Part shown: positions 1 to 64,000 of the stretch, one piece after another
Position numbering within the stretch: the first letter of the stretch is position 1
Layout: every line of letters starts with the position of its first letter
NCBI GenBank assembly: GCA_964423165.1
Contig: CAYRDP010000007.1
Coordinates: 283 to 64,282 of the forward strand
Length of the DNA: 64,000 bases
Origin: an uncultured Bacteriovoracaceae bacterium
GTDB lineage: Bacteria; Bdellovibrionota; Bacteriovoracia; Bacteriovoracales; Bacteriovoracaceae
Direction of reading: 5' to 3'
Notes under the pieces: model-generated
What the model was told of the DNA's origin: nothing
The model's input: the letters and a program-made list of their open reading frames with translations, nothing else
The model's database searches: none
Made by a program: the position numbers and the translations under genes

Positions 1-1763
1 GCTGAGTTATAGCTAGAGTTGCTTGGCATATAATCTGCGGAAGCTAAAGCACCACAGCTAACAGCAGGAAATTCTTGCCAGCCTGTCGAACAACTAGTGG
101 GGCCTAAGTTTAATTCTCCCTCTATGCTCCAATCAACCCATTCGTATGTATTGCCAGCAATATCCCAGATCTCTTCACTGGTAGAAAGAGTGTGCTTTGC
201 CTTGGTGTCTCTTCCAGTACCGAATTCAGGATCTGATCCGTCATATCCACAGTCATCATCTAGACCATTATTGCCTCTAAAAAGACAACCGCTGCCTACG
301 CTACCTCCAGACCAGTTATCATCCTGTTCTTCAACATTTCTAGCAATTGCCATCCATTCTGGATTTGAAATCAAAGCGTAGGTTCCGTCACTATTATCAT
401 CGCTATCAATATCAGCTCGCAGTGGTTCGGAATTAAGTGAGTCACATTCGCCCCACGCATCAGTTTGGCTTATACTTACCCATGGGGTGACTGCTGCCTG
501 AGAAGTAGCTACGCCACCAACATCTTTTGCTTCATATTCCATAACGCAAAAGTCGTCTGGCGCACCGACGGTAGTGTTACTGAGCACTCCTATATATCCT
601 GATGGGCAATATTCTTGGTCGCTTATATCGAGAGTTACACCACTAAGAGCATCAACCTCATTGGTTATCCTGGTAACTTCGGTAGGGGAAAGTTTATTGT
701 CATTAAGGTAAAGCTTCTCAAGACTCGTCAGTTCATCAAAAGCACCCTCAGGAAGGGTTACTAGTTGATTCCCATTTAGTTCAAGCTTTTGAAGACTACT
801 TAATCCATCAAAAACACCTTCAGGAAGAGCTGTGAGTTGGTTGTTGTCAAAAAGAAGATTTTCAAGGCTGTCTAATCCATCAAAGAGACTTGCTTCAATA
901 GTCAAGATTTGATTACCTTGAATCTGGAGAACAGTGAGACTGCTTAATCCATTAAAAGCACCTGTTTCAATAGTCGAGATTTGATCATAACCTAATAAAA
1001 GAAATTCAAGGCTAGCTAATTCATCAAAAATACCTGCCTCAATGGTTGTTAATTCGTTAGATACAAACTCAAGATTGGTAAGATTGGTTAATCCACTGAA
1101 ATCTCCATTTTTCAAAGAGGTAATCCCAAGCCCCCAGAAGGGTAAACTACCTATTCCCCCTAGGTCCTCAAGGGTAATGTCTTCACATGATTTATTATCC
1201 AACCCTGGTGCATTAAGTTTTCCTACAATCTTATCTCTTACTTGTTCTGTCCGATCGCACACTGGGAGGAAAGTAAGCACAGTAAAACTAATCCCCTCGG
1301 TGCAATCACTCGCTCCATTATTATCGTCTGTTCTTTTAGCGTAGAAAGTATGCTCTCCTCCAGATAAAGAATCTGTGGTTATATCAACTGTTTCTCCAAG
1401 GGCGGTTACACTTCCTATTTCACTAGTGCAAGACGTATCCAAATAAAGAGTTACGGTATCACCTATACTTACTCCTGTTACTTGAATCGTTGGAGTAGGG
1501 TTGTATGCGGGAGAAGTTAATCCATCTGCTAACGCTAAAGATGTTGGACTTGATAAAGTAACTGTAGAAGTGCTGTCATCTTCAACACTGTCATCTTCAT
1601 CACTGTCATTTTCATCACTGTCATCTTCATCACTGTCATCTTTGGTGCTCTCATCTTTAGCACTCGCTGTCTCCTGGTTTAGTTTTCTTGCTTTACTTTC
1701 AAGATTACAAGACGCAAGAGATAGTGATAAAAGTAAGATAAATATAGTACTCAGTCTGTTCAT
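1..1763 (-). CDS. Lipoprotein with acidic linker, leucine-rich repeats and FGE-sulfatase/C-type-lectin-like domain (partial, C-terminus off window)
   Basis: Own reverse-strand translation. ATG at 1763-1761 gives MNRLSTIFILLLSLSLASC (lipobox), a (DDSDE)n tract and about 7 LRRs (LxxLxLxxNxLxxLPxGxFDxL). It then reads PWVSISQTDAWGECDSL...YALISNPEWMAIARN...IWDIAGNTYEWV, which resembles FGE-sulfatase motifs. The frame stays open to position 1. It is missing from the ORF track because it runs off the edge. Confidence 0.75.
   Translation of the reverse strand, partial: MNRLSTIFILLLSLSLASCNLESKARKLNQETASAKDESTKDDSDEDDSDENDSDEDDSVEDDSTSTVTLSSPTSLALADGLTSPAYNPTPTIQVTGVSIGDTVTLYLDTSCTSEIGSVTALGETVDITTDSLSGGEHTFYAKRTDDNNGASDCTEGISFTVLTFLPVCDRTEQVRDKIVGKLNAPGLDNKSCEDITLEDLGGIGSLPFWGLGITSLKNGDFSGLTNLTNLEFVSNELTTIEAGIFDELASLEFLLLGYDQISTIETGAFNGLSSLTVLQIQGNQILTIEASLFDGLDSLENLLFDNNQLTALPEGVFDGLSSLQKLELNGNQLVTLPEGAFDELTSLEKLYLNDNKLSPTEVTRITNEVDALSGVTLDISDQEYCPSGYIGVLSNTTVGAPDDFCVMEYEAKDVGGVATSQAAVTPWVSISQTDAWGECDSLNSEPLRADIDSDDNSDGTYALISNPEWMAIARNVEEQDDNWSGGSVGSGCLFRGNNGLDDDCGYDGSDPEFGTGRDTKAKHTLSTSEEIWDIAGNTYEWVDWSIEGELNLGPTSCSTGWQEFPAVSCGALASADYMPSNSSYNS
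1573..1647. repeat. 15-bp tandem repeat, about 5 copies, in-frame inside CDS 1-1763
   Basis: Read directly: ctgtcatcttcaaca / ctgtcatcttcatca / ctgtcattttcatca / ctgtcatcttcatca / ctgtcatctttggtg. On the coding (minus) strand this encodes the acidic DDSDE-type linker after the lipobox. Confidence 0.8.
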
Positions 1764-2083
1764 TGCCTGTTCCGTAATCATGTATTTTAATAGCTTCAGT
1801 ACCGATAGTTTCTTTCGGTTGAAATCTGTAAAGAATTTAGGTGTAGAAATATGGTGCTGGAACTACATAATTTTAGCTTAATCAAATTCAACAACAATAT
1901 CTGGCAATTAAGATATCGCAGGTAAGACACAGTTTTAATCCTTCTTATTCATATCTGACTTATCCATAGATTTCAGACGGTTGTACTAGTCATAAATCAT
2001 TCCTTAAACCACTAACTTAATCTGCTGAATATGCCGTAAACTAGAACTTGTAGGTTTGTGTATTTATAAAGGGTTATCTTGCA

Positions 2084-5000
2084 ATGAAGATTGTTTCTTT
2101 ATTCATGTTGCTGTTCGCTCTTGTGGGGTGTGAGTTCCTTACAGGGACAGGGGGTGATGGGGGAAATGAAGAAGAACTTAAGGTTGTTGATAAAAATAAA
2201 CCACCAGGTGGTCAGCAACATGGAGAAAATAATTTAGTCACAGTAAGTTGTACGGTTATTGATCAATATCAAGCTACAAGAATGTGCAACGAAGAGCAAA
2301 TAGAAGAGAGTTTAACGGAAGAGTTCCAAAATAAATGTAATCTTTCTGGCGGTAAGTTCAAGCTAGATGTATGCGGACAGAACTGTGTTTATTTAACTGA
2401 TGATATTATTTTAGAAATAACAGGTGAGGTAGATTGGGCCACACAGCCAGAAGGAAGCTGTTCTCTTGATTTAGAAAGTTGTGGATCTGACCCATGTATG
2501 TTTGGGTGCAGTACTACAGAAAGACGCAACTGGAGTGAATGTAGGTCTGGGAAGATCTCAGATAATGAGCGGTGTTTGGACCAACAAGAAAAAGAAAGAC
2601 TTTCGAGAGTTTCCATTAATGTAGAAATTGCAATTGACCATTACTTGGGAGGCTTTCCCCAATGTACGGATGAAGTAGATACTGGGGTAGATGAAGAATT
2701 ACAAAAAGAAATTGTCTTTGTTTCTGTCTGTGAGAGATCTAGTTTTATTAAAGATTATCTTCAAGTTAACTTAAATAAAGTATGTGAAGCAATTACAGAA
2801 GAGCACTTACTAACTATTACAAACTTAAACCTTAGCAATCAAAACATTTCAAGTTTAACATCTAACGACTTTAATAAACTCTTTAAACTAGAAACTCTTA
2901 ATTTAAGCGGGAATGATATAACGACGCTGCCAGAAGACTTATTTAAAGGGCTTTACACCCTCAGCAATCTAAATCTTTCAGGAAATAATATTTCCAGTAT
3001 TGCAGCAGGTACATTTAATAAATTAGACCTAGGACAGCTTGATCTTAGCAACAACCAGATCAATAATCTTGCGGTAAACTCCTTCAATGGGCTCAGCGTT
3101 AGTACTCTAAGCCTTGTGAATAATCAAATAGGGTCTCTAGTTGCCAACACTTTTAATGGACTCAGTGTTAGTACCCTTATTTTAAATAATAGTCAGATCA
3201 ACTCGGTTGCTGCAGGTACCTTTACCGGAGTGACTGGTCTTGCTTCCCTGGACTTGAGTGACAACGAGATAACAACTCTTCCAGGTAATTTACTAGAAGG
3301 TCTTACTGATCTAACCAGTTTCAATATTCAAGACAATCAGCTAGAAACAGTTCCTACGGACTTCTTTAATGGAACCATCCCTTCTGGAAATCTATATTCT
3401 AATCTTGTATCTATAAGTTTAAAAAGTAATCCATTTGTAAGTATACCTTCTGGAATATTTTCTAAGCTTGGTTTTCTTGGTAGTAATATTTCACTTGCTT
3501 GGAATCAGTTAGCAACAAGTGACAAACAAACATTGAAGGAGGCAGTTGATAATCTGGCGCTTGGGTTTTCAGTAACCGAACTAGACTTAGCTATGGTTTG
3601 CGGGCGTACAGGGGGGGTTAAACTGGCAATAGAGAGAGCTACAGGCAAGAACTGTCTAGATGTAACTCCAGAGAACTTGATCGGTATAAATAGTTTGGAT
3701 GTTTCAGATCGAGATATTGTCTTTTTTCAAGACGGAGATTTTGATGGAATTACTAACCTTAACACACTTGACCTTAGAGATAATTCTTTAATGGAACTTT
3801 TTTCTGGCTTTTTTGATGGTTTTGCAAGTCTTGCAACTGTCTATTTATCAGGAATTAATATGGGCATAGAAGAAAGGCAGATGGTTAAAGCAGAGCTTCA
3901 AACCCTTGGAGTGAATCTTGTCGGAACATCATTAGATGTGGCCAATGTTTGTAGTAGAACAGAACAGGTAAGTAATGCTATTTTATCGTGGGTCAGCAAG
4001 TCTTGTGAAGATATTTTGCCTGCAGACCTTGAAGCAATATGGAAGCTAGAGCTTCAAAACAAAAATATTACCTCACTCAAGGAAGGGGATTTTGATGGAT
4101 TGATCAGTGTACGTATACTTTATCTCCACGTTAATCAAATAACATCTCTACCTGATGGAATTTTTAGTGATTTAGTTAGTGTACAAAATCTTTATTTATC
4201 TGGTAATGATCTGGGATTTATTCCTGAAGGTATTTTTGATAACCTGATTGCTCTTCATACACTCAAGCTTGATGGTAATAACTTATCAGCACTCCCTGAC
4301 TCTGTTTTAGAAAACTTAATAAACCTTAATGAACTTTATCTCCAATTTAATCAAATAACATCTCTACCAGATGATTTATTTGAAGGTTTAATCAATCTTT
4401 CAAGCATTATACTGGCCGGAAATCAACTAACGTCTTTACCAGTGGGTATTTTTGATGGACTCTCTAGCCTTTGGATAATAAACCTCTCAGGTAACCTGTT
4501 AACGAATCTTTCAGATGATACTTTTGAGGAAAATGCTAATATTCTGACGATTGATCTTGAGAATAATAAAATAACAACGATTGAAGCAAATACCTTTAGC
4601 GGACTAACTGTTGAAACTCTTAGACTTAACAATAATAAAATAGAAACAGTTGAAGCAAATGCTTTTAATGGATTAACCGTTGGCAATCTATATCTTTTCT
4701 CAAATGAGTTAACAACGATTGAAACAGGTGCTTTCAATGGGCTAGGTGTTAAAAACCTTATGTTGAATGGTAATGAGATAGGGGTTATCGAGAATGAAGC
4801 CTTTAGCGGCATAAGCGATGATCTTTGGGCGCTCAGCCTTAATAACAATCAATTGACGTCACTTCCTGCAAATATTTTTGGTGATTTGGGCAACATTGAA
4901 TATCTTCATCTTGATAACAATCAATTACTTGAATTACCAGAAGGTATCTTTGATGGGCTGCCTAGTCTTTCACTTATTTTCCTTTCGTACAATCAACTAA

Positions 5001-5311
5001 CTTCTATTCCGGTTGGTATTTTCGATGGGCTAGTTATTCGTGATCTACATCTTGTAGGGAATAATTTAACATCTCTTCCTGATGGGGTACTAAATGGACT
5101 AAGTTTTAGTAATGGTGACCTAAGGTTAAATGATAATCAGTTAACATCCTTACCTGTTGGGATTTTTGATGAGATTACTGGCCTTAACCGTCTTTTCCTT
5201 GGCGATAATAATTTTAGTAGTGAGGAAAAAGATAGAATAAAAGCAGAGGTTAGAAATCTATCTAATCTTCCCAATTTGTCTACGTGGGGGGATGGTGAGT
5301 ATGATCTCTGA
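2084..5311 (+). CDS. Large leucine-rich-repeat surface lipoprotein (1075 aa)
   Basis: MKIVSLFMLLFALVGC is a lipoprotein signal with lipobox. Dozens of LRRs (LxxLxLxxNxIxxLPxGxFxGL) form three cassettes. Each cassette opens with a Cys-capped motif (SVCERS.., MVCGRTGGV.., NVCSRTEQV..). Confidence 0.85.
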   Translation: MKIVSLFMLLFALVGCEFLTGTGGDGGNEEELKVVDKNKPPGGQQHGENNLVTVSCTVIDQYQATRMCNEEQIEESLTEEFQNKCNLSGGKFKLDVCGQNCVYLTDDIILEITGEVDWATQPEGSCSLDLESCGSDPCMFGCSTTERRNWSECRSGKISDNERCLDQQEKERLSRVSINVEIAIDHYLGGFPQCTDEVDTGVDEELQKEIVFVSVCERSSFIKDYLQVNLNKVCEAITEEHLLTITNLNLSNQNISSLTSNDFNKLFKLETLNLSGNDITTLPEDLFKGLYTLSNLNLSGNNISSIAAGTFNKLDLGQLDLSNNQINNLAVNSFNGLSVSTLSLVNNQIGSLVANTFNGLSVSTLILNNSQINSVAAGTFTGVTGLASLDLSDNEITTLPGNLLEGLTDLTSFNIQDNQLETVPTDFFNGTIPSGNLYSNLVSISLKSNPFVSIPSGIFSKLGFLGSNISLAWNQLATSDKQTLKEAVDNLALGFSVTELDLAMVCGRTGGVKLAIERATGKNCLDVTPENLIGINSLDVSDRDIVFFQDGDFDGITNLNTLDLRDNSLMELFSGFFDGFASLATVYLSGINMGIEERQMVKAELQTLGVNLVGTSLDVANVCSRTEQVSNAILSWVSKSCEDILPADLEAIWKLELQNKNITSLKEGDFDGLISVRILYLHVNQITSLPDGIFSDLVSVQNLYLSGNDLGFIPEGIFDNLIALHTLKLDGNNLSALPDSVLENLINLNELYLQFNQITSLPDDLFEGLINLSSIILAGNQLTSLPVGIFDGLSSLWIINLSGNLLTNLSDDTFEENANILTIDLENNKITTIEANTFSGLTVETLRLNNNKIETVEANAFNGLTVGNLYLFSNELTTIETGAFNGLGVKNLMLNGNEIGVIENEAFSGISDDLWALSLNNNQLTSLPANIFGDLGNIEYLHLDNNQLLELPEGIFDGLPSLSLIFLSYNQLTSIPVGIFDGLVIRDLHLVGNNLTSLPDGVLNGLSFSNGDLRLNDNQLTSLPVGIFDEITGLNRLFLGDNNFSSEEKDRIKAEVRNLSNLPNLSTWGDGEYDL

Positions 5312-5497
5312 AGGCTTGTTAGATATCGTTTTATTTGCAGCAAGATAAAGCTGCCAACCACACACAAATCCAGATTAAATCTTGTACGTAATCTGTACGT
5401 AATGCTTTCCTATATCCTAGTATAAATGAGTATGTACGAGTATGTGAGCTTTGCTGTAAGTGTTTAAAAGCATAGGTAATTCACTGTTATTGCTAAT

Positions 5498-5549
5498 GCG
5501 GGTTCGATTCCCACCACCTCCACCATCGAACTCTTGTTTTCGATGGTGG
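5498..5549 (+). other. Orphan tRNA-Ala/tmRNA-like 3' end (T-arm, acceptor 3' strand, CCA) plus hairpin; no 5' half present
   Basis: gcgGGTTCGATTCCCaccacctccACCA at 5498-5525 has a T-loop consensus, acceptor strand CACCTCC, discriminator A and CCA. That strand would pair with GGGGGUG and give a G3:U70 alanine/tmRNA-type pair. The T-stem has one mismatch. I saw no matching 5' acceptor strand upstream, where the space is LRR CDS. A perfect 11-bp inverted repeat ccaccatcgaa/ttcgatggtgg lies at 5520-5530/5539-5549. Confidence 0.55.
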
Positions 5550-5741
5550 CCCCCTAAGTTTATGGATAACATTTTTAAATCATTGAAAGAATTCTCAAGC
5601 AGTTAGCATCAAGGTTAGCGGCTTCATCACTCCCGACATGTCACGAAGTGACACTCGTTGGCTAGGTTTGGCTTTATTTTGGCTAAGTGATTTTTTTAGC
5701 AACAATCTCTTGGCCTACATAGTGTAGTCAACCATTTAACC

Positions 5742-6149
5742 ATGTTTCATTGTCCAAAGAGCATCTTTACACTTTTAAAGGAGGCTGTTTTGGAAAAAAC
5801 AAAAAAACGTAAAAGAAGAAGTGATTCTAAGGTGATTACGAAGGAAGCACAGGTATTAAGGTTTATGAGAAAGTCTAAAAACCTATCAATGAGAAGTGCA
5901 GCACTTATCATTAATAAGTCAGATACTTTAATTTCTCATACTGAACATGGAAGAATTGATCTTCATAGCAAATTGATAGAAAGGCTTGTAACAGCTTATG
6001 GCTATACAATGGAAGACTTTAGTTTGTTTATGGTTTCAGATGAGACTCTATTTGTTGATTACAAGGAAGATTTGATTAACTTTATTCACAAAATGGATGA
6101 TGCACAAATCATGAAGGCCTTTAATCTTCTCAAAGCAATGATTAAGTAA
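5742..6149 (+). CDS. Putative XRE-type helix-turn-helix regulator
   Basis: LRFMRKSKNLSMRSAALIINKSDTLISHTEHGR fits the XRE/Cro HTH pattern. The N-terminus is basic. Confidence 0.45.
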   Translation: MFHCPKSIFTLLKEAVLEKTKKRKRRSDSKVITKEAQVLRFMRKSKNLSMRSAALIINKSDTLISHTEHGRIDLHSKLIERLVTAYGYTMEDFSLFMVSDETLFVDYKEDLINFIHKMDDAQIMKAFNLLKAMIK

Positions 6150-6172
6150 TTTAAAAACAAGGATAGTTAACA

Positions 6173-6535
6173 ATGAAAAAACAAAATGAAACAAATAAAA
6201 ACAAAAATACTAACTTTTCTTCTTTAAGAGTGAAAAAGGGAACTAAGGACAATGCCTTAAAAATCCTAGAGACAATCAACAAAAAGGACTTAGGCCGTAA
6301 AGTGTCTATAGATGATCTTGTCACAAAAGCTTTAGAGAATGTGACAAAAGAGGATATTGAATTGTTACAAAGGAAATCTCTACGAAATAAAGATCGTCAG
6401 GCGATAGTTCATCAATTTTACTGCAAAAAGGTGAAAAAAGTCTCTGAAGATGAGTTTATTGGAATCACCATGTTATCTGATTATTTCGACTTCTTAGAGA
6501 AAAACAAAGCAGACCTCCAGAATTTGGGGATTTAA
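6173..6535 (+). CDS. Hypothetical protein; stop codon lies in the first bases of the IS66 inverted repeat
   Basis: ORF track. No family recognised. TAA at 6533-6535 overlaps the IS terminal repeat. Confidence 0.4.
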   Translation: MKKQNETNKNKNTNFSSLRVKKGTKDNALKILETINKKDLGRKVSIDDLVTKALENVTKEDIELLQRKSLRNKDRQAIVHQFYCKKVKKVSEDEFIGITMLSDYFDFLEKNKADLQNLGI

Positions 6536-6580
6536 GCGTGTGCTTCCGATAAGCTGGCCTAAAAAAGAAAGAAGGATAGG

Positions 6581-8167
6581 TTATCCTGGAAGATTGGCTT
6601 CGTAATTCCAGGGCAACCACTGTTCTGGAGAAGCTTTCACCCAGCTCGCATTTTCGTGAAGCGCCAGTAGGTATCGCTGAGGGTTTTTCCCCGCGCTTTT
6701 GCAGGTCTCGATTAAGCTCATCATCACGTCTCCCACCAGAGCACCAAACTGTGTCTTGTAGAAATAGGAGTTTTTACGGTTCAAAATGGGGGTCTTTAAC
6801 AAGCGTTCCACAATGTTATTACAGAGGGGAACTCCCGGAATTCTCAAGAAGAGGGTTAGCTCCTTGAAGTGCTTAAAGAAGTATTTTAGCGCATCTCCAA
6901 GTTCCTCGTTGGGTTCTATCTTTTTTAGATAGAGATTTTTCAACCCCCAACGTCTAAGCTTATCTATTACTGGACCTGACTTCTTTTGGTGGTATCGAAG
7001 CCTTTCCTCTGGGGATAGACCGCGCTCATCAGCTATTGCATCGTAATGGTAAATCTTCCTAAAGAGAGAAAGAACATATCCAACCATCTTAGGGTACTCC
7101 TTTCGGTAATCATAAAAATACCTCCTAGCGTGAGTCATGCAATTTGCCCACAGAACTGCCACCTTTTTTGGGAGGTTCCAAGAGAGGGCATCGCTCATGA
7201 TAACCGCCTTTGTCTCCCTAGCACGGCATTGAAGAATTTTATCCAGATTTTCTCCTGCATAATGATTTCCGGTAAAAAAGAGGTTGAATATTCGTTTACC
7301 CGCCTTGCTGACTATGCCCGTTGTATAGATTCCTGTTCGCTTTGCTTTCTCCTCCCTCAGCTGGTGCTGGAGTTCCAGTATTTTATTCCCAGTATCGTCA
7401 CCATGAAGGATGTCCCCATCTGCTGCTAGAGAAATGCATCTCTCAAAAACTGGGTATACTGACTCAAGCAGCACCTCACAGCGGTCCCATTGAGTACTCG
7501 CTGGTATCGGGATTCCTAAACCATTTTGCCATTTGCCAGTTCGATAAAAAGGAAGTCCTAATGCGTATTTTTGAGTGGCAATCGCTACATCGGCTGATGG
7601 ATGGTATTTACGGCGATACTCCGGTGGGAGATAGGCCTCAAAGTAATGGCCACAGGCATTGCATCGCAGTTTCTCTGTCTCGTGAACTGTGGCCTGTATT
7701 GGCGATTCCCCCGTAAATTGAATATGGGTCCCCGGTGCCACTGGATACAACTTTCCAATAGAACACTCTGGACACTTATCGCCTTTATTAACTCCTTCTA
7801 GTTTGTGACTGAGCCTCTTCGCTCCTGGCAGATCCTTCTCGCCATTGCGCCCCTGTCCCAGGTTTTTACCGCCCTTTCCTTTTCCGTGGCGATTACCGCT
7901 CTCCGCTGGCGGCCTGGGGTCCTCGTCATCACTATTCTTATCCTTGGGTGACTTTTCGGTCTTGAAGCTAAAGAGGCGTCTCAGCTTATTCAAGGATAAT
8001 TTCTTAGCGCGGTACATTTGAGCAAGCCAATAGTAGGTATCTAGGATTGTTAGGACTATCTTCTTCTCTGAGTCATTGAGGTTTGTATCTTTAATTTTGG
8101 TCTTTAGCTGCTCAAGTTCTTGATCACTGACGCTGATGACATCTGGTTTTTTGTCTTGTTTTTTCAC
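6581..8167 (-). CDS. tnpC: IS66 family transposase TnpC
   Basis: 528 aa with a Cys-rich zinc-finger-like CPECSIGKL...CNACGH segment, then a long DDE-type region typical of IS66 TnpC. It lies downstream of tnpA/tnpB. Confidence 0.85.
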   Translation of the reverse strand: MKKQDKKPDVISVSDQELEQLKTKIKDTNLNDSEKKIVLTILDTYYWLAQMYRAKKLSLNKLRRLFSFKTEKSPKDKNSDDEDPRPPAESGNRHGKGKGGKNLGQGRNGEKDLPGAKRLSHKLEGVNKGDKCPECSIGKLYPVAPGTHIQFTGESPIQATVHETEKLRCNACGHYFEAYLPPEYRRKYHPSADVAIATQKYALGLPFYRTGKWQNGLGIPIPASTQWDRCEVLLESVYPVFERCISLAADGDILHGDDTGNKILELQHQLREEKAKRTGIYTTGIVSKAGKRIFNLFFTGNHYAGENLDKILQCRARETKAVIMSDALSWNLPKKVAVLWANCMTHARRYFYDYRKEYPKMVGYVLSLFRKIYHYDAIADERGLSPEERLRYHQKKSGPVIDKLRRWGLKNLYLKKIEPNEELGDALKYFFKHFKELTLFLRIPGVPLCNNIVERLLKTPILNRKNSYFYKTQFGALVGDVMMSLIETCKSAGKNPQRYLLALHENASWVKASPEQWLPWNYEANLPG

Positions 8168-8219
8168 AAGACCAATAATGCCATCATTGGCATCTATGGC
8201 CTAGACCGACAGCAATATA

Positions 8220-8564
8220 TTAGTAGAGTTTTTTCCAGTCTTCGCTAAAGGTGACGTCGGTGGCGGCATTGATAATGAGTTGAAGTTTGCGGTAGTCGAG
8301 ATCTGTACCGGCCCCGACTCCCTCTGGCCACCAGGGGAACTTCCCCTTAGAAAGCCTCTTCATCATTAACCAGAACCCCTGGCCATCATAGACGAGGATT
8401 TTTATCGAGGCCTTGCGCTTATTCCGAAAAATGAAAAATATCCCCGAGTCAGGGTTCTTTTTTAGCAGTTCTCGACATATACGCTTTAGGCCAAGAATCC
8501 CATTTCGAAAGTCAACTGGCTCGATAGCAACAAAGACTTTGGATTGAGAGTTTAGAAGGATCAC
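8220..8564 (-). CDS. tnpB: IS66 Orf2-like accessory protein TnpB
   Basis: VFVAIEPVDFRNGILGLKRICRELL...ILVYDGQGFWLMMKRLSKGKFPWWP is the conserved IS66 Orf2 signature. A 4-nt ATGA overlap joins it to the upstream orf1. Confidence 0.85.
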   Translation of the reverse strand: MILLNSQSKVFVAIEPVDFRNGILGLKRICRELLKKNPDSGIFFIFRNKRKASIKILVYDGQGFWLMMKRLSKGKFPWWPEGVGAGTDLDYRKLQLIINAATDVTFSEDWKKLY

Positions 8565-8881
8565 AGGTCAATACTCAGGGTTATATTGTTGGGGAGTTGC
8601 AATATAATCTGCTTTTTGCTGAAGGCCATCTCTGGCACTTGAATGACAGAAATAGATTTACTTGTCTTTTTCCCCTCCTTGGGTGCCTTCTTTTGGGAAT
8701 TCTTCATTCTGCGAATAAGGTTACCCTTATTTATACTGAGTTCGGAGGCAATGGTCTCAGGAGATAGCTCTCGCGAGAGAGAGACTGCCTTCTCCCAAAA
8801 CTCCTTTGGGTACTTTTTTGTTCGCGGGTGCCTGGCCCTATGGTCAGCGAGAATTTTCTTGAGTGAGGTAAGTTCGTCCAT
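8561..8881 (-). CDS. tnpA: IS66 Orf1-like protein TnpA (HTH)
   Basis: Its position and size are typical for IS66 orf1, and ELSINKGNLIRRMK is an HTH-like segment. Confidence 0.7.
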   Translation of the reverse strand: MDELTSLKKILADHRARHPRTKKYPKEFWEKAVSLSRELSPETIASELSINKGNLIRRMKNSQKKAPKEGKKTSKSISVIQVPEMAFSKKQIILQLPNNITLSIDL

Positions 8882-9080
8882 AGATACTCCATTTTGGACG
8901 AGGATACCAGCTGGGATTAGGGATGGTTAAGCTTGCTTATCGAAAGGACACATTTAAGCTATAAAATGTCACTTTTCTGGGTGAAAATGTAAAAAGAGGA
9001 AGTTCACGGATGAATAAAATAAAAAAGCTAGTAGGGCTTTTCCTCTTTCTTTGTAATTCCCTCAAATATTTTCAAAGTTA

Positions 9081-9413
9081 TTACCATAAAAGCCGAATTA
9101 ATTTGAGTAATTTTTTTAATTCTTTAATATCTAAATTTTTTAAAAGTAAATCTATTTGTTTTATTAAACGTTCATTTGTTTGTTTACTAGATTTACTTTC
9201 AAATAAAAATAGCTCACTTGGAGAAATATCTAGCGCTTGGCTAACAGATATAATGAATTCAAATGATGGGCCTCTTCGTCCTGATTCAACGTAGGAAAGA
9301 TGTTGTGACGTTATTGCCATTAATTCACTTAGCTCCTCTTGCGTTAATCCAACCTCTTTTCTTAAATGTCTTACTCTTCTGCCAAACTCCGACTTATAGT
9401 TGATTTTTTTCAT
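9081..9413 (-). CDS. XRE family transcriptional regulator
   Basis: GRRVRHLRKEVGLTQEELSELMAITSQHLSYVESGRRGPSFEFIISVSQAL is a classic XRE HTH. Confidence 0.8.
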   Translation of the reverse strand: MKKINYKSEFGRRVRHLRKEVGLTQEELSELMAITSQHLSYVESGRRGPSFEFIISVSQALDISPSELFLFESKSSKQTNERLIKQIDLLLKNLDIKELKKLLKLIRLLW

Positions 9414-9598
9414 GTAACCCTCTGTTTTAATTATTAAGGGCTTGAAATATAAAGTTAATCGACTAAAAGATTGGTATACTGTAACTTTAAGTATATGTTT
9501 TCGAGGAGGAAAATTAAGGAATCTACTCTTAAATTAATGTGAGAATACATAAAAGGACAGCTAAAGTTTTGAAAAAATTAGCCGATATATCCTATTGA

Positions 9599-9625
9599 GT
9601 AATTGTAATTGTAATTGTAATTGTA
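9599..9625. repeat. Hexanucleotide microsatellite (gtaatt)x4.5 in the promoter/5' region of the DGR target gene
   Basis: Read directly: gtaattgtaattgtaattgtaattgta. It ends 33 nt before the ATG at 9658. An aggagga RBS lies at 9644-9650. Confidence 0.85.
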
Positions 9626-9657
9626 TTTACTTTCAATTTGGATAGGAGGATTAAGCA

Positions 9658-11085
9658 ATGAACAACAAAGCAAGTATATTAGGTGGATTCCTTTTACTTG
9701 GAAGCTTATTATCGGGCTGTTCGAGTACGAGTGATTCAACGCGTTTGCCAGCAAGTACAATGGATGCAGGAATTATTGGCCCGAAAGGGGAAGTCATTCT
9801 TTTCTACAAAAAAAATAGCAAAATTATTGTTAAGCAATGCGAGGACTACACAGTTTTAAAATCAAGAAGTGACTGTAAAGTTAAGCCAGGAACGGTTGTT
9901 CAAAATGTTTCGGTTAGTGACTTTAAAAACTCTCTTAAAATGGCATTGAAGCTTCCTGGTGGAAACTATGATGCTGAAACGAAAAGAAAAATTGAACTTT
10001 ACAACAATGGCCAAAGAGATGATGTTGAAGAGCTTTCAAGGCGACAAAGAGAGCTAAAAGCTCAGATCGCAAAAATTGAAGCATTTATTGAAGAATATAG
10101 TGCTCAGGATGCAGATACTGGACACCTATCAAGCTTGATAGATAGTTTGTCTCAAGTGGAAGGTGATCTAGGGGATTATGCTCAACTTGGTCAGATTATT
10201 AAAGAGATTAATGAAAAAATTGACAACCTAGTTGATAATATTATTTCAAGCGATACCCTTTACAAATATACTTTCTCAAAGCAAAAAACAGGCTTTGTTT
10301 TTAACATTCTTAGAGCTTATTTAAGAGCACCAATGATTTCCGCTTCTTTCCAGAGAATTGCAAGAGGAAGCTTCACTATGGGAAGCCCTTCTAGTGAAAG
10401 TAATCGCGGTAGCGATGAAGGACAAAAAGAAGTCACGATTTCTAAGTCTTTTGACATCATGACTACGGAAGTAACTCAAATGCAATGGTTTTTAGTCATG
10501 GGGACAAACCCATCACGATTTAAAAAGCCAGAGCATTGTGACAACCACATTAATATTAACGGTGAAGGGTTATGCCCCAGTAATCCAGTAGAGCGAGTTT
10601 CTTGGAATGATGTTCAAACCTATATCAAGAAACTAAATGACTCTCTTGGGTTAAGTGGTTGTAATGGAACTCCAAGTGATTCAAAAGGATGCTATCGCCT
10701 TCCAACGGAAGCTGAGTGGGAATTTGCTGCTAGAGGAAAAGCAACAACAGCTTATTCTTTTGGAAATAGCTCATCAAGTTTAGGAAGTTATGCTTGGTAC
10801 AGCAGCAACTCAGATAGCAAAACTCATTCAGTAGGTTTAAAAAGGGCAAACCCTTACGGACTCTATGATGTTCATGGAAACGTATGGGAATGGGTACAGG
10901 ATAATTACAAGAATGGATTAACAGGTGGAACTAACCCGCTGCATACATCCTCCGGGTCTCTCCGCGTTATTCGTGGCGGCAGTTGGGGCAGCTACGCGCG
11001 GTACTTGCGCTCCGCGAATCGCTTCTTCGACATCCCGGACTACAGGTTCACCGGTGTCGGTTTCCGCCTTGTGAGGACACTGTAA
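9658..11085 (+). CDS. DGR variable (target) protein: lipoprotein with coiled-coil region and C-terminal FGE-sulfatase/C-type-lectin-fold domain
   Basis: MNNKASILGGFLLLGSLLSGC is a lipobox. FGE-sulfatase motifs are present: GSFTMGSP, VSWNDVQTYIKKLN, YRLPTEAEWEFAARG, GLYDVHGNVWEWV and RGGSW. The last 45 codons are the VR. Confidence 0.9.
   Translation: MNNKASILGGFLLLGSLLSGCSSTSDSTRLPASTMDAGIIGPKGEVILFYKKNSKIIVKQCEDYTVLKSRSDCKVKPGTVVQNVSVSDFKNSLKMALKLPGGNYDAETKRKIELYNNGQRDDVEELSRRQRELKAQIAKIEAFIEEYSAQDADTGHLSSLIDSLSQVEGDLGDYAQLGQIIKEINEKIDNLVDNIISSDTLYKYTFSKQKTGFVFNILRAYLRAPMISASFQRIARGSFTMGSPSSESNRGSDEGQKEVTISKSFDIMTTEVTQMQWFLVMGTNPSRFKKPEHCDNHININGEGLCPSNPVERVSWNDVQTYIKKLNDSLGLSGCNGTPSDSKGCYRLPTEAEWEFAARGKATTAYSFGNSSSSLGSYAWYSSNSDSKTHSVGLKRANPYGLYDVHGNVWEWVQDNYKNGLTGGTNPLHTSSGSLRVIRGGSWGSYARYLRSANRFFDIPDYRFTGVGFRLVRTL
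10950..11075 (+). repeat. DGR variable repeat (VR)
   Basis: It aligns without gaps to 13051-13176 (offset 2101). All 93 non-A template positions are identical. 19 of 33 template adenines are substituted here. Confidence 0.9.
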
Positions 11086-11121
11086 TACTTTAGGGCTTTT
11101 ACACTTTTACCCTTTAAGATA

Positions 11122-11175
11122 GCCCTTAGAGCAGTGATGCGAAGCACACTTGCTCTAAGGGCGTTTTTTATTTTT
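11122..11175 (+). terminator. Intrinsic terminator-like hairpin downstream of the VR gene
   Basis: gcccttagagca (11122-11133) pairs perfectly with tgctctaagggc (11151-11162). A T-tract, ttttttattttt, follows at 11164-11175. Confidence 0.7.
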
Positions 11176-11185
11176 GAGAATAGTT

Positions 11186-11707
11186 ATGATGCAAGTCAAG
11201 ATTTTTACAATGCCATTTAACTCCCAATTGGGAGTTTTTGACGATGAAGAATTCAATAGCTTCATCAAAGATAAAGAGCTTGTGTCAGCTAATGACTACT
11301 TATTTCAGCGTGATGAGATTCCCTATCTAACTCTTGTCGTAAAATACAAACAGTTAGCTTCTGTAGTCATGTCTGCAAGTAATGGTACTAAACCTCAAGA
11401 AAAAACTAAGAATAATGAAGAGTGGAGAAAGCTCTTAGATGATGAGTCCATGCCACTATTTAATACCCTAAGACAATGGAGAAGTGAGAAAAGTAAAAAA
11501 GATGGTGTCCCTCCCTATGTCATTCTAAACAATAAGCAACTTGCGGAAGTATGCCAAAGAAGACCTCAATCCAAATTTGATCTTATGAAAGTTGAGGGTA
11601 TTGGAAAAGCAAAAGCAGAGAAATACGGAGATGAGATTTTAAAAGTAACTTCATACCCTGAAATAACTAAAGATACCAATGAACACTCAGCACAGCAATC
11701 CCCGTAA
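11186..11707 (+). CDS. HRDC-domain DGR accessory protein
   Basis: The C-terminal part, LFNTLRQWRSEKSKKDGVPPYVILNNKQLAEVCQRRPQSKFDLMKVEGIGKAKAEKYGDEIL, matches the HRDC pattern of RecQ/RNase D. The track start 11174 is TTG, so ATG at 11186 is more likely. It overlaps avd by 29 nt. Confidence 0.65.
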   Translation: MMQVKIFTMPFNSQLGVFDDEEFNSFIKDKELVSANDYLFQRDEIPYLTLVVKYKQLASVVMSASNGTKPQEKTKNNEEWRKLLDDESMPLFNTLRQWRSEKSKKDGVPPYVILNNKQLAEVCQRRPQSKFDLMKVEGIGKAKAEKYGDEILKVTSYPEITKDTNEHSAQQSP

Positions 11708-12047
11708 AAATGAGGAATTGCCAATTTTTGTAAAGTGGCTTGAGTTTTTAAAATGGTTTCTTCCGACTCTTGAAAAATTTCCTAAAAAAGCACGATTCAC
11801 CATTACAAGCAGAATTGAAAATATTGCACTTGATATTGTTGAGCTATTGATTGAAGCCAAATACTCAAGAGAGAAAAAGCCAATCCTAAGAAAGATCAAT
11901 CTCTACTTAGAAAAAATAAGAATCCTGCTGAGGATCTCACATGAAACAAAGCTAATTTCAACCAAGTCTTATAATTTTGCAAGCAAGGGGATCAATGAAG
12001 TTGGAATGATGCTTGGTGGTTGGCTTAGGCAGCAGGAAAGGCGATGA
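11679..12047 (+). CDS. avd: DGR accessory variability determinant (Avd, four-helix-bundle protein)
   Basis: 122 aa. LPIFVKWLEFLKWFLPTLEKFPKKARFTITSRIENIALDIVELLIEA...MLGGWLRQ matches the Avd / 23S-rRNA-IVS four-helix-bundle family pattern. It sits immediately 5' of the RT with an ATGA overlap. Confidence 0.8.
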   Translation: MNTQHSNPRKNEELPIFVKWLEFLKWFLPTLEKFPKKARFTITSRIENIALDIVELLIEAKYSREKKPILRKINLYLEKIRILLRISHETKLISTKSYNFASKGINEVGMMLGGWLRQQERR

Positions 12048-13042
12048 AAAGATATGGAAACCTTTTCAATAAAATTACTGAAATTGAAAACCTCTATTTG
12101 GCGGCAAAGAAGTCGTTTAAAGGGAAGAAATTTAAATATACCGCTGCCCCTTTTTATTTCAATCTTGAAAACGAGCTTCTGAAAATTCAAAGAAAACTAA
12201 ACGATGAAAGCTATCATCCTTCTTCTTATAAAATCTTTAAAATCTATGAACCAAAAGAGAGAAGAATTTGCTGTGCAGAATTTCACGATAGAGTTGTTCA
12301 TCATGCAATTGTTAATATTTTAGAACCAATTTTTGAAAGAAGGCTTATCTTTGATACTTATGCTTGCAGAGAGGGGAAAGGAACTCATGTCGCTTTGAAA
12401 AAAGCGCAGGATTTAGTAAGGAAATATAAATATTATTTAAAATGTGACATAAGAAAATATTTTGAATCTATTGACCATAATGCTTTAAAAGTATTGATAA
12501 GGAAGATATTTAAAGACAATAAACTGATAAGGCTTCTTGATAAAATTATTTCTCATCAACCACCCTATACTGCTCACGGGAAAGGTCTTCCCATTGGAAA
12601 CCTAACGAGTCAGCATCTTGCCAATATTTACTTGGGGGAACTTGATCTTTTTATCAAGCACGATCTCAGGTGTGTCGGATATGTTCGATATATGGATGAC
12701 TTTATTTTATTCTCCGATGACAAAAAAGAGCTGAGAATCTTTCTTGAAAAAATAAGAGACTTTCTTTCCGTGAACTTAAAGCTGGAGCTTAAAGAAAAAA
12801 TAGTCAAAATTGCACCAGTAAGTGAAGGGTTGCCTTTTTTTGGATATAGAATATTTCCTGGTTTGATTCGACTACAAAGGGCCAATCTTGTCCGATTCAG
12901 AAGAAAGGTAATGAGACTTGAAAAGAAATACAAAAAAGGAAAAATTAAGGAGGAAGATTTAATTAATTCTGTGAGAAGCGTGGTGGCTCATATTTCTCAT
13001 GGGAACACAAAAAATTTAAGAAATTCAGTATTTTTTAGGTGA
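12044..13042 (+). CDS. DGR-type reverse transcriptase
   Basis: The N-terminus is MKRYGNLF. It carries IGNLTSQHLANIYL (the DGR RT signature with SQ) and a YMDD catalytic box (VRYMDDFILF). At 332 aa it has no maturase or endonuclease extensions. Confidence 0.9.
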   Translation: MKRYGNLFNKITEIENLYLAAKKSFKGKKFKYTAAPFYFNLENELLKIQRKLNDESYHPSSYKIFKIYEPKERRICCAEFHDRVVHHAIVNILEPIFERRLIFDTYACREGKGTHVALKKAQDLVRKYKYYLKCDIRKYFESIDHNALKVLIRKIFKDNKLIRLLDKIISHQPPYTAHGKGLPIGNLTSQHLANIYLGELDLFIKHDLRCVGYVRYMDDFILFSDDKKELRIFLEKIRDFLSVNLKLELKEKIVKIAPVSEGLPFFGYRIFPGLIRLQRANLVRFRRKVMRLEKKYKKGKIKEEDLINSVRSVVAHISHGNTKNLRNSVFFR

Positions 13043-13050
13043 GTGGTCAA

Positions 13051-13176
13051 CTCCGGGTCTAACCGCGTTATTCGTGGCGGCAGTTGGAACAACAACGCGC
13101 AGAACTTGCGCTCCGCGAATCGCAACAACGACAACCCGGACAACAGGAACAACAATGTCGGTTTCCGCCTTGTGAG
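13051..13176 (+). repeat. DGR template repeat (TR), non-coding
   Basis: It starts 8 nt after the RT stop. It has 11 AAC codons plus one AAT in the VR frame (NRVIRGGSWNNNAQNLRSANRNNDNPDNRNNNVGFRLV). It is GC-rich relative to its surroundings. Homology to VR ends after gtgag. Confidence 0.9.
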
Positions 13177-13315
13177 TACAAGTTATTGCCAGATAAATGG
13201 AGTTCAAGGATTTCATTTCCGCGCATCAGGTTTGTCCAGACCACTGACCTGTGCCAGATTTTTTTGGACGAATAAAATTAGTGCCATAGCTTTGAGTAGT
13301 GATAAGCGAAAATTG

Positions 13316-13630
13316 TTATGGCACTTTTTTAATAGGTCTATAGAGAGTAGAAGATATAGTTTCTACGGAAAAGCATTTGAATTTAGAATCACATTTAACA
13401 AGCTTACCCGTTATCTTTTTGAAGGTTTGCTCTTTCATCATATTCTGTTGTTTTTTGGAAATATCAAGAAGTTTAAGCTGTGCTTTACGAAGTTCTTTGT
13501 TCTTTATTTTTCCATCTTGTGCAGATAAAAACCAATGACCTTTTTTCTTATAAATTGTTCCTATCGCCGTATCAACCTCACTAGCTTGGACTGAAAAGTT
13601 GATTACCAAGAAAGCAATGATAATTTTCAT
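13316..13630 (-). CDS. Small secreted hypothetical protein
   Basis: Signal peptide MKIIIAFLVINFSVQASE. A 4-nt overlap joins it to the upstream peptidase gene. Confidence 0.5.
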   Translation of the reverse strand: MKIIIAFLVINFSVQASEVDTAIGTIYKKKGHWFLSAQDGKIKNKELRKAQLKLLDISKKQQNMMKEQTFKKITGKLVKCDSKFKCFSVETISSTLYRPIKKVP

Positions 13631-14913
13631 AATGCCCTCATACAGTTTGAGTTTTCGGTTTTATGAATCTTGCCAAATTTAGCTACAAGTTCTCTCTCCG
13701 CACTTTGTAATGCTTGAGCAGTTTGTATCGTTTTTATTTGAGACTCATCAATCTTATCTTGCTTCTGAGATGCTATAGCATCTCTTTGTTCTGATAATGA
13801 AGTGTTATATGCTTCAAGAGCAAGGTAAAATTTTTTTAGTTTATCGTTAAGTAGTATTTTAAGAGTCTCATCCAGAGAGTCATTTATTTGAGATAGTAGT
13901 GTTTTAAACTTATTTTCAATTTGATGGCATTGCAAAGTTTGACTTTCACGCAAGACAAATGAGAATGATTCACCTCGAAAATAAGGCACATCAAGTAGAG
14001 AGCTTATTACAGGTTCTTGAAAACTTGAATCAACATTTCTTGACGACCAATAGGTAGAATCAATACTGGAGGTATCAAGATTATTTTTTTTAGCATGAGC
14101 TAAAACTTTTTTAAAGCACTCACTATTTTTAAAATATGAATCTTTTTTCAAAGTATCGAGAATTTCACTATAATATCGAAGAGTCATATATTCATAAGAA
14201 GAAGTATAATCTTTAGAGAAATGAGGATCACTTTCAAAGCATCCATATCCAACAGCATTACCAGCAGTTTGAAAAAATACACAGGTCTTCTTTAAACCGT
14301 ATTTTTCAAGCATTGGTTTAGCCCTACCTGAATTGCATGATGAAAGTATGATATTAGGTAAAGCACCTTTGTCTTCTAAATCTTTAATATGTTCAAATAG
14401 CTTCTCTGTTGGAAAAACAACTTGGTTTCCTTCATTATCATAGATTGTAAAGGTATGATTACATCCAGTATTAAAATCAGCCCTGATATGCTTTCCAATT
14501 TCACCGCAAGAATCTTGTCCATGAGCAGTGACTAAGATTTCAACTTTGTCACCTTCTTTAATCTTAGATTTTAGGTCTTCAAAATATTGATTTATTGAAT
14601 TTGATGTTAGAGGAGCAGTAGAATTTAGTTCTGATACTTTCTTAAAGTCAGTTTTATACTTTTCTTTTTCTGGATGCTTAGATTGGTGAGGCCCAAATAG
14701 TGTTTGAGTCTCATAACCACGATTATTCAATCCTATGGTTGCAGCTATAGTATTGCGAGCAAACTCATGTCTATTAGGCTCATTTTGATTTGATGGGCCG
14801 CCAATTATGAGTGCAAACTTCTTTGCATTAGCATTCTGCGATAAACTGAATAAAAATATAAGTGAGTATAATTTAAGTAACTTTTTCACACTATTCTTAT
14901 CGGTTAAATACAT
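13627..14913 (-). CDS. Secreted clan-CD (legumain/caspase-like) cysteine peptidase candidate
   Basis: It has a signal peptide, then KKFALIIGG. The candidate catalytic His is in VEILVTAHGQD and the candidate Cys in NIILSSCNSGRA, an H-G...C-x-S-G arrangement as in C13/C14 families. This is a motif-level call only. Confidence 0.45.
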   Translation of the reverse strand: MYLTDKNSVKKLLKLYSLIFLFSLSQNANAKKFALIIGGPSNQNEPNRHEFARNTIAATIGLNNRGYETQTLFGPHQSKHPEKEKYKTDFKKVSELNSTAPLTSNSINQYFEDLKSKIKEGDKVEILVTAHGQDSCGEIGKHIRADFNTGCNHTFTIYDNEGNQVVFPTEKLFEHIKDLEDKGALPNIILSSCNSGRAKPMLEKYGLKKTCVFFQTAGNAVGYGCFESDPHFSKDYTSSYEYMTLRYYSEILDTLKKDSYFKNSECFKKVLAHAKKNNLDTSSIDSTYWSSRNVDSSFQEPVISSLLDVPYFRGESFSFVLRESQTLQCHQIENKFKTLLSQINDSLDETLKILLNDKLKKFYLALEAYNTSLSEQRDAIASQKQDKIDESQIKTIQTAQALQSAERELVAKFGKIHKTENSNCMRAL

Positions 14914-15031
14914 ATAAATTAAAAAATAATCGCTAAAAATCGTAAAAAGATGATTGTGACTAGCTAGGTAACTGAGGTAATAGGTCTTCTATTGAGAGTG
15001 TCATATATTCAAACAGTAGCAGATTTGATTT

Positions 15032-15346
15032 TTATCGTTCAAGCAACTTTAATGGATTAGTAATTCCAAACCCATCGCTCAAGTCAACAATTGTTTGAAG
15101 CCTCGGATTTGTCATCTTTCCTTGGTTAATTTCTTGAATTGTTCCAATGGAGAGTTTAGCTTTATCAGCTAGTTCTTGCATAGTCCAATTTCTTTCTTTT
15201 AAAAGCTTTTGCACGTTTAGCTGCAAGCGCTTCGCAAGTTGCTTAGTTTTACGGTGTTCAATCTGATCTACGGTGATTCTAGTCACAAGCTTAGTTCTCC
15301 AAATTATATATTTGATAATCACGGATTTATCCGCTATAGTCATCAC
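15032..15346 (-). CDS. XRE family transcriptional regulator
   Basis: LKERNWTMQELADKAKLSIGTIQEINQGKMTNPRLQTIVDLSDGFG is an XRE HTH. Confidence 0.75.
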   Translation of the reverse strand: MMTIADKSVIIKYIIWRTKLVTRITVDQIEHRKTKQLAKRLQLNVQKLLKERNWTMQELADKAKLSIGTIQEINQGKMTNPRLQTIVDLSDGFGITNPLKLLER

Positions 15347-15366
15347 TGATATATCCGTGATTCACT

Positions 15367-15726
15367 TTGGAGGTTTTAATGGAGCATTTAACTAAGAAAC
15401 TTATAGAAAAAACTTGTGAGAGACTTTGGACAATAAATGGCTCACTTAGAGGCCTTGGAGGACTATTTACAACAGGGGCTAGAGATATTTGTTTTGATGG
15501 AGAAGAATTCTATGGAGTTGGCCAGTTATTAAAAAAGCTTGGAGAGGAACTTGAAGCTATTGAAGATTTACTAAGATGTGGCCAGGACTCAATGGCCGAC
15601 CGAAGAAACGGCTTAGATCGTGAAGACGATTGTGAAAGTGAAGTTAAGACTGATAATAACGATGAAGAAGTAATTGAAAAAATTTTGGGCTTAATTCGTG
15701 ACCTTGTTAAAAGACAAGATGCGTAA
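15367..15726 (+). CDS. Hypothetical acidic protein, divergent from the XRE gene
   Basis: ORF track. No family recognised. It lies 20 nt from the divergent XRE start. Confidence 0.4.
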   Translation: MEVLMEHLTKKLIEKTCERLWTINGSLRGLGGLFTTGARDICFDGEEFYGVGQLLKKLGEELEAIEDLLRCGQDSMADRRNGLDREDDCESEVKTDNNDEEVIEKILGLIRDLVKRQDA

Positions 15727-15767
15727 TTAAGGCTTTTCTTAGTTAAAACCATAAATAAATTACATAG

Positions 15768-15951
15768 TGTCGGGAATTCGTCACTGTAGCAATTTGCTTG
15801 AAATCAATAAGTTAACCTTAGTTTTACCATTGAACTCTATCTTGTTGTCGGAGTACCGACACAATAAAAAAATCAGTCTAATCAAATAATATTGAACTGT
15901 TAGATATACTTACTTGCTTGCTTATCTTTTATTGTGACGGATTCCCGACAC
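15768..15951. promoter_or_regulatory. Three TGTCGG(G)/CCCGACA sites: outer inverted pair plus central perfect palindrome
   Basis: tgtcgggaattcgtcac (15768-15784) and gtgacggattcccgacac (15934-15951) are reverse complements except for one base. tgtcggagtaccgaca (15846-15861) is a perfect 6-N4-6 palindrome. All three are intergenic, 75-280 nt upstream of the sigma54-like promoter. Confidence 0.5.
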
Positions 15952-16024
15952 TTTTTTGCCAATTCATCTCTTAATTTGTATTGCTTAGTGCATTACCTCA
16001 TTGAATTCTTTGAGGTCAGCCTTT

Positions 16025-16039
16025 TGGCACATGCTTTGT
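16025..16039 (+). promoter_or_regulatory. Sigma54-like promoter (TGGCAC-N5-TTGT), non-canonical -12
   Basis: tggcacatgctttgt was read directly. The GG/G spacing is correct, but -12 is GT rather than GC. It sits just upstream of the GGAGG RBS of the EBP gene. Confidence 0.3.
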
Positions 16040-16065
16040 AATAAAAGTTTGTGGAGGAAAAAGAA

Positions 16066-17385
16066 ATGAACGAGCGTATTTTAGTCATAGACGATGAGCA
16101 TTTGGTTTTAGATGCGGTTAAAGTCGCTTTGAAGGAAACAGACATTGTTGTTGAGACTGCTAGTAGTCCAGAAGAAGGCATTAGGCTATTTCGAAAGTCT
16201 CCAAACGGCTTTCTCTCAATTCTCGTTGATAACCAGTACAAGCAAGAGAACCAAAAGGTTGAGGTTCTTGGGCCAATGGTTGTTAGAGAGATCAGGAAGC
16301 TTAATCCTCAAGTTCAGGTTGTAATGCTCTCAGGTGATTACTCGTCTGAAGCCTTGAAGAGTTGGAAAGAAGCAGGAACAGATAAGTACCTCTGGAAACC
16401 TTTCAAGAAAGAGCAGTTACATGCATATATCGAGCTGGCCAGAGAGCAGAAAAGAAAAATTGAACAGCTTTGTGAAGATACTGAAGACTTCTATGCCAAC
16501 CAAAGAGAAAAAATGGCTATGGATAAGCTTGGTGTAATTGGAGTTTCTAAGGCAATGGGAGAAGTTGCTTTAAAGGCCTTTGAACACGCTAAGAAAGATA
16601 TTGCCGTTATGCTCTTGGGTGAAACGGGAACAGGTAAAGAAGTATTTGCTAGAGGAATTCATAAGAATTCACTTCAGGCGGAGACAGAATTTATTAGTGT
16701 TGATTGTACTCGCTACAAAGACAAAACAGATTTATTTGAAAGTGAAATGTTTGGTCACGTTAAGGGAGCATTCACGGGGGCTGATAGAGACAGAACTGGT
16801 TTTGTTGAGGCTGCCGACGGTGGAACATTATTTTTAGATGAAATCCATCACTTGAATGCTGATGCTCAAGCAAAGTTACTTAGATTGATTCAGAATAGAT
16901 CAATTGTAAAAGTTGGTGAGCATAAGGAAAAGCCTGTTCAGTTTAGGCTTATCGTTGCTTCAAAACCTTCTCTGAGAAAGATGGTAGAGGAAGGAACATT
17001 CTTACCAGACTTATTTTTTAGAATCTATGAGTTGGATTTATTGATTCCAACTCTCAACGACAGAAAAGAGGATATAAAGCCTTTAATCCTGCACTTTTTA
17101 AAGAAGCATAGTTCTGAAAAAGAAGTTTCCTTTGCACAAGGAGCATATTTCGAACTTAAAAAACATGATTGGCCAGGTAATGTTCGAGAACTAGAAATGG
17201 TCATTAAGAAGTCTATTATTAATTCTAAAGACGAAAAAGTAATGGCCAAGGATTTATGTTTAATTTGGGCAAGAAAAACCAAGAGTTCCCAAGCAGTACA
17301 AATTGGAGAGCTAGTACTAGAAAGTAAGTTAATTTCTTCTAAATATGGTGATGAAAAACTTTTTTTCCAACACAATATTGAATAA
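16066..17385 (+). CDS. Sigma54-dependent response regulator (REC + AAA+ domain), apparently without C-terminal HTH
   Basis: A REC domain (ILVIDDE...LVDNQ) is followed by Walker A GETGTGKE, the GAFTGA loop (VKGAFTGADRDRTG), LFLDEIH and GNVRELE. I could not recognise a Fis-type HTH in the last 60 aa. The track start 16051 is GTG, and ATG 16066 has a GGAGG RBS. Confidence 0.85.
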   Translation: MNERILVIDDEHLVLDAVKVALKETDIVVETASSPEEGIRLFRKSPNGFLSILVDNQYKQENQKVEVLGPMVVREIRKLNPQVQVVMLSGDYSSEALKSWKEAGTDKYLWKPFKKEQLHAYIELAREQKRKIEQLCEDTEDFYANQREKMAMDKLGVIGVSKAMGEVALKAFEHAKKDIAVMLLGETGTGKEVFARGIHKNSLQAETEFISVDCTRYKDKTDLFESEMFGHVKGAFTGADRDRTGFVEAADGGTLFLDEIHHLNADAQAKLLRLIQNRSIVKVGEHKEKPVQFRLIVASKPSLRKMVEEGTFLPDLFFRIYELDLLIPTLNDRKEDIKPLILHFLKKHSSEKEVSFAQGAYFELKKHDWPGNVRELEMVIKKSIINSKDEKVMAKDLCLIWARKTKSSQAVQIGELVLESKLISSKYGDEKLFFQHNIE

Positions 17386-17551
17386 TTAGATAAAGTTTTT
17401 GAACCAATAATAATTTTTAAATACCTTCTGAATAAGTCTTATTAGTATTGATCAGGATAAGCTAAAAACTATTAAATGTTTTTTTTCTTTCCTACTGTAA
17501 AGAATATATATATATATATTCTGTAAGTCCTTGATTTTACACGGGTGGTGA

Positions 17552-17565
17552 GGCACCGATTTTGA
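17552..17565 (+). promoter_or_regulatory. Second sigma54-like element (GGCAC-N5-TTGA), non-canonical -12
   Basis: aggcaccgattttga lies 14 nt upstream of the ATG at 17579. It is preceded by the (AT)8 palindrome agaatatatatatatatattct at 17501-17522. Confidence 0.25.
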
Positions 17566-17578
17566 ATATCTATAAGAT

Positions 17579-18511
17579 ATGAATCTATATAAACGTTTAT
17601 TAATATGTTTTACCATATCTATAACTTATCTTATATCTGCAAATTGTAGTATTGCTGGAACTTTAGATTTTTGCTTTGGTGTTAAATTTAGAGGAGTTGA
17701 ATTTTTAAAATCTCAGGGATTATTTGGAAGTGAAACTCCAGATTTATACCCAGATTTTACTGTTCGTAATGCTTTTATTAGAGAGATGAAAATATCAAAG
17801 CATCCAGAGTTAATGACAAATGGTCGAAGCTCATTATACTCAAAAAATCATCCAGCTTGGGGACAATTTAATCCAACAACACATTATTTTGTTCCCAGTG
17901 AAAAAATTAAGTCTGAAGGATTATGCCAGCTTGCCCAGAAAAAACAGATTAAAAGTATCGCAATAGTGTGCACAGGGGATACAGAAACAGAGGGATGGCC
18001 TAACTCGATAGGGTATATCAAAAGTGAATGTTTTCTTTCTACACATAGAGGTCCCGGAAAGATTCAGGATTATGAAAGAAAAAGATGGGGACAGAAAAGT
18101 CAATACAGAGTAAGTGTAAAACATCCTTATAGGAGTCAATATGATGCACTTAAGAGAGTTGCTCCGAGAAAAGATATTTATGGAGTGGCCACAAGAATGG
18201 CAATTAATAATATAGTTAATCTTGAAGAGGAAAGAAATCATTTAACACAAAATAACTTAAATGAGCTTGCCAATCAAAAGTATCTTTTTAGCACTTATGG
18301 TGAAAAAGATTTAACAATTTCACCTTTGGTTGCGAGCTGTATGAAAGTACTACCTCATAAAGTTTTTAAAAAATGGATTAAAATTCAAATGGAATTAGAA
18401 GAAAAAATTAGCAACAAAAATGGTAATAGTATTTCGTATACAAGCGAAGAAACAAAGAAGCTTGTTGAGAATATAATATTCATTTTGTTAAGCGCAGGTT
18501 TTATTTTTTAA
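17579..18511 (+). CDS. Hypothetical secreted/membrane-anchored protein
   Basis: It has an N-terminal signal-like segment and a hydrophobic C-terminus (IIFILLSAGFIF). No family recognised. Confidence 0.5.
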   Translation: MNLYKRLLICFTISITYLISANCSIAGTLDFCFGVKFRGVEFLKSQGLFGSETPDLYPDFTVRNAFIREMKISKHPELMTNGRSSLYSKNHPAWGQFNPTTHYFVPSEKIKSEGLCQLAQKKQIKSIAIVCTGDTETEGWPNSIGYIKSECFLSTHRGPGKIQDYERKRWGQKSQYRVSVKHPYRSQYDALKRVAPRKDIYGVATRMAINNIVNLEEERNHLTQNNLNELANQKYLFSTYGEKDLTISPLVASCMKVLPHKVFKKWIKIQMELEEKISNKNGNSISYTSEETKKLVENIIFILLSAGFIF

Positions 18512-18517
18512 GCATGC

Positions 18518-19045
18518 TCAATGTTCAGTATAGTATTGATTAATACCTTTTCCTAAACTTGTTAAATTCGGAGCAAGCAACTTTTTGATCATTTTTTCAA
18601 TCATAGGAGTAACTTTTTTTGCTAAGATCCTTGGAATACCTGGTACTTTTTCCGGATATATTAACACCTCGCAGGAAATCTTTAACTCTGTTTTATCTTC
18701 AGAGATAGAGCTAAAACTATTAACTCCTTTAACATCAAATAAATCATTGGCGAGAAATGACTCTAGTTCATATTCTACACAATGCTCATTGTCTTTCCAT
18801 AAAGCATTATCTTTCCAGGAATAAAACTCAGGATTCAATATTTTCTTTAGCAATGAAGGGACATCTGCTTTACCATACCAGTGGTTGATAACATGAACTT
18901 GATTATCTTTAATTTTTTCATATTTTTGTACATCAATTTTTTCAATATTTGGCAAGTAAGGAACTAATTTATCCAAATCGTCTCTTACTAGTTTATAAAC
19001 ATCAGCTAATGGCCTGTTAATAACCTCATTGCTTTCAAGATTCAT
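18518..19045 (-). CDS. Hypothetical protein (possibly SRPBCC/START-like fold)
   Basis: ORF track. There is only weak resemblance of NRPLADVYKLVRDDLDKLVPYLPNI to SRPBCC N-termini. Confidence 0.35.
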   Translation of the reverse strand: MNLESNEVINRPLADVYKLVRDDLDKLVPYLPNIEKIDVQKYEKIKDNQVHVINHWYGKADVPSLLKKILNPEFYSWKDNALWKDNEHCVEYELESFLANDLFDVKGVNSFSSISEDKTELKISCEVLIYPEKVPGIPRILAKKVTPMIEKMIKKLLAPNLTSLGKGINQYYTEH

Positions 19046-19248
19046 TATTAATTCTCCTTATATTTTCAATACCTGTGATGAAATTAGTAGTAATAGAATG
19101 ATTTGTATATCCTATCACAAGCTAAAGCTATAATCTTACATTAGTTAATAATTTTATAGAAATCTAATCTTTTTATTTAGCAAATCATTTTTTTTATGTT
19201 TTAGTCTATTATATTTTATAATAAATAATATAAAATGAGAGACTCAAT

Positions 19249-20298
19249 ATGTTTTTTAACAATAAGTATATGATTATTTTTGTATTAATATTGGTATTCT
19301 CAACAGCTGTTGAGGCCAAAAAGGATATTGTTGATATTCACACCCATATAGCCTGCATTGATCAAAAAAATAATGGATGCTATATTTCAAAGGAAATGAT
19401 TAACAATATAAGATTTAAATACTATTTGAAGTCAATGGGAATTAAAGAAGAAGATATCAAAAATGGTACCGCAGACAAAAAAATGATTTTAAACCTTGTT
19501 CAATTAATTCAAAATTCAAAAAGGTTAAGTAAAGCAGTCATTTTAGCAATGGATGGAGTAATTAATACAGAAGGTGAACTAGATAAAGGTAAAACAGAAC
19601 TCTACATACCAAATGAATATATTTCAGAGGCGAGTAAAAATTATCCGGAATTACTTTACGGGGCAAGTATTAATCCATATCGAAAAGATGCACTGGAACT
19701 CTTAGATCATGCCTATCAAAATGGAGCAGTTTTAATTAAGTGGCTTCCTAATATTATGCATATTAATCCTTCTGATAAAAGTTTAATTCCTTTTTATAAA
19801 AAGATGAAAAGTTACGGTATCCCGCTGTTAACACATACAGGCTTTGAGAATTCATTTACAAGATCTGATAACTCACTGGGGGACCCTGCTTTATTAGAGT
19901 TACCACTTTCTCTGGGAGTGAAAGTAGTAGCTGCACACTTTGGTATTGGTGGTAAAAATGAAGGTGATAAAAATTTTAAAAGGATACTTCCACTTTTTAA
20001 AAAATACTCAAATTTGTATGGGGATTTATCTGGACTAACCTTATTGACTAAACCAGGTGCAATAAAAAAAATTACAGAACATAGTTACCTTGCAGATCGA
20101 ATTCTTTATGGATCTGATTATCCATTACTAACTTTTCCCGTAGCATCACCTTTGTATCATATATTTCACTTAAAACTTAAAGAGATAAAAAAATTATTAA
20201 AAATAAATAATAGATTTGATCGCAATATTACTCTTCTAGAATTGTTGGGTATACCCTCGGATTCAATGAATAATTCGGCAAAGTTTTTAAACCTTTAA
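19249..20298 (+). CDS. Secreted metal-dependent amidohydrolase (TIM-barrel, amidohydrolase_2-like)
   Basis: A signal peptide is followed by DIHTHI (HxH metal motif), LLTHTG, AAHFG and YGSDYPL. Confidence 0.55.
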   Translation: MFFNNKYMIIFVLILVFSTAVEAKKDIVDIHTHIACIDQKNNGCYISKEMINNIRFKYYLKSMGIKEEDIKNGTADKKMILNLVQLIQNSKRLSKAVILAMDGVINTEGELDKGKTELYIPNEYISEASKNYPELLYGASINPYRKDALELLDHAYQNGAVLIKWLPNIMHINPSDKSLIPFYKKMKSYGIPLLTHTGFENSFTRSDNSLGDPALLELPLSLGVKVVAAHFGIGGKNEGDKNFKRILPLFKKYSNLYGDLSGLTLLTKPGAIKKITEHSYLADRILYGSDYPLLTFPVASPLYHIFHLKLKEIKKLLKINNRFDRNITLLELLGIPSDSMNNSAKFLNL

Positions 20299-20407
20299 TA
20301 TAAAGTAACTTATCTTCTTTTTCTGTCCCTGATCTACCTACTGTTTTGCCCATTGAAAAAAAAAATATAAATTTTATAATATAAGAGACTTAACTGAAGG
20401 TTATATT

Positions 20408-20794
20408 ATGGTGAAAATAGTATGGATTTTGCTTGTAGTATGTTTTTGTTGGACTACTCACGGACAAAATTATGAAACTTATCATTTTTGGTTTAAGAGA
20501 AAGAAAATTTCAGTTCCAATAAAAAAAGAACAAAATATCCTAATAAATGATATTTGCGTACTAAATCTCAAAAATTGCTTAGCTATGGAAGCCTCCAAGA
20601 AAAAAGTTAAAAAAATTGATTTTAAAAAGATAGCTCAAGGAAATATTGCGGGAGCTTATTGCGAAAAGTTAGACGGAAGCCTTCTTGTTCTTTCAAATGT
20701 GAAAGGCGAAGATACAGAGTTTTGTCATTTTAAAGATAAAACGATGATCGATGCTTATGCTCTTTATCAAAAAGTTAGCAAAGGAAAAAAATAG
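20408..20794 (+). CDS. Secreted DUF333-like protein
   Basis: GNIAGAYCEKLDGSLLVL...EFCHFKDKTMIDAYAL follows the DUF333 pattern (NPAxxYCxxxGG...C.F.DG...W.L). Its stop TAG at 20792-20794 abuts the next ATG at 20795. Confidence 0.45.
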   Translation: MVKIVWILLVVCFCWTTHGQNYETYHFWFKRKKISVPIKKEQNILINDICVLNLKNCLAMEASKKKVKKIDFKKIAQGNIAGAYCEKLDGSLLVLSNVKGEDTEFCHFKDKTMIDAYALYQKVSKGKK

Positions 20795-22384
20795 ATGATG
20801 TATAAAAATATTATAGTATCTAGTCTATTTATCTTAACAACATTTAGTGTGCAAGCATACAGTACTAAGTATAATAGCAGGTGCCCAGGGAATCAAAATT
20901 ATGACTTACATGAAAACTTTGGCCCAATTCGTTCTCAAGCTCAAGCACCTTGGTGCGCTACCTTCACTGCTACTGCTTTAGTCGAACATTTTATCAAAAA
21001 AGAAACTGGAGTTTCACGTCAACTTTCTCGTACTGATGCCAATAGTATTATGTCCACTCGTCCTCTTGATAACAAGGGAATGCCTATTCGAGATATTGAT
21101 TTAGCGGAGGGATCAAATTCGCTAAATATTTTGGAAGGCATACAAAATGTTGGAGGGCTATATGATCGGTCTGAATTGCCTTTTGATTCAGCATTATTTG
21201 GACATAATAAATTATTAGAAAAATTACAGGATTATTATGCACAGACAGAAAGCAATGATTGCATTGATTGCTTAGACTTAGCAGTACAGGGAGGACCTCT
21301 TGATAGCACAAATGCTAAAAACCAGCTATCCAACATTAGAAGATTATCACATTCTTTAGATGAATTTTTAAATAAAGTGAATAAGGATTTAGGCAATCAA
21401 ATTTACCGCTTACTTCCTTTGAATTCGAATGCCACGCGTGTGCCAGTACCACCATATAATGTTAAAAGAAATTCACATGCTAATGGAGATCAATATATTG
21501 AAGGGTTAGTTAATTCATTAAAAAATGGACGTCCCCAAATAGCGAGCGTTTGTTATAATAAACTACATAGAAATATAACAGGACAGCATATTGGAAGCGA
21601 TTGCGGTGATCATGCTATGGTTATGGTTGGTTCTAGAACTCATAATGGTACATGCCAAGTTTTACTTAGAAATAGTCATGGCCGCAGTTGGCCATCTAGT
21701 TCAAATGCTGATCCTGGTGGTGGTTATCAATGGGTTAATGTAAATGATTTTTTAGGTGCTGTTAGAAAACAAGATAATAATACATCAATTACTGTCGAAA
21801 TCACCAAGAGAGCACCTCCTATTGATCAAGTCAAAAATGATATCCCCTTACTTGATGGATCTAGATATGTCGGGAGAACCTGGCAAGGAAAATTAGAAGG
21901 TTCTGGTAGTCTTTATTCACCCGATGGATCACTAGAGGGTCAAGGTAGGTTTGAAAATGGTCGTCAGGTAGATGGAGAAATTCTTATTAAGTTTCATAAT
22001 AGTACTGATACGTTTTGGGGTAATTTTTATCGTCATAATAATATGATTTATCCTCATAATAAAGGAAAAGTTTCAAATAGCCGTGGAGAGATAATTGAAG
22101 AAGGAGAATATTCTCAAGGTCGATTTATCAACGGCACTTCAGACAGGTTAAAATTTACAAATGGTCAAAGTTATAAAGGACATGTTCGAAACTCTGTTCC
22201 TAATGGTCAAGGAGAGCTTTTTAATTCAAAGGGAGAACGAATTGCAGTTGGAGTTTTCAGAGATGGTAATATTTTTACCGGCCAGTTGTTTAAATATCCT
22301 GTGACGGTACGTAGTGGAAACAAATTATTTACAGGTAATATTGAAAATAGACAGTTTGACCTTAATCATGGAGTCTTAGAATAA
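20795..22384 (+). CDS. Secreted papain-like (C1-type) cysteine peptidase with C-terminal MORN repeats
   Basis: The Gln/Cys region is RSQAQAPWCATFTATALVEH, the His is in GDHAMVMVG, and there is an Asn-Ser-(H/W) segment LLRNSHGRSW. The C-terminal YxGxxxxGxxxGxG repeats are MORN-like. Confidence 0.6.
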   Translation: MMYKNIIVSSLFILTTFSVQAYSTKYNSRCPGNQNYDLHENFGPIRSQAQAPWCATFTATALVEHFIKKETGVSRQLSRTDANSIMSTRPLDNKGMPIRDIDLAEGSNSLNILEGIQNVGGLYDRSELPFDSALFGHNKLLEKLQDYYAQTESNDCIDCLDLAVQGGPLDSTNAKNQLSNIRRLSHSLDEFLNKVNKDLGNQIYRLLPLNSNATRVPVPPYNVKRNSHANGDQYIEGLVNSLKNGRPQIASVCYNKLHRNITGQHIGSDCGDHAMVMVGSRTHNGTCQVLLRNSHGRSWPSSSNADPGGGYQWVNVNDFLGAVRKQDNNTSITVEITKRAPPIDQVKNDIPLLDGSRYVGRTWQGKLEGSGSLYSPDGSLEGQGRFENGRQVDGEILIKFHNSTDTFWGNFYRHNNMIYPHNKGKVSNSRGEIIEEGEYSQGRFINGTSDRLKFTNGQSYKGHVRNSVPNGQGELFNSKGERIAVGVFRDGNIFTGQLFKYPVTVRSGNKLFTGNIENRQFDLNHGVLE

Positions 22385-22669
22385 GCTTATTAACTCCAAA
22401 ACATCCGTTTACATCACTGGCAGGGACACATTGTCTAACCCATTTTCCTTTTAAGTAGTGAGCAACCCCATAAAACCAAGTGATTTGATCGTTAGAGCTT
22501 GGGATAATTTTATCTGGGTAATATTTGTCGAATAAATTATTAATAATAAAGTTAGGTTTTTAAAGAATATTTTGGGTTATTGATATTAAGAAGGGGTAAC
22601 TATAGTTTAAGATTATATCATTTATTATTAAAACTTTAAGTAATTGATTATATATTACGATAAGTATCT

Positions 22670-24556
22670 ATGAATAGATTCCTTTTAGTTTCTTTATTTA
22701 CAATTAACTTTAGTTCACTATATGGAGCAACTCTGTTACCAAGTGGAGTTAATAAAAATAAATGTGTGAATTTTAGAGATATAGAAAAAACGGCCGTTCA
22801 AATTAAAGATTTAAGTAATTGGGGCCCTATTGAGCACACTTCTTCTAAATTAAAAAGCTTGATAAAGAAAAATTGTATCTTGTCCACTCCTAAAGAACGT
22901 ACAGATGCTTTGAGAAAATTAGATGAAAATCTTCAGCCTTATATAAAGCAAGGAGACAAGGTTAATTTTGATCATATACTTCGTCAACTTCAGCGTGACT
23001 CATCTCAAGAAGAGTGCACATTAGAAGTTGATTCTATTACCACTGCGCTAGATTTGAGTGAGAAGTATAACTTTTCCTTTCCATCTGGAATATCAACTGA
23101 AGTATTAAATAAATCACTTGGTGTCCAGGTGGAAAAATTTGAAAATGGACTCAGTCAATGTTTTCCCAAGTATATATATCATTTAAACTGCAGTACTGAA
23201 ATACATAAACTCCCATCTCTTATTAGTAACAAAAGTCGTTTTTCAATAGAGAATATTGTAAATGAATTTCTAGTTACCTTAAAAAAAGATTGTTCTTCAA
23301 ATGATTTTGAAAGAAGGATGGTTGCGGCAATAGAAGAGCATCTTAAAGATTCAGTCGAGGATTCATTATATATTGAGTACTATAGACTGAAAGATAAATT
23401 ACGTATTATTGCAGGAAGAGAAGACCCTACTTTAGTCTTGAGTTCACTTGAAGCTCTGGGGGAAAGGTTGAATTTATTAGAAGATTTTATGAAGTATAAA
23501 ATTGAAGTAGTCCCCCCCATAAAAGAGGTTGATGATTATATTAAAATTCGAGCATTAACTTGTCAAAATATAGATAACACAAACCGGTTTATTCGAACTG
23601 AACAAAATCAAGGAAGAACCAATGCATGTTTTGCTTTTGCTGGTGCTAATTTATTAAATTTTCATTTAGGAATAGAAAACATGAGTGCTTTATACCTTTT
23701 CACTCTAGCAATTGCTCAGAAAGATTTCTTTTGGTATCACGTTGAGGATTTTTTGAATTCATCTAATAGCGAAATATCAGGAGGGTTTACATCAGGTGTG
23801 ATTAAAGAAGCATTAAAAAGAAATACATATTGCTCTACCAGCGATATATTTGATGCTAAAGTGGGGGCGCCGGATTTACGACTTGTTATTACAGCAACTG
23901 AAACAATTGGAAGTAAGTCTCTTGAAGTAAAACATCAATTAGAAAAGGGTGAAATCGATAAAAGCAAATATGAAAAATTGCTTAAAAAATTATTTATGAG
24001 TATCTCTAGTATTTTTAAAAACTCATCTTATCATGAATTCGAGCACGCAGTGCAGTCATCGGAGAGTGGGAAAATGTTTTTTAGAAACTTTCTCCTGTCT
24101 CAGTGTAAAACTGCAATGCCTCAAGGAACAGATAAAATTAAAGTAGAAGCTGCATACCGCTTTACTGAATTAAGTAATATTTCTTTGTCGGAGTTGGATA
24201 ATGTTATTGAAAACTATGGTGTTAGTGCTATAGGTTTTCAAGCATATATGCTTCTCGGGGGAGAAGTGATTGATAAATGGGGCCCACATATTACAACAAT
24301 TACTGCTAGACGTTGGAATACTTCAGAAAGACGTTGTGAATACCGAATTGTCAACAGTTGGGGGATACCATGTGCATCGGTCTTAAATCCTGAAGTGTTA
24401 TGTGAGGAAAATCAAAATGGCAATACTCAAGAGCTATGGATCAGTGAAAGTTATTTGCAGCATCACTCAAATTCATTAACTTCAATAACCAATTCTCCAA
24501 CCTTGGAGATTCGTAATCACCCCAACCCTGACTTTGCACCAGATGAGGTTGAATAA
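22670..24556 (+). CDS. Secreted papain-like cysteine peptidase, divergent, with long N-terminal region
   Basis: QNQGRTNACFAFAGANLLNF gives the Gln and catalytic Cys context. GPHITTITARRW gives the His. RIVNSWG matches the NSWG motif. Confidence 0.55.
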   Translation: MNRFLLVSLFTINFSSLYGATLLPSGVNKNKCVNFRDIEKTAVQIKDLSNWGPIEHTSSKLKSLIKKNCILSTPKERTDALRKLDENLQPYIKQGDKVNFDHILRQLQRDSSQEECTLEVDSITTALDLSEKYNFSFPSGISTEVLNKSLGVQVEKFENGLSQCFPKYIYHLNCSTEIHKLPSLISNKSRFSIENIVNEFLVTLKKDCSSNDFERRMVAAIEEHLKDSVEDSLYIEYYRLKDKLRIIAGREDPTLVLSSLEALGERLNLLEDFMKYKIEVVPPIKEVDDYIKIRALTCQNIDNTNRFIRTEQNQGRTNACFAFAGANLLNFHLGIENMSALYLFTLAIAQKDFFWYHVEDFLNSSNSEISGGFTSGVIKEALKRNTYCSTSDIFDAKVGAPDLRLVITATETIGSKSLEVKHQLEKGEIDKSKYEKLLKKLFMSISSIFKNSSYHEFEHAVQSSESGKMFFRNFLLSQCKTAMPQGTDKIKVEAAYRFTELSNISLSELDNVIENYGVSAIGFQAYMLLGGEVIDKWGPHITTITARRWNTSERRCEYRIVNSWGIPCASVLNPEVLCEENQNGNTQELWISESYLQHHSNSLTSITNSPTLEIRNHPNPDFAPDEVE

Positions 24557-24614
24557 TATTCTATTAATTATTAAATAATATTTAATATATTTTATAAAAG
24601 GAAGGATTAATTAA

Positions 24615-25556
24615 ATGAAAAAAATAGTGTTAGTATTCTTATTGGGGTCTTTTCTAGTTGGAGCATTTAAGGTTTATAATAATAATTATATTGAAATTAT
24701 GGAGGCGATTGCCCGGTTGAGAGGTAAAAGCTGGGAAGCAAAAATACATATTTGGATAGTAGACGGAAGAGCAGTAGTGATTAGATCAGGTGAGTCTTAT
24801 CAATTGAAAAAAAACGATGTCCTAGAACTTGATGATATTATTATAACAGGAGAGGATAGTTTTTTAATAATAAAATTTGGATATGAATCTAAAATTAAAT
24901 TGTTTGAAAATTCAAGATTGAAAATTGATGAATTATTACTCAAAGAAAATGAAATGTACGGACCTAAAAAGTTCAGTTTTATTCTATTAATGGGGTCAAT
25001 ATTTTCTGATTTCACAAAAGGGATAGAGAAACTAAAAATTAAGGGATCAAAAGCTACACTAGATATTAAAGGTACTCAGTTTATTACAACTGCCGGGAAA
25101 GATGGCTCACTTAGACTGGCCGTATTGTATGGTTCAGTAAAGCTTAATCCAGAGAGTGGAGCTCCTATTATTGTAAATAATAAAGAAGGAACAATCGTTA
25201 CTAATAAAGGGAACGCGATGCCTGTTGATAATTATAGGTGGGTTAAAACAATTAACTGGGAAAAAGCAGCAGACAAAGTAGATGTATACCTTTTGGGTAA
25301 AAAAATTGATAGATTTAAACAAAAAGCTAAAAATCAAATAAGTATGCAAGAAGAGGTAACTAAAATTAAAACTTTTATGAGTAAGTTTTCTCTACCGAAG
25401 GTAGATGGTGCTAAGGCAGTATTGGAAAATCTAAGAACTGCGTCGAAAAATACATTTAAAAGAGAGTCTGATATTAATAAAGCTTTAGAAAGCCGCAAGA
25501 AACTTGAGACAGCGTTAGAGAAACGAAGAAAACTCCTTGATGAACTAGGTCATTAG
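24615..25556 (+). CDS. FecR-domain-like secreted protein
   Basis: VIRSGESYQLKKNDVLELDDIIITGEDSFLIIKFGYESKIKLFENSRLKI resembles the FecR/LipL45 domain pattern. Confidence 0.4.
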   Translation: MKKIVLVFLLGSFLVGAFKVYNNNYIEIMEAIARLRGKSWEAKIHIWIVDGRAVVIRSGESYQLKKNDVLELDDIIITGEDSFLIIKFGYESKIKLFENSRLKIDELLLKENEMYGPKKFSFILLMGSIFSDFTKGIEKLKIKGSKATLDIKGTQFITTAGKDGSLRLAVLYGSVKLNPESGAPIIVNNKEGTIVTNKGNAMPVDNYRWVKTINWEKAADKVDVYLLGKKIDRFKQKAKNQISMQEEVTKIKTFMSKFSLPKVDGAKAVLENLRTASKNTFKRESDINKALESRKKLETALEKRRKLLDELGH

Positions 25557-25557
25557 T

Positions 25558-26028
25558 TTATAATTTTTCCACTTCTTGAGTGTCTAAGCTATTAAGCCAA
25601 TTAACTAACTGCTTCATCCCTTCTTGAATAGGTATACTATTTTCAAACCCAAGTAACTTTTTTGCTTTAACTGTTGATGCTTTTCTTCTGGTTACTTCTA
25701 CTTTTCTTCTTTCTTCAGGAACAGGTATATATTCAGGCTTGATATCTACTTTCATCGCTTTGATTAACTCAAGGCAAAGTTCCTCTAAAGAAACTTCGAT
25801 ACCACTTGCAATATTAAAAACTTCATCTTGGACATCTGAGTTCATGGCACAAATACAAGATTTGGCTACATCTAGAACATTAACAAAATCCATTGTCTGT
25901 TTGCCATCACCAAATATAAGTGGCCTTTTACCTTCTTTAATTAATTTGTACCATTTAATTAATACTTCTGTGTACTTACCATCAGTGTCCATCCTAGGCC
26001 CATAAAGATTAAAAAATCTTTCTATCAC
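25558..26028 (-). pseudogene. C-terminal fragment of an NAD-dependent sugar epimerase/dehydratase
   Basis: FNLYGPRMD...LIFGDGKQTMDFVNVLDV is the C-terminal half of SDR-type epimerases. The Rossmann N-terminal half (about 150 aa) is absent, and upstream DNA is AT-rich non-coding. Confidence 0.6.
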
Positions 26029-26257
26029 TTAAATCTTGCATTTATTATTCCCCTTATATATTTTGAATTTTCATTATAGTAATTTTTTTTATGAATAAAA
26101 ATAAGCATTTTTTTGCAACCTAATATACTATACAACCTAAAGCTTAATTTAATTATTGGTAAATAGAATTAAGGCATTAGAAATAAAAGAGAACAGATTA
26201 TATTCGATAAGAACTTAATATTTTTATTGCTGTATTAATTTATGGAATGTCTTGGTG

Positions 26258-26800
26258 TTATCTTACCATTGTGAAAATGCCAGAAAGATGGTGAGCTTTC
26301 TCTACTATATATGTGTTGATCAATCGAACGGGAACGCCGGCAACAACCTCGTTTTCATTTACATCCTTCGTTACTACTGCACCGGCACCTATAGTTGCAT
26401 TTTTTCCTATAGTGACTCCACATAAAATAATAGCACCACTGCCAATCGAAACGTTATCTTCTATTGTTGTATTAATGCAACTCCAGTCATCATCAGTTTG
26501 TTTTTTTCCATCTTGGTTTATCGCTTTTGGGAATTTGTCATTAATAAATATTACACCATATCCTATAAAGCATCCATTACCAATATTTACACCTTCACAT
26601 ATAAATGTATGTGAGCTTATTTTACATTTTTTTCCAATAGATGCCTTTTTTTGTATTTCTACAAATGTTCCAATTTGTGTTCCGTCACGAACAGAACAAC
26701 CATATAAATTATTAAATCCAAATAGTTTGACGTCTTTTCCTAGCTTTACATCATCGGAAATAAATATTGTACAAGAACGATCGTTGTCTTTTGCGCTCAT
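26258..26800 (-). CDS. Hexapeptide-repeat (left-handed beta-helix) acetyltransferase
   Basis: Repeated [LIV]-G-x4 hexapeptides: IGKKCKISSHTFICEGVNIGNGCFIGYGVIF...VSIGSGAIILCGVTIGKNATIGAGAVV. Confidence 0.75.
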   Translation of the reverse strand: MSAKDNDRSCTIFISDDVKLGKDVKLFGFNNLYGCSVRDGTQIGTFVEIQKKASIGKKCKISSHTFICEGVNIGNGCFIGYGVIFINDKFPKAINQDGKKQTDDDWSCINTTIEDNVSIGSGAIILCGVTIGKNATIGAGAVVTKDVNENEVVAGVPVRLINTYIVEKAHHLSGIFTMVR

Positions 26801-27422
26801 CTTTTTATCTGTATAAAAAGTTATAGATACAAATAATATCGATATTTTTGCGAATAATATTAGCTTTTATTAGTACTTTGAGCTTATTAGAATGGTTTAT
26901 TAAGGATTAAAATTGGCAATTTTAAAATAATATTCTACTTAAACTTCATGGTATTTGATCAGATTGTCTATAAAATCTACAGTATTAAACCTTAAGATAA
27001 CTGATTTGTGATTAGTTAACTGATGTCGTTTATTCTATCTTATTAATTGTAGTATAATTAAAGTAATAGGAGGGGCGATTTGTTACTATTATCTGCATTA
27101 TGATTGCCTGTGCGCTATTAACTATTAATTTGGTTCACAAAAGAACGCTTAATGCCATCGAGGAAAGAAGTAGTCAATCAATGGTTCACTCGCTTGAAAT
27201 ATAAGTAAGTCGTCCTGTAAGTATATATATGGAGGATTTATGTTTTAGGTAATAAGGTTTTAATCTGGTTTTTTACACTTCTATATCAAGGACCGACCTC
27301 ATCGTTAGTCCTTGTAATTAAAGAGTTTGTTATAATTAGGTAATTTTAATCTAATTTTTTTAAAAAAAAGTCCCGACATTTCAACTAAGTTATTTTAAAA
27401 CTCAAAAAAAAGGGGGGATTAC

Positions 27423-27851
27423 ATGAAATTACTTTCAGCGATGATGATATTTAGTTTTTTTTCGATAAGTTTTATTACTGGTGTCGGTGATGCAGTAGCA
27501 GGAAATAAATGGTGTAGGCTAGAATGCACTGGTAGTGGATGGGAAAAAAGAGATAATGGTGATTCTAGCCGATGCATTAAAGAAAAAACTCCAGCAAAAA
27601 GCAAGACTGTAAATGTTTTATGTAAGCCAGCTATTTATGTGAAGGGGTATAGGCTTTCACAAAAAAGTGGCAATACTAATGCTAAAAAGAAAGATTTATG
27701 CAAAAAAGGTAGCCAGACAAGGTCTGTCTCTTGCGCAGCCGTCGGCAGTGGGTGGGACTGTAAACTAAAGGCTTTGAATGGTTTGGATAATTGTGAGTGT
27801 ACAAAACCTGCAAGTTATGATTACAAAAAAGCAAAAAGAGATTGCGACTAG
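27423..27851 (+). CDS. Small secreted cysteine-rich protein
   Basis: It has a signal peptide and about 13 Cys in the roughly 115-aa mature part. An A8G6 tract (27404-27417) forms the RBS region. Confidence 0.55.
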   Translation: MKLLSAMMIFSFFSISFITGVGDAVAGNKWCRLECTGSGWEKRDNGDSSRCIKEKTPAKSKTVNVLCKPAIYVKGYRLSQKSGNTNAKKKDLCKKGSQTRSVSCAAVGSGWDCKLKALNGLDNCECTKPASYDYKKAKRDCD

Positions 27852-28200
27852 TTAAGTTTTCTTGATTCTTGCGCGCCGCCTACGTTACACTAACGAAAAC
27901 TGTTAGCGTAACGCAGGAAGGTTTGTTTATAAAGCTAAGCAAGCTATTTGGTGCAAGTGGGCCTAAGGAATTTGCCAAATATTACGCTTTGTGTATGATA
28001 AATCCGATTACGCACAAAGCGATGATTATGCTTTATGTCGACAGTGTGTGATGGCAGTGTCTTTAATAAAAATTCTATTGGCATTCTTTTGATAATTGAT
28101 TATTTGTTTCCCTCTGGCACTTAAAGAATACGTTCAAGTTTTTTCTGTTTTTCTTCTCACATTTATCCCACATGAAGTCGTTAATAATCATGAAAAACAG

Positions 28201-28452
28201 TTAAATACTGTGAACTAAGAAAGAAGGTAACAAAGAGACCACATTGGTATCTTTATTGGCATCTTTATCTGTAAATTTCTCAGGTAAATCATAGCCCAAT
28301 CGCTCAGTCTCACCTTGAAGATCTACCCCAGAAAGTCTTAAGTATTCATCAGTGGTTGCCATTTTAGAGTGGCCCACAATACTCATCACTTTCACAAGAG
28401 GCGCTCCTTGGGCCAGCATATTGGTAATAAATGTTGCCCGCAGGAGAAAGTA
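28201..28452 (-). pseudogene. Tyrosine recombinase (integrase) C-terminal remnant
   Basis: LAQGAPLVKVMSIVGHSKMATTDEYLR is the His/Tyr end of phage-type integrases. My upstream extension reads YFLLRATFITN (LR of the HxxR box) and then hits a stop at 28453-28455. About 84 of the usual 350+ codons remain. Confidence 0.7.
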
Positions 28453-28905
28453 TTATCTGGTCGATAGCAAAATCAAAAGGCGACCAATCTTTAAGGTATC
28501 CTGGAGAGGATGGAACTTATGAAGATAAGAGGATGAAGAAGCTTGGGATTTAGGCAAAAGAGCACTTTTTTGAAGATACTCTCTTCATATAATAGGTAAA
28601 ACTAAAACTCCGGTATTCTCTATTGGGCACTCTTTGTTGGAGTTACCCTTGGCCCTTTACAAAATTTGAATTTATTTTTTATTTGAAAGAAATCGGGACC
28701 GAGGATTATTATCAGGAAAAAAATAAAAAAATACCTTGAACCTGAGTGACAAGTACGTTATTCCATATTTGGAGTTCTTAAATGAAACTAATAAATCAAG
28801 TTATTGGAGTATCTTTAAAAAATGTCGCCCTACGCTTTCTGGATGTCAGTATCAAGAGAGAAAATTCAGATGATTGAAAATGATCAATTTAAATGGATTA
28901 ATTTA

Positions 28906-30006
28906 ATGCTCGTAACCAAATATTATATTGTAAATTTTTTAATTATTTCCGTATTATTGTCCTGTTCCTCTACGCAGGATCTGACATCAAGGGACCTTTC
29001 GAGTGAACGAAAAGAAAAATGGTTAGGAATTTCTTACCCTCCCTTGAGAATGAGAAAAATTCCACACCGCGATCTAACAGAACTGGAATTTTCAGAAGGG
29101 GTCATCGAGCGTCTTGACGTAAACTTGGTTACTTTTTCAGAGTACTGGGATGTACGGGAAGTGACCAAAGGCACTTTTAATTGGAAGAGCCTTGACCAGA
29201 GAATGGAATGGGTTAAAAGAAAAAAATTAGATTTACTTCTTCGAATCAATTCAACGGGCCCTAAATGGGCTTGTCAGGATTACCCTGCCCAAAACTCTCA
29301 TTCTTGTGTTTATAAAAGCGAGAGATACTTTGTAAGGTATATCGAGGCCATATTAAAACGCTATCCAAAATCAATTAAGCAAATTCAATTTGGTAACGAA
29401 TGGCAAACTCAAAAGAGATATGTGGGCACTGGGGAAGACTATTCTCGCTTTAATAACATTTTGTTTGATACTGTGAAGAGATTTGCCCCTAATATTAAAG
29501 TATCGTTGGGAGCATTTTCAATTGGATCTCTGCAGTGGCTTGCTGCCTGCTCTGGAAAAATCGAGGAATTTAGTAACGTGGAGTATTTTGGACCAGATAG
29601 GATAAAGCAACACTGTAAAAAGAAAAGATACATCAGAATGCGTGATAAAATTAAATACGTTCTGAAACACTCGAAATTTGATACCATAGATATTCACCTC
29701 TATGATGACGCTGAAAATTGGCCTATATATCATGCCCTAATTGCAAGTAGAACCTCAAAACCAATCGTAGTTAGTGAGTTTGGAGGGCCGAACTTATTTT
29801 TTGAGAATTATTCTGATGAATATCAAGCAAAACGTCTTCAAATTTATTTAGAGACACTTAAGAGTTTGGATATCCTCGAAGCATATTATTTCAAGTTGGT
29901 TGAAGCTGGACAAGCTCATCCTATGCACAAGAAATCGACTCTGTTTAATCGTAACTTTATAGAAAAGCCCGCTTTTATGACTTTTTGGAATTTCACTAAT
30001 CGCTAG
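28906..30006 (+). CDS. Lipoprotein, clan GH-A-like glycoside hydrolase candidate
   Basis: An internal ATG at 28906 gives MLVTKYYIVNFLIISVLLSC (lipobox). FGNEW and VVSEFGG are spaced like the acid/base and nucleophile Glu of (beta/alpha)8 GH-A enzymes. The track start is 28822. Confidence 0.4.
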   Translation: MLVTKYYIVNFLIISVLLSCSSTQDLTSRDLSSERKEKWLGISYPPLRMRKIPHRDLTELEFSEGVIERLDVNLVTFSEYWDVREVTKGTFNWKSLDQRMEWVKRKKLDLLLRINSTGPKWACQDYPAQNSHSCVYKSERYFVRYIEAILKRYPKSIKQIQFGNEWQTQKRYVGTGEDYSRFNNILFDTVKRFAPNIKVSLGAFSIGSLQWLAACSGKIEEFSNVEYFGPDRIKQHCKKKRYIRMRDKIKYVLKHSKFDTIDIHLYDDAENWPIYHALIASRTSKPIVVSEFGGPNLFFENYSDEYQAKRLQIYLETLKSLDILEAYYFKLVEAGQAHPMHKKSTLFNRNFIEKPAFMTFWNFTNR

Positions 30007-30220
30007 ATTATTGCAATCAATTAAAACCTTAGTGGACAGAAAGCTATTCTTTGAAATATCTACTTTCTTGAACTCAACACCTATTTTAAGGATTTGGCAT
30101 TTTAAATTAGGTCAACTCTCGTCAAGAGCATTTGTTAGCTTACGATATAATTCCCCGATCTTTTATAAGTAGTTCTGGCCAATTCTCTGTTACCAGACTT
30201 GTTACCAAAAGTTAGCAAGG

Positions 30221-30234
30221 CCCGACATGTCGGG
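30221..30234. repeat. Perfect 14-bp palindrome CCCGACATGTCGGG
   Basis: Read directly. It is a member of the CCCGACA motif family and lies 106 nt from the tRNA-Pro 3' end. Confidence 0.8.
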
Positions 30235-30339
30235 ACATTTCAGGACATGAGATAAGAATTTCATACTTCACTCTGTTGTGTTTTTAAGTAGTTAAAATTT
30301 TTGTGTTTTTTTGAATTTGGGAAAAAGGCCTAAAAAAAA

Positions 30340-30416
30340 TGGTCGGATCGACTGGATTTGAACCAGCGACCCCTATCCCCCCAGAATAGTGCGCTACCAA
30401 ACTGCGCTACGATCCG
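30340..30416 (-). tRNA. tRNA-Pro (anticodon GGG), CCA encoded
   Basis: Hand-folded reverse complement: cggatcg/ta/gcgc/agtttggta/gcgc/a/ctatt/ctGGGgg/gatag/gggtc/gctgg/ttcaaat/ccagt/cgatccg/a/cca. It is 77 nt, all four stems pair, and the T-loop is TTCAAAT. Confidence 0.9.
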
Positions 30417-30501
30417 ACTAATTATAGTCTATCATATTAATCAAACTAATTGATTTTGAAAAGTATACTTTATATTTTAAATGTTTAAACTATTAAAATA
30501 A

Positions 30502-30780
30502 ATGATTATGATTAAACAAAATGATAAAAAATGGTATGTGTATATAGTAGAAACTCAAGCGGGAAAGTTTTATACTGGAATTACGTTAGATTTAGTTAGA
30601 AGACTAGAAGAGCATAAAAACTCAAGTAAGGGCGCAAAGTTTTTTCGCTCAAGTCCAGCTAAAAAAATTTTATACACTGAAGAATGCTGTTCTCGATCTG
30701 AAGCACTAAAACGAGAATACAAAATAAAGCAATTAAGTAGACAAGAAAAAAATAAATTAATTGATCAACAAGGAAAATAG
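30502..30780 (+). CDS. GIY-YIG nuclease-superfamily small protein
   Basis: WYVYIVETQAGKFYTGITLDLVRRLEEHK is a GIY-YIG (UPF0213-type) motif. Confidence 0.7.
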   Translation: MIMIKQNDKKWYVYIVETQAGKFYTGITLDLVRRLEEHKNSSKGAKFFRSSPAKKILYTEECCSRSEALKREYKIKQLSRQEKNKLIDQQGK

Positions 30781-30781
30781 A

Positions 30782-32443
30782 ATGGAAAAAATTTGGGTAA
30801 AAAATTATGACAAAGGTGTTGCTCCAGAAATTGATTTGTCTGAATATGATTCTTTAGGACAAGTAATTCAGGAAGTCTTCGATAAATATTCAGATAAGCC
30901 AGCATTTCACAATATGGGAACAACATTAAGTTATGATCAGATTAGAATTGCAAGCTTAAAGTTTGCAAGCTATTTACAAAATGACTTAGGACTACAAAAA
31001 GGTGATCGAGTAGCATTAATGATGCCTAATATTTTACAATACCCAATTTGTTTATTTGGCATATTGCAAGCTGGTATGGTTGCAGTAAATGTAAACCCTT
31101 TGTATACCGCAAGAGAACTTGAACATCAATTAAATGATTCGGAGGCCAGCACAATTGTTATTTTTGATAATTCTGCCCATATCTTAGAAAGTATAGTTAG
31201 TAATACCAAAATAAAAAATATTATAACGACTGAAATAGGTGATTTGCTTAATTTTCCAAAATCTTTAATCGTTAATTTTGTTCTAAAATATGTCAAGAAA
31301 ATGGTTCCCAAATACTCATTAGAAAATGCCATTTCTATTAAAGATATTTTAGCTGAAGGAGATATATCATCTTTTAAAGCACCACAAGTTTTAAAAGAAG
31401 ATATTGCTTTTTTACAGTATACAGGTGGAACTACGGGAGTTTCAAAAGGTGCAATTTTAACTCATAGTAATATAATTGCAAACTTACTTCAGGCCAGAAC
31501 ATGGATCTCAAATCTTATCAGAAAAGGTGAAGAAATAATTATTACGCCTCTACCTCTTTATCATATATTTTCTTTGACAGCTAACTGCCTGGCTTTTTCT
31601 AGTGTTGGAGCATTAAATATTTTAATTACAAATCCAAGAGATTTGCCCGGTTTTATTAAAGAGCTAAAAAAATGGAAATTTACTGCCTTTACAGGAGTTA
31701 ATACATTATTTAATGGTCTTATCAATAATCCAGAATTCAAAAATATAGATTTTTCAAAATTAAGGCTAACTCTTGGTGGAGGTATGGCCGTACAGCAATC
31801 TGTCGCTGAAAAATGGAAAGAAGTAACAGGCGCACCACTGATTGAAGCTTATGGTCTTACAGAAACATCTCCTGCTGCTTGTATGAACCCAATGACGCTA
31901 GAGGCATTCAATGGAACTGTTGGGTTACCAATCTCATCAACAGAGGTGGCAATTAGAGGTGATGATAGCGAAGATAATTTACCAGTAGGGGAAGTCGGAG
32001 AAATTTGCATAAAAGGGCCTCAGGTAATGCAAGGATATTGGAATAGGCCTGAAGAAACAGATGAAGTAATGGATAGCGATGACTTTTTTAGAAGTGGAGA
32101 TATTGGCTTTATGGATGAGGCTGGTTACGTCAAAATTGTTGATCGGAAAAAAGATATGATTTTAGTTTCTGGGTTTAATGTCTTTCCAAATGAGATTGAA
32201 GATGTCATCTCAACTCATCCTAAAGTATTTGAGTCGGCCGCAGTTGGAGTTAAGGATGAAAAAAGTGGGGAAGTTGTAAAAATATTTATTGTTAAAAAGG
32301 ATCAAGATTTAACTGAAGATGAACTAAGAACACACTGCAAGAATAATTTAACTGGTTATAAATGTCCAAGATACTATGAGTTTAGAGATGAATTACCAAA
32401 ATCAAATGTAGGGAAAATTTTAAGAAAAGAATTAAGAGAGTAG
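30782..32443 (+). CDS. fadD: Long-chain fatty acid-CoA ligase
   Basis: AMP-binding motifs YTGGTTGVSKGA, GYGLTE-like YGLTETS, and GDIGFMDEAGYVKIVDRKKD. The ATG at 30782 is preferred over the track start 30761. Confidence 0.85.
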   Translation: MEKIWVKNYDKGVAPEIDLSEYDSLGQVIQEVFDKYSDKPAFHNMGTTLSYDQIRIASLKFASYLQNDLGLQKGDRVALMMPNILQYPICLFGILQAGMVAVNVNPLYTARELEHQLNDSEASTIVIFDNSAHILESIVSNTKIKNIITTEIGDLLNFPKSLIVNFVLKYVKKMVPKYSLENAISIKDILAEGDISSFKAPQVLKEDIAFLQYTGGTTGVSKGAILTHSNIIANLLQARTWISNLIRKGEEIIITPLPLYHIFSLTANCLAFSSVGALNILITNPRDLPGFIKELKKWKFTAFTGVNTLFNGLINNPEFKNIDFSKLRLTLGGGMAVQQSVAEKWKEVTGAPLIEAYGLTETSPAACMNPMTLEAFNGTVGLPISSTEVAIRGDDSEDNLPVGEVGEICIKGPQVMQGYWNRPEETDEVMDSDDFFRSGDIGFMDEAGYVKIVDRKKDMILVSGFNVFPNEIEDVISTHPKVFESAAVGVKDEKSGEVVKIFIVKKDQDLTEDELRTHCKNNLTGYKCPRYYEFRDELPKSNVGKILRKELRE

Positions 32444-32448
32444 GAATA

Positions 32449-34074
32449 TTAATTTTTATTGCACTTTTTTTTCATTTCCCACAGAAGATGGCCTATAAAT
32501 GGTCTTCGGCTTTCTTTAGTCGTTACCATTAATAATTTTGTAATTTTTAAATTTTCAGGATCAGAGAAAAGTAAGATAAGCATCTCTTGAATAAAGTTTG
32601 TTTTAAGAGTGATGTAATTATCAGTTCCCACACCTAGTTTTACTCCTTTCTTTTCCCACCAGGAAAAAGGATGGTCTTTATAGTCAGGAAGTGATCCTGT
32701 TAGTTTTAGATTTGAAGAAGGTAAAGCGATTAATGATACTTTTTTATTAATCATTCTGTTTAATACATCATGCTGATAATGTTCAATCTCTCTGGCCGTA
32801 TGAAATTTTACTTTAGTAAAGTCTACTTGTTCTTGGTTTGTTAGTGGAGTTCCAGAGAATAATTTTTCTTTGATGTTTTCATTACTCCAATTCATATCTT
32901 CTAATTCGAGGTAGTCAGAACTATCAGCAGCGATGGGTATTTTTTTGTTGTTTTGGCCTAGTGTTCTTTGGTACAATCTATGAAAATAAAAATTGGGGTT
33001 TATGCCAAGACTAATACCGTGCTCGAGAGTATCAATATGCCAAATGTTCATAGCATTATCTACTGCTTGAATTCCTTTCCTTAATATATTCCATGTTTCA
33101 CCATGATGGCTTCTTATACTAAATCCATTATAATGAAGCTTTCTAAGCCCTGATCTCATTTCTTCAAAGTGTTTTTTTCTAAATAATTCTTTTTCATCTC
33201 CGACAGTGTCAACTTCTTTTAAATATGGCCTTAAATAAGGATACTTTTTAAGAATTTCTAATATTTGATCAACTTGTCCATCAATATGTTCTTTTTTTGT
33301 TTTATAATTACTTCCATCATAGAAATCAAACTCTTTTCTAAAACAAGGTGATAAAACAAAATTGAATGCAGGATTCTTTTTCTTGAATTTATTAAAACCA
33401 CTATATAAACCTAAAATAACATCTTCTTCTGTAAGAGGTTTACCTGGTAGTTGTTCAGAACTAATATTGCTTGCCCTTGAAAGAGTAAATTTAAGCCTAA
33501 TATTACCTACGTTAAATTTCTTGTACAGTTCAGATGCCATATGAAAAGCAGCTTCTTCATGGATCTCTTTTGATGTTAAAATTAGTTTTGGCAAATATAA
33601 AATTTTTAAATACTCAGTGAACTTTTCATTATCTTTTAAGCAAATTAATTTCTCTACGTCTGACACGCTTTGAATAGGAATAGCATCTTCACCATAAACT
33701 TCTTTGATTTTTCGTTCATATATTTCACTATTATCCCCTTCTAGTAATTTTTTTATATGTGGATAAATGAATTCAGGTGTTAATGATCCTGTCAGATGAA
33801 TATGCTCTTCATGGTAGTGAAGTGGAAAAGTCTCAAAGAAATTAAATAATGCATTTGCAACTGGGTGAATTAATACTTTAGTAATACAAGTTAAATCTCT
33901 TTGGAAATCACTGAGTAATTCTTGGAATTCTTGAACGGATTGTAACAGTAGTTCATTTTGTTGTAATTTATTATTGAATGAAAGCAGTTCAAGCGTATGA
34001 TTGAGTGAGACTCCATTGGTTTCACTGATAATATCAATAATAAATTTATTTAATTTTCCTTGATCTAGCAACAT
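32449..34074 (-). CDS. Adenosine/AMP deaminase-family metallohydrolase
   Basis: HIHLTGS, SHHGETW, LEHGISL and VGTDN correspond to the HxH, HAGE, HG and TDD motifs of the adenosine deaminase fold. Confidence 0.5.
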   Translation of the reverse strand: MLLDQGKLNKFIIDIISETNGVSLNHTLELLSFNNKLQQNELLLQSVQEFQELLSDFQRDLTCITKVLIHPVANALFNFFETFPLHYHEEHIHLTGSLTPEFIYPHIKKLLEGDNSEIYERKIKEVYGEDAIPIQSVSDVEKLICLKDNEKFTEYLKILYLPKLILTSKEIHEEAAFHMASELYKKFNVGNIRLKFTLSRASNISSEQLPGKPLTEEDVILGLYSGFNKFKKKNPAFNFVLSPCFRKEFDFYDGSNYKTKKEHIDGQVDQILEILKKYPYLRPYLKEVDTVGDEKELFRKKHFEEMRSGLRKLHYNGFSIRSHHGETWNILRKGIQAVDNAMNIWHIDTLEHGISLGINPNFYFHRLYQRTLGQNNKKIPIAADSSDYLELEDMNWSNENIKEKLFSGTPLTNQEQVDFTKVKFHTAREIEHYQHDVLNRMINKKVSLIALPSSNLKLTGSLPDYKDHPFSWWEKKGVKLGVGTDNYITLKTNFIQEMLILLFSDPENLKITKLLMVTTKESRRPFIGHLLWEMKKKCNKN

Positions 34075-34076
34075 AT

Positions 34077-35156
34077 TTAACCTTTCTTTTCTTTTATTAG
34101 TTCAAATGCTTCCTGTAAAATAATAAAATTATCATTTGCAAGTTTTATATGTTTTTCAGGTAGTCCCATTCCAGATAGGCGATCTGGGTGCTTTTTATTA
34201 GCTAATATTTTGTATTTTCTTTTTATAATTTTAAAATCATCATCTTGAGTTATTCCTAATACTCGGCATGCACCAACTAAATCATTTCTTCCCTGCAGCG
34301 GAGGTAACGGTCTGAGACCATTGAAGACAAATCCTTGCTCTAGCAAATTTGAAGTTAATGTATCAAGAGTAATAAACTCCTTGCCTGAAACTATATTTAA
34401 GTACGAAAAAATTTGATTATTAATTTCCTGAGAAGAAAGTTGTTTAAATTTGCTTTTTCCTGACAATAAGGAAGAATATATCTCTTGGTGAGTATGGCCG
34501 GAGTTGGTGAGAATTTCTATTTCGAGGGCATTTAAAATATCTTGAGCTGTAACCTGTCCTTTTTGAGCAATTTGATGTGCCAATCGAGATTCTTCAGAGT
34601 TGATTTCATCTATCAGAGCAGAAATAAAAACCTTAGTTTTAAACAGGGAGTAGATTTCATTAAAAGAAGGCAAACTTGTTTTGTTTAAGGTTAAGACAAT
34701 ATCATTATTTATGATTTGTTTAAAGGAGTTACTAATTTTAGTGATGTCAATATCTATCTTGAAGCGTGTTTGGAAAAATTTATTTAATTCAACAAACATG
34801 GGGCCGTCTCCCCATTGCAAATGATCCAAAAGGTTCATTACTTTTTGAAGGTCTTTCACTCTCTTTTCATTCTTCTTCTTTGATTGTTTTTCAAGTTCTT
34901 TACTATATCTCTCTTCTGTCAATGAAGAATATCTTTTCTTGGATGACTTGGGTTTATTTGTACTTACTCCATGTTTTTGACGAAATAGAGAACTTTGTCT
35001 CTCAATCATCCTCTCTATATTATGTTTATTTTTCTTTTTGCCTGAAAATAAATTAGAAAGAAATGGCCGTAGAAATACTGCCATCATTTTACCTATGACA
35101 AAAACAAGAAATAGGGATAAAAAGACTTTAGTTATTATTTCAGTTTTTGATATCAT
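34077..35156 (-). CDS. Membrane-anchored J-domain co-chaperone (DjlA-like)
   Basis: It has an N-terminal TM helix and a C-terminal J domain with an HPD motif (IKRKYKILANKKHPDRL). Confidence 0.65.
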   Translation of the reverse strand: MISKTEIITKVFLSLFLVFVIGKMMAVFLRPFLSNLFSGKKKNKHNIERMIERQSSLFRQKHGVSTNKPKSSKKRYSSLTEERYSKELEKQSKKKNEKRVKDLQKVMNLLDHLQWGDGPMFVELNKFFQTRFKIDIDITKISNSFKQIINNDIVLTLNKTSLPSFNEIYSLFKTKVFISALIDEINSEESRLAHQIAQKGQVTAQDILNALEIEILTNSGHTHQEIYSSLLSGKSKFKQLSSQEINNQIFSYLNIVSGKEFITLDTLTSNLLEQGFVFNGLRPLPPLQGRNDLVGACRVLGITQDDDFKIIKRKYKILANKKHPDRLSGMGLPEKHIKLANDNFIILQEAFELIKEKKG

Positions 35157-35226
35157 GAATTACTATATATAAGTTAATATGTTAATATTATATAAAAGAA
35201 AGAGTCGTTCTACTAGGAAGGATTAA

Positions 35227-36225
35227 ATGCCATCGTGGAGTATTACTAAAATTGACTTGCCTTTAAACTTTGAGTGGAAAATTTCACGAAATACATCAAG
35301 TATAAAAAGCAATTTTATTGTAAAAGTTCAAGATGAAGATCATGAAGGTATTGGAGAAGTTGCATTTAATATACGCTTTGGAGAATCAGAAGAGCAGATA
35401 AGGGATCATTTCAGTCTGTTTATGAGAAATTGGAGCACTTCTTTTTATACTTTGGAAGAATTTAATTTTTGTATAAATTCACTTGATTTACCTTCTAGCT
35501 TGCGTTTTGGAATTGAATCAGCTTGGGTACATTTTTCCAGTAAGTTTTTTGATATTGAAATGGAGCAATTACTAAAAATAAAAGGATTAGGAGTTCTTTC
35601 TACATCATTTTCCTTGCCCATAATGGAGGTTGGACAAATTAAATCGTTTATAAACGAAAATAATCTTAAACGATTTCAATCACTAAAAATAAAAGATAAC
35701 GGAACAGAAACTGTTGATGTTATTAATGAAGTACATGCTCACTTCAAAGGAAAAATAAGAATAGATGCTAATGAATCTTTCAGTTGCCCTGATTACTTAA
35801 TGAAAACATTTGAAAAATTAAAAGAAATCCCCATTGAGTTTATCGAGCAGCCATTACCCGCATCAATGCATGATGAGTATTTATATTTAAAAAATAATAT
35901 TAATTTTAAAATACTTGCAGATGAATCCATTACCTCTGGTGAAGTAACCTCCTATTACACAGAACGTTTTGATGGTATTAATATCAAGTTAATGAAAAGT
36001 GGAGGTTATTTTAATGCTATTAAACAAATTAGGCAGGCCAAAAGATTAGGCCTTGAAATAATGATTGGTTGTATGATTGAAAGTTCGCTTGGTATCTCCT
36101 CGGCAATGAATTTAGCTTATGGGCTTGATTACTTTGATTTGGACGGAATTCTAATAATTCAAAAAGATCCATTTGGGTTAGTACATGAAAATAATGGAAT
36201 ATTAATTAAAACAGAGTTACATTAG
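35227..36225 (+). CDS. Enolase-superfamily dipeptide (L-Ala-D/L-Glu) epimerase
   Basis: IRIDANESF, IEQPL, LADES, INIKLMKSGG and IGCMIESSLG are muconate-lactonizing/dipeptide epimerase motifs. Confidence 0.65.
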   Translation: MPSWSITKIDLPLNFEWKISRNTSSIKSNFIVKVQDEDHEGIGEVAFNIRFGESEEQIRDHFSLFMRNWSTSFYTLEEFNFCINSLDLPSSLRFGIESAWVHFSSKFFDIEMEQLLKIKGLGVLSTSFSLPIMEVGQIKSFINENNLKRFQSLKIKDNGTETVDVINEVHAHFKGKIRIDANESFSCPDYLMKTFEKLKEIPIEFIEQPLPASMHDEYLYLKNNINFKILADESITSGEVTSYYTERFDGINIKLMKSGGYFNAIKQIRQAKRLGLEIMIGCMIESSLGISSAMNLAYGLDYFDLDGILIIQKDPFGLVHENNGILIKTELH

Positions 36226-37478
36226 AAAAATAATTTCAAGTTTATATCTGCTCTTGAATAATTGGGAACATTAGTTCCACCAAGAGTTTTTTGTACACTT
36301 GATGAAATAATTAACGGTGCCATAAACTTTTTATTTTTAAAAAGTTCAACAGTTGAAAAGCTTAATTCAAGTTTTCCAGAGTGTGAGTTCTTTTCAGTAT
36401 CAGTACTTAATATTTGATTAGCATCACTATAGTCAGATTCATAAATAGACTTGGCCGTATAGTTAAATAGATAACTAACTGAAGTACTAATCCAACTTGA
36501 GAAGTCATAATTAGAAGTTAGAGTAAGATCAAGCATATCTCCTAGCTTTTCAAAAAAAGTAGCTTTTTCAAACCCCAGTAAATACTCTGAAGACTCAGGT
36601 ACTCTAAGAGTCTTACTACTTGGAGATTGATAAGTGTATCGTCCACTTGCTTCAAATGATAATGGACTATTGGGTATTGTTATACCTCCGCCTATTTCAG
36701 AAAATATATCAAATTGTCCATCACCAAAAGCGATATCTTGAATAATATCAGGGTCATCTGTTCTACCTGTAGGGAGAGTCAAGCCTAATGTTGTGGCCAT
36801 ACCACTATTACTCGATTCAAAAATATTATACATTATTCCCATCTCTAAATCGCCCATTCCCTTGCCTGTCCAGCTTCCTATTGGCTTATATCCTAGGTGA
36901 TTGGTTACAATAGATTGGATAACTCCTCCTGAAATATCCGGTAGGCTATTTGTAATTCCAGTAATAATTTCAGCTGTGGAGCTATCTATATTTCCAGAAT
37001 TATTTTGAATACTTGACTCAAGAAGAGTTCTGACTTGGTTATTATTATTATATTTGGTTCTCTCTATGTTTAAATTAACTTCCGCTGTATGGTATGGAAA
37101 CGCTAAATAGGCAGTTAGGTCATTAGAGAAACCATAAGCAATTCCAACTCCTTGTACTTGAACCTGAGCATTTGCATCTACTTCATATTCACCTAATTGG
37201 AATGCATCGTATGCTGGCCGTGATATTTGGCTTAGAGATGTTAAATAATCAGCAAAGATATCATTCAATGATTCTAGTGACTTAGCATCAATTGATATTT
37301 TTAGGTTATAATCTTGTTCTTGCTGGTTTCCAGTAAATGATGAACTTATTTTTCCTGTAGCAACATGCTTATAAACGAAAGCACGAACACCTCTTGGAAG
37401 TGTATCATAATAGGATGAAAAGCAATTTGCTGAAAATTGTAATAAAGTGAAAATAAAACATAATTGAATAATGCGCAT
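36222..37478 (-). CDS. Outer-membrane beta-barrel protein
   Basis: It has a signal peptide, alternating-hydrophobic strands and a C-terminal aromatic residue (...NLKLFF). Confidence 0.55.
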   Translation of the reverse strand: MRIIQLCFIFTLLQFSANCFSSYYDTLPRGVRAFVYKHVATGKISSSFTGNQQEQDYNLKISIDAKSLESLNDIFADYLTSLSQISRPAYDAFQLGEYEVDANAQVQVQGVGIAYGFSNDLTAYLAFPYHTAEVNLNIERTKYNNNNQVRTLLESSIQNNSGNIDSSTAEIITGITNSLPDISGGVIQSIVTNHLGYKPIGSWTGKGMGDLEMGIMYNIFESSNSGMATTLGLTLPTGRTDDPDIIQDIAFGDGQFDIFSEIGGGITIPNSPLSFEASGRYTYQSPSSKTLRVPESSEYLLGFEKATFFEKLGDMLDLTLTSNYDFSSWISTSVSYLFNYTAKSIYESDYSDANQILSTDTEKNSHSGKLELSFSTVELFKNKKFMAPLIISSSVQKTLGGTNVPNYSRADINLKLFF

Positions 37479-37659
37479 GGCGACAATATATACTCTTTTA
37501 AAAAATAATCTCTATATATATGAAACTTTGTAATTATTATAGTGAGAGTGTTTGTGAAAAAAATCTATACCAATACAATTTAATTGAAAAAAATTACGCC
37601 CAGTGTTATTGTCCAGTTCACATAAATGACAACAAACAATTTTTGGTAAATAATTAGTT

Positions 37660-38358
37660 ATGAAAATTCTCTCAACTGCTATTTTATTGATCTTTTTAAG
37701 CTCTTGCTTAACACATGAAGAAATAACTCCTGCATTTCAAGTAGAACGAATTGATGATCAAGTTAGTGATGTACAGTTTTCGTTTTCAACTGAATCTCAA
37801 GATTATAGCAATGAGTTGGATGAAATAGGGGATATCGATAATATAGGCCCTTCATTAAGAGATTTTTTTACGAGATGGATTAATAATGATTTCGAAAATG
37901 GTGAACTTGATGAAGTTATGCATCTTGACCCTATTGAGTACTCTCTTGATGAAATATCAGATGTTGATTTTGATTATATCGAAAAGATTAAGCTAGAATC
38001 AGTACGTTTAATTATGCAAGATTATGTTGAGGAAACAGGATCAAGCGTTGATTTTTCTTTCATCAAGAATTTTAGAATTTATATTAAATACAAAGAACTA
38101 TTCAAGGAAGGTGAAGATGTTAGTATTAGATATAATGATGCATTATTAGTATTGAGTTATGACAAAGAAACAGAAAAGCTATCTTGTGATGGAAAGTGTT
38201 TAGATTTAAAAATTGAAAAAAGTAGTTGGCGAGATATTTTAGAAAATAATCATTCTTTTGTTGTTTTGGTCAGAGTTGAATTAGAAAATATACCAACTGC
38301 GAAATTTTCTTATGAAGGCCAAATTGATGTTTCTGTTGGTGTGAGAATCGGCTTGTAA
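37660..38358 (+). CDS. Acidic lipoprotein, function unknown
   Basis: Lipobox in ILLIFLSSC. Confidence 0.5.
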   Translation: MKILSTAILLIFLSSCLTHEEITPAFQVERIDDQVSDVQFSFSTESQDYSNELDEIGDIDNIGPSLRDFFTRWINNDFENGELDEVMHLDPIEYSLDEISDVDFDYIEKIKLESVRLIMQDYVEETGSSVDFSFIKNFRIYIKYKELFKEGEDVSIRYNDALLVLSYDKETEKLSCDGKCLDLKIEKSSWRDILENNHSFVVLVRVELENIPTAKFSYEGQIDVSVGVRIGL

Positions 38359-38387
38359 CTTATCTTACTGTTTGCCTCGTCTATTGA

Positions 38388-39764
38388 GTGCTGAAAGATA
38401 ATTTTTCCCATAATATTAATTTTATCAATTTACTCAAAAATCATTTATTATATTTGTATGATAGTTTTTTATCTAGGGGAATCATTTTGAAGCTTATTAG
38501 GATTATTTTTTTATTTTCCATTTTTGTATCAACGGCCTGTTCAACTTCCATTAGTAAAGCAAAAAATAGTTCTAATAAAATAAGGGTTAATAGATTTGAA
38601 AGACAAGAAGTAAAAATTCATAGAAGTGCTATTAAAAAGAGAAATAAAAAATCAGATAATAAAACAGACTTAAAACTAAAATATTCAAAAAAATATGTAA
38701 ATTTTTGGATGAAATACTTCACGAAAAAAGAAAAAAAACGTTTTATTAAACATCTATCTAATGCTTCTAAGTATAAAGAATTGGTTCAATCAATATTTGC
38801 AAAACATGGGTTACCCCAAGATCTATTCTATGTTGGTTTAATAGAAAGTGGGTATAACAGTAAAATAAAAAGCAGGTCGGCAGCAGTAGGCCCTTGGCAA
38901 TTTATCAAAGGTACAGCAAAGATATATGGATTAAAAGTGAATCGTTACGTAGACGAGCGGATGAATATTTATAAGTCTACGGAAGCAGCCGCACAATACT
39001 TTAAGGATTTATACAATATTTTTGGAAGTTGGGACCTTGCTCTATGTGCATATAATAAAGGAGAATATGGAATTATTAGGGCGATACGAAAAGGCAATAC
39101 AAGAGACTATCAAGAACTAATTAGAAAAAAATTAATTCCAAAGGAAACTCAGTATTATATTCCGAAAGTAGTAGCAGCTCGTTCTCTTTATATTAACAGT
39201 TCTAAGCACAAATTATTTTATGATCGTCCAAGTTCTCATGATTATAATAATGGGTCTGCGGTGAAATTAAGGCAAAATTTTAGAGTATCAACTATTGCCA
39301 GTAAGCTCGGGATACCTAAAAGATTGGTTTTAAAATTAAACCCAGACTTACAGAGGGATTATGTAAAGGTTGGAAGAAGTGGTCTAAAAGTTTTCTTACC
39401 AAAAGAGAAAAGCTCTAATTATTATTTAAGTAAAATTAAGAATACTAAAGTTCGTAAGCAAGTGACAACTAATAATGTAAGAAAACATAGGGTTAGAAGA
39501 GGTGAAACATTATCTTCAATTTCTAAAAAATATAATATAACGATTAATCATTTAAAAAAATATAACAGTTTGAAAAATAGTAAAATTAAAATTGGGCAAT
39601 ATTTGAATTTACAAATGAAAAGTAATGTTTATATTGTGAAATCAGGTGATAATCTAGGTAAAATTGCGAGTCGGTTTGGATTATCAGTTGCTAAGTTGGC
39701 CAAGTATAATTCTTTAAATTCATACAGAATTTATCCTCGACAAAAAATATATATTCCAATTTAA
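38388..39764 (+). CDS. Membrane-bound lytic murein transglycosylase (SLT domain + LysM repeats, MltD-like)
   Basis: The SLT motif is GLIESGYNSKIKSRSAAVGPWQF. Two LysM-like repeats are present (HRVRRGETLSSISKKYNI..; YIVKSGDNLGKIASRFGL..). Confidence 0.75.
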   Translation: MLKDNFSHNINFINLLKNHLLYLYDSFLSRGIILKLIRIIFLFSIFVSTACSTSISKAKNSSNKIRVNRFERQEVKIHRSAIKKRNKKSDNKTDLKLKYSKKYVNFWMKYFTKKEKKRFIKHLSNASKYKELVQSIFAKHGLPQDLFYVGLIESGYNSKIKSRSAAVGPWQFIKGTAKIYGLKVNRYVDERMNIYKSTEAAAQYFKDLYNIFGSWDLALCAYNKGEYGIIRAIRKGNTRDYQELIRKKLIPKETQYYIPKVVAARSLYINSSKHKLFYDRPSSHDYNNGSAVKLRQNFRVSTIASKLGIPKRLVLKLNPDLQRDYVKVGRSGLKVFLPKEKSSNYYLSKIKNTKVRKQVTTNNVRKHRVRRGETLSSISKKYNITINHLKKYNSLKNSKIKIGQYLNLQMKSNVYIVKSGDNLGKIASRFGLSVAKLAKYNSLNSYRIYPRQKIYIPI

Positions 39765-39824
39765 TTGACTAGCTTCAATGAACAGGCCATTTTGTTATCA
39801 CAAATGATTAAATAGGGAAGTAAA

Positions 39825-40958
39825 GTGAAAATTGGTCTTGATGCAAAGAGAGTGTTCCATAATTTTAGAGGATTAGGTAATTACTCTAGAACATTAATTG
39901 AAAGCTTTGGTAATTTTTATCCAGATCATCAATACTATCTTTATACAACTCCTTACTCTGATAAAAGAGCAATAAATTGGAAAGAAAATAATAGTAACTG
40001 TATAATTAGAACTCCTGGAACAAGTCTTGGAAAAGCACTCCCGTCATTTTGGAGAACTTTTCAATTAAAATCAGATTTAGCAGAGGATAATCTTGATATT
40101 TACCATGGCCTAACTCATGAGCTTCCCTATGCAGTAGACAAATTAGATTTGCTCAAAGTTGTAACAATTCATGATTTAATTTTTTTAAGGTATCCAGAGT
40201 TCTTTCCATGGATTGATCGGCAAGTATATTTAAAAAAGTTTAAGTATAGTTGTAAAAATGCTGATATTATTATTTCAATCTGTCATCAAACCAAAGATGA
40301 TCTAATACATTTTCTTAACGTACCAGAAACAAAAATAAAAGTAGTTTATCAAAGCTGCTCCCCTCATTTCTATAATTTAGCAGTAGGAAAGAGAAAAACT
40401 ATAGAGAAATATCTTATTAATGATGAATATATTTTATACGTTGGAGCAATAGAGGAAAGAAAAAATGTTCTCAATCTGGTTCGTGCATATAAACAAACAA
40501 ACAGGCACGAAAAACTTGTATTGATTGGTAATGGCGGCCAGTATTTAGAAAAAGTAAAAAATGAAATTAAATTATTGAAATTAGAGTCTAAGGTAATTAT
40601 TTTAAATTCAGTACCATTTGCCGATTTACCTTCACTTTATCAATCAGCTAAATTATTTTGCTTTCCATCCTTATTTGAAGGTTTTGGTATTCCAATTATT
40701 GAGGCCCTATTTAGCAAAACTCCTGTTTTAACATCAATAGGTTCTTGCTTTCCTGAATCAGGAGGCCCTTCAAGCATTTATATTGATCCTTTGGATATTA
40801 ACTCTATTGCGAGTGGTATTATTAAAGTACTTTCTGATAGCTCTTTAGCAGAACAGATGAAATTAAATGGATTTGAGTTTGTACAAAAATTTCATTGGAA
40901 AAATACAAGCAAGGATTTAATGAAGGTTTACCAAGATGGATTACTTGCCCGTAATTAA
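39825..40958 (+). CDS. Glycosyltransferase family 4 (GT-B)
   Basis: FCFPSLFEGFGIPIIEAL is the E-x7-E region of GT4 enzymes. Confidence 0.7.
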   Translation: MKIGLDAKRVFHNFRGLGNYSRTLIESFGNFYPDHQYYLYTTPYSDKRAINWKENNSNCIIRTPGTSLGKALPSFWRTFQLKSDLAEDNLDIYHGLTHELPYAVDKLDLLKVVTIHDLIFLRYPEFFPWIDRQVYLKKFKYSCKNADIIISICHQTKDDLIHFLNVPETKIKVVYQSCSPHFYNLAVGKRKTIEKYLINDEYILYVGAIEERKNVLNLVRAYKQTNRHEKLVLIGNGGQYLEKVKNEIKLLKLESKVIILNSVPFADLPSLYQSAKLFCFPSLFEGFGIPIIEALFSKTPVLTSIGSCFPESGGPSSIYIDPLDINSIASGIIKVLSDSSLAEQMKLNGFEFVQKFHWKNTSKDLMKVYQDGLLARN

Positions 40959-41324
40959 AGATAAGTTTGATAATTTATATTTTTTTAGCAAGTCAAGAAT
41001 ATTAACAACACGTTCATAGGCAACTTTTTTATCAACTCTTAAGTTGACAGGAGTATTTTTATTTTTAGCTTTTAAATTAATGGATAGTTCCTCCAATTGA
41101 ATGACTTTACCATTAAATGCTATTTGATCTTTCGATAGTTCAATAGAAATATTATTTTTTTCTTCTTTTGCCACCCCGCTTTTAGAATTAGGTAAACTTA
41201 GTAGTAATGCTAACTCATCTTTTTTGAATACAGTTGAGACCATAAAAAAGATTAAAAGTAAAAAAACGACATCAATTAATGGAGTAATATCAGGAATAAT
41301 AGATTCTTTAGTTCTTCTTTTCAT
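40941..41324 (-). CDS. exbD: Biopolymer transport protein ExbD/TolR
   Basis: ITPLIDVVFLLLIFFMV is the hallmark N-terminal TM segment. It lies downstream of the ExbB-like gene. Confidence 0.8.
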   Translation of the reverse strand: MKRRTKESIIPDITPLIDVVFLLLIFFMVSTVFKKDELALLLSLPNSKSGVAKEEKNNISIELSKDQIAFNGKVIQLEELSINLKAKNKNTPVNLRVDKKVAYERVVNILDLLKKYKLSNLSLITGK

Positions 41325-41331
41325 TGCACTC

Positions 41332-41850
41332 CTACAATAATTTTATTAATAATTTTTTTTCTAAATTTGCTTCAAGTTTATCTAGCATACCGAGTAAGTA
41401 GCTATGTGCCATAAAATGAGGGATAGCAACAAGTAGGCCACCAACAGTTGTGATTAAGGCCATAGAAATTCCTTCAGCAAAGTTCGATGGATTATTTAGG
41501 CCCGTTTCAGACATTACTCTGAAAGCAACTAAAACTCCAATTACAGTACCCAGCAACCCAATCAACGGAGAGATTGAAGCAATAATTTTAATAGTATTAA
41601 TTCCAGATTCAACATTATTCATATGACATGTTAATTCTTGCTTTGAAAGCTCGACCATCGTTTCTACCTGATTATTTGAGGTTGAACTTTTAATTATCCC
41701 TGCAAGCTGGTCAGTAGTCTGGTCCGTTTTCTTGTTCTCTTGTGTAATTGTAATTATTTTATAAACGATAGTAGCAAAACCAATAATATTAAAGAGGAGA
41801 AGAATATACATAATAGGCCCTCCCTGATTTATGTAATCTATTATTCTCAT
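41332..41850 (-). CDS. exbB: MotA/TolQ/ExbB proton-channel protein
   Basis: SPLIGLLGTVIGVLVAF...EGISMALITTVGGLLVAIP is the conserved ExbB/TolQ core. Confidence 0.8.
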   Translation of the reverse strand: MRIIDYINQGGPIMYILLLFNIIGFATIVYKIITITQENKKTDQTTDQLAGIIKSSTSNNQVETMVELSKQELTCHMNNVESGINTIKIIASISPLIGLLGTVIGVLVAFRVMSETGLNNPSNFAEGISMALITTVGGLLVAIPHFMAHSYLLGMLDKLEANLEKKLLIKLL

Positions 41851-42404
41851 TTAATCCTCCTTAATAATTTAATATACTTATTGTGGTACAGTGAAAATAA
41901 GATTGCAAATATAATAGATTTTAGTTTACGCCAAATAAAATACTCAACTTTCAAATATTTATAAATTTTATTTAACATTTATTAACTTGTTAGAGTTCAG
42001 GTAAGTTACTGTAAGTACAAGTTAGTTACAACATCATCTATGTTAATATATTTTTTGGCTTTGAATTTATTTGAATATTAATTAAAAGTGTTAAAATGGT
42101 GCTGTGCGCAAGTGGAGAGGTCACAATGATTAAATTTCATTTTATAGAAAGCCAGGCGATTAGATTAACTAAACCTTTAGGAGATTTCTGTTATTATAAT
42201 AAAAACTTAAACTCTAAATCATATTTATTTTTTAATATAATAGAAAAATTTATTTTAACAAAACCAATTCATTTACAAAATATCATTAGCAAGGAAGTAC
42301 ATTTAGGTCGTAAGATATTTATTAAGTTGTAATTAGATTATTGCTTGCTCGAATATGATGTGTTAGATTTCTTTTTCCCAAATTAACTAAAAGGAATAAT
42401 CAAT

Positions 42405-43196
42405 ATGTTAGAAAAACTTTCTACTGAGCGAAAGTATCAATTATATGAAGGCTCAGTTCAAAATCATGAGGGCGATATTGATTTCATTAATGATCAGTAT
42501 GAAAGAATTTTTGGAACAAAACCACTATTATTAAGAGAAGATTTTGGTGGAACAGGACAACTGTCTTGTGGATGGGTAAAACAAAGCTCACATCATAAAG
42601 CTTGGGCCATAGATTTAGATCCAGAACCTATCTCCTACGGAAAAGAGCGCCATCTTTCAGAGTTAGAGGAGAGTAGTCGAAATCAGGTTAATTACGTATT
42701 GGGAAATGTCTTGGAAAATCAAGATTTTAAGGTGGATGTAACTGTTGCTTTTAATTTTTCATATTTTATTTTTAAAAAACGTAATGAACTACTTGCTTAC
42801 TTCAAAAAAGTAAAAGAAGGCCTAAACGAAAATGGTATTTTTGTTATTGACTTGTTTGGAGGCACAGATTCTAATCAAGAGTTAGTCGAAGAAACTGAAT
42901 ACGATGATTATAGTTACTTTTGGGATTGTGAAAATTTTAATCCAATTACAAACGAATGTTTATATTATATTCATTTCAAAGATAATGGAACTAAACATGA
43001 GAGAGTATTTACTTATGATTGGAGAATGTGGAGTATTCCAGAACTAAGAGAAATAATGTTTGAAGCAGGTTTTTCTAAGGCCATTGCTTTTTGGGAAGGA
43101 GATGATGATGATGGTGGAGGAGATGGTGATTTCTACTCTACTGAAACTGCTGAAAATTGTGAGTCGTGGGTTACTTATATTATTGGAGTTAACTAA
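42405..43196 (+). CDS. Class I SAM-dependent methyltransferase
   Basis: LREDFGGTGQLS is a motif I-like segment. FVIDLFGG and an acidic DDDDGGGDGD insert are also present. Confidence 0.5.
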   Translation: MLEKLSTERKYQLYEGSVQNHEGDIDFINDQYERIFGTKPLLLREDFGGTGQLSCGWVKQSSHHKAWAIDLDPEPISYGKERHLSELEESSRNQVNYVLGNVLENQDFKVDVTVAFNFSYFIFKKRNELLAYFKKVKEGLNENGIFVIDLFGGTDSNQELVEETEYDDYSYFWDCENFNPITNECLYYIHFKDNGTKHERVFTYDWRMWSIPELREIMFEAGFSKAIAFWEGDDDDGGGDGDFYSTETAENCESWVTYIIGVN

Positions 43197-43596
43197 TAAT
43201 ATAATGAGTAAATTCAATATTACTATATTGAGAGTTTTCAAACTGACTCTTTAATTCTGAGTCAGGCCAAATAATAAGAATATTATGTTTTAGTTGCTTT
43301 TTAGATAAAAGGCTTAATAATAAATTTTTGATTACTTCATTCAAATTTGTAGTTATTTTGATATTTGCTAAAAAGATTTTAGAATTATAGCTACTTGCAT
43401 AGAAAATATTATTATTTTTATCAATATAATCATTATTAACATATTTTGTTAGTATTCCATCCATAAAATAGTCTAAATCAAGGAAAGGTTTTGGAAAGTC
43501 CTTGAGGCATATATTTGTTGGCCAGATAATTCCAGTAACTTCAGGAGATATTAATTTGGTTAATTTACTTATGTCGTTACACATTGTTTTTTGCAA
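43189..43596 (-). CDS. Hypothetical protein
   Basis: ORF track only. It overlaps the nusB stop region. Confidence 0.35.
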   Translation of the reverse strand: MQKTMCNDISKLTKLISPEVTGIIWPTNICLKDFPKPFLDLDYFMDGILTKYVNNDYIDKNNNIFYASSYNSKIFLANIKITTNLNEVIKNLLLSLLSKKQLKHNILIIWPDSELKSQFENSQYSNIEFTHYIIS

Positions 43597-44053
43597 TATG
43601 ATCTAAAACACCATTTATAAAAGCAGAAGATTTTTGGTCACCAAATTTCTTGGCCATATTAATGGCCTCATTAATAACTACGTTAATTGGAGTATCAGGT
43701 AAGTATTTGAGTTCAAAGCATGCAACTTTTAATATTGCTAACTCTGTTTTATTAATTTTTTTGATATTCCATTTAGTCATGGATTGTTGAATGCTTTGTT
43801 CAATCTCTGCTCTATGCTCAATTACTCCCAGAATAATTCGTTCTGCTAATAACTTGGTATTACTATTTACTTTATTTCCGGGGTGTTCAGGGTCAGGCTC
43901 AGAAATACTTACATAAAAATTGATTAGATCTTTTGCTAGTAATTCAGAATTTTTGTTCTTTTCCATTAAATATACTGGCGATGACACTTCTATTTTAAAT
44001 AAAAATTTAAAAGCTAATTCTCTCCCTATTATTCTATTGTCTGTTATATTCAT
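43577..44053 (-). CDS. nusB: Transcription antitermination factor NusB
   Basis: RELAFKFLF...ILKVACFELKYLPDTPINVVINEAINMAKKFGDQKSSAFINGVLD matches NusB. Confidence 0.85.
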   Translation of the reverse strand: MNITDNRIIGRELAFKFLFKIEVSSPVYLMEKNKNSELLAKDLINFYVSISEPDPEHPGNKVNSNTKLLAERIILGVIEHRAEIEQSIQQSMTKWNIKKINKTELAILKVACFELKYLPDTPINVVINEAINMAKKFGDQKSSAFINGVLDHIAKNNV

Positions 44054-44522
44054 TTTGTTCTCTATTTTGTAATGGATTATTAATTTTTGTTAGACTAGAA
44101 ACGAAGTCATCCACATCATTATAATCCCAGTAAAATGACGCAAATCTGACAAAAGCAACAGGATCAAGATTCCTTATTTTTGAGGCTAAATAAGCACCAA
44201 TTTCTTTGGTTGTTGTTTCTCGTTGCCCATCCTGTATTATTGTTTGTATTAACTTTTCAATGATTAATTCAAGTTGTTGAGTTGAAATGGGTCGTTTTTG
44301 ACAAGCTTTATCTAATCCGGCCATAACTTTTTCTTTATTGAAAACTTCTCGCCTACCATCATTCTTAACAATTGTAGGTAGTTGCACTTCAATTTTCTCA
44401 TAAGTTGTAAACCTTGTTTCACATTCGTCACACTTCCTTCTTCTTCGAATAATATTTCCTTCTTGAAGATGGCGTGAATCGATGACGCGTGTGTTTTCAG
44501 ATGAACATTTTGAGCAATGCAT
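44034..44522 (-). CDS. nrdR: Transcriptional repressor NrdR
   Basis: MHCSKCSSENTRVIDSR...RRRRKCDECETRFTTYE is the zinc ribbon, followed by an ATP-cone. Confidence 0.9.
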   Translation of the reverse strand: MHCSKCSSENTRVIDSRHLQEGNIIRRRRKCDECETRFTTYEKIEVQLPTIVKNDGRREVFNKEKVMAGLDKACQKRPISTQQLELIIEKLIQTIIQDGQRETTTKEIGAYLASKIRNLDPVAFVRFASFYWDYNDVDDFVSSLTKINNPLQNREQNEYNRQ

Positions 44523-44709
44523 TTAATCTCCACTCTTGTTAATAATGAATAAATTAATACTGTCTTATCAATATAATGGCAAGTATTCATCTAATTGACT
44601 GAATCAATAAGGATTGCTAGTCTTTGATTTCCTCACTTTTAAAGGAAATAATGAAGTTATTATCACAATTAATATTAGTAATTTTTTTATACGTAATTTC
44701 AGGTCAGAT

Positions 44710-45960
44710 TTAATAAACTGGAAAATCTTTACACAATTTTTTAACCTCTTCCTTAATACTGAATAAAACCTTTGTATCTTCATGATTTATTAATGCTTGA
44801 TGAATCCATCCTGCAACTAACTTCATATCATTTTCTTTTAAGCCTCTTGTCGTGATAGCTGGTGTTCCTAATCGTAAACCTGAGGTAACAAAAGGAGATC
44901 TTGTATCTCCTGGGATCATATTTTTATTGCAAGTTATACCTGCTAGTTCAAGTGTTGCCTCCGCTTTTTTCCCGGATAGTTTAACTGAATCAGTTTTAAT
45001 TAATAATAAATGGTTATCAGTACCACCTGAAACAATTTCAATTCCATTACTAGAGAGATGTTTAGCTAAAGTTTGTGCGTTTAAAATAACTTGTTTTTGA
45101 TATTCTGAAAATTCAGGAAGTAGGGCTTCTTTGAAAGCAACAGCCTTTGCTGCAATTACATGCTCTAGCGGACCGCCTTGTATACCAGGAAAAACATTAA
45201 AGTTGATCTTTTTTGCTAGCTCTTCATTATTAGTCATAATAATTCCACCTCTAGGCCCTCTTAATGTTTTATGAGTCGTGGATGTTACAATATCAGCAAA
45301 AGGAAGTGGGTTTTCATGTAGTCCTGCCGCCACGAGGCCTGCAATATGAGCAATGTCAGCAAGTAAGTATGCACCAACTGAATCAGCAATTTCTTTGAAT
45401 TTTTTAAAATTAATCTTTCTAGGGTAAGCAGATGCTCCAACCACAATTAACTTAGGTCTTTCTTTTTGAGCAATTTCTTGAAGACAATCGTAATCAATTA
45501 ATTCAGATTGAGTATTAATTCCATAAGAAACGACCTCAAATAATTTTCCCGAAAAGTTAACTGGAGAACCATGAGTTAAGTGTCCTCCTTCAGCTAAATT
45601 CATTCCTAGGATTTTAGCTCCTGGTTTGATTAAACTAAAATATGCGGCCATATTTGCTTGAGAGCCAGAGTGAGGTTGTACATTGGCAAACTGACAATTA
45701 AATATTTGCTTTAACCGCTCAATTGCCAAAGTTTCAACATGATCAACAAATTCACAACCACCGTAATACCTTTTGTTTGGAAGGCCTTCGGCGTATTTAT
45801 TAGTTAAAATACTTCCCTGTGCTTCCATCACGGCTTTCGATACATAGTTTTCAGATGCAATTAACTCAAGCCCTTCCTCTTGGCGATTAAGTTCACTATT
45901 GATAATATTAAAAATCTCTTGATCCATTGTTGCAAGATTATTTGAATTTTCATGAAACAT
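44710..45960 (-). CDS. glyA: Serine hydroxymethyltransferase
   Basis: [11 protein letters not shown]...[12 protein letters not shown] with the PLP lysine context. Confidence 0.95.
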
Positions 45961-45976
45961 AATATTGTTCCTTTAA

Positions 45977-47227
45977 TTAATATTTTTTTAAAATAATTGA
46001 TGAGTTTGTACCACCAAAACCAAATGAATTATTTAAGGCATATTCAAACTCTTTTTGAATTGATTTATTTGGAGTGTAATTAAGATCACACTCAGGGTCT
46101 TGATTAACTAAGTTAATTGTCGGAGGAATAATTTGCTCCTTTAAGGACATTGCACTAAAAATCGTTTCAATACCTCCGGCTGCTCCCAGAAGGTGCCCAA
46201 CCATTGATTTTGTTGAGCTTACGTTTAGGTTATAGGAGTGGTCTTTAAAAACTTTTTTAATTGCTTTAGTTTCAGCAATATCGCCCAAAGGAGTTGAAGT
46301 ACCATGAGCATTTATGTACCCAATCTGTTCCTCACTGATATTTGCTGTTTTAATTGCTTGATTCATGCATCTAGCAGCTCCTTCACCTTCTGATTCTGGA
46401 GCAGTAATATGATAAGAATCAGAACAGGCACCAAAACCAACAATTTCAGCAAAAATTGTAGCTCCTCTCGCTTTTGCTTTTTCTAGGTCTTCTAATATTA
46501 TAACTCCTGCACCTTCACCCATAACAAAACCATCTCGACCTAAATCAAAAGGTCTAGATGCAGTTTTAGGAGAATCATTTTTTTTGGATAATGCTTTCAT
46601 TGAAGCAAAACCAGCAATAGGTAATCCTGAAATTGGACTTTCACTTCCCCCCGCAACCACAAGGTCATATCGACCTGTCATAATTTCCATAGCTGCAGAT
46701 GAAATAGCATGAGACGCAGATGCACATGCACTAGAAATATTATAATTTAAACCTTTTAGTCCATAACGAATACTAATAGCTCCAGGTGCCATATTAGGAA
46801 TTATTGCAGGTATAAAGAATGGGGAAACTCTTCTGGAACCTTTCTCGAGTAATAAGTTATGATTTTTTTCAATGGCGGGAAAACCTCCCATTCCTACACC
46901 TAGAATACATGCCTGATCTTCAGCAGAGTAATTATTATTTTCAAGTAGACCTGCTGTGCTTAATGCCTCATTTGTTGCATGGAGTGCAAAGTTTACAAAG
47001 CGGTCAAATCTACGTGATTCACGTTCAGCTAAAATATCATCAGCTAATTGAAAGTTTTTTACTTCACCTGCAAATTTGACTGGAAGGCCAGATATATCAT
47101 GATGCTCAATTGTTGAAATTCCAGATTCCCCATGAATGATACCTTTCCAAATATCAGAAAGATTATCTCCAAGTCCGCAGATTGCTCCCATTCCTGTGAT
47201 TGCGACTCTGTTTAGTTTATTTGCCAT
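45977..47227 (-). CDS. fabF: Beta-ketoacyl-ACP synthase II
   Basis: KAS II motifs: active-site Cys in SSACASASHAI, HGTSTPLGD and GHLLGAAG. Confidence 0.9.
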   Translation of the reverse strand: MANKLNRVAITGMGAICGLGDNLSDIWKGIIHGESGISTIEHHDISGLPVKFAGEVKNFQLADDILAERESRRFDRFVNFALHATNEALSTAGLLENNNYSAEDQACILGVGMGGFPAIEKNHNLLLEKGSRRVSPFFIPAIIPNMAPGAISIRYGLKGLNYNISSACASASHAISSAAMEIMTGRYDLVVAGGSESPISGLPIAGFASMKALSKKNDSPKTASRPFDLGRDGFVMGEGAGVIILEDLEKAKARGATIFAEIVGFGACSDSYHITAPESEGEGAARCMNQAIKTANISEEQIGYINAHGTSTPLGDIAETKAIKKVFKDHSYNLNVSSTKSMVGHLLGAAGGIETIFSAMSLKEQIIPPTINLVNQDPECDLNYTPNKSIQKEFEYALNNSFGFGGTNSSIILKKY

Positions 47228-47255
47228 AAATTAAACACCATTATAAATATTCAAA

Positions 47256-47480
47256 TTATTTCTTTGCTTCTAAATATGAAACAACATCTTTAACTGTTTT
47301 AAGGCCTTCTGCATCTTCTTCAGGAATTTCAATTCCGAAATCATCTTCCATTTTCATCATTAATTCAACAATATCTAGAGAGTCTAGGTTTAAGTCTTCA
47401 ATAAAGTTAGTTTCTGCAGATATTTTACTAGCTTCTACTTTTGTTGCGTCACTTACTAATTTAATTACTTTTTCTTGCAT
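47256..47480 (-). CDS. acpP: Acyl carrier protein
   Basis: 74 aa with DLNLDSLDIVEL (DSL phosphopantetheine site). Confidence 0.95.
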   Translation of the reverse strand: MQEKVIKLVSDATKVEASKISAETNFIEDLNLDSLDIVELMMKMEDDFGIEIPEEDAEGLKTVKDVVSYLEAKK

Positions 47481-47501
47481 ATTTTACTCCTTAAAAAATT
47501 A

Positions 47502-48260
47502 CTATATATATAAACCACCATCAATCTTAATTGTTTCACCCGTTATATAGCTTGAGCTTTGACTTAGCAAAAAGCAGACTAAGTTGGCAACTTCTCCCGT
47601 GGTTCCAAAACGATTAATTGGTATTTCGGTAAGATACGCCTCTTTCTTCTGATCATCAAGCTTATCTGTCATCTCTGTTTCAATAAAACCAGGGCACACC
47701 GCATTACATCTTACGTTTCTGGAGCCTAGTTCTTTTGCAAGAGATTTTGTAAATCCAATCAATCCAGCTTTTGAGGCCGCATATGATATCTGTGAAGAAT
47801 TTCCCATTAATCCAACTACAGAACCAATATTAACAATTGCAACATTTTTAGCTTTTAAAAATGATCGAGATAAAGCACCTGCAATCAATATAGGGCCTTT
47901 TAAATTTACATCTAAAGTTTCAGATATATCTTCATTCTTTAATCTTAGTACTATTTGATCTTTTGACATACCTGCATTATTAACTAGCCCTGAGATATAT
48001 CCATGCTCTTTTACAAACTCCGTAATGCTTTCTTTGATTTGATCACCATTAGATAAATCAAACTTAATTGGAGTAGCTTTTCCTCCAATCTTTTGTAAAT
48101 TATTTTGCACTTCAGTTGCAGATTCTAAATTACCTCGATAATTAAAAACAATATGAGCACCTTGCCTGGCAAGTTCCTCTGAGATTGCTTTTCCAATTCC
48201 TCTAGAAACTCCCGTTACTAAAATTACTTTTTCTTTTAAATCGGGGAAATTAATATTCAT
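47502..48260 (-). CDS. fabG: 3-oxoacyl-ACP reductase
   Basis: SDR motifs TGVSRGIGKAI and YAASKAG, in fab cluster context. Confidence 0.9.
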   Translation of the reverse strand: MNINFPDLKEKVILVTGVSRGIGKAISEELARQGAHIVFNYRGNLESATEVQNNLQKIGGKATPIKFDLSNGDQIKESITEFVKEHGYISGLVNNAGMSKDQIVLRLKNEDISETLDVNLKGPILIAGALSRSFLKAKNVAIVNIGSVVGLMGNSSQISYAASKAGLIGFTKSLAKELGSRNVRCNAVCPGFIETEMTDKLDDQKKEAYLTEIPINRFGTTGEVANLVCFLLSQSSSYITGETIKIDGGLYI

Positions 48261-48263
48261 AAT

Positions 48264-49208
48264 TTATAAATCCTTGATTTGGTTCCATGATTCTTCTTTA
48301 TCTAATGGGATTACATTAATAGTTGAATTAATTTTCTTGGATAGTCCCGCCAAAACTTTACCCGGACCGACTTCAATGCAAATAGTATTATCTTCTATTA
48401 AGTTAAAACTTTGTTCCCACAGTACACTGCCTGCAACTTGTGTATATAAATTATTTTGAATAACTTTACTGGAAGTTCCTGTTGAATATTCTTTAGCGTC
48501 AACATTTGCAATATAAGGGTATAAGTTTTCTTGAATTTCAATTTTATTTAAATAATTATTTAATTTATCAGCAGCATTTTTCATTAGAGATGAATGAAAA
48601 GGAGCGGATACTTTTAATTCAATTGATCTGTGGGGACTAGCAAAATTATTTTTGATCCACTCAATAGCACTTTCACATGCATGAGCATGACCTGAGATCA
48701 CTATTTGGTTAGGGCCGTTAAAATTTGCAGGCATCACGTTTTCATCTTCAGATGAGACAGCAACACATGCCTTTTGAACAATATCAGCAGGGACTTTTAG
48801 AATCGCAAACATTTTACCAGTTCCTAACGGAACTGAATCTTGCATAAATTTTCCTCGGTAGTGAACAGTTTTAATTGCACTTTCAAAAGAGAGAGCATTT
48901 GCAGCGACAAGAGCAGAGTATTCACCGACAGAGTGACCTAATACTTTGCTTATCTTAATGTTTTTTTCATTAAGGATAGGTAATAGCTTTTGATAAAGAA
49001 AAGTCGAGTAAGCGACGATTGCAGGTTGAGTATTATGTGTTTTTTGCAGCTCTTCTTCAGGGCCATTTTGTAAAATTGAAGTTAATGAATAACCTAAAGC
49101 TTTATCTGCAAGATCTAGGTAGTACTTAAATTCATCAGAATAAGGTTGTCCCATTCCTACGTATTGAGATCCTTGACCAGGAAAAATAAGAGTTACTGAT
49201 TTAGTCAT
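48264..49208 (-). CDS. fabD: Malonyl CoA-ACP transacylase
   Basis: FPGQGSQYVGMG and GHSVGEYSAL. Confidence 0.9.
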   Translation of the reverse strand: MTKSVTLIFPGQGSQYVGMGQPYSDEFKYYLDLADKALGYSLTSILQNGPEEELQKTHNTQPAIVAYSTFLYQKLLPILNEKNIKISKVLGHSVGEYSALVAANALSFESAIKTVHYRGKFMQDSVPLGTGKMFAILKVPADIVQKACVAVSSEDENVMPANFNGPNQIVISGHAHACESAIEWIKNNFASPHRSIELKVSAPFHSSLMKNAADKLNNYLNKIEIQENLYPYIANVDAKEYSTGTSSKVIQNNLYTQVAGSVLWEQSFNLIEDNTICIEVGPGKVLAGLSKKINSTINVIPLDKEESWNQIKDL

Positions 49209-49223
49209 AATAAATTATTACCT

Positions 49224-50225
49224 TTAGTATTTGAGTAATGTTGCACCAAAAGTAAGACCTGCTCCAAATGCATCTAGTAGAATATGATCACCTCGTTTAA
49301 TTTTTTTATTAATAATAAATTCGTGCAAGGCAATTGGAATAGTTGCAGCGGAAGTATTACCATACTTCTCAATATTAATTACTACTTTTTGTGGATCAAT
49401 TCCAAGTAGTTTACCTGTGGTTTCTATAATTCTAAGATTTGCTTGATGAGGAATAAGCCAATCAATATCCTCAAGACTTAAATTGGCATCTTTAATAACT
49501 TTTTTGGCACTATTAGCTAGAGTTCTTGTTGCGACCTTAAACATTTCCCCACCTTTCATTTTCATGAAGTGACTTTCTTCTTCTAGGTGTTGTTTCGTTA
49601 TGGGAGTAACTGCTCCACCAATTGGCTGGTTGAAAAACTCTCTTCCGCTTCCATCTGCACCAAGGTAAGAAGATAAAACCTGGGAAGATTCATTTTCAGG
49701 GGACCGACCAACAATGGCAACTCCACATCCATCTCCAAATAAAATACAAATTGATCTATCCTTCCAATTAACTTCACGACTTAGCATTTCAGAACCAACA
49801 ATTAAAACATTTTTTGCTATTCCTGTTTGAATCATAGAGTTTGCTATGTTTAATCCATAGACAAACCCTGAGCAAGCAACAGAAATATCTAGACATGCAC
49901 ACTTGTTTTTTATTCCTAGTTTTGTTTGAAGAATAGTTGAGCTGTTTGGAATTTTCATGTCAGGTGTAACAGAGGCAAATATGATAAGGTCAATATCATC
50001 TGGTTGAAGCCCTGAATTTTTTAAAGCTTCTTGTGTTGCATGATAGGCCATATCAGTTGGAAACTCACCTTTTTCAGTGTTGCAAATTCTTCTTTCCCTA
50101 ATTCCTGTCCTTTCAAAAATCCACTCATCATTTGTTTCAACAATTTTTTCTAAATCTGAATTAGTAAGTATTTTTTTTGGTAAGTAATATCCTGTCCCTA
50201 AAATTTTTGTCTTAAAAACATTCAT
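49224..50225 (-). CDS. fabH: Beta-ketoacyl-ACP synthase III
   Basis: ACSGFVYGL (active Cys), HQANLRI and GNTSAATIP. Confidence 0.9.
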   Translation of the reverse strand: MNVFKTKILGTGYYLPKKILTNSDLEKIVETNDEWIFERTGIRERRICNTEKGEFPTDMAYHATQEALKNSGLQPDDIDLIIFASVTPDMKIPNSSTILQTKLGIKNKCACLDISVACSGFVYGLNIANSMIQTGIAKNVLIVGSEMLSREVNWKDRSICILFGDGCGVAIVGRSPENESSQVLSSYLGADGSGREFFNQPIGGAVTPITKQHLEEESHFMKMKGGEMFKVATRTLANSAKKVIKDANLSLEDIDWLIPHQANLRIIETTGKLLGIDPQKVVINIEKYGNTSAATIPIALHEFIINKKIKRGDHILLDAFGAGLTFGATLLKY

Positions 50226-50308
50226 TGATATTCCCCTGCAAATAATACGAATGTAACCTACTTATATTGGCACAACTATTTGATGAGAATTAATTAACTT
50301 TGACAAGT

Positions 50309-50524
50309 TTATTCTTCGTTCGTTTCTTCTTCTTCTGCTTTGTCTGCTTTTGTTTCAAAAACTTTTACACCCTTATACCAACCACTTGGAGATACCCTAT
50401 GAGGAAGGGTGAATTCACCTGTTGTTTGGCAACTTGAAACAGTTTTTGTATTTAAACTGTGGTGTTGACCTGCTCTACGTTTACCTTTTCTAGCAACACT
50501 TGTTTTTTTCTTTGGAACTGCCAT
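50309..50524 (-). CDS. rpmF: 50S ribosomal protein L32 with acidic C-terminal tail
   Basis: The internal Met gives MAVPKKKTSVARKGKRRAGQH, the canonical L32 N-terminus. The 21 extra codons of the track ORF (to 50587) are probably not translated. Confidence 0.85.
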   Translation of the reverse strand: MAVPKKKTSVARKGKRRAGQHHSLNTKTVSSCQTTGEFTLPHRVSPSGWYKGVKVFETKADKAEEEETNEE

Positions 50525-50651
50525 TCTATATCTCCAACCTTTTACCTGTCGCGTTATACGATTTATTGATTCAGTACGATATTTCAATACGATATTAGGG
50601 GTTAATATGCAAGATATATTTGTTGAAACGGGTAATATCGTTATAAAATAA

Positions 50652-51212
50652 TTGATAATTATAAATAATGATACGGTGCGTGTTTTGATCTTTATTTTAT
50701 GTGGGCCTATGGGGTGTGGAAAAACTTATTTATTAAATAAGATTAGGCATTCTCATATATTAGAATTAAGTAATATTGATTTTTTTGATTTAGATGATGA
50801 AATCATATCAAGTGACTGTGATTATTTAGATATTGAATCTATGGTTAAGGCAAGAGGTTGGCATTATTTTAGAGAGTTGGAAAAAAATATTTTACTTGGC
50901 CTAATTAATAATCACAATAAAAATCACATGTTAATATCCTTAGGGGGCGGAGCATTAAATAGCTCGTTTTTAGATTATATTAATGAAAGAAAGAATATTA
51001 AATTAATTTTCTTATCAACACCTTTTGAAGTCTGTTGGGAGAGAATTTATCTTGATAATCATCGTCCACTAGTGAAAAAAGGAAAATTGGAAGTAGAAAA
51101 ATTATATAAAAATCGTCTTTCTTTCTACCATAGAGCTCAATTTGATATTGATGTAAAAGAGCAAAGTAATATTTCTAAAATTGATGATTTACTAAACCTT
51201 GCTAATAGTTAG
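50652..51212 (+). CDS. aroK: Shikimate kinase
   Basis: P-loop GPMGCGKT, DLDDEI and LGGGAL. The exact start is uncertain because the track start is TTG. Confidence 0.7.
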   Translation: MIIINNDTVRVLIFILCGPMGCGKTYLLNKIRHSHILELSNIDFFDLDDEIISSDCDYLDIESMVKARGWHYFRELEKNILLGLINNHNKNHMLISLGGGALNSSFLDYINERKNIKLIFLSTPFEVCWERIYLDNHRPLVKKGKLEVEKLYKNRLSFYHRAQFDIDVKEQSNISKIDDLLNLANS

Positions 51213-51227
51213 ACGAATGATACATTT

Positions 51228-52745
51228 TTGTTGCACAATATAATAAGTACTTTAGGAGAAGAAATGTCTGAAATAAAAGGTTTAAACTTAGATAAAGTAG
51301 AAATTGCTTTAGTGTTAGAAGATCTTAATGAAATTAAAGAATTAACTTGTTTATTAAAAAAGATGGGTATTACTGCTCATTTTTATAATGACTTAGTTTC
51401 TTTTTGGAATGGTATTGAGCAACAAAAACCAAATTTATCTATTGTTGATGTTAGTTTAATGAGCTCAGGTAAATTGTCATTGATTGATCATCCTTTAGTT
51501 TTATCTAATGACTTACAACTAGCATTTTATTTTACCGATGACACAAGACCATTATTAAAATCAACTGTAGGTATTAATCACTTAGGAATTATTCAGCGGC
51601 AAATTTGCTATGAAAGTGAGTTGAAAAGTCTAATATTTAGATTCAAGCAATCACTTTTAAGAAATATTGAATTTAAAGAACTTCAAAATCAAAGCAAGGT
51701 TCTAGAAGAAAAGCTACTTAAATCTAGATCAAACTTAGAAATAGCAAAAGAAGAAAAATACTATGATTCTTTGTTAAATAAAATAATGAATCAAAGAAGT
51801 ATTTATAAAGATAAAATAGAGTTTTCTGAAGCTCTTTTGGAAATAGTTAAAGAACTTGATATTATTTCAGAAGTCTCATGTATGGAGTTAAACCAAACAG
51901 CTCAAAAGTTAATATCACCTCCAATCGTTCATGATAAATTTAAGCAATTGCCATCACTTTGGTTAGGTAAAACGTCTAAAAATGGTATTGAATTTTTTGC
52001 TCAAAACATGGCAACTCAAGTAGGGTTAGAAGTGTTAGGAGAGAACCTTGTTTCTCTTTCAGTAAAAGCGGAAATGGAAAATCCTGAGATTGTAATACTT
52101 CTAACTGTTAGAGATGAAGAGTTTCTAACAAGATTTAACTGGGAACGATTTGAAGAATTTTTAAGTGGTATTTATGTAAACATTAAATTGAAAAGAATTA
52201 ATACAAATACAATTTCTAAAAAAGTAATCAATCCATGGGAATATTTGTCAGCATTAGATACATTCTTCTATCGAGATGGATTACAAGGATTAGGTGATTA
52301 TTCAGCAGAGAATTCTTCGATTATTATAGATTTTAAACTTCTGATAAGTACTGTTAATAATGAAGTTAAAAATAGGTTTTATTGGAGCAAGTTTTTTCAT
52401 GATTTATCATTACAAGTTGAACAATTGAAAATCGAAAATATACAGCTTTGCACCTTTGGTATTGATACAATTTCTTTGATTATTCCAAAAGAAAAGCAAG
52501 ATTACTGTATTGAAAAGTTACGTACGATTACAACCAATATTAAGTATTGGAGATATTTTGAGAATCCAGATTTAGTGTTTAATAAGTCCTTTAAACCAAG
52601 AATTAGGTTCGCTCCTCTTTCATCGGAAGGATTTATAAGTTACATGAAAAATGATCGCTTATTTACTTCAAACAAGTCTGATAAAGTAATCCAAAAAGAC
52701 CTTAATTTTCTTCAATCAAATAAAGAGCAATTTTCTAATATATAA
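51228..52745 (+). CDS. Hypothetical protein with N-terminal receiver (REC)-like domain
   Basis: VEIALVLEDLNEIKE...KPNLSIVDVSLM follows the REC acidic-pocket/phospho-Asp spacing. The remaining 380 aa are unrecognised. Confidence 0.4.
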   Translation: MLHNIISTLGEEMSEIKGLNLDKVEIALVLEDLNEIKELTCLLKKMGITAHFYNDLVSFWNGIEQQKPNLSIVDVSLMSSGKLSLIDHPLVLSNDLQLAFYFTDDTRPLLKSTVGINHLGIIQRQICYESELKSLIFRFKQSLLRNIEFKELQNQSKVLEEKLLKSRSNLEIAKEEKYYDSLLNKIMNQRSIYKDKIEFSEALLEIVKELDIISEVSCMELNQTAQKLISPPIVHDKFKQLPSLWLGKTSKNGIEFFAQNMATQVGLEVLGENLVSLSVKAEMENPEIVILLTVRDEEFLTRFNWERFEEFLSGIYVNIKLKRINTNTISKKVINPWEYLSALDTFFYRDGLQGLGDYSAENSSIIIDFKLLISTVNNEVKNRFYWSKFFHDLSLQVEQLKIENIQLCTFGIDTISLIIPKEKQDYCIEKLRTITTNIKYWRYFENPDLVFNKSFKPRIRFAPLSSEGFISYMKNDRLFTSNKSDKVIQKDLNFLQSNKEQFSNI

Positions 52746-52756
52746 AGAAGGTAATA

Positions 52757-53878
52757 TTGGAAAATTATAACAAGTTAACGGTCGAGCTAGAAAAATTAAA
52801 AAATAATATTCTTGATCTTGAAAAACATTGCCCAGAGAATAAAATAATATTTATGGTTAAGGCCAATGCCTATGGCCATGGAATTATTCCAATAGTTAGG
52901 TACTCTCAAGTTGAGTGTGGCATTAATCAATTTGGTGTTGCTACTTTAGATGAGGCGAAAAAGCTCAGATATGAATTACCTGATTTAGATAATGATTTAT
53001 ATGTTTTTTCTAATTTGAATTTATATGAAAATTCAAATGCATATGCTGAAATGAAAATTATTCCTGTGTTATCTTCACTTTCAATGCTTGATATTTTTTT
53101 AAAGAATAATTATTTGAAAGAAGTACCTCTGGTAATAAAATTAAATACAGGAATGAATAGATTAGGGATCAGTCAATCAGAAGTAGATTTGATGATAAAT
53201 AAAATTAAATCTAATGGCCGTAATAAAATATACCACCTAATGACACATTTATCCTCTTCATCAGAAAAGATGGATACCCATAATAGAAGTCATAAACAAA
53301 AAGAAAACTTTGATCAAATTATTAAAAAAATTACCTTAAATAAAATAAAAATTGAAAGAACGTCAATTTCAAACTCTGGAGCAATTGAGCAATCTTTTGG
53401 ATTAGATTATTCTCATATAAGACCTGGTTTAATGTTATATGGGCCCAGTGCCTTAACAAAAAATGCAAGAAAAAATAGTTTTTGGAAGGGGTTATCAATT
53501 TCAACTTTAGAAACAAATATATTAAGCATTTTTCCTGTAAAACAAGGTGATGAAATAGGGTATGGAGCAGAAATGATCAATGACAATGGTAATATTGTAA
53601 TTCTGTCTATTGGTTATGGTGATGGTATTAGCACAAAGTTGGAAGGGGTGAAGTTAAATATTGATGATATTACGGCCGAGATAATTGGTCGAGTTAATAT
53701 GGACATGTTGCAATTATTTTTTGAAAGTGGATCATTATCACTTAAGGTAAATGATAAAGTTAAATTATGGAGCAGTCACACATCTGAAATATTATCAATT
53801 GCTGATCAAGCAGGGATTATTCCTTATGAATTATATTGCTCTTTAACAAATAGAGTAATCCGAGAATATAATATATAA
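52757..53878 (+). CDS. alr: Alanine racemase
   Basis: MVKANAYGHG (PLP lysine) and the C-terminal beta-domain pattern GRVNMD. Confidence 0.85.
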   Translation: MENYNKLTVELEKLKNNILDLEKHCPENKIIFMVKANAYGHGIIPIVRYSQVECGINQFGVATLDEAKKLRYELPDLDNDLYVFSNLNLYENSNAYAEMKIIPVLSSLSMLDIFLKNNYLKEVPLVIKLNTGMNRLGISQSEVDLMINKIKSNGRNKIYHLMTHLSSSSEKMDTHNRSHKQKENFDQIIKKITLNKIKIERTSISNSGAIEQSFGLDYSHIRPGLMLYGPSALTKNARKNSFWKGLSISTLETNILSIFPVKQGDEIGYGAEMINDNGNIVILSIGYGDGISTKLEGVKLNIDDITAEIIGRVNMDMLQLFFESGSLSLKVNDKVKLWSSHTSEILSIADQAGIIPYELYCSLTNRVIREYNI

Positions 53879-53905
53879 TAATTATATATTAGGATAAATA
53901 GATTC

Positions 53906-54715
53906 ATGAAATTAACATTTAAAACTATAAACTTTAGTGTGCTTTCAGTTGAGAAACTAGGTAACTTTATTTTAGAAAATGTTTCGTCATTGGGAAGTAT
54001 CTTTTTGTTTGCAAATAAGTTTCTTTTTTGGTCAATGAAAAAACCATATAGATTAAAATTATTTACTGATCAATTAGTTTTTATTGGAAACAAAAGTGTT
54101 TTTATTGTGTGCCTTGCAGGATCATTTTCTGGAATGGTTATGGCATACCAAACTTATTTTGGATTTAAGTTAATTAGTGTTGACTCATTAGTAGGGCCCG
54201 TTGCTGCAATATCACTTGCCAAAGAATTAGCTCCAGTACTCACGGGATTAATAGTTGCCGGTAGAGCAGGAGCTGCGATGGCCGCACAAATTGGAACAAT
54301 GAAAGTAACTGAACAAATTGATGCTTTAGAGGTAATGGGCATTGACTCTTTTCAGTATTTAGTTATACCAAGGATTTGGGCAAGCATGTTTGCATTACCA
54401 ATGCTTTCTGCAATTTTTTTACTTATTGGAAGCATTGGGGCATGGGTAGTTGGTACACAATCATTAATGATTGATGAAGCAATTTTCTACTCAAAGCTTA
54501 GTAACTTTATGTATGTCGCTGATATTTACCAAGGGTTAATCAAAGCATTCTTCTTTGGATTAATTATTTCAATAATTGGAACTTATTTTGGGTTCAAAGC
54601 AGAGAAGGGGGCTGAAGGAGTAGGGAAAGGAACAAATCAAGCTGTCGTTTGGGGAATGATTTCTGTACTAGTCTCCGATTATTTTTTAACAAGCTTTTTA
54701 GTAAGGGTATTATAG
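53906..54715 (+). CDS. mlaE: Phospholipid ABC transporter permease MlaE
   Basis: LAKELAPVLTGLIVAGRAGAAMAAQIGTMKVTEQIDALEVMGI is the MlaE signature. Confidence 0.9.
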   Translation: MKLTFKTINFSVLSVEKLGNFILENVSSLGSIFLFANKFLFWSMKKPYRLKLFTDQLVFIGNKSVFIVCLAGSFSGMVMAYQTYFGFKLISVDSLVGPVAAISLAKELAPVLTGLIVAGRAGAAMAAQIGTMKVTEQIDALEVMGIDSFQYLVIPRIWASMFALPMLSAIFLLIGSIGAWVVGTQSLMIDEAIFYSKLSNFMYVADIYQGLIKAFFFGLIISIIGTYFGFKAEKGAEGVGKGTNQAVVWGMISVLVSDYFLTSFLVRVL

Positions 54716-54722
54716 GCAATAA

Positions 54723-55466
54723 ATGACTAGCGAAAATATTATATCTTTTAAAAATGTTACTAAAAAATATGGATCTCAGACTATTCTAGATGATTTAAGT
54801 TTTGAGATAAAGAAAAATAAAATAACTACAATACTAGGGTTTTCAGGAGCAGGGAAATCAACCCTTTTAAAACATATTTTGGGGCTATCATCACCTACCA
54901 AAGGTCAGATAAATTGCTTAGGCCAAGATATAACTCAATTAGACGATTTCTCTTTGAAAGAATTTCGAAGAAACTTTGGAATGGTTTTTCAGTATGCAGC
55001 ACTATTTGATTCACTGACAGCAATAGAAAATGTTGATTTTCCTCTGAATGAATTTACAACTTTGTCTATAGAGGAACGTTTTGAGCAAGCAAGTAACTTA
55101 CTAATTTCTGTTGGAATTACAGAGAAGTCTTTTAATAAATACCCATCAGAACTATCAGGTGGAATGAGAAAAAGAGTTGGTCTTGCAAGAGCATTGGCAC
55201 TAAGGCCTACAATTATGTTGTATGATGAACCAACGACTGGACTTGACCCCATTACAACTAAAATGGTCAACCGATTAATTATAGATACTGCAAATAGCAA
55301 TAAGGAAAAAGGACTTACCTCAATTATTATTTCTCATAACGTAGAATCAAGTCTAAAAATTTCTGACTTTATCGCATTTCTAGATAATGGTAAAATAATT
55401 GAGAACTTACCTGCATCAGAGTTTAAGAATTCAAAGATTCCAATTATCCAAGAATTCTTAAATTAA
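54723..55466 (+). CDS. mlaF: Phospholipid ABC transporter ATP-binding protein MlaF
   Basis: Walker A GFSGAGKST, signature LSGGMRKR and Walker B MLYDEP. Confidence 0.9.
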   Translation: MTSENIISFKNVTKKYGSQTILDDLSFEIKKNKITTILGFSGAGKSTLLKHILGLSSPTKGQINCLGQDITQLDDFSLKEFRRNFGMVFQYAALFDSLTAIENVDFPLNEFTTLSIEERFEQASNLLISVGITEKSFNKYPSELSGGMRKRVGLARALALRPTIMLYDEPTTGLDPITTKMVNRLIIDTANSNKEKGLTSIIISHNVESSLKISDFIAFLDNGKIIENLPASEFKNSKIPIIQEFLN

Positions 55467-55492
55467 TAATACTTGGATTGGTGGTTGTATTT

Positions 55493-56863
55493 ATGAATGA
55501 ATTTAAAGTTGGACTTCTTGCTTTAGCAACAATTTCTTCAGTAATATATATGTCTCTAAGAATTACTTCCAATCAATCGGGATTTGGAGAGTATGCAAAA
55601 TTTAGAACAATCGTAAAAGACGCTTCTGGAATTTATCCAAAAACACCAATTAAGGTAGCAGGTATTAATGCCGGAAGAATCCATGAAATTGAATTACAAG
55701 GAAATGCTGCTTTAATTACAATGGAGGTTTTAAGTAGAATAAAAGTTACAACAAACTCGAGATTAAAAATTAAAACAGTGGGATTTCTTGGAGACAAGTA
55801 CTTAGAAATAATTGTTGGTGATGAAAAAAAAGAACTAAAAGAAGGGTCATTAATCGAATCTCTAGAAGAAGGAGGAATTGAACAGCTAGTAAAGGATACT
55901 GCAGAAGTAATTACAAGTGTAAAAGAAATAGTTGATAATATGAAAGAGTCAATTAGCCCAGAAGATGGAGGGGTTCCTTTATCAACAATACTTAATGATA
56001 CAAAAGATTTTGTCGCAAATACTAAAGATCTGACAGCTTCTTTAAAAGATTTAGTAAATAATAATTCGGGAAAAGTTAATCATTTAATAAATAACTTAGA
56101 AAAGTCATCAAATAGTCTCGAAACACAACTCAATACATCAAATCCTGATAGTATGATTTCAGAGTTTAAAGAATTATTATTATCGGCAAGAACCGTGACA
56201 AGTGAAATGCAGACAATAATTTCCGATGTTCGCCGAGGGAAAGGAACATTAGGTAAAATAATTTCTGAAGATGGAATTGCAGATAAGGTGTCCAGTGCAT
56301 TATCAGGCGTTAGTAAAATGGTTAATAAGATTGATACTGTCAGAACTGAAGTTGCGGCATTTACAGGTGTGAATAATCAATATGGAGCTGAAACAGTTGC
56401 AAGTGTTAAAATATTTCCAGGGCCGGAAAGATTTTATCAATTAGGGTTAAGTACTTCTGAATTTGGGATTGAAAGTGAGACTTACAGCACTACAGTTACA
56501 AATGGTGCATCAACAGAAGAAGTTAAAAAAGTAAAAGAAAAAAATGATTATAGGTTTGATGTCCAGTTAGGGAGGAAAATACATAATCTGACTTTCAGAG
56601 GTGGGATGATCGAATCGACAGGAGGAATAGGATTAGACTGGCAATTTAATAGATCTGACAGCAAAGTTTCAGCAGATGTTTTTGATTTTAGAAATGGAGT
56701 TGGTGTTAATTTAAGGTTGTCCGGCAAAATTCAACTATGGAATGTATTTTATGGTAAAATAATTGCAGAAGATGTACTTATTGATGATAGAAGTTTTACA
56801 CTATCAACAGGATTACAATTTAACGACGATGACCTAAAAGGTTTAGTAGGATTGATATTTTAA
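55493..56863 (+). CDS. mlaD: MCE-domain protein MlaD with long C-terminal extension
   Basis: An N-terminal TM is followed by the MCE domain (VAGINAGRIHEIEL...). Operon context is mlaE-mlaF. The track start 55478 is TTG. Confidence 0.75.
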   Translation: MNEFKVGLLALATISSVIYMSLRITSNQSGFGEYAKFRTIVKDASGIYPKTPIKVAGINAGRIHEIELQGNAALITMEVLSRIKVTTNSRLKIKTVGFLGDKYLEIIVGDEKKELKEGSLIESLEEGGIEQLVKDTAEVITSVKEIVDNMKESISPEDGGVPLSTILNDTKDFVANTKDLTASLKDLVNNNSGKVNHLINNLEKSSNSLETQLNTSNPDSMISEFKELLLSARTVTSEMQTIISDVRRGKGTLGKIISEDGIADKVSSALSGVSKMVNKIDTVRTEVAAFTGVNNQYGAETVASVKIFPGPERFYQLGLSTSEFGIESETYSTTVTNGASTEEVKKVKEKNDYRFDVQLGRKIHNLTFRGGMIESTGGIGLDWQFNRSDSKVSADVFDFRNGVGVNLRLSGKIQLWNVFYGKIIAEDVLIDDRSFTLSTGLQFNDDDLKGLVGLIF

Positions 56864-57205
56864 ATGGAAAAGAATTGGATTATTCGCACCAGGTCTTTGC
56901 AGATTTTAGGGCCTGTCTCTAAAGAAAAAATTATAGAGCTTATAGATGGTGGAACACTTTCTGAAGAAGATGAGATTTGCCAAGGTAATGGTTACTGGTT
57001 TTTCGTTAGTGAAAAAGATCTTATAGAAAAATATTTAAGAAATAATGAACCTTCAGAGTTTAATCCAATTTCAGAGGCTATTGAAAGTGAAAGGTTAGTA
57101 TTTCAAGCTCCTCTAAAAAATAATGATCCAATAATTCCTGAAAATGAGGATTTGGAGTACCCTGTAATTGGTGAACAGTTATCTGTTTCTAAAAAAAAAA
57201 CTTAA
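56864..57205 (+). CDS. Small GYF_2-like domain protein, terminated just after an A10 tract
   Basis: WIIRTRSLQILGPVSKEKIIELIDGGTLSEEDEICQGNGYWFF resembles the GYF_2 (DUF4339) pattern. The ATG overlaps the mlaD stop (taaATG). Confidence 0.6.
   Translation: MEKNWIIRTRSLQILGPVSKEKIIELIDGGTLSEEDEICQGNGYWFFVSEKDLIEKYLRNNEPSEFNPISEAIESERLVFQAPLKNNDPIIPENEDLEYPVIGEQLSVSKKKT
57191..57200 (+). other. Homopolymeric A10 tract (potential slippage site)
   Basis: Read directly: tct aaaaaaaaaa ctt aac. Adding one A, or a -1 ribosomal shift, joins ORF 56864 to the downstream open frame. Confidence 0.8.
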
Positions 57206-57516
57206 CTTCTGAATTAAGTAAAGAACCTGAAGTAAACACAGAGCCTGAAATAAGTAAAGAACCTAAAGTAAACATAGAACCTAAAGTAAACATAGAACCT
57301 AAAGTAAACATAGAACCTGAAGTAAAGATAGAACCTGAAGTAAAGATAGAACCTGAAGTAAAGATAGGGCCTGAAAAAAATAATGATAGTAATATAAAAT
57401 CAAGAAATAATATTTATATTATTATAGCAATACTCACGATATTTTTATCTGGAGTTTTAGTAAGTATATATTATTATTATACAGTCGTATTAAATAAACC
57501 CTTTCCATTTCTTTAA
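57193..57516 (+). CDS. Start-codon-less open frame: (EPxVxI)n repeats plus C-terminal TM helix; probable frameshifted continuation of 56864-57205
   Basis: Own translation in the -1 frame: KKNLTSELSKEPEVNTEPEISKEPKVNIEPKVNIEPKVNIEPEVKIEPEVKIEPEVKIGPEKNNDSNIKSRNNIYIIIAILTIFLSGVLVSIYYYYTVVLNKPFPFL, stop at 57514-57516. There is no Met in 107 codons. Confidence 0.5.
   Translation, partial: KKNLTSELSKEPEVNTEPEISKEPKVNIEPKVNIEPKVNIEPEVKIEPEVKIEPEVKIGPEKNNDSNIKSRNNIYIIIAILTIFLSGVLVSIYYYYTVVLNKPFPFL
57223..57366 (+). repeat. 18-bp tandem repeat, 8 copies (two subfamilies with 3 identical copies each)
   Basis: gaacctaaagtaaacata x3 (57259-57312) and gaacctgaagtaaagata x3 (57313-57366), preceded by two diverged units. 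Confidence 0.9.
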
Positions 57517-57538
57517 ATTACTTATATTAGAGTAGGTT

Positions 57539-58141
57539 ATGAATGATAATATTTATATTTATCCTACTGATACCGTCTGGGGCATCGGTGCTTCAATTTA
57601 CTCAGAGTCAGGAAATAATTCATTAAGAGAAATTAAAAATAAAGAATGTAATGCCCCTTTATCATTATTATTTGCAGGTAAAGTGATGTTAATGGATTAT
57701 ATTAATTTCCCTGCAACAATTAATTTAGAAAATCTTTTTAAATTGTTTGACTTTGAAATTTCTCTATTGTTGCCAGTCTCATGGATAAAGAAAGATGTTC
57801 CTAAATGGGTTTTATGTGATTCAAAGTATATTTCGATTAGGTTCGTTGAGAATGAGTCAATCTTAAAGATAATAAAAGAGACTCGCTCTCCAATAACAAG
57901 TACAAGTTTAAATTTTTCAAATGAGAAACCCATCACAGACCTATTGTCAGTTAAATCATTCTGTACCAAAGTAGGGAGAAAATATAAGCTAATTGTATTT
58001 GGAGATAATGATCAGAGCTATACGCTTTCCGGTGAAGCGTCAACAATGATAACCTTAAATGAATTAGGCAATAGTAAAATTATTAGAAGAGGATTAAGGA
58101 TACAAGAAATTGAAAAACACCTTTCAGTACTCACAGCCTGA
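57539..58141 (+). CDS. tsaC: L-threonylcarbamoyladenylate synthase (YrdC/TsaC family)
   Basis: IYIYPTDTVWGIGAS matches the YrdC motif PTDTVYG. Its size is typical of the short TsaC form. Confidence 0.7.
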   Translation: MNDNIYIYPTDTVWGIGASIYSESGNNSLREIKNKECNAPLSLLFAGKVMLMDYINFPATINLENLFKLFDFEISLLLPVSWIKKDVPKWVLCDSKYISIRFVENESILKIIKETRSPITSTSLNFSNEKPITDLLSVKSFCTKVGRKYKLIVFGDNDQSYTLSGEASTMITLNELGNSKIIRRGLRIQEIEKHLSVLTA

Positions 58142-58748
58142 TTTTTATCATTTTTCAGAAGATTCTATTTTTTTATCAAAAGCTGTAGCTGATTTTGCAA
58201 ATACATATAATAAATGTAATTTGTCTACGCTTGATTTATGTGCTGGCTCTGGAGTCGTTGGCCTAGAATTATTACACCGAACGGACTTAATAGCTAAAAT
58301 GGATTTTTGTGAGATTCAAAAAACCTTTATTAAGCATCTAAGTAAAAATATTGATTACTATAACTCGATTAACTTAAAAGTAAGCTTTAATATTATAAAT
58401 TCAAGTTTTGAAGCTTTAAATACTGATAGTTTCATAGATAGATATGATCTTATTATCTGTAATCCCCCTTACTTTAAAGAGGGGGCAGGTAAATATTCAT
58501 ACAATAATGAAAGAAATATTTGCCGATTTTTAATGGGAAACACCTTTTTGGATTTAATCTACGCAATTGTTAATAGTTTAAAGCCAAACGGAAATGCTTT
58601 CATTATAGGTAGACTTAATGAAATGGATATAAATAACTACAATTCAGAGCTGCGTCGTAAAAAAATGAATTATAAAATTACTTTATTTAAAAAGTTTAAA
58701 TCGGTTTCAATTTTAAGAGCTGTGCATCTGAATAAAAATGGATGTTAG
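58110..58748 (+). CDS. N6-adenine/small-domain SAM methyltransferase (TrmN6-like)
   Basis: LDLCAGSGVVGLEL (motif I) and DLIICNPPYF (NPPY motif IV). The TTG start overlaps the tsaC end. Confidence 0.55.
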   Translation: MKNTFQYSQPDFYHFSEDSIFLSKAVADFANTYNKCNLSTLDLCAGSGVVGLELLHRTDLIAKMDFCEIQKTFIKHLSKNIDYYNSINLKVSFNIINSSFEALNTDSFIDRYDLIICNPPYFKEGAGKYSYNNERNICRFLMGNTFLDLIYAIVNSLKPNGNAFIIGRLNEMDINNYNSELRRKKMNYKITLFKKFKSVSILRAVHLNKNGC

Positions 58749-59270
58749 AGATTCTTTTAATTCATTATCTGTAATATCTTTTAATTCATGATCTGCAATT
58801 TCTTTCAGCTTCTTATATTGAGGAGAGTACGGATGTAGTTTTGTCGCGACTTTCTTTTCTACAACTTTATTAGGAGAGCATTGTTTTTTCTTGGCATTAA
58901 AATGGCCAATATTGGTTTGAAATTTAATGTGCTTGATTGAAGATCTTAAAACTGGAAACTCTGTAATGACCTTCTTTTTAATTACCTCTTCCATGAATCC
59001 TAGCTGTTGAGAAAAAGCAGAGTGATCAGTTAAGATAGTTAAAGTTCCATAACTGTTTTTCAAAGGGATTGTATGTTTTGCAAGATTTTCACCAACAATT
59101 TTATGCCAATTATTTATTAACGAAATAAAATCAAAAACATCTGTTTTAACACCAGGTTTATAATCTTTTTTGCGTTTTCCTTTATAATAAGGCATTTGCT
59201 TAAAATCGTTAAATAGATTTGAAATTGATTTAAGCATAAGAATGGGCACCGCGTCAGTCGTTAATTCCAT
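58713..59270 (-). CDS. DUF721 (DciA-like) protein
   Basis: WHKIVGENLAKHTIPLKNSYGTLTILTDHSAFSQQLGFMEEVI follows the DUF721 pattern. Confidence 0.5.
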   Translation of the reverse strand: MELTTDAVPILMLKSISNLFNDFKQMPYYKGKRKKDYKPGVKTDVFDFISLINNWHKIVGENLAKHTIPLKNSYGTLTILTDHSAFSQQLGFMEEVIKKKVITEFPVLRSSIKHIKFQTNIGHFNAKKKQCSPNKVVEKKVATKLHPYSPQYKKLKEIADHELKDITDNELKESLTSIFIQMHSS

Positions 59271-59323
59271 TTATTTTGTACTTTGTTTTTGCTATGGTTG
59301 TAAAGCAATTATAGGAGAAATTA

Positions 59324-59995
59324 ATGCAAAGCAAGTCAGTAATCTTTGTTATATACTTAGTAGTAATGGGATGCTCTGGATATAAAATTACTAATAGTAG
59401 CAACCCTCTGTCTGGTTACGGCATTGAGTCTATCTCTGTTCCCGTTTTTATTAATAGAACAATTATTCCAAATATAAGTGGAATATTTACAAAGGAAATA
59501 ATATTAAGCCTATCAAGATATGACAACCTAACAGTATACTCAGGCGAACACTCAAGCTCTGATTCAGTGTTAATTGGTGTTTTGGAATCAAGTAATTTCA
59601 GAGAGGACGTTTATGAATCAACCTCAAAACGATATATTTCAGATGGGACTGACTTAAAAACTTCGATCGGTGATAGAGACGGTTTTTACCTAGGAAGAGA
59701 AACAAAGTATAAATTTAATATTAGATATATTTTAATAAAAAACCCAACCTTTCATGACCTGGAGTTTATTAAATCAAACTTAAATCGTTCAGCAAGTTAT
59801 CATCCTAAAGTTATTTTTCACCGAATTGTTCCTTTGAGTTCTAAGTTTTCCAGAATTCTTGATGGAAATTTAAATGTTGATGATGGTGGAGTAGTTAATT
59901 TCACAAGCTCGCATCGATTATTTCAACTAAGTTTAGAGAAACTAGCAAAGACTTCAGCAATAAATTTCGAAGGAGTTATTTTAAATGCTTTCTAA
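59324..59995 (+). CDS. Lipoprotein, LptE-like by position
   Basis: It has a lipobox (VVMGCSGY) and sits immediately 5' of a holA-like gene, as in the lptE-holA arrangement. Sequence evidence is weak. Confidence 0.4.
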   Translation: MQSKSVIFVIYLVVMGCSGYKITNSSNPLSGYGIESISVPVFINRTIIPNISGIFTKEIILSLSRYDNLTVYSGEHSSSDSVLIGVLESSNFREDVYESTSKRYISDGTDLKTSIGDRDGFYLGRETKYKFNIRYILIKNPTFHDLEFIKSNLNRSASYHPKVIFHRIVPLSSKFSRILDGNLNVDDGGVVNFTSSHRLFQLSLEKLAKTSAINFEGVILNAF

Positions 59996-60947
59996 ATGGA
60001 CACCATGGGAGTTTATTAGAAGTCATGAAAATATCATAGATGTTGGTAGGTTAGGATTATATAGTTTAAATTTTTTTAATCATTATATTGAAAAAATTAT
60101 TTTTAATAAACTATATGGATATATAAATAAAGCAGAACAGTGGGTTTCCTATAATGGAAAAGATATTTCGAGAGAATGGATAGATCGAAATTTACTTTCA
60201 AATGACTTATTTGGAGCATATTCTCATATTATTATTTTTCAGGCAGAATTAATACCACTACAATCAATAGAGATCATAAAAGATTCAGTTCAGCACCTAG
60301 ATAATAGGTTCTTAATACTAACATCAAATATTAAAAATAAAAATTTTGATAAACTATCAAAGATTGAAAAAGTAACCAGTTACAATATTCAAGGCCCTAA
60401 ATTTTGGGAAAAACCTAAAATAATAGATTTTCTTCTAGAAAGTTCAAGTCTATCAATAAGTTATGATGTTAAAAATTATCTAGTACAGACTCTTTCGTCC
60501 GAAATTGAAGATCAAGTAAATGCAATTAACTTACTTTCATTAAATCAAAATACAAATCTTACTTTAGATAAGGTAAAATACTTGATTAAGCCTTCAAAAA
60601 TAGACAATTTTGAACTCTCGGCACTTTATTCAAAGAAAAATTTTACTGCATTTTTTAAAAGAATATTGATTTATTACAATCAATCAGGAAGTCAAGATAT
60701 TGAAGAATTATCTCGTTTTATGCAGAGTCATTTATATAAAATACTTGATATAAGTTATATTGATAAAAAAAGTAGGCCTACTAAATACGATAAAGAAATT
60801 TTACTATATTCAAAATTATGGAATCAAAAAGATATTCTTCAAAGTATGAGAATGTTCGGAGAAATGCAAATACTTGCAAAAACCAAGAACAAAAGGATTT
60901 TAGATTTTATTAGATCTAATTTTTTGCAAGCAAAATCAAATAACTAA
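59985..60947 (+). CDS. holA: DNA polymerase III delta subunit candidate
   Basis: The size (320 aa) and position after the LptE-like lipoprotein fit. I cannot verify motifs by eye. Confidence 0.45.
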   Translation: MLSKWTPWEFIRSHENIIDVGRLGLYSLNFFNHYIEKIIFNKLYGYINKAEQWVSYNGKDISREWIDRNLLSNDLFGAYSHIIIFQAELIPLQSIEIIKDSVQHLDNRFLILTSNIKNKNFDKLSKIEKVTSYNIQGPKFWEKPKIIDFLLESSSLSISYDVKNYLVQTLSSEIEDQVNAINLLSLNQNTNLTLDKVKYLIKPSKIDNFELSALYSKKNFTAFFKRILIYYNQSGSQDIEELSRFMQSHLYKILDISYIDKKSRPTKYDKEILLYSKLWNQKDILQSMRMFGEMQILAKTKNKRILDFIRSNFLQAKSNN

Positions 60948-60953
60948 AAAGTA

Positions 60954-61214
60954 TTAAAGTTTATTTACTTGAGAAGCTAAACGAGAGACTCTTCTAGAAG
61001 AGTTGCCTTTTCTCAAATTTCCAACTTTTGCTAATCTCGATAATAGAGATTGAACTTTTTTTAATAAAATGCTAGCAGCTTCTTTTTCTTTATTCGAAAT
61101 ATTTTCCCTAAGCTTTTTTAATAGACTTCTCATTTCAGAGCTTTGACTCTTTCTTAATTGAGTCTTTGTTTCTGTTTGTCTAATTCTTTTCTTTGCTGAT
61201 TTGTGGTGCGCCAC
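60954..61214 (-). CDS. rpsT: 30S ribosomal protein S20
   Basis: MAHHKSAKKRIRQTETKT... is the canonical S20 N-terminus. The start is GTG. Confidence 0.9.
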   Translation of the reverse strand: MAHHKSAKKRIRQTETKTQLRKSQSSEMRSLLKKLRENISNKEKEAASILLKKVQSLLSRLAKVGNLRKGNSSRRVSRLASQVNKL

Positions 61215-61359
61215 AAGTATCTCCTAGACTGAAATAAGCTCATTTATTGAGCAATATTAATATATAAAAGATCCTTTTATTTCAAAAGCACTAGCTTGAC
61301 AAGTCTTTGATAAAAAATAGGTACTTGTTGCGCATGGCGCGTAATCGAATATCTTGACC

Positions 61360-61388
61360 TTACGTAATATCCAAAGGATATTACGTAA
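61360..61388. promoter_or_regulatory. Perfect 13-N3-13 palindrome (operator candidate) overlapping a TTGACC -35-like box
   Basis: ttacgtaatatcc aaa ggatattacgtaa was read directly. TTGACC at 61354-61359 abuts it, and gatatt lies 17 nt downstream of that box. It is 25 nt upstream of the hbd ATG. Confidence 0.5.
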
Positions 61389-61412
61389 AATTATTACTGA
61401 AGGGAACTATTT

Positions 61413-62261
61413 ATGATTATTTCAAAAATTGGAGTCATAGGTTCAGGTCAAATGGGCCGTGGAATTGCTCAAGTTGCTTCTTTTTCAGGTCACGATGTTT
61501 TCCTATACGATATATCGCTAGAGTCACTAAATAATGCAATAACATTTATTCATTCTCAATTAGATAGGGGAGTGAAAAAAAATAAATGGACAGAAAATGA
61601 AGCTAAGCTTGCAATGAATAAGATTAAATTAGTTAAATCATTAGATGAAATTAGTGAGTGTGATTTAATAATTGAAGCAGCAACAGAGAATAAAAAAATA
61701 AAATTAGAAATATTTGGTCAACTGTCGAAAGTTGTAAATCCAGATTGTATCCTCGCTTCAAACACTTCATCAATTTCAATTACTGAAATAGCTGCGGCAA
61801 CAGATCGCCCAGAAAAAGTAATAGGGATGCACTTTATGAATCCAGTTCCTGTAATGAAGCTAGTTGAGGGAATTAGGGGACTAGAGACTTCTGATAATAC
61901 ATATGAATGTGTGAAGCGTACAGCGGAGAAAATGGGTAAAACTTTTATTGTTGCGAATGATATGCCTGGATTTGCAGTTAATCGTATTTTAATGCCAATG
62001 ATAAATGAAGCTGTTTTTACTTTACAAGAAGGCGTTGCCAGCATTGAGGATATTGATACAGCAATGAAGCTAGGAACGAATGTACCCATGGGCCCACTTG
62101 AACTTGCAGACTTTATTGGTCTTGATACCTGTCTTGCAATAATGAATGTATTATTTGATGGAATTGGAGACTCTAAATACAGGCCATCACCTTTATTAAA
62201 GCAATATGTAGCTTCTGGTAGATTAGGTCGAAAATCAAAGAGAGGGTTTTATGAATATTAA
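61413..62261 (+). CDS. hbd: 3-hydroxybutyryl-CoA dehydrogenase
   Basis: IGVIGSGQMGRGIAQV (NAD fold), SNTSSISIT and HFMNPVPVMKLVE. Confidence 0.9.
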   Translation: MIISKIGVIGSGQMGRGIAQVASFSGHDVFLYDISLESLNNAITFIHSQLDRGVKKNKWTENEAKLAMNKIKLVKSLDEISECDLIIEAATENKKIKLEIFGQLSKVVNPDCILASNTSSISITEIAAATDRPEKVIGMHFMNPVPVMKLVEGIRGLETSDNTYECVKRTAEKMGKTFIVANDMPGFAVNRILMPMINEAVFTLQEGVASIEDIDTAMKLGTNVPMGPLELADFIGLDTCLAIMNVLFDGIGDSKYRPSPLLKQYVASGRLGRKSKRGFYEY

Positions 62262-63057
62262 TAATGACTTTACAACTATTACATTTGAAATTACTGAAGA
62301 TAAAATTGGAATATTGTCAATCAACCGTCCAGAAAAATTAAATGCAATCAATTCTCAAGTCTTAAATGAGTTAAAAGAAATATTGACCCAAATAAAAGAG
62401 AGTAAATTTTCTTTAATTAATGGGCTGATTATTACAGGTGCAGGAGAAAAATCCTTTATTGCAGGAGCAGATATTTTAGAAATGACTAGCTTTAATTCTG
62501 AAAAAGCGAAAGACTTCGCTGAACTAGGGCAAGAAGTGTCACTTTTGATTGAAAACTTACAAATAACAGTGATTGCCGCTGTAAACGGCTTTGCCCTTGG
62601 TGGTGGATGTGAAATGGCATGCTCTGCAGATTTTATTTTTTCTACCCAAAATGCAATTTTTGGTCAGCCTGAGGTTAAACTAGGGTTAATTCCAGGTTTC
62701 GGTGGTACACAAAGACTTGGAAGATTAATTGGTAGAAATAAAGCTAAGGAAATTATTTACACTGGTAGAAATTTTAATAGTGAAGAAGCTATTAGTAATG
62801 GACTTGTTAATGCAGTGTTTGAGACAAAAGAAGAATTAATCATTCATTCAAAAAAAGTGATAAATAAGATATCAAAAAATTCACTATTAGCAGTTTCATT
62901 ATCAAAAGATTCTTTAAATAAGGGAATTGATGAAACTATTATAAAAGGATTAAATTGCGAAAAAGAAAATTTTTCTTTTGTATTTAACTCAAGTGACATG
63001 AAAGAAGGAACAACTGCTTTCTTAGAAAAGAAAAGTCCGAAATTTCAAAATAAATAA
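62251..63057 (+). CDS. crt: Enoyl-CoA hydratase (crotonase)
   Basis: FIAGADI, NGFALGGGCEMA and GQPEVKLGLIPGFGGTQRL. Confidence 0.9.
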   Translation: MNINNDFTTITFEITEDKIGILSINRPEKLNAINSQVLNELKEILTQIKESKFSLINGLIITGAGEKSFIAGADILEMTSFNSEKAKDFAELGQEVSLLIENLQITVIAAVNGFALGGGCEMACSADFIFSTQNAIFGQPEVKLGLIPGFGGTQRLGRLIGRNKAKEIIYTGRNFNSEEAISNGLVNAVFETKEELIIHSKKVINKISKNSLLAVSLSKDSLNKGIDETIIKGLNCEKENFSFVFNSSDMKEGTTAFLEKKSPKFQNK

Positions 63058-63069
63058 ATGGAGACATTC

Positions 63070-64000
63070 ATGATTTTAAGTGATGAACATAAAGAAATAA
63101 AAGAAATGACAGCTAAGTTTTCTGATTTAGAGCTGGCACCAAAAGCAGCTGAAATTGATGAGCAATCTAAAATACCAGAAAGCATTCGACAAAAATTAGT
63201 CGAAAATGGGTTTATGGGAATTTATATTCCAGAAGAATATGGTGGATCTGGAATGGATTATCTATCCTACGCTATAATAATTGAAGAGCTTTCAAGGGGA
63301 TGCGCATCTACGGGAGTATATGTTTCAGCACATTCATCTTTATGTACTTGGCCTATTTTGGCCTACGGAACAGATGAGCAAAAATCTAGGTATTTACCTA
63401 AGTTAGCTTCTGGTGAATTAGTAGGTTGTTTTTGCTTAAGTGAACCAGATGCAGGGTCAGATGCAGCTTCCTTAACCTGTTTTGCTGAAGACAAAGGTGA
63501 TTATTTTGAAATTAGTGGTGCTAAAAATTGGATCACAAATGGAAAAGAAGCAGGTGTTTCTATTGTATTTGCTAAAACAAGAAAAACAGATAATCACAAA
63601 GGAATTTCTGCATTTATTGTAGACACAAGTTTAGAAGGTTTTAATGTGATGAAAAGTGAAAATAAACTTGGTATTAGAGGATCTTCAACAACTCAAATCG
63701 TATTAGATAAAGTGAAAGTCTCAAAGAATAACTTACTTGGTAAAATAGAAAAAGGCTTTAGCATTGCTCTTGCAACATTAGATGGAGGACGTTTGGGAAT
63801 TGCTGCTCAAGCACTAGGTATTGGTGAAGCAGCATTTAGATATGCGAAGCGTTATTCTCAGGAGCGAATTCAATTCGGTGCTCCAATTAGTCAACTTCAA
63901 GCGATTCAATTCATGCTAGCAGACATGAGTGTAGGTTTATCTGCATCTAGACTATTGATTTATGATGGTAGTCAAAAAAAGGACCTGAATCTGCCATTTA
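63070..64000 (+). CDS. Acyl-CoA (butyryl-CoA-type) dehydrogenase, partial (3' end off window)
   Basis: Own translation from ATG 63070: MILSDEHKEIKEMTAKFSDLELAPKAAEIDE...GCFCLSEPDAGSDAAS...NWITNG. The frame is open to the window end. Confidence 0.85.
   Translation, partial: MILSDEHKEIKEMTAKFSDLELAPKAAEIDEQSKIPESIRQKLVENGFMGIYIPEEYGGSGMDYLSYAIIIEELSRGCASTGVYVSAHSSLCTWPILAYGTDEQKSRYLPKLASGELVGCFCLSEPDAGSDAASLTCFAEDKGDYFEISGAKNWITNGKEAGVSIVFAKTRKTDNHKGISAFIVDTSLEGFNVMKSENKLGIRGSSTTQIVLDKVKVSKNNLLGKIEKGFSIALATLDGGRLGIAAQALGIGEAAFRYAKRYSQERIQFGAPISQLQAIQFMLADMSVGLSASRLLIYDGSQKKDLNLPF

Follow-up and report, generated by a model that had tools for sequence, protein, structure and literature searches.

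The CCCGACA word of a decayed mobile region in an uncultured Bdellovibrionota genome belongs to two unrelated motifs

Tyrosine-integrase elements insert at the 3' ends of tRNA and ssrA genes, as known from the lambda P' arm sites and from P4-like or CP4-57-type islands at ssrA. In Enterobacteriaceae, the response regulator GlrR (QseF/YfhA) has three TGTC-N10-GACA sites, which precede the sigma-54 promoters of glmY/glmZ by more than 100 bp (PMC3045617). The upstream activator sequence of NifA is cited as TGT-N10-ACA in PMC6296734.

We analyzed a 64,000-nt stretch of DNA (the window) from an uncultured Bacteriovoracaceae bacterium, in which the word CCCGACA, or the shorter CCGACA, is found at sites designated A to G (Table 1). 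With a probability of about 0.68, protein-binding DNA of two unrelated kinds underlies this word, sites B to D being upstream activating sequences (UAS) of a sigma-54 promoter and sites A and G att-proximal arms; positions, enrichment, conservation, domain content, and island boundaries are shown by the analysis, and we infer both the binders and the activation.

The arrangement at B, C, and D resembles that of GlrR in several respects: the response regulator has receiver and sigma-54-interaction domains and, in the orthologues of the window gene, a C-terminal HTH domain (PMC3045617); a -24/-12 promoter is preceded, at a distance of more than 100 bp, by three palindromes, of which the distal one shows the weakest conservation; and the sites were defined through cross-species conservation. 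It differs in its motif (TGNCGG-N4-CCGNCA over 16 bp, or TGTC-N8-GACA in the window, versus TGTC-N10-GACA); in its putative targets, with the operon of the regulator itself and, among relatives, a tra-like operon carried by a mobile element taking the place of an sRNA gene; and in the lack of an HTH in the window copy of the regulator. The 16-bp dyad, the outer TGT/ACA, and the position upstream of a sigma-54 promoter are also features of the NifA UAS, which site C fits literally (TGT-CGGAGTACCG-ACA); in the present sites, however, conservation falls on the inner CGG/CCG, the third base can vary freely, and there is no nif context. Sites A and G share with attP/attL arms a boundary that coincides precisely with the 3' end of a tRNA-type gene, short repeated protein-binding-like sequences within ~100-180 bp of the core, and an integrase remnant nearby. 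In contrast to such arms, neither an intact integrase nor a core repeat at the far end was found, the gene beside the arm encodes an XRE regulator rather than Int, and the same 12-mer is also present at E and F, away from any att-like context.

Table 1. Features of the 5.5-30.3 kb region (positions are those of the window)
Feature	Position	Strand	Sequence	Context
tmRNA gene 3' fragment	5497..5525	+	GCGGGTTCGATTCCCACCACCTCCACCA	followed by a hairpin
Site A	5631..5642	+	TCCCGACATGTC	overlaps palindrome TGTCAC-GAA-GTGACA (5639-5653); starts 105 nt past tmRNA-type 3' end
Direct repeats after A	5658..5686	+	TTGGCT x3	spacing 10-11 nt; ahead of XRE gene 5790-6149; kept in L026 and L115
Site B, distal UAS (putative)	15768..15783	none	TGTCGGGAATTCGTCA	starts 257 nt before TGGCAC; homologous palindrome at -257 to -280 in 8/8 orthologous loci
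Site C, middle UAS (putative)	15846..15861	none	TGTCGGAGTACCGACA	perfect match to TGNCGG-N4-CCGNCA; conserved between -178 and -190 in every orthologous locus
Site D, proximal UAS (putative)	15935..15950	none	TGACGGATTCCCGACA	starts exactly 90 nt before TGGCAC; offset -90 in 8/8 loci (6 lineages)
Sigma-54-type -24/-12 promoter	16025..16039	+	TGGCAC-ATGCT-TTGT	41 nt before ATG at 16066
NtrC-family response regulator / sigma-54 activator	16066..17385	+		receiver and AAA+ with GAFTGA
Site E	21864..21875	-	TCCCGACATATC	within ORF 20795-22384 (uninterrupted, 529 aa)
Site F	27371..27382	+	TCCCGACATTTC	ends 40 nt before ATG (27423) of a Cys-rich secreted protein
Tyrosine recombinase C-terminal remnant, 72 aa	28201..28419	-	…RATF…GHS…TT..Y	
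Direct repeats after G (tRNA sense)	30188..30215	-	TTGCTAAC / TTGGTAAC / CTGGTAAC	two copies exact, third read by eye
Site G	30220..30235	none	palindrome (G/T)CCCGACATGTCGGGA	minus-strand copy TCCCGACATGTC starts 104 nt past tRNA-Pro 3' end
tRNA-Pro(GGG)	30340..30416	-		its 3' end coincides exactly with the edge of the strain-specific island

Occurrence of the CCCGACA word

The preliminary description of this DNA had reported a single family of CCCGACA/TGTCGGG motifs, confined to intergenic DNA. All of the sites it quoted were present: TCCCGACA at 5631-5638, 15768-15775 (minus strand), 15943-15950, and 27371-27378; the palindromes TGTCGG-AGTA-CCGACA at 15846-15861 and CCCGACATGTCGGG at 30221-30234; and a partial TCGGGAC at 28693-28699. 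The outer sites at 15.8-15.95 kb were indeed reverse complements of each other, with 17 of 18 positions matching. The over-representation it had estimated was borne out, as TCCCGACA was observed six times in the window versus 0.44 expected, each time in 5.6-30.3 kb, and was the most over-represented 8-mer of the 5.5-30.3 kb region (6 versus 0.27; p = 5e-7, order-3 Markov model). The shorter CCCGACA had 7 matches versus 1.39 expected, a count reached in 0 of 100 shuffles, and there was no copy of the motif in 30.4-64 kb. The restriction to intergenic DNA did not hold, since a copy that had been missed was found at 21868-21875 (minus strand), within ORF 20795-22384.

Nor did the sites form one family. 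Three of them fit TGNCGG-N4-CCGNCA (class I; sites B, C, and D) and four fit TCCCGACATNTC (class II; sites A, E, F, and G), and neither group fits the pattern of the other: the CCCGACA word is that of two unrelated motifs with a common 8-mer. The two classes vary independently between lineages, with CCGACA becoming CCGCCA in the UAS and CCCGACA becoming CCTGACA in the A site. At an orthologous locus whose protein is 97% identical (L111), CCCGACA was found in 0 of the 3 palindromes, as the extra C belongs to the spacer and is not conserved. Sites B and D carry the full 8-mer TCCCGACA, as does class II; this common stretch is tentatively attributed to chance or to spacer bases. Neither motif goes beyond the ordinary types of regulatory or recombination DNA. 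A "motif family" that is statistically real in raw sequence can be a mixture, which comparative footprinting here splits into a putative sigma-54 enhancer and att-proximal DNA.

Palindromes and sigma-54 promoter upstream of a response-regulator gene

Sites B, C, and D are 16-bp palindromes with the consensus TGNCGG-N4-CCGNCA, and the related pattern TGTCG-N6-CGWCA matched 3 sites versus 0.02 expected. They were compared across eight orthologous loci from six lineages, with regulators 97-62% identical; a scan of metagenomes with the regulator alignment contributed only two true orthologous loci. At each locus, the 420 nt upstream contained three matches and no more, their offsets from the conserved TGGCAC-N5-TTG being -90, -178 to -190, and -257 to -280, and the DNA between the sites was so diverged that it could barely be aligned, even at 97% protein identity. 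The -24/-12 promoter was conserved in all eight loci (TGGCAC-N5-TTG). It differs from the canonical TGGCAC-N5-TTGC by one mismatch in the window, where the -12 element reads TTGT, and is canonical (TTGC) in L026 and L115. Visual inspection for promoters of the sigma-28 (-10 CCGATAT-like) or ECF type revealed no common -35 element, and rpoN was not noticed among the examined window ORFs.

The sites are dyad-symmetric, fall within the ~80-300 bp upstream of the promoter that is expected of activator sites, and are conserved among orthologous promoters. At the variable third position, only 5 of the 19 distinct UAS sites have a base that pairs with its partner, a low proportion that points to half-site recognition rather than to a stem. 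Class I sites are kept, together with the sigma-54 regulator gene and promoter, at three loci without an XRE neighbor (L023, L111, and L025), which speaks against the three XRE regulators that the preliminary description had named as possible binders. In the window itself, B to D lie ~480-660 bp from the start of the XRE gene, with one gene between. On these comparative grounds, B, C, and D are best read as putative upstream activating sequences of an NtrC-type activator, not as XRE operators.

The regulator gene downstream encodes a protein with a receiver domain and a Sigma54_activat domain (E = 1e-55), ~35-40% identical to characterized NtrC-family proteins; GAFTGA is present in the window copy and in all orthologues. 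Homology of the window copy to its 478-aa orthologues stops at nt 17262 (residue 399), with no HTH beyond this point, whereas the orthologue tails match HTH_8 at 23-27 bits (cut-off, 22 bits), corresponding to a Fis-type HTH. Compared with its relatives, the window lacks this tail as well as the downstream genes for a 138-aa protein, SBP_bac_5, YcaO, and a histidine kinase. The alignments indicate that the predicted DNA-binding tail of the activator and the rest of the operon have been lost by deletion at nt 17262. The same truncated gene was called in four population contigs (L118, L119, L121, and L122), though only its start is covered there. As the window regulator has no HTH, the UAS cannot work with the gene copy present here, and the class I sites of the window are probably orphaned relics. 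At L023, L031, and L026, additional UAS-like sites and a sigma-54 promoter were observed ahead of tra-like genes.

The 12-mer and the island junctions

The class II pattern TCCCGACATNTC was represented by four exact sites and by a one-mismatch reading, on the opposite strand, of the palindrome at 30.2 kb, which amounts to 5 matches at ≤1 mismatch versus 0.25 expected. Read in the tRNA sense, the 12-mer lies at offsets of 105 and 104 from two tRNA-type ends; in shuffles, a common 8-mer fell within 2 nt of equal offset in 2.1% of cases, extrapolated to ~1e-4 for 12 nt. The homologous block of L026 and L115 reads TCCTGACATGTC, located in L026 at 106 nt past an intact tmRNA, and the CCCGACA core of site A is therefore not strictly conserved. 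The repeat array at G runs parallel to the TTGGCT array that follows A, and GACAT recurs at G with a 10-nt period. No sigma-54 promoter was found near A, E, F, or G, and no att-like context could be identified for E and F, despite their having the same 12-mer.

Both junctions have the form expected of an att arm, with strain-specific DNA starting exactly at the tRNA or tmRNA 3' end. On the tRNA-Pro side, the strain L027 (adjacent AMP-binding protein 98% identical) is nearly identical in sequence up to the tRNA-Pro 3' end and unrelated past it. On the other side, the full tmRNA gene was not found in the window, and in L026 and L115 the same element arm comes after intact tmRNAs whose tag peptides differ; the tmRNA fragment marks a predicted att-type junction of an ssrA-targeting integrative element. 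The recombinase remnant matched XerA/XerC/XerD in the PDB (E = 0.004-0.035) and had no Pfam match. No intact integrase was present in the window, and L026 had no integrase within 10 kb. A second tmRNA or tRNA-Pro 3' end at the far end of the island was searched for in the window with up to 3 mismatches and not found, a search that short cores would escape. Sites A and G with their triple direct repeats fit an att-proximal module of related integrative elements, and the 5.5-30.3 kb region is a decayed mobile region of an uncultured Bdellovibrionota genome.

The possibility that TCCCGACA is a displaced tRNA-Pro acceptor end was rejected: no T-arm lies upstream, and tRNA-Pro here ends in ...TCCGACCA. 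The 394-aa gene adjoining G encodes a horizontally acquired cellulase-family glycoside hydrolase without syntenic relatives, and there is therefore no footprint for G. A search of viral contigs with the 529-aa protein and the XRE protein gave no matches.

Proposed mechanism and competing explanations

The sigma-54 promoter would drive the regulator gene and, in intact relatives, its operon (138-aa protein, SBP_bac_5, YcaO, and histidine kinase). Dimers of the phosphorylated regulator would contact the palindromes with the C-terminal Fis-type HTH, oligomerize, loop to sigma-54 RNA polymerase, and open the promoter; as this promoter is the regulator's own, the operon would be autoregulated. A second putative UAS and sigma-54 promoter lie ahead of a TraR/TraU/VirB11-like transfer operon in relatives, where the same regulator appears to control the tra-like operon. 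The likeliest partner of sites A and G would be a factor encoded by the element, for recombination or regulation, of the integrase-arm, RDF, or XRE type. For Bdellovibrionota, this provides a candidate binding consensus, TGNCGG-N4-CCGNCA, for an uncharacterized NtrC-type regulator on an ssrA-targeting mobile element; the consequences are local and imply no new principle. A bolder and doubtful extension is that TCCCGACATNTC is the site of an element-encoded factor that defines an as yet undescribed family of integrative (conjugative) elements in Bdellovibrionota, inserted at ssrA or tRNA-Pro, with a fixed module (tRNA-type 3' end, 105 nt, 12-mer, three direct repeats, XRE gene) and with transfer genes that a sigma-54 two-component system, itself linked to an SBP and a YcaO protein, would turn on.

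The dimeric DNA-binding protein put forward in the preliminary description suits the three palindromes at 15.77-15.95 kb, but not all sites as one family; its other proposal, a recombinase or excisionase, is compatible with A and G, ~105 nt from tRNA-type 3' ends at island junctions, but E and F have no such context. That every CCCGACA/TGTCGGG site is an operator of one dimeric element-encoded repressor, most likely an XRE protein, seems quite unlikely. Three XRE genes do lie in the region (5790-6149, 9081-9413, and 15035-15286), A being ~150 nt upstream of the one at 5790 and B, C, and D ~480 nt from the one at 15286, and TCCCGACA or CCGACA is common to all sites. However, B, C, and D keep fixed distances from the sigma-54 promoter at L023, L111, and L025, with no XRE gene nearby; A, E, F, and G fall outside the 16-bp palindrome pattern; the two motifs change independently between lineages; and the L111 UAS are all devoid of CCCGACA. 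A single regulon could also arise if the sigma-54 activator or a paralogue read class II as single extended half-sites (TGTCGGGA), given that TGTCGG(G/A)A is the commonest form among the 19 distinct UAS and is contained in every class II site. We consider this rather unlikely: class II has no second half-site at N4, the half-sites of G are everted, a geometry unsuited to the same dimer, A, E, F, and G have no -24/-12 promoter nearby, and the extra conserved AT-N-TC bases are not part of the UAS.

Explanations in which the repeats are not binding sites of this kind fared worse. B and D are inverted copies (17/18) placed 167 nt apart, and A(+)/E(-) and F(+)/G(-) are inverted pairs, as could be expected if B and D were the terminal inverted repeats of a ~185 bp miniature transposable element with C inside it, or if class II were IS or transposon ends. 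This is very unlikely, since target-site duplications are absent, distances to the promoter are fixed across six lineages while the "internal" DNA diverges, and the 18-mer GTGTCGGGAATYCGTCAC is multi-copy in no genome of a 596 Gb reference set, from which the window's own genome is missing, and absent from viral contigs; it gave only single scattered matches in 18 unrelated genomes, which is chance level by estimate. The A/E and F/G pairs were rejected as transposon ends because no duplications flank them and E lies inside an intact ORF of 529 aa. It is equally improbable that the palindromes are RNA or ssDNA hairpins, such as processing signals or a terminator for the 119-aa gene that lies upstream. 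The ssDNA folds of C and D do beat shuffles (-7.1 and -4.8 kcal/mol; z = -3.9 and -4.7, respectively), but these energies are small, B folds no better than shuffles, no T-tract terminator was detected, and pair 3-14, the one position of the stem that varies freely, is complementary about as often as expected by chance.

Genomic setting and island boundaries

The closest named relatives of the acyl-CoA ligase encoded in the window were Bdellovibrionales, Bacteriovoracaceae and Halobacteriovorax MAGs; the host is an uncultured member of the Bdellovibrionota, and several metagenomes hold contigs near-identical to the window. The left half of the window is mobile DNA. Comparison locus L027 (positions 1-800; source strain GCA_018702465.1, with 98% identity to the window in the adjacent AMP-binding protein) was the same at almost every base from the core genes up to and including tRNA-Pro, and unrelated exactly from the 3' end of the tRNA. 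Therefore, 30339/30340 is an island boundary; the 3' end of tRNA-Pro(GGG) is an integration hot spot. Two other comparison loci, L026 and L115, carried intact tmRNA genes with differing tag peptides, each followed by the same DNA as the tmRNA fragment of the window. The same arm after different tmRNAs is the signature of an element integrating into the 3' end of ssrA.

Features of the window and of comparison loci (UAS, upstream activating sequence)
Feature	Coordinates	Remark
tmRNA gene, 3' fragment	5497-5525	left half of window
XRE gene + 120-aa gene		left half of window
IS66 element	6581-8881	
XRE gene (second)	9081-9413	
Class I site B	15768-15783	fits TGTCG-N6-CGWCA and TGNCGG-N4-CCGNCA
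Class I site C	15846-15861	fits both patterns, as B
Class I site D	15935-15950	fits both patterns, as B
Sigma-54 response regulator	16066-17385	
Tyrosine-recombinase remnant	28201-28419	
Glycoside hydrolase	28822-30006	horizontally acquired, cellulase family
tRNA-Pro(GGG)	30340-30416	
Second UAS-like/sigma-54-type promoter region in relatives	L023 15950-16220; L031 11950-12175; L026 18180-18380	

A complete diversity-generating retroelement was located at 9658-13528, comprising a target gene that encodes an FGE-sulfatase/C-type-lectin-like C-terminus, with the variable repeat (VR) at 10950-11079, genes for an HRDC protein, bAvd and a reverse transcriptase, and a template repeat (TR, 13051-13180) with 85% identity to the VR. 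Together with the IS66 element and the second XRE gene, it splits parts of the ssrA element that adjoin in L026. To the left of the tmRNA fragment (97-5311) lay big leucine-rich-repeat lipoprotein genes with internal repeats of 69/72 nt, such as 2084-5311 (1075 aa, lipobox signal); this stretch is probably a further accreted island. The glycoside hydrolase gene, for which the nearest relatives at ~40% identity include flavobacterial proteins, occupies the expected place of the 5' part of an integrase gene.

The CCCGACA word and its two components

A check of the window sequence recovered, each in its place, all sites quoted in the preliminary description, and the enrichment claimed there is real: CCCGACA occurred in 7 copies versus 1.39 expected, a count reached in 0 of 100 dinucleotide shuffles, and TCCCGACA in 6 copies versus 0.44 expected. 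Under an order-3 Markov model, TCCCGACA was the top over-represented 8-mer of the 5.5-30.3 kb region (6 versus 0.27; p = 5e-7, which is borderline once ~33,000 words are corrected for), and no copy was found at 30.4-64 kb. The word had been described as confined to intergenic DNA, which is wrong because an overlooked copy (21868-21875, minus strand) lies inside the 529-aa ORF 20795-22384. The single motif family assumed at that stage is unsupported; the dimeric binder fits the palindromic sites B, C and D (class I), and A and G, which belong to the sites sharing a 12-mer (class II; A, E, F and G), may have a role linked to recombination. Both components are of already known kinds, namely a predicted bEBP enhancer and putative att-arm DNA of integrative elements.

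Palindromes upstream of the sigma-54 response regulator

Sites B, C and D were the three matches to TGTCG-N6-CGWCA, versus 0.02 expected. The gene downstream encodes a receiver domain and a sigma-54-interaction AAA+ domain with GAFTGA. Orthologues of this regulator were found in eight loci (identities of 97, 90, 87, 69, 66, 63 and 62%), each with exactly three palindrome matches in the 420 nt upstream of the gene. In every orthologous locus, the proximal palindrome started exactly 90 nt before the TGGCAC of a -24/-12 element (TGGCAC-N5-TTG(C/T/A)), itself 40-42 nt ahead of the regulator ATG, and the other two started at -178 to -190 and -257 to -280 relative to TGGCAC. The DNA between the sites was hardly alignable, even with the locus of the 97%-identical orthologue, and B, C and D with their diverged spacers form a clean phylogenetic footprint. 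None of the 3 palindromes in that orthologue's locus contained CCCGACA; the heptamer appears incidental to class I, its first C being, on this comparison, a spacer base.

Among 19 distinct palindromes compared, T1, G2, G5 and C12 were invariant. The third base was free to vary and was complementary to its partner in just 5 of the 19, which argues for protein half-sites and against a stem in RNA or DNA; the hairpins also had small energies. The XRE proteins, initially put forward as candidate binders, are unsupported, and for B-D the idea fails because L023, L111 and L025 keep the sites although no XRE gene is close by. At their C-terminus, the regulator orthologues carry a Fis-type HTH (HTH_8, 23-27 bits; cut-off 22). 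The layout of B-D resembles that of GlrR, for which three TGTC-N10-GACA binding sites lie >100 bp ahead of sigma-54 promoters (PMC3045617); the NifA site TGT-N10-ACA (PMC6296734) has the same geometry as the 16-bp class I dyad. From the three-site footprint, the -24/-12 element, the HTH and these two parallels, we read B, C and D as predicted upstream activating sequences (UAS) through which the regulator would switch on its own operon (in relatives: regulator, 138-aa protein, SBP_bac_5, YcaO, histidine kinase).

In the window, homology of the regulator to its 478-aa orthologues ended at residue 399 (nt 17262), and both the HTH_8 tail and the four downstream genes were missing, lost through a deletion with its breakpoint at 17262. 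An assembly error is unlikely, since population contigs of further samples (L118, L119, L121 and L122, loci that cover only the gene start) gave the same truncated gene model (439-444 aa); other metagenomes hold an intact, 97%-identical copy. B, C and D would be orphaned yet intact enhancer sites, unless a paralogue is present elsewhere.

L023, L031 and L026 carried extra UAS-like sites and a sigma-54 promoter ahead of genes for a TraR/DksA-type zinc finger, TraU and a VirB11-like protein (VirB11/T2SSE-type ATPase). The same regulator probably controls this transfer-like operon in relatives, and the arrangement suggests that an ssrA-integrated element has its transfer-like operon under sigma-54 two-component control.

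The 12-mer beside the tmRNA fragment and tRNA-Pro

The class II sites share far more than the 8-mer: TCCCGACATNTC stands at A (5631) and F (27371) on the plus strand and at E (21864) and G (30224) on the minus strand, and the plus strand at G holds a palindromic partner that differs from it by one mismatch. At up to one mismatch, TCCCGACATNTC matched 5 times versus 0.25 expected (~0.01 for exact chance matches, as a rough estimate). None of the four fitted the class I palindrome, and no -24/-12 element was found near any of them. In the sense of the tRNA-type gene, the 12-mer of A started 105 nt past the tmRNA fragment and that of G 104 nt past tRNA-Pro; an 8-mer common to both flanks at offsets within 2 nt occurred in 2.1% of shuffles, which extrapolates to ~1e-4 for 12 nt. 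Site A is followed by three TTGGCT units at a spacing of 10-11 nt, an array kept in L026 and L115, and G by TGGTAACA-like units at a spacing of 12-13 nt. The A-homologue reads TCCTGACATGTC in both L026 and L115, and begins 106 nt past the tmRNA 3' end in L026.

We infer that A and G sit in the att-proximal arms of two related integrative elements, at ssrA and tRNA-Pro, and are probably bound there by a recombination or regulatory protein that the element encodes. Neither an intact integrase for these putative elements nor a far-end core repeat (second tmRNA or tRNA-Pro 3' end) was found in the window. Sites E, within an ORF, and F, 40 nt ahead of the ATG of a gene for a Cys-rich secreted protein, carry the 12-mer without the tRNA-type or repeat-array context. 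Contact of the activator with the class II sites as well is unlikely. Many UAS do contain the extended half-site TGTCGG(G/A)A, but the half-sites of G are everted by comparison, and the two motifs change independently between lineages, from CCGACA to CCGCCA or CCGTCA in the UAS and from CCCGACA to CCTGACA at A.

A palindrome, CTACA-TAG-TGTAG (5717-5729), lies 60 nt ahead of the XRE gene at 5790, is kept in L026 and L115, and is more likely than site A to be an XRE operator. In L025 (12706-13290), the SBP_bac_5 gene is interrupted at residue 278 by other DNA; in it, CCGAC-N14-GTCGG and three direct repeats of GCCTAGAG lie ahead of an XRE-like module, in a layout resembling that downstream of site A.

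Follow-up and report, generated by a model that had tools for sequence, protein, structure and literature searches.

A 475-residue lipoprotein, encoded on the forward strand at 9658..11085 of the 64,000-nucleotide stretch analysed here (the window), is most probably the target of an active chromosomal diversity-generating retroelement (DGR) in an uncultured member of Bdellovibrionota. We give a probability of about 0.8 to this whole explanation, in which the DGR diversifies an exported, lectin-tipped lipoprotein linked to two secreted proteins, p428 and p104. DGR-diversified lipoproteins are already known from Treponema and Legionella; what is new in this locus is the front half of the protein, an N-terminal module (N-module), and the two conserved secreted partner genes.

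A complete DGR cassette

The genes of the cassette follow one another on the forward strand in the order target, HRDC, bAvd, reverse transcriptase (RT) and template repeat (TR). The target, a 475-residue open reading frame, is followed by an HRDC-domain accessory gene (11174..11707; Pfam HRDC, E 1.3e-21), which is conserved at the related loci L169, L170, L172, L177 and L180, by a bAvd accessory gene (11679..12047; Pfam bAvd, E 1e-21), and by a gene for a 332-residue DGR reverse transcriptase (12044..13042; Pfam RVT_1, E 1.4e-20). The translation of the latter contains the motifs YMDD and IGNLTSQ, and we take the second of these to be DGR-specific. The closest matches of this protein in deposited phage records are reverse transcriptases of at most 42% identity. 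The 130-nucleotide TR (13051-13180, forward strand) starts 8 nt past the RT stop codon. The open reading frame 13043-13528 was rejected as a gene, as it merely reads through TR.

The variable region (VR; 10950-11079, forward strand; residues 431-474 of the target) repeats the 130 nt of TR at 85% identity and ends two codons ahead of the target stop. Of the 20 mismatches between the two repeats, 19 are at TR adenines, all of them at codon position 1 or 2, and they fall in exactly 13 codons, the number of variable residues that had been proposed from the sequence alone. The single mismatch at another base is found at the 3' end, at 11076, and the homology stops at 11079; these two observations bear on a possible IMH/IMH* asymmetry. 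TR has 35 adenines in 21 codons, among them 13 AAY codons, and no stop codon is reachable; the variable codons are thus the 13 AAY codons and up to eight more, which gives about 1e20 possible proteins. The final 130 nt of the target have evidently been copied from TR, with TR adenines replaced in the copy. No second target for TR was found within the window.

Comparison with a 95%-identical relative (L177) speaks to activity. The VRs of the two differ at 17 of 130 sites, 16 of which are TR-adenine sites, while flanking genes differ by 3.5-7.8%. The TRs, more conserved than their surroundings, differ at one site of 130 (13081), and this change is mirrored at the matching VR site, 10980, which indicates directional transfer from TR to VR. 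The pair of sequenced relatives, with a TR mutation carried over into VR, makes this locus a clear natural case of a DGR at work. Proteins of the same cluster (at least 90% identity) vary chiefly at the 13 codons, and the adenine-specific VR/TR pattern is seen also in L169, L170, L171 and L177. As far as the sequences tell, this is a complete and active DGR. The earlier sequence-only reading, which had called the lipoprotein a DGR target, is borne out by the TR/VR pair, the reverse transcriptase, the bAvd and HRDC genes and the adenine-specific differences.

A protein identical to the target (P0122) is encoded on 12 public contigs, and the locus is carried by the sequencing runs SRR8062318, SRR8062322 and SRR8062323 and the JGI samples 3300008954 and 3300007770. 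The same VR haplotype is present on 12 contigs from several samples, an observation that we count against the case for activity.

Between the target and the HRDC gene, a GC-rich stem-loop followed by a T-run (11122..11162, forward strand) has a DNA folding energy of -19.9 kcal/mol (z = -6.75), and a consensus scan places a terminator-like site inside it (stem 11151-11163). We interpret this element as the terminator of the target gene; it may possibly correspond also to the hairpin that other DGRs have on the 3' side of their VRs.

The variable lectin domain

Residues 234-475 of the target (10357..11082, forward strand) form an FGE-subtype C-type-lectin-fold (CLec) domain, as judged from its Pfam and TvpA matches. 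The Pfam family FGE-sulfatase matches residues 234-473 with E 2.7e-46. Treponema denticola TvpA (2y3c) is both the top sequence match of the target (E 8.9e-32), collinear with it through the VR, and its top fold match (E 1.4e-19, TM 0.74 on the target). These matches confirm the proposed placement of an FGE/CLec domain with the VR at its extreme C-terminus. FGE itself presumably has its two catalytic cysteines in the region that corresponds to residues 431-475, and these residues of the target contain no cysteine at all. The target was rejected as an FGE enzyme on this absence of catalytic cysteines from the VR and on its being a DGR target.

Within the VR, family entropy is 3.2 bits at the AAY positions versus 1.1 bits elsewhere. 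The variable residues of every solved CLec variable protein are exposed to solvent and make up its binding site (PMC6328139). By this published rule and by homology to TvpA, the 13 variable residues of the target would lie on one binding face. The family entropies also show the variable positions to be interleaved with an invariant scaffold.

Predicted export and lipid anchor

The target starts with MNNKASILGGFLLLGSLLSGC, in which an n-region and an h-region are followed by the lipobox L-S-G-C with Cys21 and then by Ser at position +2. The signal peptide is encoded at 9658..9720 and the lipobox, L18-S-G-C21, at 9709-9720 (forward strand); a hydrophobic stretch of 14 residues precedes it. The motif [GAS]-C is kept at the same place after a hydrophobic stretch in 51 of 70 full-length homologues, which argues that the lipobox, noticed already in the first inspection of the sequence, is no chance match. 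Position +2 is occupied across homologues by S, A, T, L or V, with Asp in none of them. The other 19 homologues (27%) have an ordinary signal peptide without the lipobox cysteine, and the family thus does not depend on lipidation. Three cysteine pairs, 61/73, 294/306 and 335/345, are invariant or nearly so, consistent with export.

The Ser/Thr-rich segment 22-34 (9721..9759, forward strand) is predicted by AlphaFold2 to be disordered, with pLDDT below 50 for residues 8-34, and is a likely tether. A lipid-tethered variable binder is plausible on these data. By the +2 rule of E. coli, which may not apply in Bdellovibrionota, the protein would be sorted to the outer membrane.

Both the sequence and the fold matches of the target include PorK, a lipoprotein of the FGE fold. 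PorK-type lipoproteins, which belong to type IX secretion, face the periplasm, and surface display is therefore not implied by the fold.

The N-terminal module

The remaining part of the protein, residues 35-233 (9760..10356, forward strand), is an undescribed domain, in which AlphaFold2 predicts a beta/alpha subdomain followed by helices (mean pLDDT 85.5). After the disordered linker (20-34), the model has beta strands at 36-61 and 82-85, short helices at 86-96 and 106-117, long helices at 121-147 and 154-196, and a small element at 201-223. The beta/alpha subdomain carries the invariant Cys61 and Cys73.

The two long helices (10018..10245, forward strand) are amphipathic and are predicted to form an antiparallel hairpin. 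Their family-conserved hydrophobic positions recur with a periodicity of 3.4-3.5 residues, with conserved a/d positions. The connection between them is six residues long, the fold search of the N-module gives weak matches that are all antiparallel coiled-coil hairpins, and some homologues have deletions in both helices at a similar distance from the turn; all three argue for a hairpin rather than a one-way rod. The predicted arrangement is an intramolecular antiparallel hairpin placed after a small disulfide-containing subdomain. With such a hairpin, the CLec domain would come to lie at the end where the N-terminal subdomain is, and the hairpin would have no spacer function. The sequence-only reading had seen heptad-like segments through a middle region of roughly 200 residues and a binder displayed on a stalk. 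The heptad character applies to about 76 of these roughly 200 residues. The lipid-tethered variable binder stays plausible, whereas the stalk is predicted to be an antiparallel hairpin and no simple spacer.

A Pfam search of the N-module gave no family above threshold, and a fold search against the PDB and viral models (BFVD) gave no match at E<=0.001. Its profile matched only coiled coils and helical bundles in the PDB, at noise level, and tblastn found no match in 50,697 phage records. The N-module has 242 representatives among 1.84 billion entries, is N-terminal in all of them, and is fused elsewhere to either FGE-type or Lcl_C/DUF1566-type CLec domains. Judged from these relatives, it is a shared, previously undescribed carrier domain for DGR lectin heads, which the locus adds to those known.

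The probable secreted partners p428 and p104

Two genes lie on the reverse strand beyond TR. A Cys-rich secreted protein of 428 residues (p428; 13627..14913) is a conserved neighbour of the target family, and the stop codon of its gene overlaps by 4 nt the open reading frame of a small secreted protein of 104 residues (p104; 13316..13630). Both carry signal peptidase I-type signals. The p428 gene adjoins a target in 10 loci, among which three gene arrangements are found, and the two genes together stand beside a target in L167, L171, L174, L175, L177, L180, L181 and L182; within 7 kb of the targets of L170 and L172 they are absent. From this conserved gene neighbourhood we infer that the target lipoprotein works with secreted p428 and p104. 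No mention of a two-gene secreted partner was found in the DGR surveys consulted.

The p428 family comprises only 15 clusters among 5.8 billion proteins, with no Pfam match above cutoff. An AHG motif (His130) and an SC motif (Cys192) are invariant in the 15 sequences, the latter as part of SC(H/N)SGR. One member scores 21.3 bits against Peptidase_C13, below the cutoff of 22.8, and the other 14 give nothing; the p428 profile matches the PDB only through a helical tail that resembles coiled coils. It is possible that p428 is a legumain-like (clan CD, C13) cysteine peptidase.

Host lineage and gene neighbourhood

Among the best 120 matches of FabF, those labelled with a taxon have 63-68% identity and are all from Halobacteriovoraceae, Bacteriovoracaceae, Bdellovibrio, Bdellovibrionota or 'Deltaproteobacteria'. 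In GTDB, 7 of the 10 loci with the N-module are labelled Bdellovibrionota; the narrower alignment A4 was used in this locus search, A3 being too divergent for a pattern search. Taken together, the FabF matches and the N-module distribution place the host in Bdellovibrionota. SHMT was discarded as a taxonomic marker, as its matches of 58-64% are scattered over many phyla.

The genes around the cassette are ordinary housekeeping genes or unannotated. The window encodes an LRR protein (2084-5311) as well as an SLT+LysM transglycosylase (38388-39764), in agreement with the LRR surface proteins and peptidoglycan enzymes that had been listed as neighbours; the secreted peptidases of the same list were not recovered, with no peptidase in the neighbourhood at the Pfam threshold. 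No predation-specific gene was identified within the window. The genome had been described as predator-like, and this holds for the lineage, by FabF and the N-module distribution, whereas the gene content is not diagnostic.

Comparison with known systems

Like the target, TvpA (PDB 2Y3C) has a CLec fold of the FGE subtype whose extreme C-terminus is the VR, together with a predicted lipoprotein signal. The Treponema DGR likewise is chromosomal rather than phage-borne, and HRDC is among the accessory genes of its cassette (PMC4891356; architecture C of PMC5758913). TvpA, however, is a single-domain monomer (PMC6328139), whereas the target adds a module of about 200 residues without known relative. 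In addition, both HRDC and bAvd are present here, in the order target-HRDC-Avd-RT-TR, the host belongs to Bdellovibrionota and not to spirochaetes, and the p428/p104 pair is linked to the target.

By analogy, the functional model for the target protein is Legionella pneumophila LdtA, a lipoprotein that is likewise diversified by a DGR and has a VR of CLec type at its C-terminus. LdtA and TvpA are both lipoprotein targets of DGRs, and the Treponema DGR also uses HRDC (PMC5758913, PMC4891356). The CLec domain of LdtA is of the DUF1566/Lcl_C type, and that of the target of the FGE type; some relatives of the N-module are fused to Lcl_C-type domains, unlike the protein in the window. The DGR of LdtA resides in an ICE and has an MSL accessory gene.

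Mtd of Bordetella phage BPP-1 shares with the target a C-terminal FGE-subtype CLec variable domain placed after non-variable organising N-terminal domains, and the same mutagenic retrohoming logic; the target, in contrast, is a lipoprotein of the cell and contains a helical module. The MAT fibres of Bdellovibrio bacteriovorus are proposed prey-recognition proteins of the same phylum (Caulton et al. 2024, PMC10769870), and the paper that describes them cites structural literature on C-type lectins and Mtd. The MAT fibres owe their diversity to a set of separate genes and not to hypermutation (PMC10769870). Fold searches and profile searches against the PDB found no sequence or fold similarity between the MAT fibre proteins and the N-module.

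Probable function

The target would be exported through Sec and lipid-modified at Cys21, after which, if sorted to the outer membrane by the +2 rule, it would hang there on a flexible linker of about 13 residues. The disulfide-containing subdomain and the two-helix coiled-coil hairpin would carry the C-type-lectin domain, which is TvpA-like and of the FGE type, and whose ligand-binding surface would be formed by the variable residues. The lipoprotein may act together with p104 and p428, the last of which is possibly a legumain-like cysteine peptidase. The most likely ligand is some variable structure located outside the cytoplasm, for example the surface of another cell, a particle or a phage. 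A tentative and rather doubtful extension makes the target, p428 and p104 one Bdellovibrionota-specific unit, in which the DGR-diversified head would select a structure on another cell or particle, the pair would act on the bound material or mature the receptor, and the N-module would be a dedicated display platform for FGE-type or DUF1566-type heads.

As to how predatory bacteria recognise their victims, a hypermutable envelope protein family found mainly in their phylum is a concrete candidate. A variable lipoprotein on the outer surface of a predator, with DGR variation that adapts its attachment to the envelopes of different prey, would fit a host whose cultured relatives in Bdellovibrionota are obligate predators (PMC12724312, PMC11656739), an N-module family largely confined to that phylum, a target family that has grown in relatives, whose genomes encode several paralogues each, and a lectin-tipped fibre already implicated in prey handling by Bdellovibrio (PMC10769870). 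We nonetheless regard prey recognition as unlikely: the lineage is uncultured and its lifestyle inferred only, the neighbouring genes are the ordinary ones described above, and no paper linking DGRs to these predators was found in the literature searched. One may ask instead whether the protein faces the periplasm or is released, capturing variable small ligands, peptides or glycans for scavenging or sensing and not for cell-cell contact. Most proteobacterial lipoproteins face the periplasm; in 27% of the homologues the signal peptide is a plain one and the lipid anchor is absent, PorK-type FGE-fold lipoproteins are among the matches, and the linked p428 and p104 carry signal peptidase I-type signals. 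The characterised lipoprotein target LdtA, however, is surface-exposed (PMC5758913), and most cellular DGR targets bind extracellular substrates and are anchored in the membrane (Roux et al., PMC8144416); such a role appears questionable.

A third possibility is that a mobile element carries the cassette as cargo, with the lipoprotein serving, for instance, in phage exclusion or defence and not in host physiology. G+C in the bins that cover 8001-12000 is 0.375-0.39, versus about 0.29-0.36 in most of the window. HTH regulators and, in this strain only, an IS66 border the island; the L180 gene set lies between genes for a VapE-like primase and a family-A DNA polymerase, and the L178 cassette is broken beside a resolvase. 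Against this, the locus is syntenic in the 95%-identical relative, among chromosomal genes and without phage structural genes, the N-module is without a match in the phage records, and the reverse transcriptase shares at most 42% identity with any phage RT; we consider a mobile-element function very improbable. Should none of the functional ideas hold, the locus would be an ordinary Treponema-type DGR in a new host.

Distribution and upstream region of the target gene

The architecture of the target is common to more than 100 homologue clusters, and genomes of relatives encode several paralogues of the family. Pattern searches with the full-length alignment A1, or with P0034 alone, gave, among the matches listed, only FGE-domain relatives from many phyla; the patterns fell within generic FGE motifs. 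An exact 43-nt match was not found in GTDB representative genomes.

A Shine-Dalgarno sequence, AGGAGG (9644..9649, forward strand), is located 8 nt upstream of the target ATG. A scan for sigma-70 promoters around the target gave sites no more numerous than in shuffled sequence. The 5' leader or promoter region contains a tandem hexanucleotide repeat, GTAATT/TAATTG (9601..9626, forward strand), which is 12 nt (two units) longer in the window and in same-strain contigs than in the relatives L177 and L178. Divergent from the target is a gene for an HTH_3 (Cro/C1-type) regulator (9081..9413, reverse strand; Pfam HTH_3, E 2.2e-13), which lies upstream of the target also in L177 and has a 67%-identical copy in L168.

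Target protein and its variable lectin domain

The sequence-only reading had placed at 9658-11085 a lipoprotein with a lipobox, a coiled-coil stalk and a C-terminal FGE/CLec domain carrying the variable region (VR). As an observation, this stands. The interval is a single long frame on the plus strand, encoding the 475-aa DGR target, with AGGAGG eight bases 5' of the ATG. In the N-terminus, MNNKASILGGFLLLGSLLSGC-SSTSDS, an n-region that is short and basic precedes a hydrophobic core of 14 residues and the lipobox L-S-G-C, which ends in Cys21; the signal is of the classical lipoprotein type. A lipobox-like [GAS]-C follows the signal core in 51 of the 70 full-length homologues, with S, A, T, L or V, and never Asp, at the +2 position; the remaining 19 begin with a plain signal peptide whose cleavage site lies right before the conserved start of the N-terminal module (N-module, aa 35-233). 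Cys61/Cys73 and Cys294/Cys306 are invariant in the 70 homologues, and Cys335/Cys345 in the ten closest, which is compatible with residence in an oxidising compartment. On these features, export of the target is well supported and lipidation likely.

Judged from sequence, the protein may be oriented either to the surface or to the periplasm. FGE-fold lipoproteins such as PorK, a type IX secretion component found among the sequence and fold matches of the target, face the periplasm. Legionella LdtA is surface-displayed and provides a functional precedent for such display (PMC5758913), and TvpA is a predicted surface lipoprotein (PMC4891356). By homology, we can soundly infer that the target would be a membrane-tethered variable binder.

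The lectin domain is also borne out. The Pfam FGE-sulfatase family covers aa 234-473 (E 2.7e-46) with the VR at the C-terminal end of the protein, and residues 1-233 have no credible Pfam match. Among solved structures, the variable protein TvpA of Treponema denticola (2y3c; E 8.9e-32) is nearest in sequence, with collinear alignment through the VR. An AlphaFold2 model built with 70 homologues (mean pLDDT 85.5, pTM 0.65) again has TvpA as its top PDB match (E 1.4e-19, TM 0.74 on the target), followed by PvdO and formylglycine-generating enzymes. The catalytic cysteines of the latter lie in the stretch equivalent to the VR; the VR has no cysteine, and hence the FGE catalytic pair is absent. The target shows the testable defining features of FGE-type CLec variable proteins of the TvpA kind. 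All solved CLec variable proteins have their variable residues exposed to solvent, where these make up the binding site, and the VRs of TaqVP, Mtd and TvpA superimpose almost completely (PMC6328139). By homology, the variable residues of the target are expected to be exposed and to form a binding site.

Retroelement cassette and evidence of its activity

Downstream of the target, on the same strand, are genes for HRDC (11174-11707), bAvd (11679-12047) and a reverse transcriptase (RT, 12044-13042; RVT_1, its translation carrying IGNLTSQ and YMDD). The template repeat (TR, 13051-13180) begins eight bases past the RT stop and repeats, over 130 nt, the last part of the target gene, namely the VR at 10950-11079, the only VR of this TR within the window. 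Nineteen of the 20 mismatches between the two fall at TR adenines, at codon positions 1 or 2 only, and affect 13 codons (aa 435, 444-446, 448, 449, 456, 457, 459, 462 and 464-466); the remaining mismatch, G against T, lies at the 3' end, at the limit of homology. The TR has 35 adenines in 21 codons, 13 of which are AAY, and no adenine substitution can produce a stop codon; in theory, some 1e21 different DNA sequences and 1e20 different proteins could arise from it. Judged by its sequence, the element shows every DGR-defining feature that could be tested. The 161-aa ORF at 13043-13528 is not a gene: it reads through the TR, giving an Asn-rich translation of the template.

A strong stem-loop followed by a T-run (11122-11162, z = -6.75) is found about 40 nt past the VR, between the target and the HRDC-Avd-RT-TR block. 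It looks like a terminator that would isolate the target transcript, and it sits where other DGRs carry a hairpin promoting retrohoming.

An identical target protein with the same neighbours is found on 12 public contigs, which indicates stability of the assembled haplotype within that population. The 90%-identity cluster of the target contains four more proteins, with differences concentrated at the 13 codons. The best test of activity is the comparison with L177, a 1.74-Mb contig of a relative, with the same gene order and a 95%-identical target. The two loci differ at 3.5% of sites in the non-VR part of the target gene, 5.2% in HRDC, 6.8% in Avd and 7.8% in RT; the TR differs at 1 of 130 sites, and the VR at 17 of 130, 16 of them at TR-adenine sites. 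The 17th VR change (10980) mirrors the sole TR difference (13081) at the matching site, indicating that one lineage or the other acquired a template mutation in its target by copying. At the level of sequence, this gives direct evidence that TR-to-VR transfer took place after the lineages had split, and the 13081/10980 pair stands as a natural record of template-to-target copying.

Mismatches are adenine-specific in more distant loci too (13 of 14 in L169, 24 of 25 in L170, 19 of 20 in L171), and over 70 homologues entropy is 3.2 bits at AAY positions vs 1.1 bits at the interleaved scaffold positions. The diversification mechanism is shown to the limit of what sequence comparison can give.

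N-terminal module and the putative stalk

In the AlphaFold2 model, a disordered Ser/Thr-rich linker (aa 20-34) leads into a small β/α subdomain, which has strands at 36-61 and 82-85, helices at 86-96 and 106-117, and two invariant cysteines, Cys61 and Cys73. After it come two long helices (aa 121-147 and 154-196), connected by a six-residue joint, and then a short element (aa 201-223) that runs on to the lectin domain. When residues 34-233 were modelled alone (pLDDT 83.5), these elements recurred, except that the second long helix was interrupted at one residue.

The coiled-coil part of the stalk proposal holds: hydrophobic positions conserved in the family recur with a period of 3.4-3.5 residues in both long helices, so the heptad character is real. 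Its geometry, however, is probably not that of a one-way rod. The six-residue connection favours an antiparallel hairpin, as do the only fold matches, all weak, which are antiparallel coiled-coil hairpins (p85 iSH2, UvsY, ING4, the seryl-tRNA synthetase arm, HlyD). A shortened subfamily points the same way, having lost 7 residues from helix 1 and 15 from helix 2 at similar distances from the turn. The proposed stalk is more aptly called a coiled-coil hairpin, set on a previously undescribed carrier module. Such a hairpin would project as an arm, at whose base the lectin head and the N-terminal subdomain would sit, tethered to the membrane through a linker of about 13 residues.

The N-module has no Pfam family and, at E<=0.001, matches no fold in the PDB or among viral proteins, and a profile search with it gave compositional coiled-coil matches only. 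An HMM search of 1.84 billion representative proteins found it in 242, always N-terminal. Some of these, among them P0285, P0289, P0298, P0300 and P0312, have a C-terminal Lcl_C (DUF1566-type) lectin domain instead of the FGE type, and end in ...SVRCV, a signature of DGR targets of the Lcl_C/DUF1566 class; P0300 has two copies of the module. The N-module thus behaves as a carrier, paired in this bacterial group with one or the other of the two main DGR lectin heads.

Putative secreted partner proteins

Just past the TR, on the opposite strand, are genes for two proteins with signal peptidase I-type signals, p428 (428 aa, 13627-14913) and p104 (104 aa, 13316-13630, overlapping the p428 stop). 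Their homologues (about 41-44% identity) adjoin target-family genes in three arrangements: divergent and upstream of the target in L167, L171, L173, L174, L175 and L181, upstream of a tandem target array in L182, and between the target and the TR-RT-Avd-HRDC block in L180. The pair is found beside the target in ten loci, counting the window and L177; in L170 and L172, it is missing from the 7 kb around the targets. That the linkage has outlasted rearrangement speaks in favour of a common function.

The p428 family forms only 15 clusters among 5.8 billion proteins, none with a Pfam match. Its alignment has eight conserved cysteines, a helical tail, and invariant AHG (His130) and SC (Cys192) motifs, each preceded by a hydrophobic stretch, in the form AHG...SC(H/N)SGR, a pattern like that of clan CD cysteine peptidases. 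One member approaches Peptidase_C13 over the Cys region (21.3 bits, below the cutoff of 22.8), and the other members and a PDB profile search gave no peptidase match. A legumain-like cysteine peptidase is, on these motifs, a lead only.

Related loci and known systems

In L180 (GCA_021733565.1, JAKFZD010001315.1), target, p428, p104, RT, Avd and HRDC lie between genes for a VapE-like primase and a family-A DNA polymerase, which may be a mobile-element or prophage context. L178, from a sponge metagenome by its record name, is a degenerate copy, with HRDC truncated, no RT after it, and a resolvase and an integrase fragment coming next; its target P0123 has a different VR and a 10-aa internal duplication (GSYAWYDSNS). 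Several paralogous targets, some tandem and some fragmented, are found in L179, L182 and a 766,781-nt contig (P0010, P0011, P0012, P0014, P0015), with no RT within 10 kb of P0010. L169 has a further, partial VR where its contig begins, and L172 has HRDC and Avd without RT, with a full cassette in L170 of the same MAG.

The DGR itself is of an already known type. The closest system is that of Treponema, which is chromosomal, with a lipoprotein target and an HRDC accessory (PMC4891356; architecture C in PMC5758913). The element in the window differs from known systems in host phylum, in having both HRDC and Avd, in its previously undescribed N-terminal module, and in the linked secreted pair; of these, the carrier module and the conserved partner genes most merit further study. 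The searched literature has no link between DGRs and Bdellovibrionota. The main texts of two DGR surveys do not name the phylum, and a third survey (PMC5758913) does not mention Bdellovibrio; the supplementary tables of these surveys may well list such elements. The terms co-occur only in a Bdellovibrio fibre paper, whose reference list cites the Mtd structure paper, as one mention each in a CRISPR-target survey, and as one in an unrelated domain-family preprint.

Host and genomic surroundings

The window is chromosomal (glyA, fabF, fabH, alanine racemase, MlaDEF, a sigma-54 activator, one tRNA) and has no exact match in GTDB representative genomes. SHMT is uninformative as to phylum. Nine of the best 120 FabF matches carry taxon labels (63-68% identity), all Halobacteriovoraceae, Bacteriovoracaceae, Bdellovibrio, Bdellovibrionota or 'Deltaproteobacteria'. 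Of ten GTDB loci with the N-module, seven are labelled Bdellovibrionota, one 'Proteobacteria' and two (L170 and L172) 'Lysobacteraceae'; the latter belong to one MAG (JAGTJX01, 'Lysobacteraceae bacterium WA131c') with a Bdellovibrionota-type cassette, and their G+C of 0.42, unlike that of Lysobacteraceae, makes the label doubtful. The host probably belongs to Bdellovibrionota, in a lineage that lacks close named relatives. Cultured members of this phylum are obligate predators (PMC12724312), and we infer that the host may be one as well.

Of the predator-like character proposed for the genome, ancestry is supported at the phylum level, to which the gene content cited for it adds nothing. The role in prey recognition suggested for the variable protein is speculative. 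The LRR protein and an SLT-LysM enzyme named among the neighbours are present, but no peptidase passes the Pfam threshold, the sole trace being Peptidase_C1 (papain family) in a 529-aa protein at 20795-22384 (16.5 bits, cutoff 20.7). The LRR protein (2084-5311, 1075 aa) is built of leucine-rich repeats over nearly its whole length, with 13 LRR_8 stretches; its gene is kept upstream of the island in the same-target contigs, and L177 has a large gene in the same position.

G+C is about 0.29-0.36 over most of the window and higher, 0.35-0.43, in the DGR island and the IS66 (8001-14000 compared with the rest), a hint of horizontal origin. The IS66 element (6581-8881, minus strand; a 528-aa transposase, TnpB_IS66 and a small ORF) sits between small upstream ORFs and an HTH gene, about 200 nt from the regulator beside the target; it is missing at this place in L177 and is thus a strain-specific insertion. 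Cro/C1-type HTH regulators at 9081-9413 and 15032-15346, both on the minus strand, bracket the island, and the former is conserved, divergent from the target, in L177 and L168 (67% identity). Just 5' of the target ribosome-binding site, a hexanucleotide tandem repeat (GTAATT, 9601-9626) has two units more in the window and same-strain contigs than in L177 and L178, and might modulate target expression.

What the first reader, a model, noticed from the sequence alone, without database searches (positions are those of the whole stretch)
56864..57516. A10 tract splits a soluble-domain ORF from a start-less repeat-plus-transmembrane extension: candidate programmed frameshift, transcriptional slippage or phase switch
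Seen directly: ORF 56864-57205 ends ...tct aaa aaa aaa act taa. The -1 frame opens at 57193 and stays open for 107 codons to 57516 without a single Met. It encodes SKEPEVNT / EPKVNI x3 / EPEVKI x3 repeats, then a hydrophobic helix (IYIIIAILTIFLSGVLVSIYYYY). Adding one A (A11), or a -1 ribosomal shift on the A-run, gives a 217-aa fusion of a GYF_2-like domain, a proline/glutamate linker and a membrane anchor. A long intact frame with coding-like periodic repeats and no start codon is hard to explain unless it is translated as a continuation. Established knowledge: runs of 9 or more A promote RNA polymerase slippage and are slippery for ribosomes. Such runs are also hot spots for replication slippage and sequencing error. 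The locus sits right after mlaEFD, with the ATG overlapping the mlaD stop.
Basis: partly seen in the sequence, partly recalled or inferred. Interest (0 to 1): 0.65.

Follow-up and report, generated by a model that had tools for sequence, protein, structure and literature searches.

The report
Poly-A tract splits membrane-anchored GYF gene
A run of ten A's really does split a conserved gene of a marine predatory bacterium into a soluble half and a start-less membrane-anchor half, and related genomes carry conserved A-runs in the same gene that must be read by slippage, so the split is probably bridged the same way; this is not proven.

Summary
ORF 56864-57205 ends TCT AAA AAA AAA ACT TAA, with A10 at 57191-57200. 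The -1 frame is open from 57193 to 57516 and has no ATG, GTG or TTG start.

The fusion is the ancestral architecture. Hundreds of Bacteriovoracales homologues are single ORFs with a GYF-like domain, an acidic linker, a TM helix and a YYYxxVLNKP motif. The gene is the fourth gene of mlaEFD in 78 of 80 genomes.

A10 is not an assembly error. Nine independent metagenome samples carry identical DNA, and products of other tract lengths are absent from 15 billion proteins.

The family is extraordinarily rich in A9-A13 tracts: 108 in the gene against 8 in 3.5 times more flanking DNA. A second tract after the TM helix joins a start-less domain of about 400 aa in the -1 frame in about 50 of 58 species (pN/pS 0.11-0.14). 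That is a conserved recoding site with the same length, phase and direction as the window's tract.

The window's nearest orthologues are in frame and have no tract, so its split is lineage-specific.

Best reading (about 0.55): the default product is soluble, and slippage adding one A gives the anchored form. Main rival: a recent truncation.

The parts
55478..56863 (+). mlaD-like gene (MCE domain plus a long C-terminal extension). It is the third gene of mlaE-mlaF-mlaD, and its stop abuts the ATG of the split gene.
   Evidence: Pfam MlaD E 2e-13. The order mlaE-mlaF-mlaD-family gene is conserved in 78 of 80 related loci.
56864..57205 (+). ORF1, the 0-frame product of 113 aa. It holds the GYF-like domain (about residues 1-75), an EDLEYP motif and the ending SVSKKKT*.
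   Evidence: AlphaFold pLDDT is above 90 for residues 10-60. The Foldseek top hits are GYF domains 3fma, 7z3c and 7ruq. The exact product is found on at least 15 contigs.
57173..57188 (+). Small hairpin GAACAG-UUAU-CUGUUU that ends 2 nt 5' of the tract. It is a possible but unproven stimulator of slippage.
   Evidence: Energy -4.1 kcal/mol; 8.7% of random window positions do as well, so it is not significant on its own. Similar hairpins next to the tract are enriched at the family's C-terminal sites (33% against 14%, p = 0.002).
57191..57200 (+). A10 tract, the frame junction. It starts at codon position 1 (AAA AAA AAA A..), and the T in front of it makes a TAA that closes the -1 frame just upstream.
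   Evidence: It is identical in nine independent samples. It is the only A/T run of 9 or more in coding sequence of the window. Eight other KKK triplets in the window's long ORFs are all interrupted by AAG.
57203..57205 (+). 0-frame stop TAA, one codon after the tract.
   Evidence: The layout is the same at the family's conserved recoding sites, where the 0-frame stop lies 2-20 codons after the tract.
57193..57516 (+). The -1-frame continuation: 107 codons plus stop, with no canonical start. It corresponds to residues 113-217 of the fusion.
   Evidence: It aligns with the C-termini of single-ORF orthologues.
57222..57375 (+). 18-bp tandem repeat of 8.6 copies encoding the hexapeptide linker EPKVNI/EPEVKI. 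It is specific to this lineage.
   Evidence: TRF score 210, 88% matches. Only the -1 frame is open through it. Logan contigs break inside it.
57406..57492 (+). Transmembrane helix (fusion residues 182-210). It is homologous to the signal-anchor or signal peptide of relatives.
   Evidence: AlphaFold helix 182-210 with pLDDT 84-98. Alignment A1. In L054 and L065 the equivalent segment is the signal peptide of a separate gene.
57469..57516 (+). Conserved C-terminal motif YYYYTVVLNKPFPFL plus the stop.
   Evidence: It matches YYYKxVLNKPLP(V) of the Halobacteriovoraceae-type orthologues, several of which also end here and are followed by the tsaC-like gene.

Best explanation
The genome really carries A10. 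The gene is one member of a Bacteriovoracales-specific, mla-operon-linked family. Its architecture is a cytoplasmic GYF-like domain, a disordered linker, a TM signal-anchor and, in most lineages, a periplasmic domain of about 400 aa. In this family long poly-A tracts at the borders of the TM segment act as slippage sites.

In the window, standard decoding gives a soluble 113-aa GYF-like protein ending in KKKT. A fraction of expression events gains one A in the mRNA by RNA-polymerase slippage on the T10 template. A -1 ribosomal slip or slide on A_AAA_AAA would give the same result. These events produce the 217-aa membrane-anchored form. The tract would therefore set a soluble-to-anchored ratio, as shown for the A11 tract of Citrobacter tssM1.

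Shown: the tract, the frames, homology of the downstream frame, reproducibility of A10, and the family-wide conserved tracts and -1 recoding site. Inferred: that slippage occurs at the window's own tract and that the anchored product matters.
For: (1) The downstream frame is the ancestral C-terminus. It is intact over 107 codons with no start codon.

(2) A10 is fixed in nine independent samples with about 100% identical DNA. No product of another tract length exists in the 15-billion-protein collection.

(3) A/T runs of 9 or more number 108 in 104 kb of family-gene sequence against 8 in 363 kb of flanks. All 92 runs of 10 or more lie in the gene. Elsewhere AAA makes up only 66% of Lys codons, and none of 9 KKK triplets is all-AAA.

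(4) At the tract after the TM helix, about 50 of 58 species have the 0-frame stop 2-20 codons later and a 370-430-aa conserved ORF in the -1 frame. That ORF opens at the tract and has no start for up to 80 codons. Its pre-start stretch has pN/pS 0.11-0.14, against more than 1.7 in control frames. Isolates are included: L021 (titled Bacteriovorax sp. BSW11_IV) and L062 (Halobacteriovorax sp. CON-3, assembly coverage about 293).

(5) The window's tract has the same length (A10), the same phase (NNN AAA AAA AAA ANN) and the same direction (-1, corrected by adding one A) as that conserved site.

(6) The tract before the TM helix in the YFRK-type clade is A9-A13. It is in frame in 31 species. It is followed by stops within 1-11 codons in both other frames, and 16 of 37 tracts (31 in frame and 6 out of frame) are followed directly by TAA, TAG or TGA. 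It is out of frame in 6-7 species. Both configurations are therefore tolerated.

(7) Published work shows runs of 9-11 A give mainly added-A transcripts and about 25-50% frame-corrected product (PMC4256274; PMC5009743).

(8) The window's genome otherwise avoids such runs.
Against: The nearest orthologues by gene organisation are L031, L042, L066, L074, L082, L083 and L085, with MlaD about 52% identical. They are in frame and have no run of 9 or more A's, so the window's site is not a conserved recoding site.

No sister genome exists in the databases, so selection on the downstream frame since the frameshift cannot be measured.

Lineages with only the N-domain exist: L033, and the separate genes in L054 and L065. 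The soluble product may therefore be sufficient.

There is no significant RNA structure or Rfam element at the site. The upstream hairpin is not significant on its own. No RNA or protein data are available.
Confidence: 0.55

Rival explanations
1. Recent truncating mutation. A one-base indel in a Lys-coding A-run removed the anchor. Only the soluble 113-aa GYF-like protein is functional, and the downstream frame is a remnant that has not yet decayed. Any slippage product would be incidental leak.
For: The site is lineage-specific, because the closest orthologues are in frame without a tract. Soluble-only versions occur naturally: L033 is 102 aa and is followed directly by tsaC, and L054 and L065 carry the N-domain as a separate gene. 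The population is clonal, with one SNP in 6.3 kb across samples, so there has been no time for decay. The linker is unusually short and rearranged compared with relatives.
Against: The downstream frame has no lesion in 107 codons at 33% GC, and the conserved TM and YYYxxVLNKPFP motif is retained. The out-of-frame state is the one corrected by the commonest slippage class, addition of one A. The uninterrupted A10 contrasts with this genome's avoidance of such runs. Relatives demonstrably decode an identical configuration.
Confidence: 0.28
2. Phase variation. Replication slippage toggles the tract between A10 (OFF for the anchor) and A11 or A8 (ON), giving heritable subpopulations.
For: An A10 run is mutable. 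Closely related family members differ in state at the tract before the TM helix: P0118 ends ..EEKKKTN* while P0058 reads ..EEKKKVSEE.., and P0085 ends ..ASKKKK* while P0070 reads ..ASKKKVSK... Out-of-frame states occur in both directions.
Against: All nine samples and at least 15 contigs carry A10. Products of A8, A9, A11, A12, A13 and A14 are absent from 15 billion proteins. At the family's second tract the -1 state is kept in about 50 of 58 species, which is the opposite of ON/OFF toggling.
Confidence: 0.1
3. Sequencing or assembly error. The true tract would be A11 and the gene a plain 217-aa ORF.
For: Homopolymers are the classic site of indel errors. Some related MAG assemblies have low coverage.
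Against: Identical A10 appears in assemblies from JGI, ENA and Logan, from nine samples and with different assemblers. No A11 product exists anywhere. Illumina consensus calls at 10-nt runs are normally reliable (general knowledge).
Confidence: 0.04
4. Purely ribosomal programmed -1 frameshifting on A_AAA_AAA with dedicated stimulators, of the dnaX or IS type.
For: The slippery heptamer is present in the right phase. The product would be identical to the added-A product.
Against: There is no SD-like element, downstream hairpin or pseudoknot: the fold z-score is +0.68, there is no Rfam hit, and mean flanking z-scores across 45 family sites are about -0.1 to -0.2. The conserved tract lengths of 9-13 exceed the 7 nt a ribosome needs and match the roughly 9-bp RNA:DNA hybrid requirement for polymerase slippage.
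Confidence: 0.1

Closest known systems
Citrobacter rodentium tssM1 (and Yersinia pseudotuberculosis tssM): an A11 tract and transcriptional slippage giving two length variants (Gueguen et al. 2014, PMC4256274)
   Same: A homopolymeric A run sits just before a premature stop in a membrane-protein gene. The conserved C-terminal part is in another frame without a start. Adding A's in the mRNA restores the frame, and no SD or structure stimulators are present. In tssM1 both short and long forms are made (about 25% long) and both are needed.
   Different: For the window the RNA and protein evidence is missing. The gene family is unrelated (GYF-like, mla-linked). What is gained is a membrane anchor and not a periplasmic beta-domain. 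The window's site is not conserved in its nearest orthologues.
Thermus thermophilus dnaX: slippage at a 9-nt homopolymer gives the tau and gamma isoforms
   Same: A tract of 9 or more A/T in a coding region yields a mixed mRNA pool and nested protein isoforms. Out-of-frame stops lie immediately after the tract (Antonov 2013). This matches the in-frame tracts before the TM helix in the YFRK-type clade.
   Different: In dnaX the genomic frame encodes the long form and slippage truncates it. The window is the inverse: the genomic frame gives the short form.
Buchnera and Blochmannia poly(A) frameshifts rescued by polymerase infidelity (Tamas 2008 and Wernegreen 2010, as summarised in PMC3017870)
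   Same: An AT-rich genome, an indel in a tract of 9-12 A's, an otherwise intact gene, and about 30% full-length transcripts. The same ambiguity exists between recent erosion and a maintained frameshift.
   Different: Those genomes hold more than 100 coding poly-A tracts as a result of mutational bias. Here long tracts are avoided genome-wide and concentrated in one gene family, which argues for selection on the tracts.
E. coli dnaX and IS3-family -1 programmed ribosomal frameshifting (A_AAA_AAG)
   Same: The direction is -1, the slippery sequence is Lys-codon based, and the 0-frame stop is close by.
   Different: No stimulatory SD, hairpin or pseudoknot was detected. The tract is longer than a heptamer.
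Homopolymer phase-variable contingency loci (for example the Mycoplasma p78 poly-A tract)
   Same: A homopolymer inside an ORF of an envelope-associated protein. States differ between some related strains of the family.
   Different: No tract-length polymorphism exists in the window's population. The -1 state is conserved across species at the family's second tract.

Membership tests
Programmed transcriptional realignment (poly-A/T slippage) producing length variants | Homopolymeric A or T run of 9 or more inside the coding region at the frame junction | tested here: met
   A10 at 57191-57200, with the stop one codon later
Programmed transcriptional realignment (poly-A/T slippage) producing length variants | The downstream frame encodes the homologous C-terminal part and has no initiation codon of its own | tested here: met
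   The -1 frame aligns with the orthologues' TM and YYYxxVLNKP motif. No ATG, GTG or TTG start is present.
Programmed transcriptional realignment (poly-A/T slippage) producing length variants | The out-of-frame arrangement is conserved among orthologues | tested here: not met
   The window's site is absent from its nearest orthologues. The feature is met only for the family's other tract, after the TM helix, where about 50 of 58 species are at -1.
Programmed transcriptional realignment (poly-A/T slippage) producing length variants | A heterogeneous mRNA population with extra A's, and detection of the fusion protein | not testable with these tools
   This needs RNA-seq, cDNA ESI-MS, or western blot or proteomics
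-1 programmed ribosomal frameshifting (dnaX/IS type) | Slippery heptamer X_XXY_YYZ in phase | tested here: met
   A_AAA_AAA in the 0 frame
-1 programmed ribosomal frameshifting (dnaX/IS type) | Stimulatory upstream SD-like element and/or downstream hairpin or pseudoknot | tested here: not met
   Fold z-score +0.68. No Rfam match. No flanking structure signal across 45 family sites.
Phase-variable contingency locus (slipped-strand mispairing) | Tract-length polymorphism among strains or samples of one population | tested here: not met
   Nine samples all carry A10. Products of A8, A9, A11, A12, A13 and A14 are not in the collection. Minor subpopulations within reads could not be examined.
Pseudogene (eroding gene) | ORF disrupted relative to orthologues | tested here: met
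   Orthologues are single ORFs
Pseudogene (eroding gene) | Additional lesions or relaxed selection downstream of the first lesion | tested here: inconclusive
   No further stop or indel in 107 codons. The population is clonal and no sister genome exists, so pN/pS cannot be computed.
GYF_2 domain (Pfam PF14237) / GYF fold | Sequence score above the Pfam gathering threshold | tested here: not met
   14.1 bits against a cut-off of 25.8, E 0.04
GYF_2 domain (Pfam PF14237) / GYF fold | GYF-like three-dimensional fold | tested here: met
   The AlphaFold N-domain has pLDDT above 90. The Foldseek top hits are GYF domains: Smy2 3fma, Myxococcus GltJ 7z3c and GIGYF1 7ruq, with probability about 1, E 3e-3 to 8e-3, and TM-score normalised to target 0.5-0.67.

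The most novel reading that the evidence does not exclude
The window's tract may be one instance of an undescribed, family-wide decoding device of predatory Bacteriovoracales. One mla-operon gene carries two selected poly-A tracts that bracket a signal-anchor. RNA-polymerase or ribosome slippage at them would partition expression among three nested topological isoforms. These are a soluble cytoplasmic GYF protein, a membrane-anchored GYF protein, and an anchored protein extended by a periplasmic domain of about 400 aa. Lineages would retune the ratios by one-base changes in tract length, and the window would be a lineage set to soluble by default and anchored by slippage.
Probability: 0.4. Interest if true: 0.75.

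Novelty: new member of a known kind. Interest (0 to 1): 0.58.

Why it matters
Three things would follow if the reading is right.

First, gene callers systematically mis-annotate this locus. In the window they call a 113-aa orphan and a spurious antisense ORF. In about 50 related species they miss a periplasmic domain of about 400 aa that has no start codon.

Second, it would add a clear, phylogenetically broad case of programmed poly-A slippage in free-living predatory bacteria. The selection acts on the tract itself, with 27- to 47-fold enrichment over flanks against a background of avoidance. This differs from the mutational-bias cases in endosymbionts.

Third, it ties recoding to membrane topology and to an MCE/Mla lipid-transport operon in bacteria whose lifestyle depends on envelope remodelling. 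That gives a directly testable handle on an uncharacterised accessory protein.

For the window alone the stakes are smaller: whether a membrane anchor is still made.

Tried and rejected
(1) Two DNA pattern scans of metagenome contigs for tract-length variants found nothing. That collection evidently lacks this population, so the scans are uninformative and are not evidence of absence.

(2) Two apparent protein variants turned out to be scaffolds with N gaps, not real alleles. These were the 132-aa product in L093 and the 234-aa neighbour in L003.

(3) No separate start for the downstream frame was found.

(4) No known RNA element, terminator or promoter was found at the site. There is no significant local structure.

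(5) The hairpin upstream of the tract is suggestive but not significant for the window (8.7% of controls do as well). It is only moderately enriched in the family.

(6) Pfam finds nothing for the downstream domain of about 400 aa in relatives.

(7) The genome scan did not retrieve the window's own genome, because its motif DEICQGNGY falls outside the search pattern. No closer relative than 68% N-domain identity exists in the protein database, so the decisive sister-species comparison was impossible.

(8) I considered that the window's tract might be homologous to the family's tract after the TM helix. I rejected this because in the window the TM helix follows the tract.

(9) A literature search found no report of this family or of poly-A recoding in Bacteriovorax or Halobacteriovorax.

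Full report
**1. Observation**

- ORF 56864-57205 encodes 113 aa and ends TCT AAA AAA AAA ACT TAA.
- The A10 run is at 57191-57200.
- The -1 frame is open from 57193 to 57516 (107 codons). It encodes a hexapeptide-repeat linker, made by an 18-bp tandem repeat of 8.6 copies at 57222-57375, a hydrophobic helix, and the ending YYYYTVVLNKPFPFL.
- That frame has no ATG, GTG or TTG that would give even a 20-aa ORF.
- One extra A gives a 217-aa fusion.

Three details need correcting.

- The ATG abuts the mlaD stop and does not overlap it.
- The Pfam GYF_2 hit is below threshold.
- An A10 run alone is not improbable at 33% GC. Such runs are in fact depleted here, with 2 observed against 8.7 ± 4.5 in shuffles. 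The other A10 is intergenic.

**2. What the gene is**

The fused sequence finds 400 homologues, and the organism labels they carry are Halobacteriovoraceae or Halobacteriovorax. Most are single ORFs of 200-440 aa with a common architecture:

- a conserved N-domain (MEKNWLIRT..GNGYWF..FNPISEA);
- a variable acidic linker with EDLEYPD motifs;
- a basic patch;
- one TM helix;
- then YYYKxVLNKPLP or YFRK, followed by AxAQ and KKK.

The window's -1 frame aligns with the basic-patch, TM and YYYxxVLNKPFP part, so the fusion is the ancestral gene.

AlphaFold models the N-domain (pLDDT above 90) and the helix at residues 182-210 with confidence; the linker is disordered. Foldseek's best PDB matches are GYF domains, including Smy2, Myxococcus GltJ and GIGYF1.

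In 78 of 80 related genome loci the gene directly follows mlaE-mlaF-mlaD, as it does in the window.

**3. Is A10 real?**

The exact 113-aa product lies on at least 15 contigs.

- Nine samples from JGI, ENA and Logan assemblies carry the tract, and all show A10.
- Their DNA is 99.98-100% identical to the window over up to 6.3 kb.
- The only differences are one SNP at 57546 and N-gap scaffolding artefacts.
- The proteins expected from A8, A9, A11, A12, A13 or A14 are not among 15 billion proteins.

Assembly error and population-level phase switching are therefore unlikely. Minor read-level variants could not be examined.

**4. Family context**

This is the most informative result. I scanned one genome per species and obtained 80 Bacteriovoracales loci.

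*Tract enrichment*

- A/T runs of 9 or more occur 108 times in 104 kb of family-gene sequence but 8 times in 363 kb of flanks.
- All 92 runs of 10 or more are in the gene, and A10 is the modal length (67 runs).
- Elsewhere only 66% of Lys codons are AAA, and none of 9 KKK triplets is all-AAA.

There are two tract positions.

*(a) The tract after the TM helix and the AxAQ motif*

- The 0 frame stops 2-20 codons after the tract in about 50 of 58 species.
- A conserved ORF of 370-430 aa lies in the -1 frame and opens at the tract.
- The T before the run often makes a TAA that closes that frame just upstream.
- The ORF's first canonical start is up to 80 codons inside conserved sequence.
- For close species pairs, the stretch between the tract and the first start has pN/pS 0.11-0.14 in the -1 frame, against more than 1.7 in the other frames. 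It is therefore translated, and it can only be entered through the tract.
- Seven species are in frame and one is at +1.
- Isolates show the same arrangement: L021 (titled Bacteriovorax sp. BSW11_IV) and L062 (Halobacteriovorax sp. CON-3, assembly coverage about 293).
- This is a conserved -1 recoding site, and I found no description of it in the literature.

*(b) The tract before the TM helix, in the YFRK-type clade*

- It is A9-A13 and in frame in 31 species.
- Both alternative frames stop within 1-11 codons.
- Of the 37 tracts at this position (31 in frame, 6 out of frame), 16 are followed directly by TAA, TAG or TGA.
- It is out of frame in 6-7 species, three at -1 and three at +1, with the TM segment intact downstream.

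*Other architectures*

- In L054 and L065 the N-domain and a secreted large-domain protein with its own signal peptide are separate genes.
- In L033 only a 102-aa N-domain remains.

**5. Where the window sits**

By its motifs and gene order the window belongs to a sub-clade whose gene ends at NKPLPV* and is followed directly by the tsaC-like gene. This sub-clade has no second tract and no large domain. Its members are L031, L042, L066, L074, L082, L083 and L085, with MlaD about 52% identical to the window's.

Those orthologues are in-frame ORFs of 300-408 aa with no A run of 9 or more. The window's split is therefore lineage-specific. No closer relative exists in the databases.

The window's tract nevertheless has the same length, codon phase (NNN AAA AAA AAA ANN) and direction (-1, needing one added A) as the family's conserved recoding site.

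It is also exceptional in its own genome. Eight other KKK triplets in the window's long ORFs are all interrupted by AAG, where 3.3 all-AAA triplets would be expected.

**6. Mechanism**

No frameshift-stimulating structure or known RNA family is present.

- The fold z-score at the window's site is +0.68.
- There is no Rfam hit and no terminator.
- Across 45 family sites the flanks show no structure signal.
- A hairpin abutting the 5' side of the tract is moderately enriched in the family (33% against 14%, p = 0.002). The window has one at 57173-57188, at -4.1 kcal/mol, which is not significant alone.

Tract lengths of 9-13 exceed the ribosomal heptamer. They fit the roughly 9-bp hybrid requirement for RNA-polymerase realignment, which mainly adds A's. 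That is the class that corrects a -1 arrangement.

The experimentally proven analogue is the A11 tract of C. rodentium tssM1. It gives about 25% full-length protein, transcripts with 10-15 A's, and both forms are required.

I therefore favour transcriptional slippage, possibly helped by ribosome sliding, as the way the anchored form would be made. This is an inference; no RNA or protein data exist.

**7. Verdict**

| Reading | Probability |
|---|---|
| Real A10; default soluble 113-aa GYF-like protein plus a slippage-made 217-aa anchored form | about 0.55 |
| Recent truncation toward a soluble-only gene, as in L033, with only incidental leak | about 0.28 |
| Phase variation | about 0.1 |
| Sequencing or assembly error | about 0.04 |

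For the window the phenomenon is a new member of a known kind, a poly-A slippage-bridged frameshift. The family-wide architecture of two tracts bracketing the TM helix, and the conserved -1 site, are the more novel result and deserve follow-up.

Noticed in passing
Related loci, for example L009:3943-5213, L025:4093-5336, L010:3604-4733, L021:3975, L062:4063: A conserved -1 recoding site exists in the family and is absent from the window. An A9-A12 tract follows the TM helix and AxAQ motif, the 0-frame stop lies 2-20 codons later, and a conserved domain of 370-430 aa sits in the -1 frame with no start codon. About 50 of 58 species show this. The pre-start stretch has pN/pS 0.11-0.14. I found no description in the literature searched, and Pfam finds nothing for the domain.
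   Followed up: yes
Related loci, for example L010:3376, L039:3402, L040:3113, L034:726: In-frame A9-A13 tracts lie 57-190 nt upstream of the TM helix in 31 species. Of the 37 tracts at this position (31 in frame, 6 out of frame), 16 are followed immediately by an out-of-frame TAA, TAG or TGA. Both alternative frames stop within 1-11 codons. This looks like a programmed truncation site that would yield a soluble N-domain isoform.
   Followed up: partly
L054:3338-4570, L065:3183-4540, L033:3001-3313: Alternative architectures occur. In L054 and L065 the N-domain gene and the large-domain gene are separate, and the latter starts with its own signal peptide (MKVKIRRLLFLFSFFLIQQSFSQ|E). The family's TM helix plus AxAQ motif is therefore homologous to a cleavable signal peptide. 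In L033 only a 102-aa N-domain remains before tsaC.
   Followed up: partly
window 20356-20365: The only other A10 run in the window is intergenic. It lies between the stop at 20298 and the ATG at 20408 of a small secreted-looking protein, within TTGAAAAAAAAAATATAAATTTTATAATAT. It could lie in a promoter spacer, so its length could affect transcription.
   Followed up: no
window, all long ORFs: The genome avoids long A runs in coding sequence. All 8 KKK triplets in ORFs of 150 aa or more are interrupted by AAG, against 3.3 all-AAA expected from 74% AAA usage. A10 runs number 2 against 8.7 expected from shuffles.
   Followed up: yes
window 55478-56863 and 53906-57516; loci L009-L088: The MlaD homologue is 461 aa, with a long C-terminal extension that gives weak OMP beta-barrel hits (PF13505) and a PF27164 hit. 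The GYF-like gene is the conserved fourth gene of mlaE-mlaF-mlaD in 78 of 80 Bacteriovoracales loci, which suggests an uncharacterised accessory subunit of this MCE system.
   Followed up: partly
window 57189-57311 (-) and 57222-57375: Public gene calls include a 40-aa antisense ORF (MFTLGSMFTLGS...). It is an artefact of the 18-bp repeat. Logan contigs break inside this repeat at about window 57287 and 57338, so the repeat copy number is not independently verified by those assemblies.
   Followed up: partly
L093:2269-2667; L003:5925-5968: Two public scaffolds of the same population contain runs of N. These create spurious protein variants in databases: a 132-aa version of the GYF ORF and a 234-aa neighbour.
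   Followed up: yes
L038 (JBLHVN010000001.1, titled 'Sulfitobacter sp.') and L081 (CAXPDR010000041.1, titled 'Flavobacteriaceae bacterium'): These records carry typical Bacteriovoracales family loci. L038 is organised nearly as the Halobacteriovorax locus L009. Their organism labels are probably wrong or the bins are contaminated.
   Followed up: no
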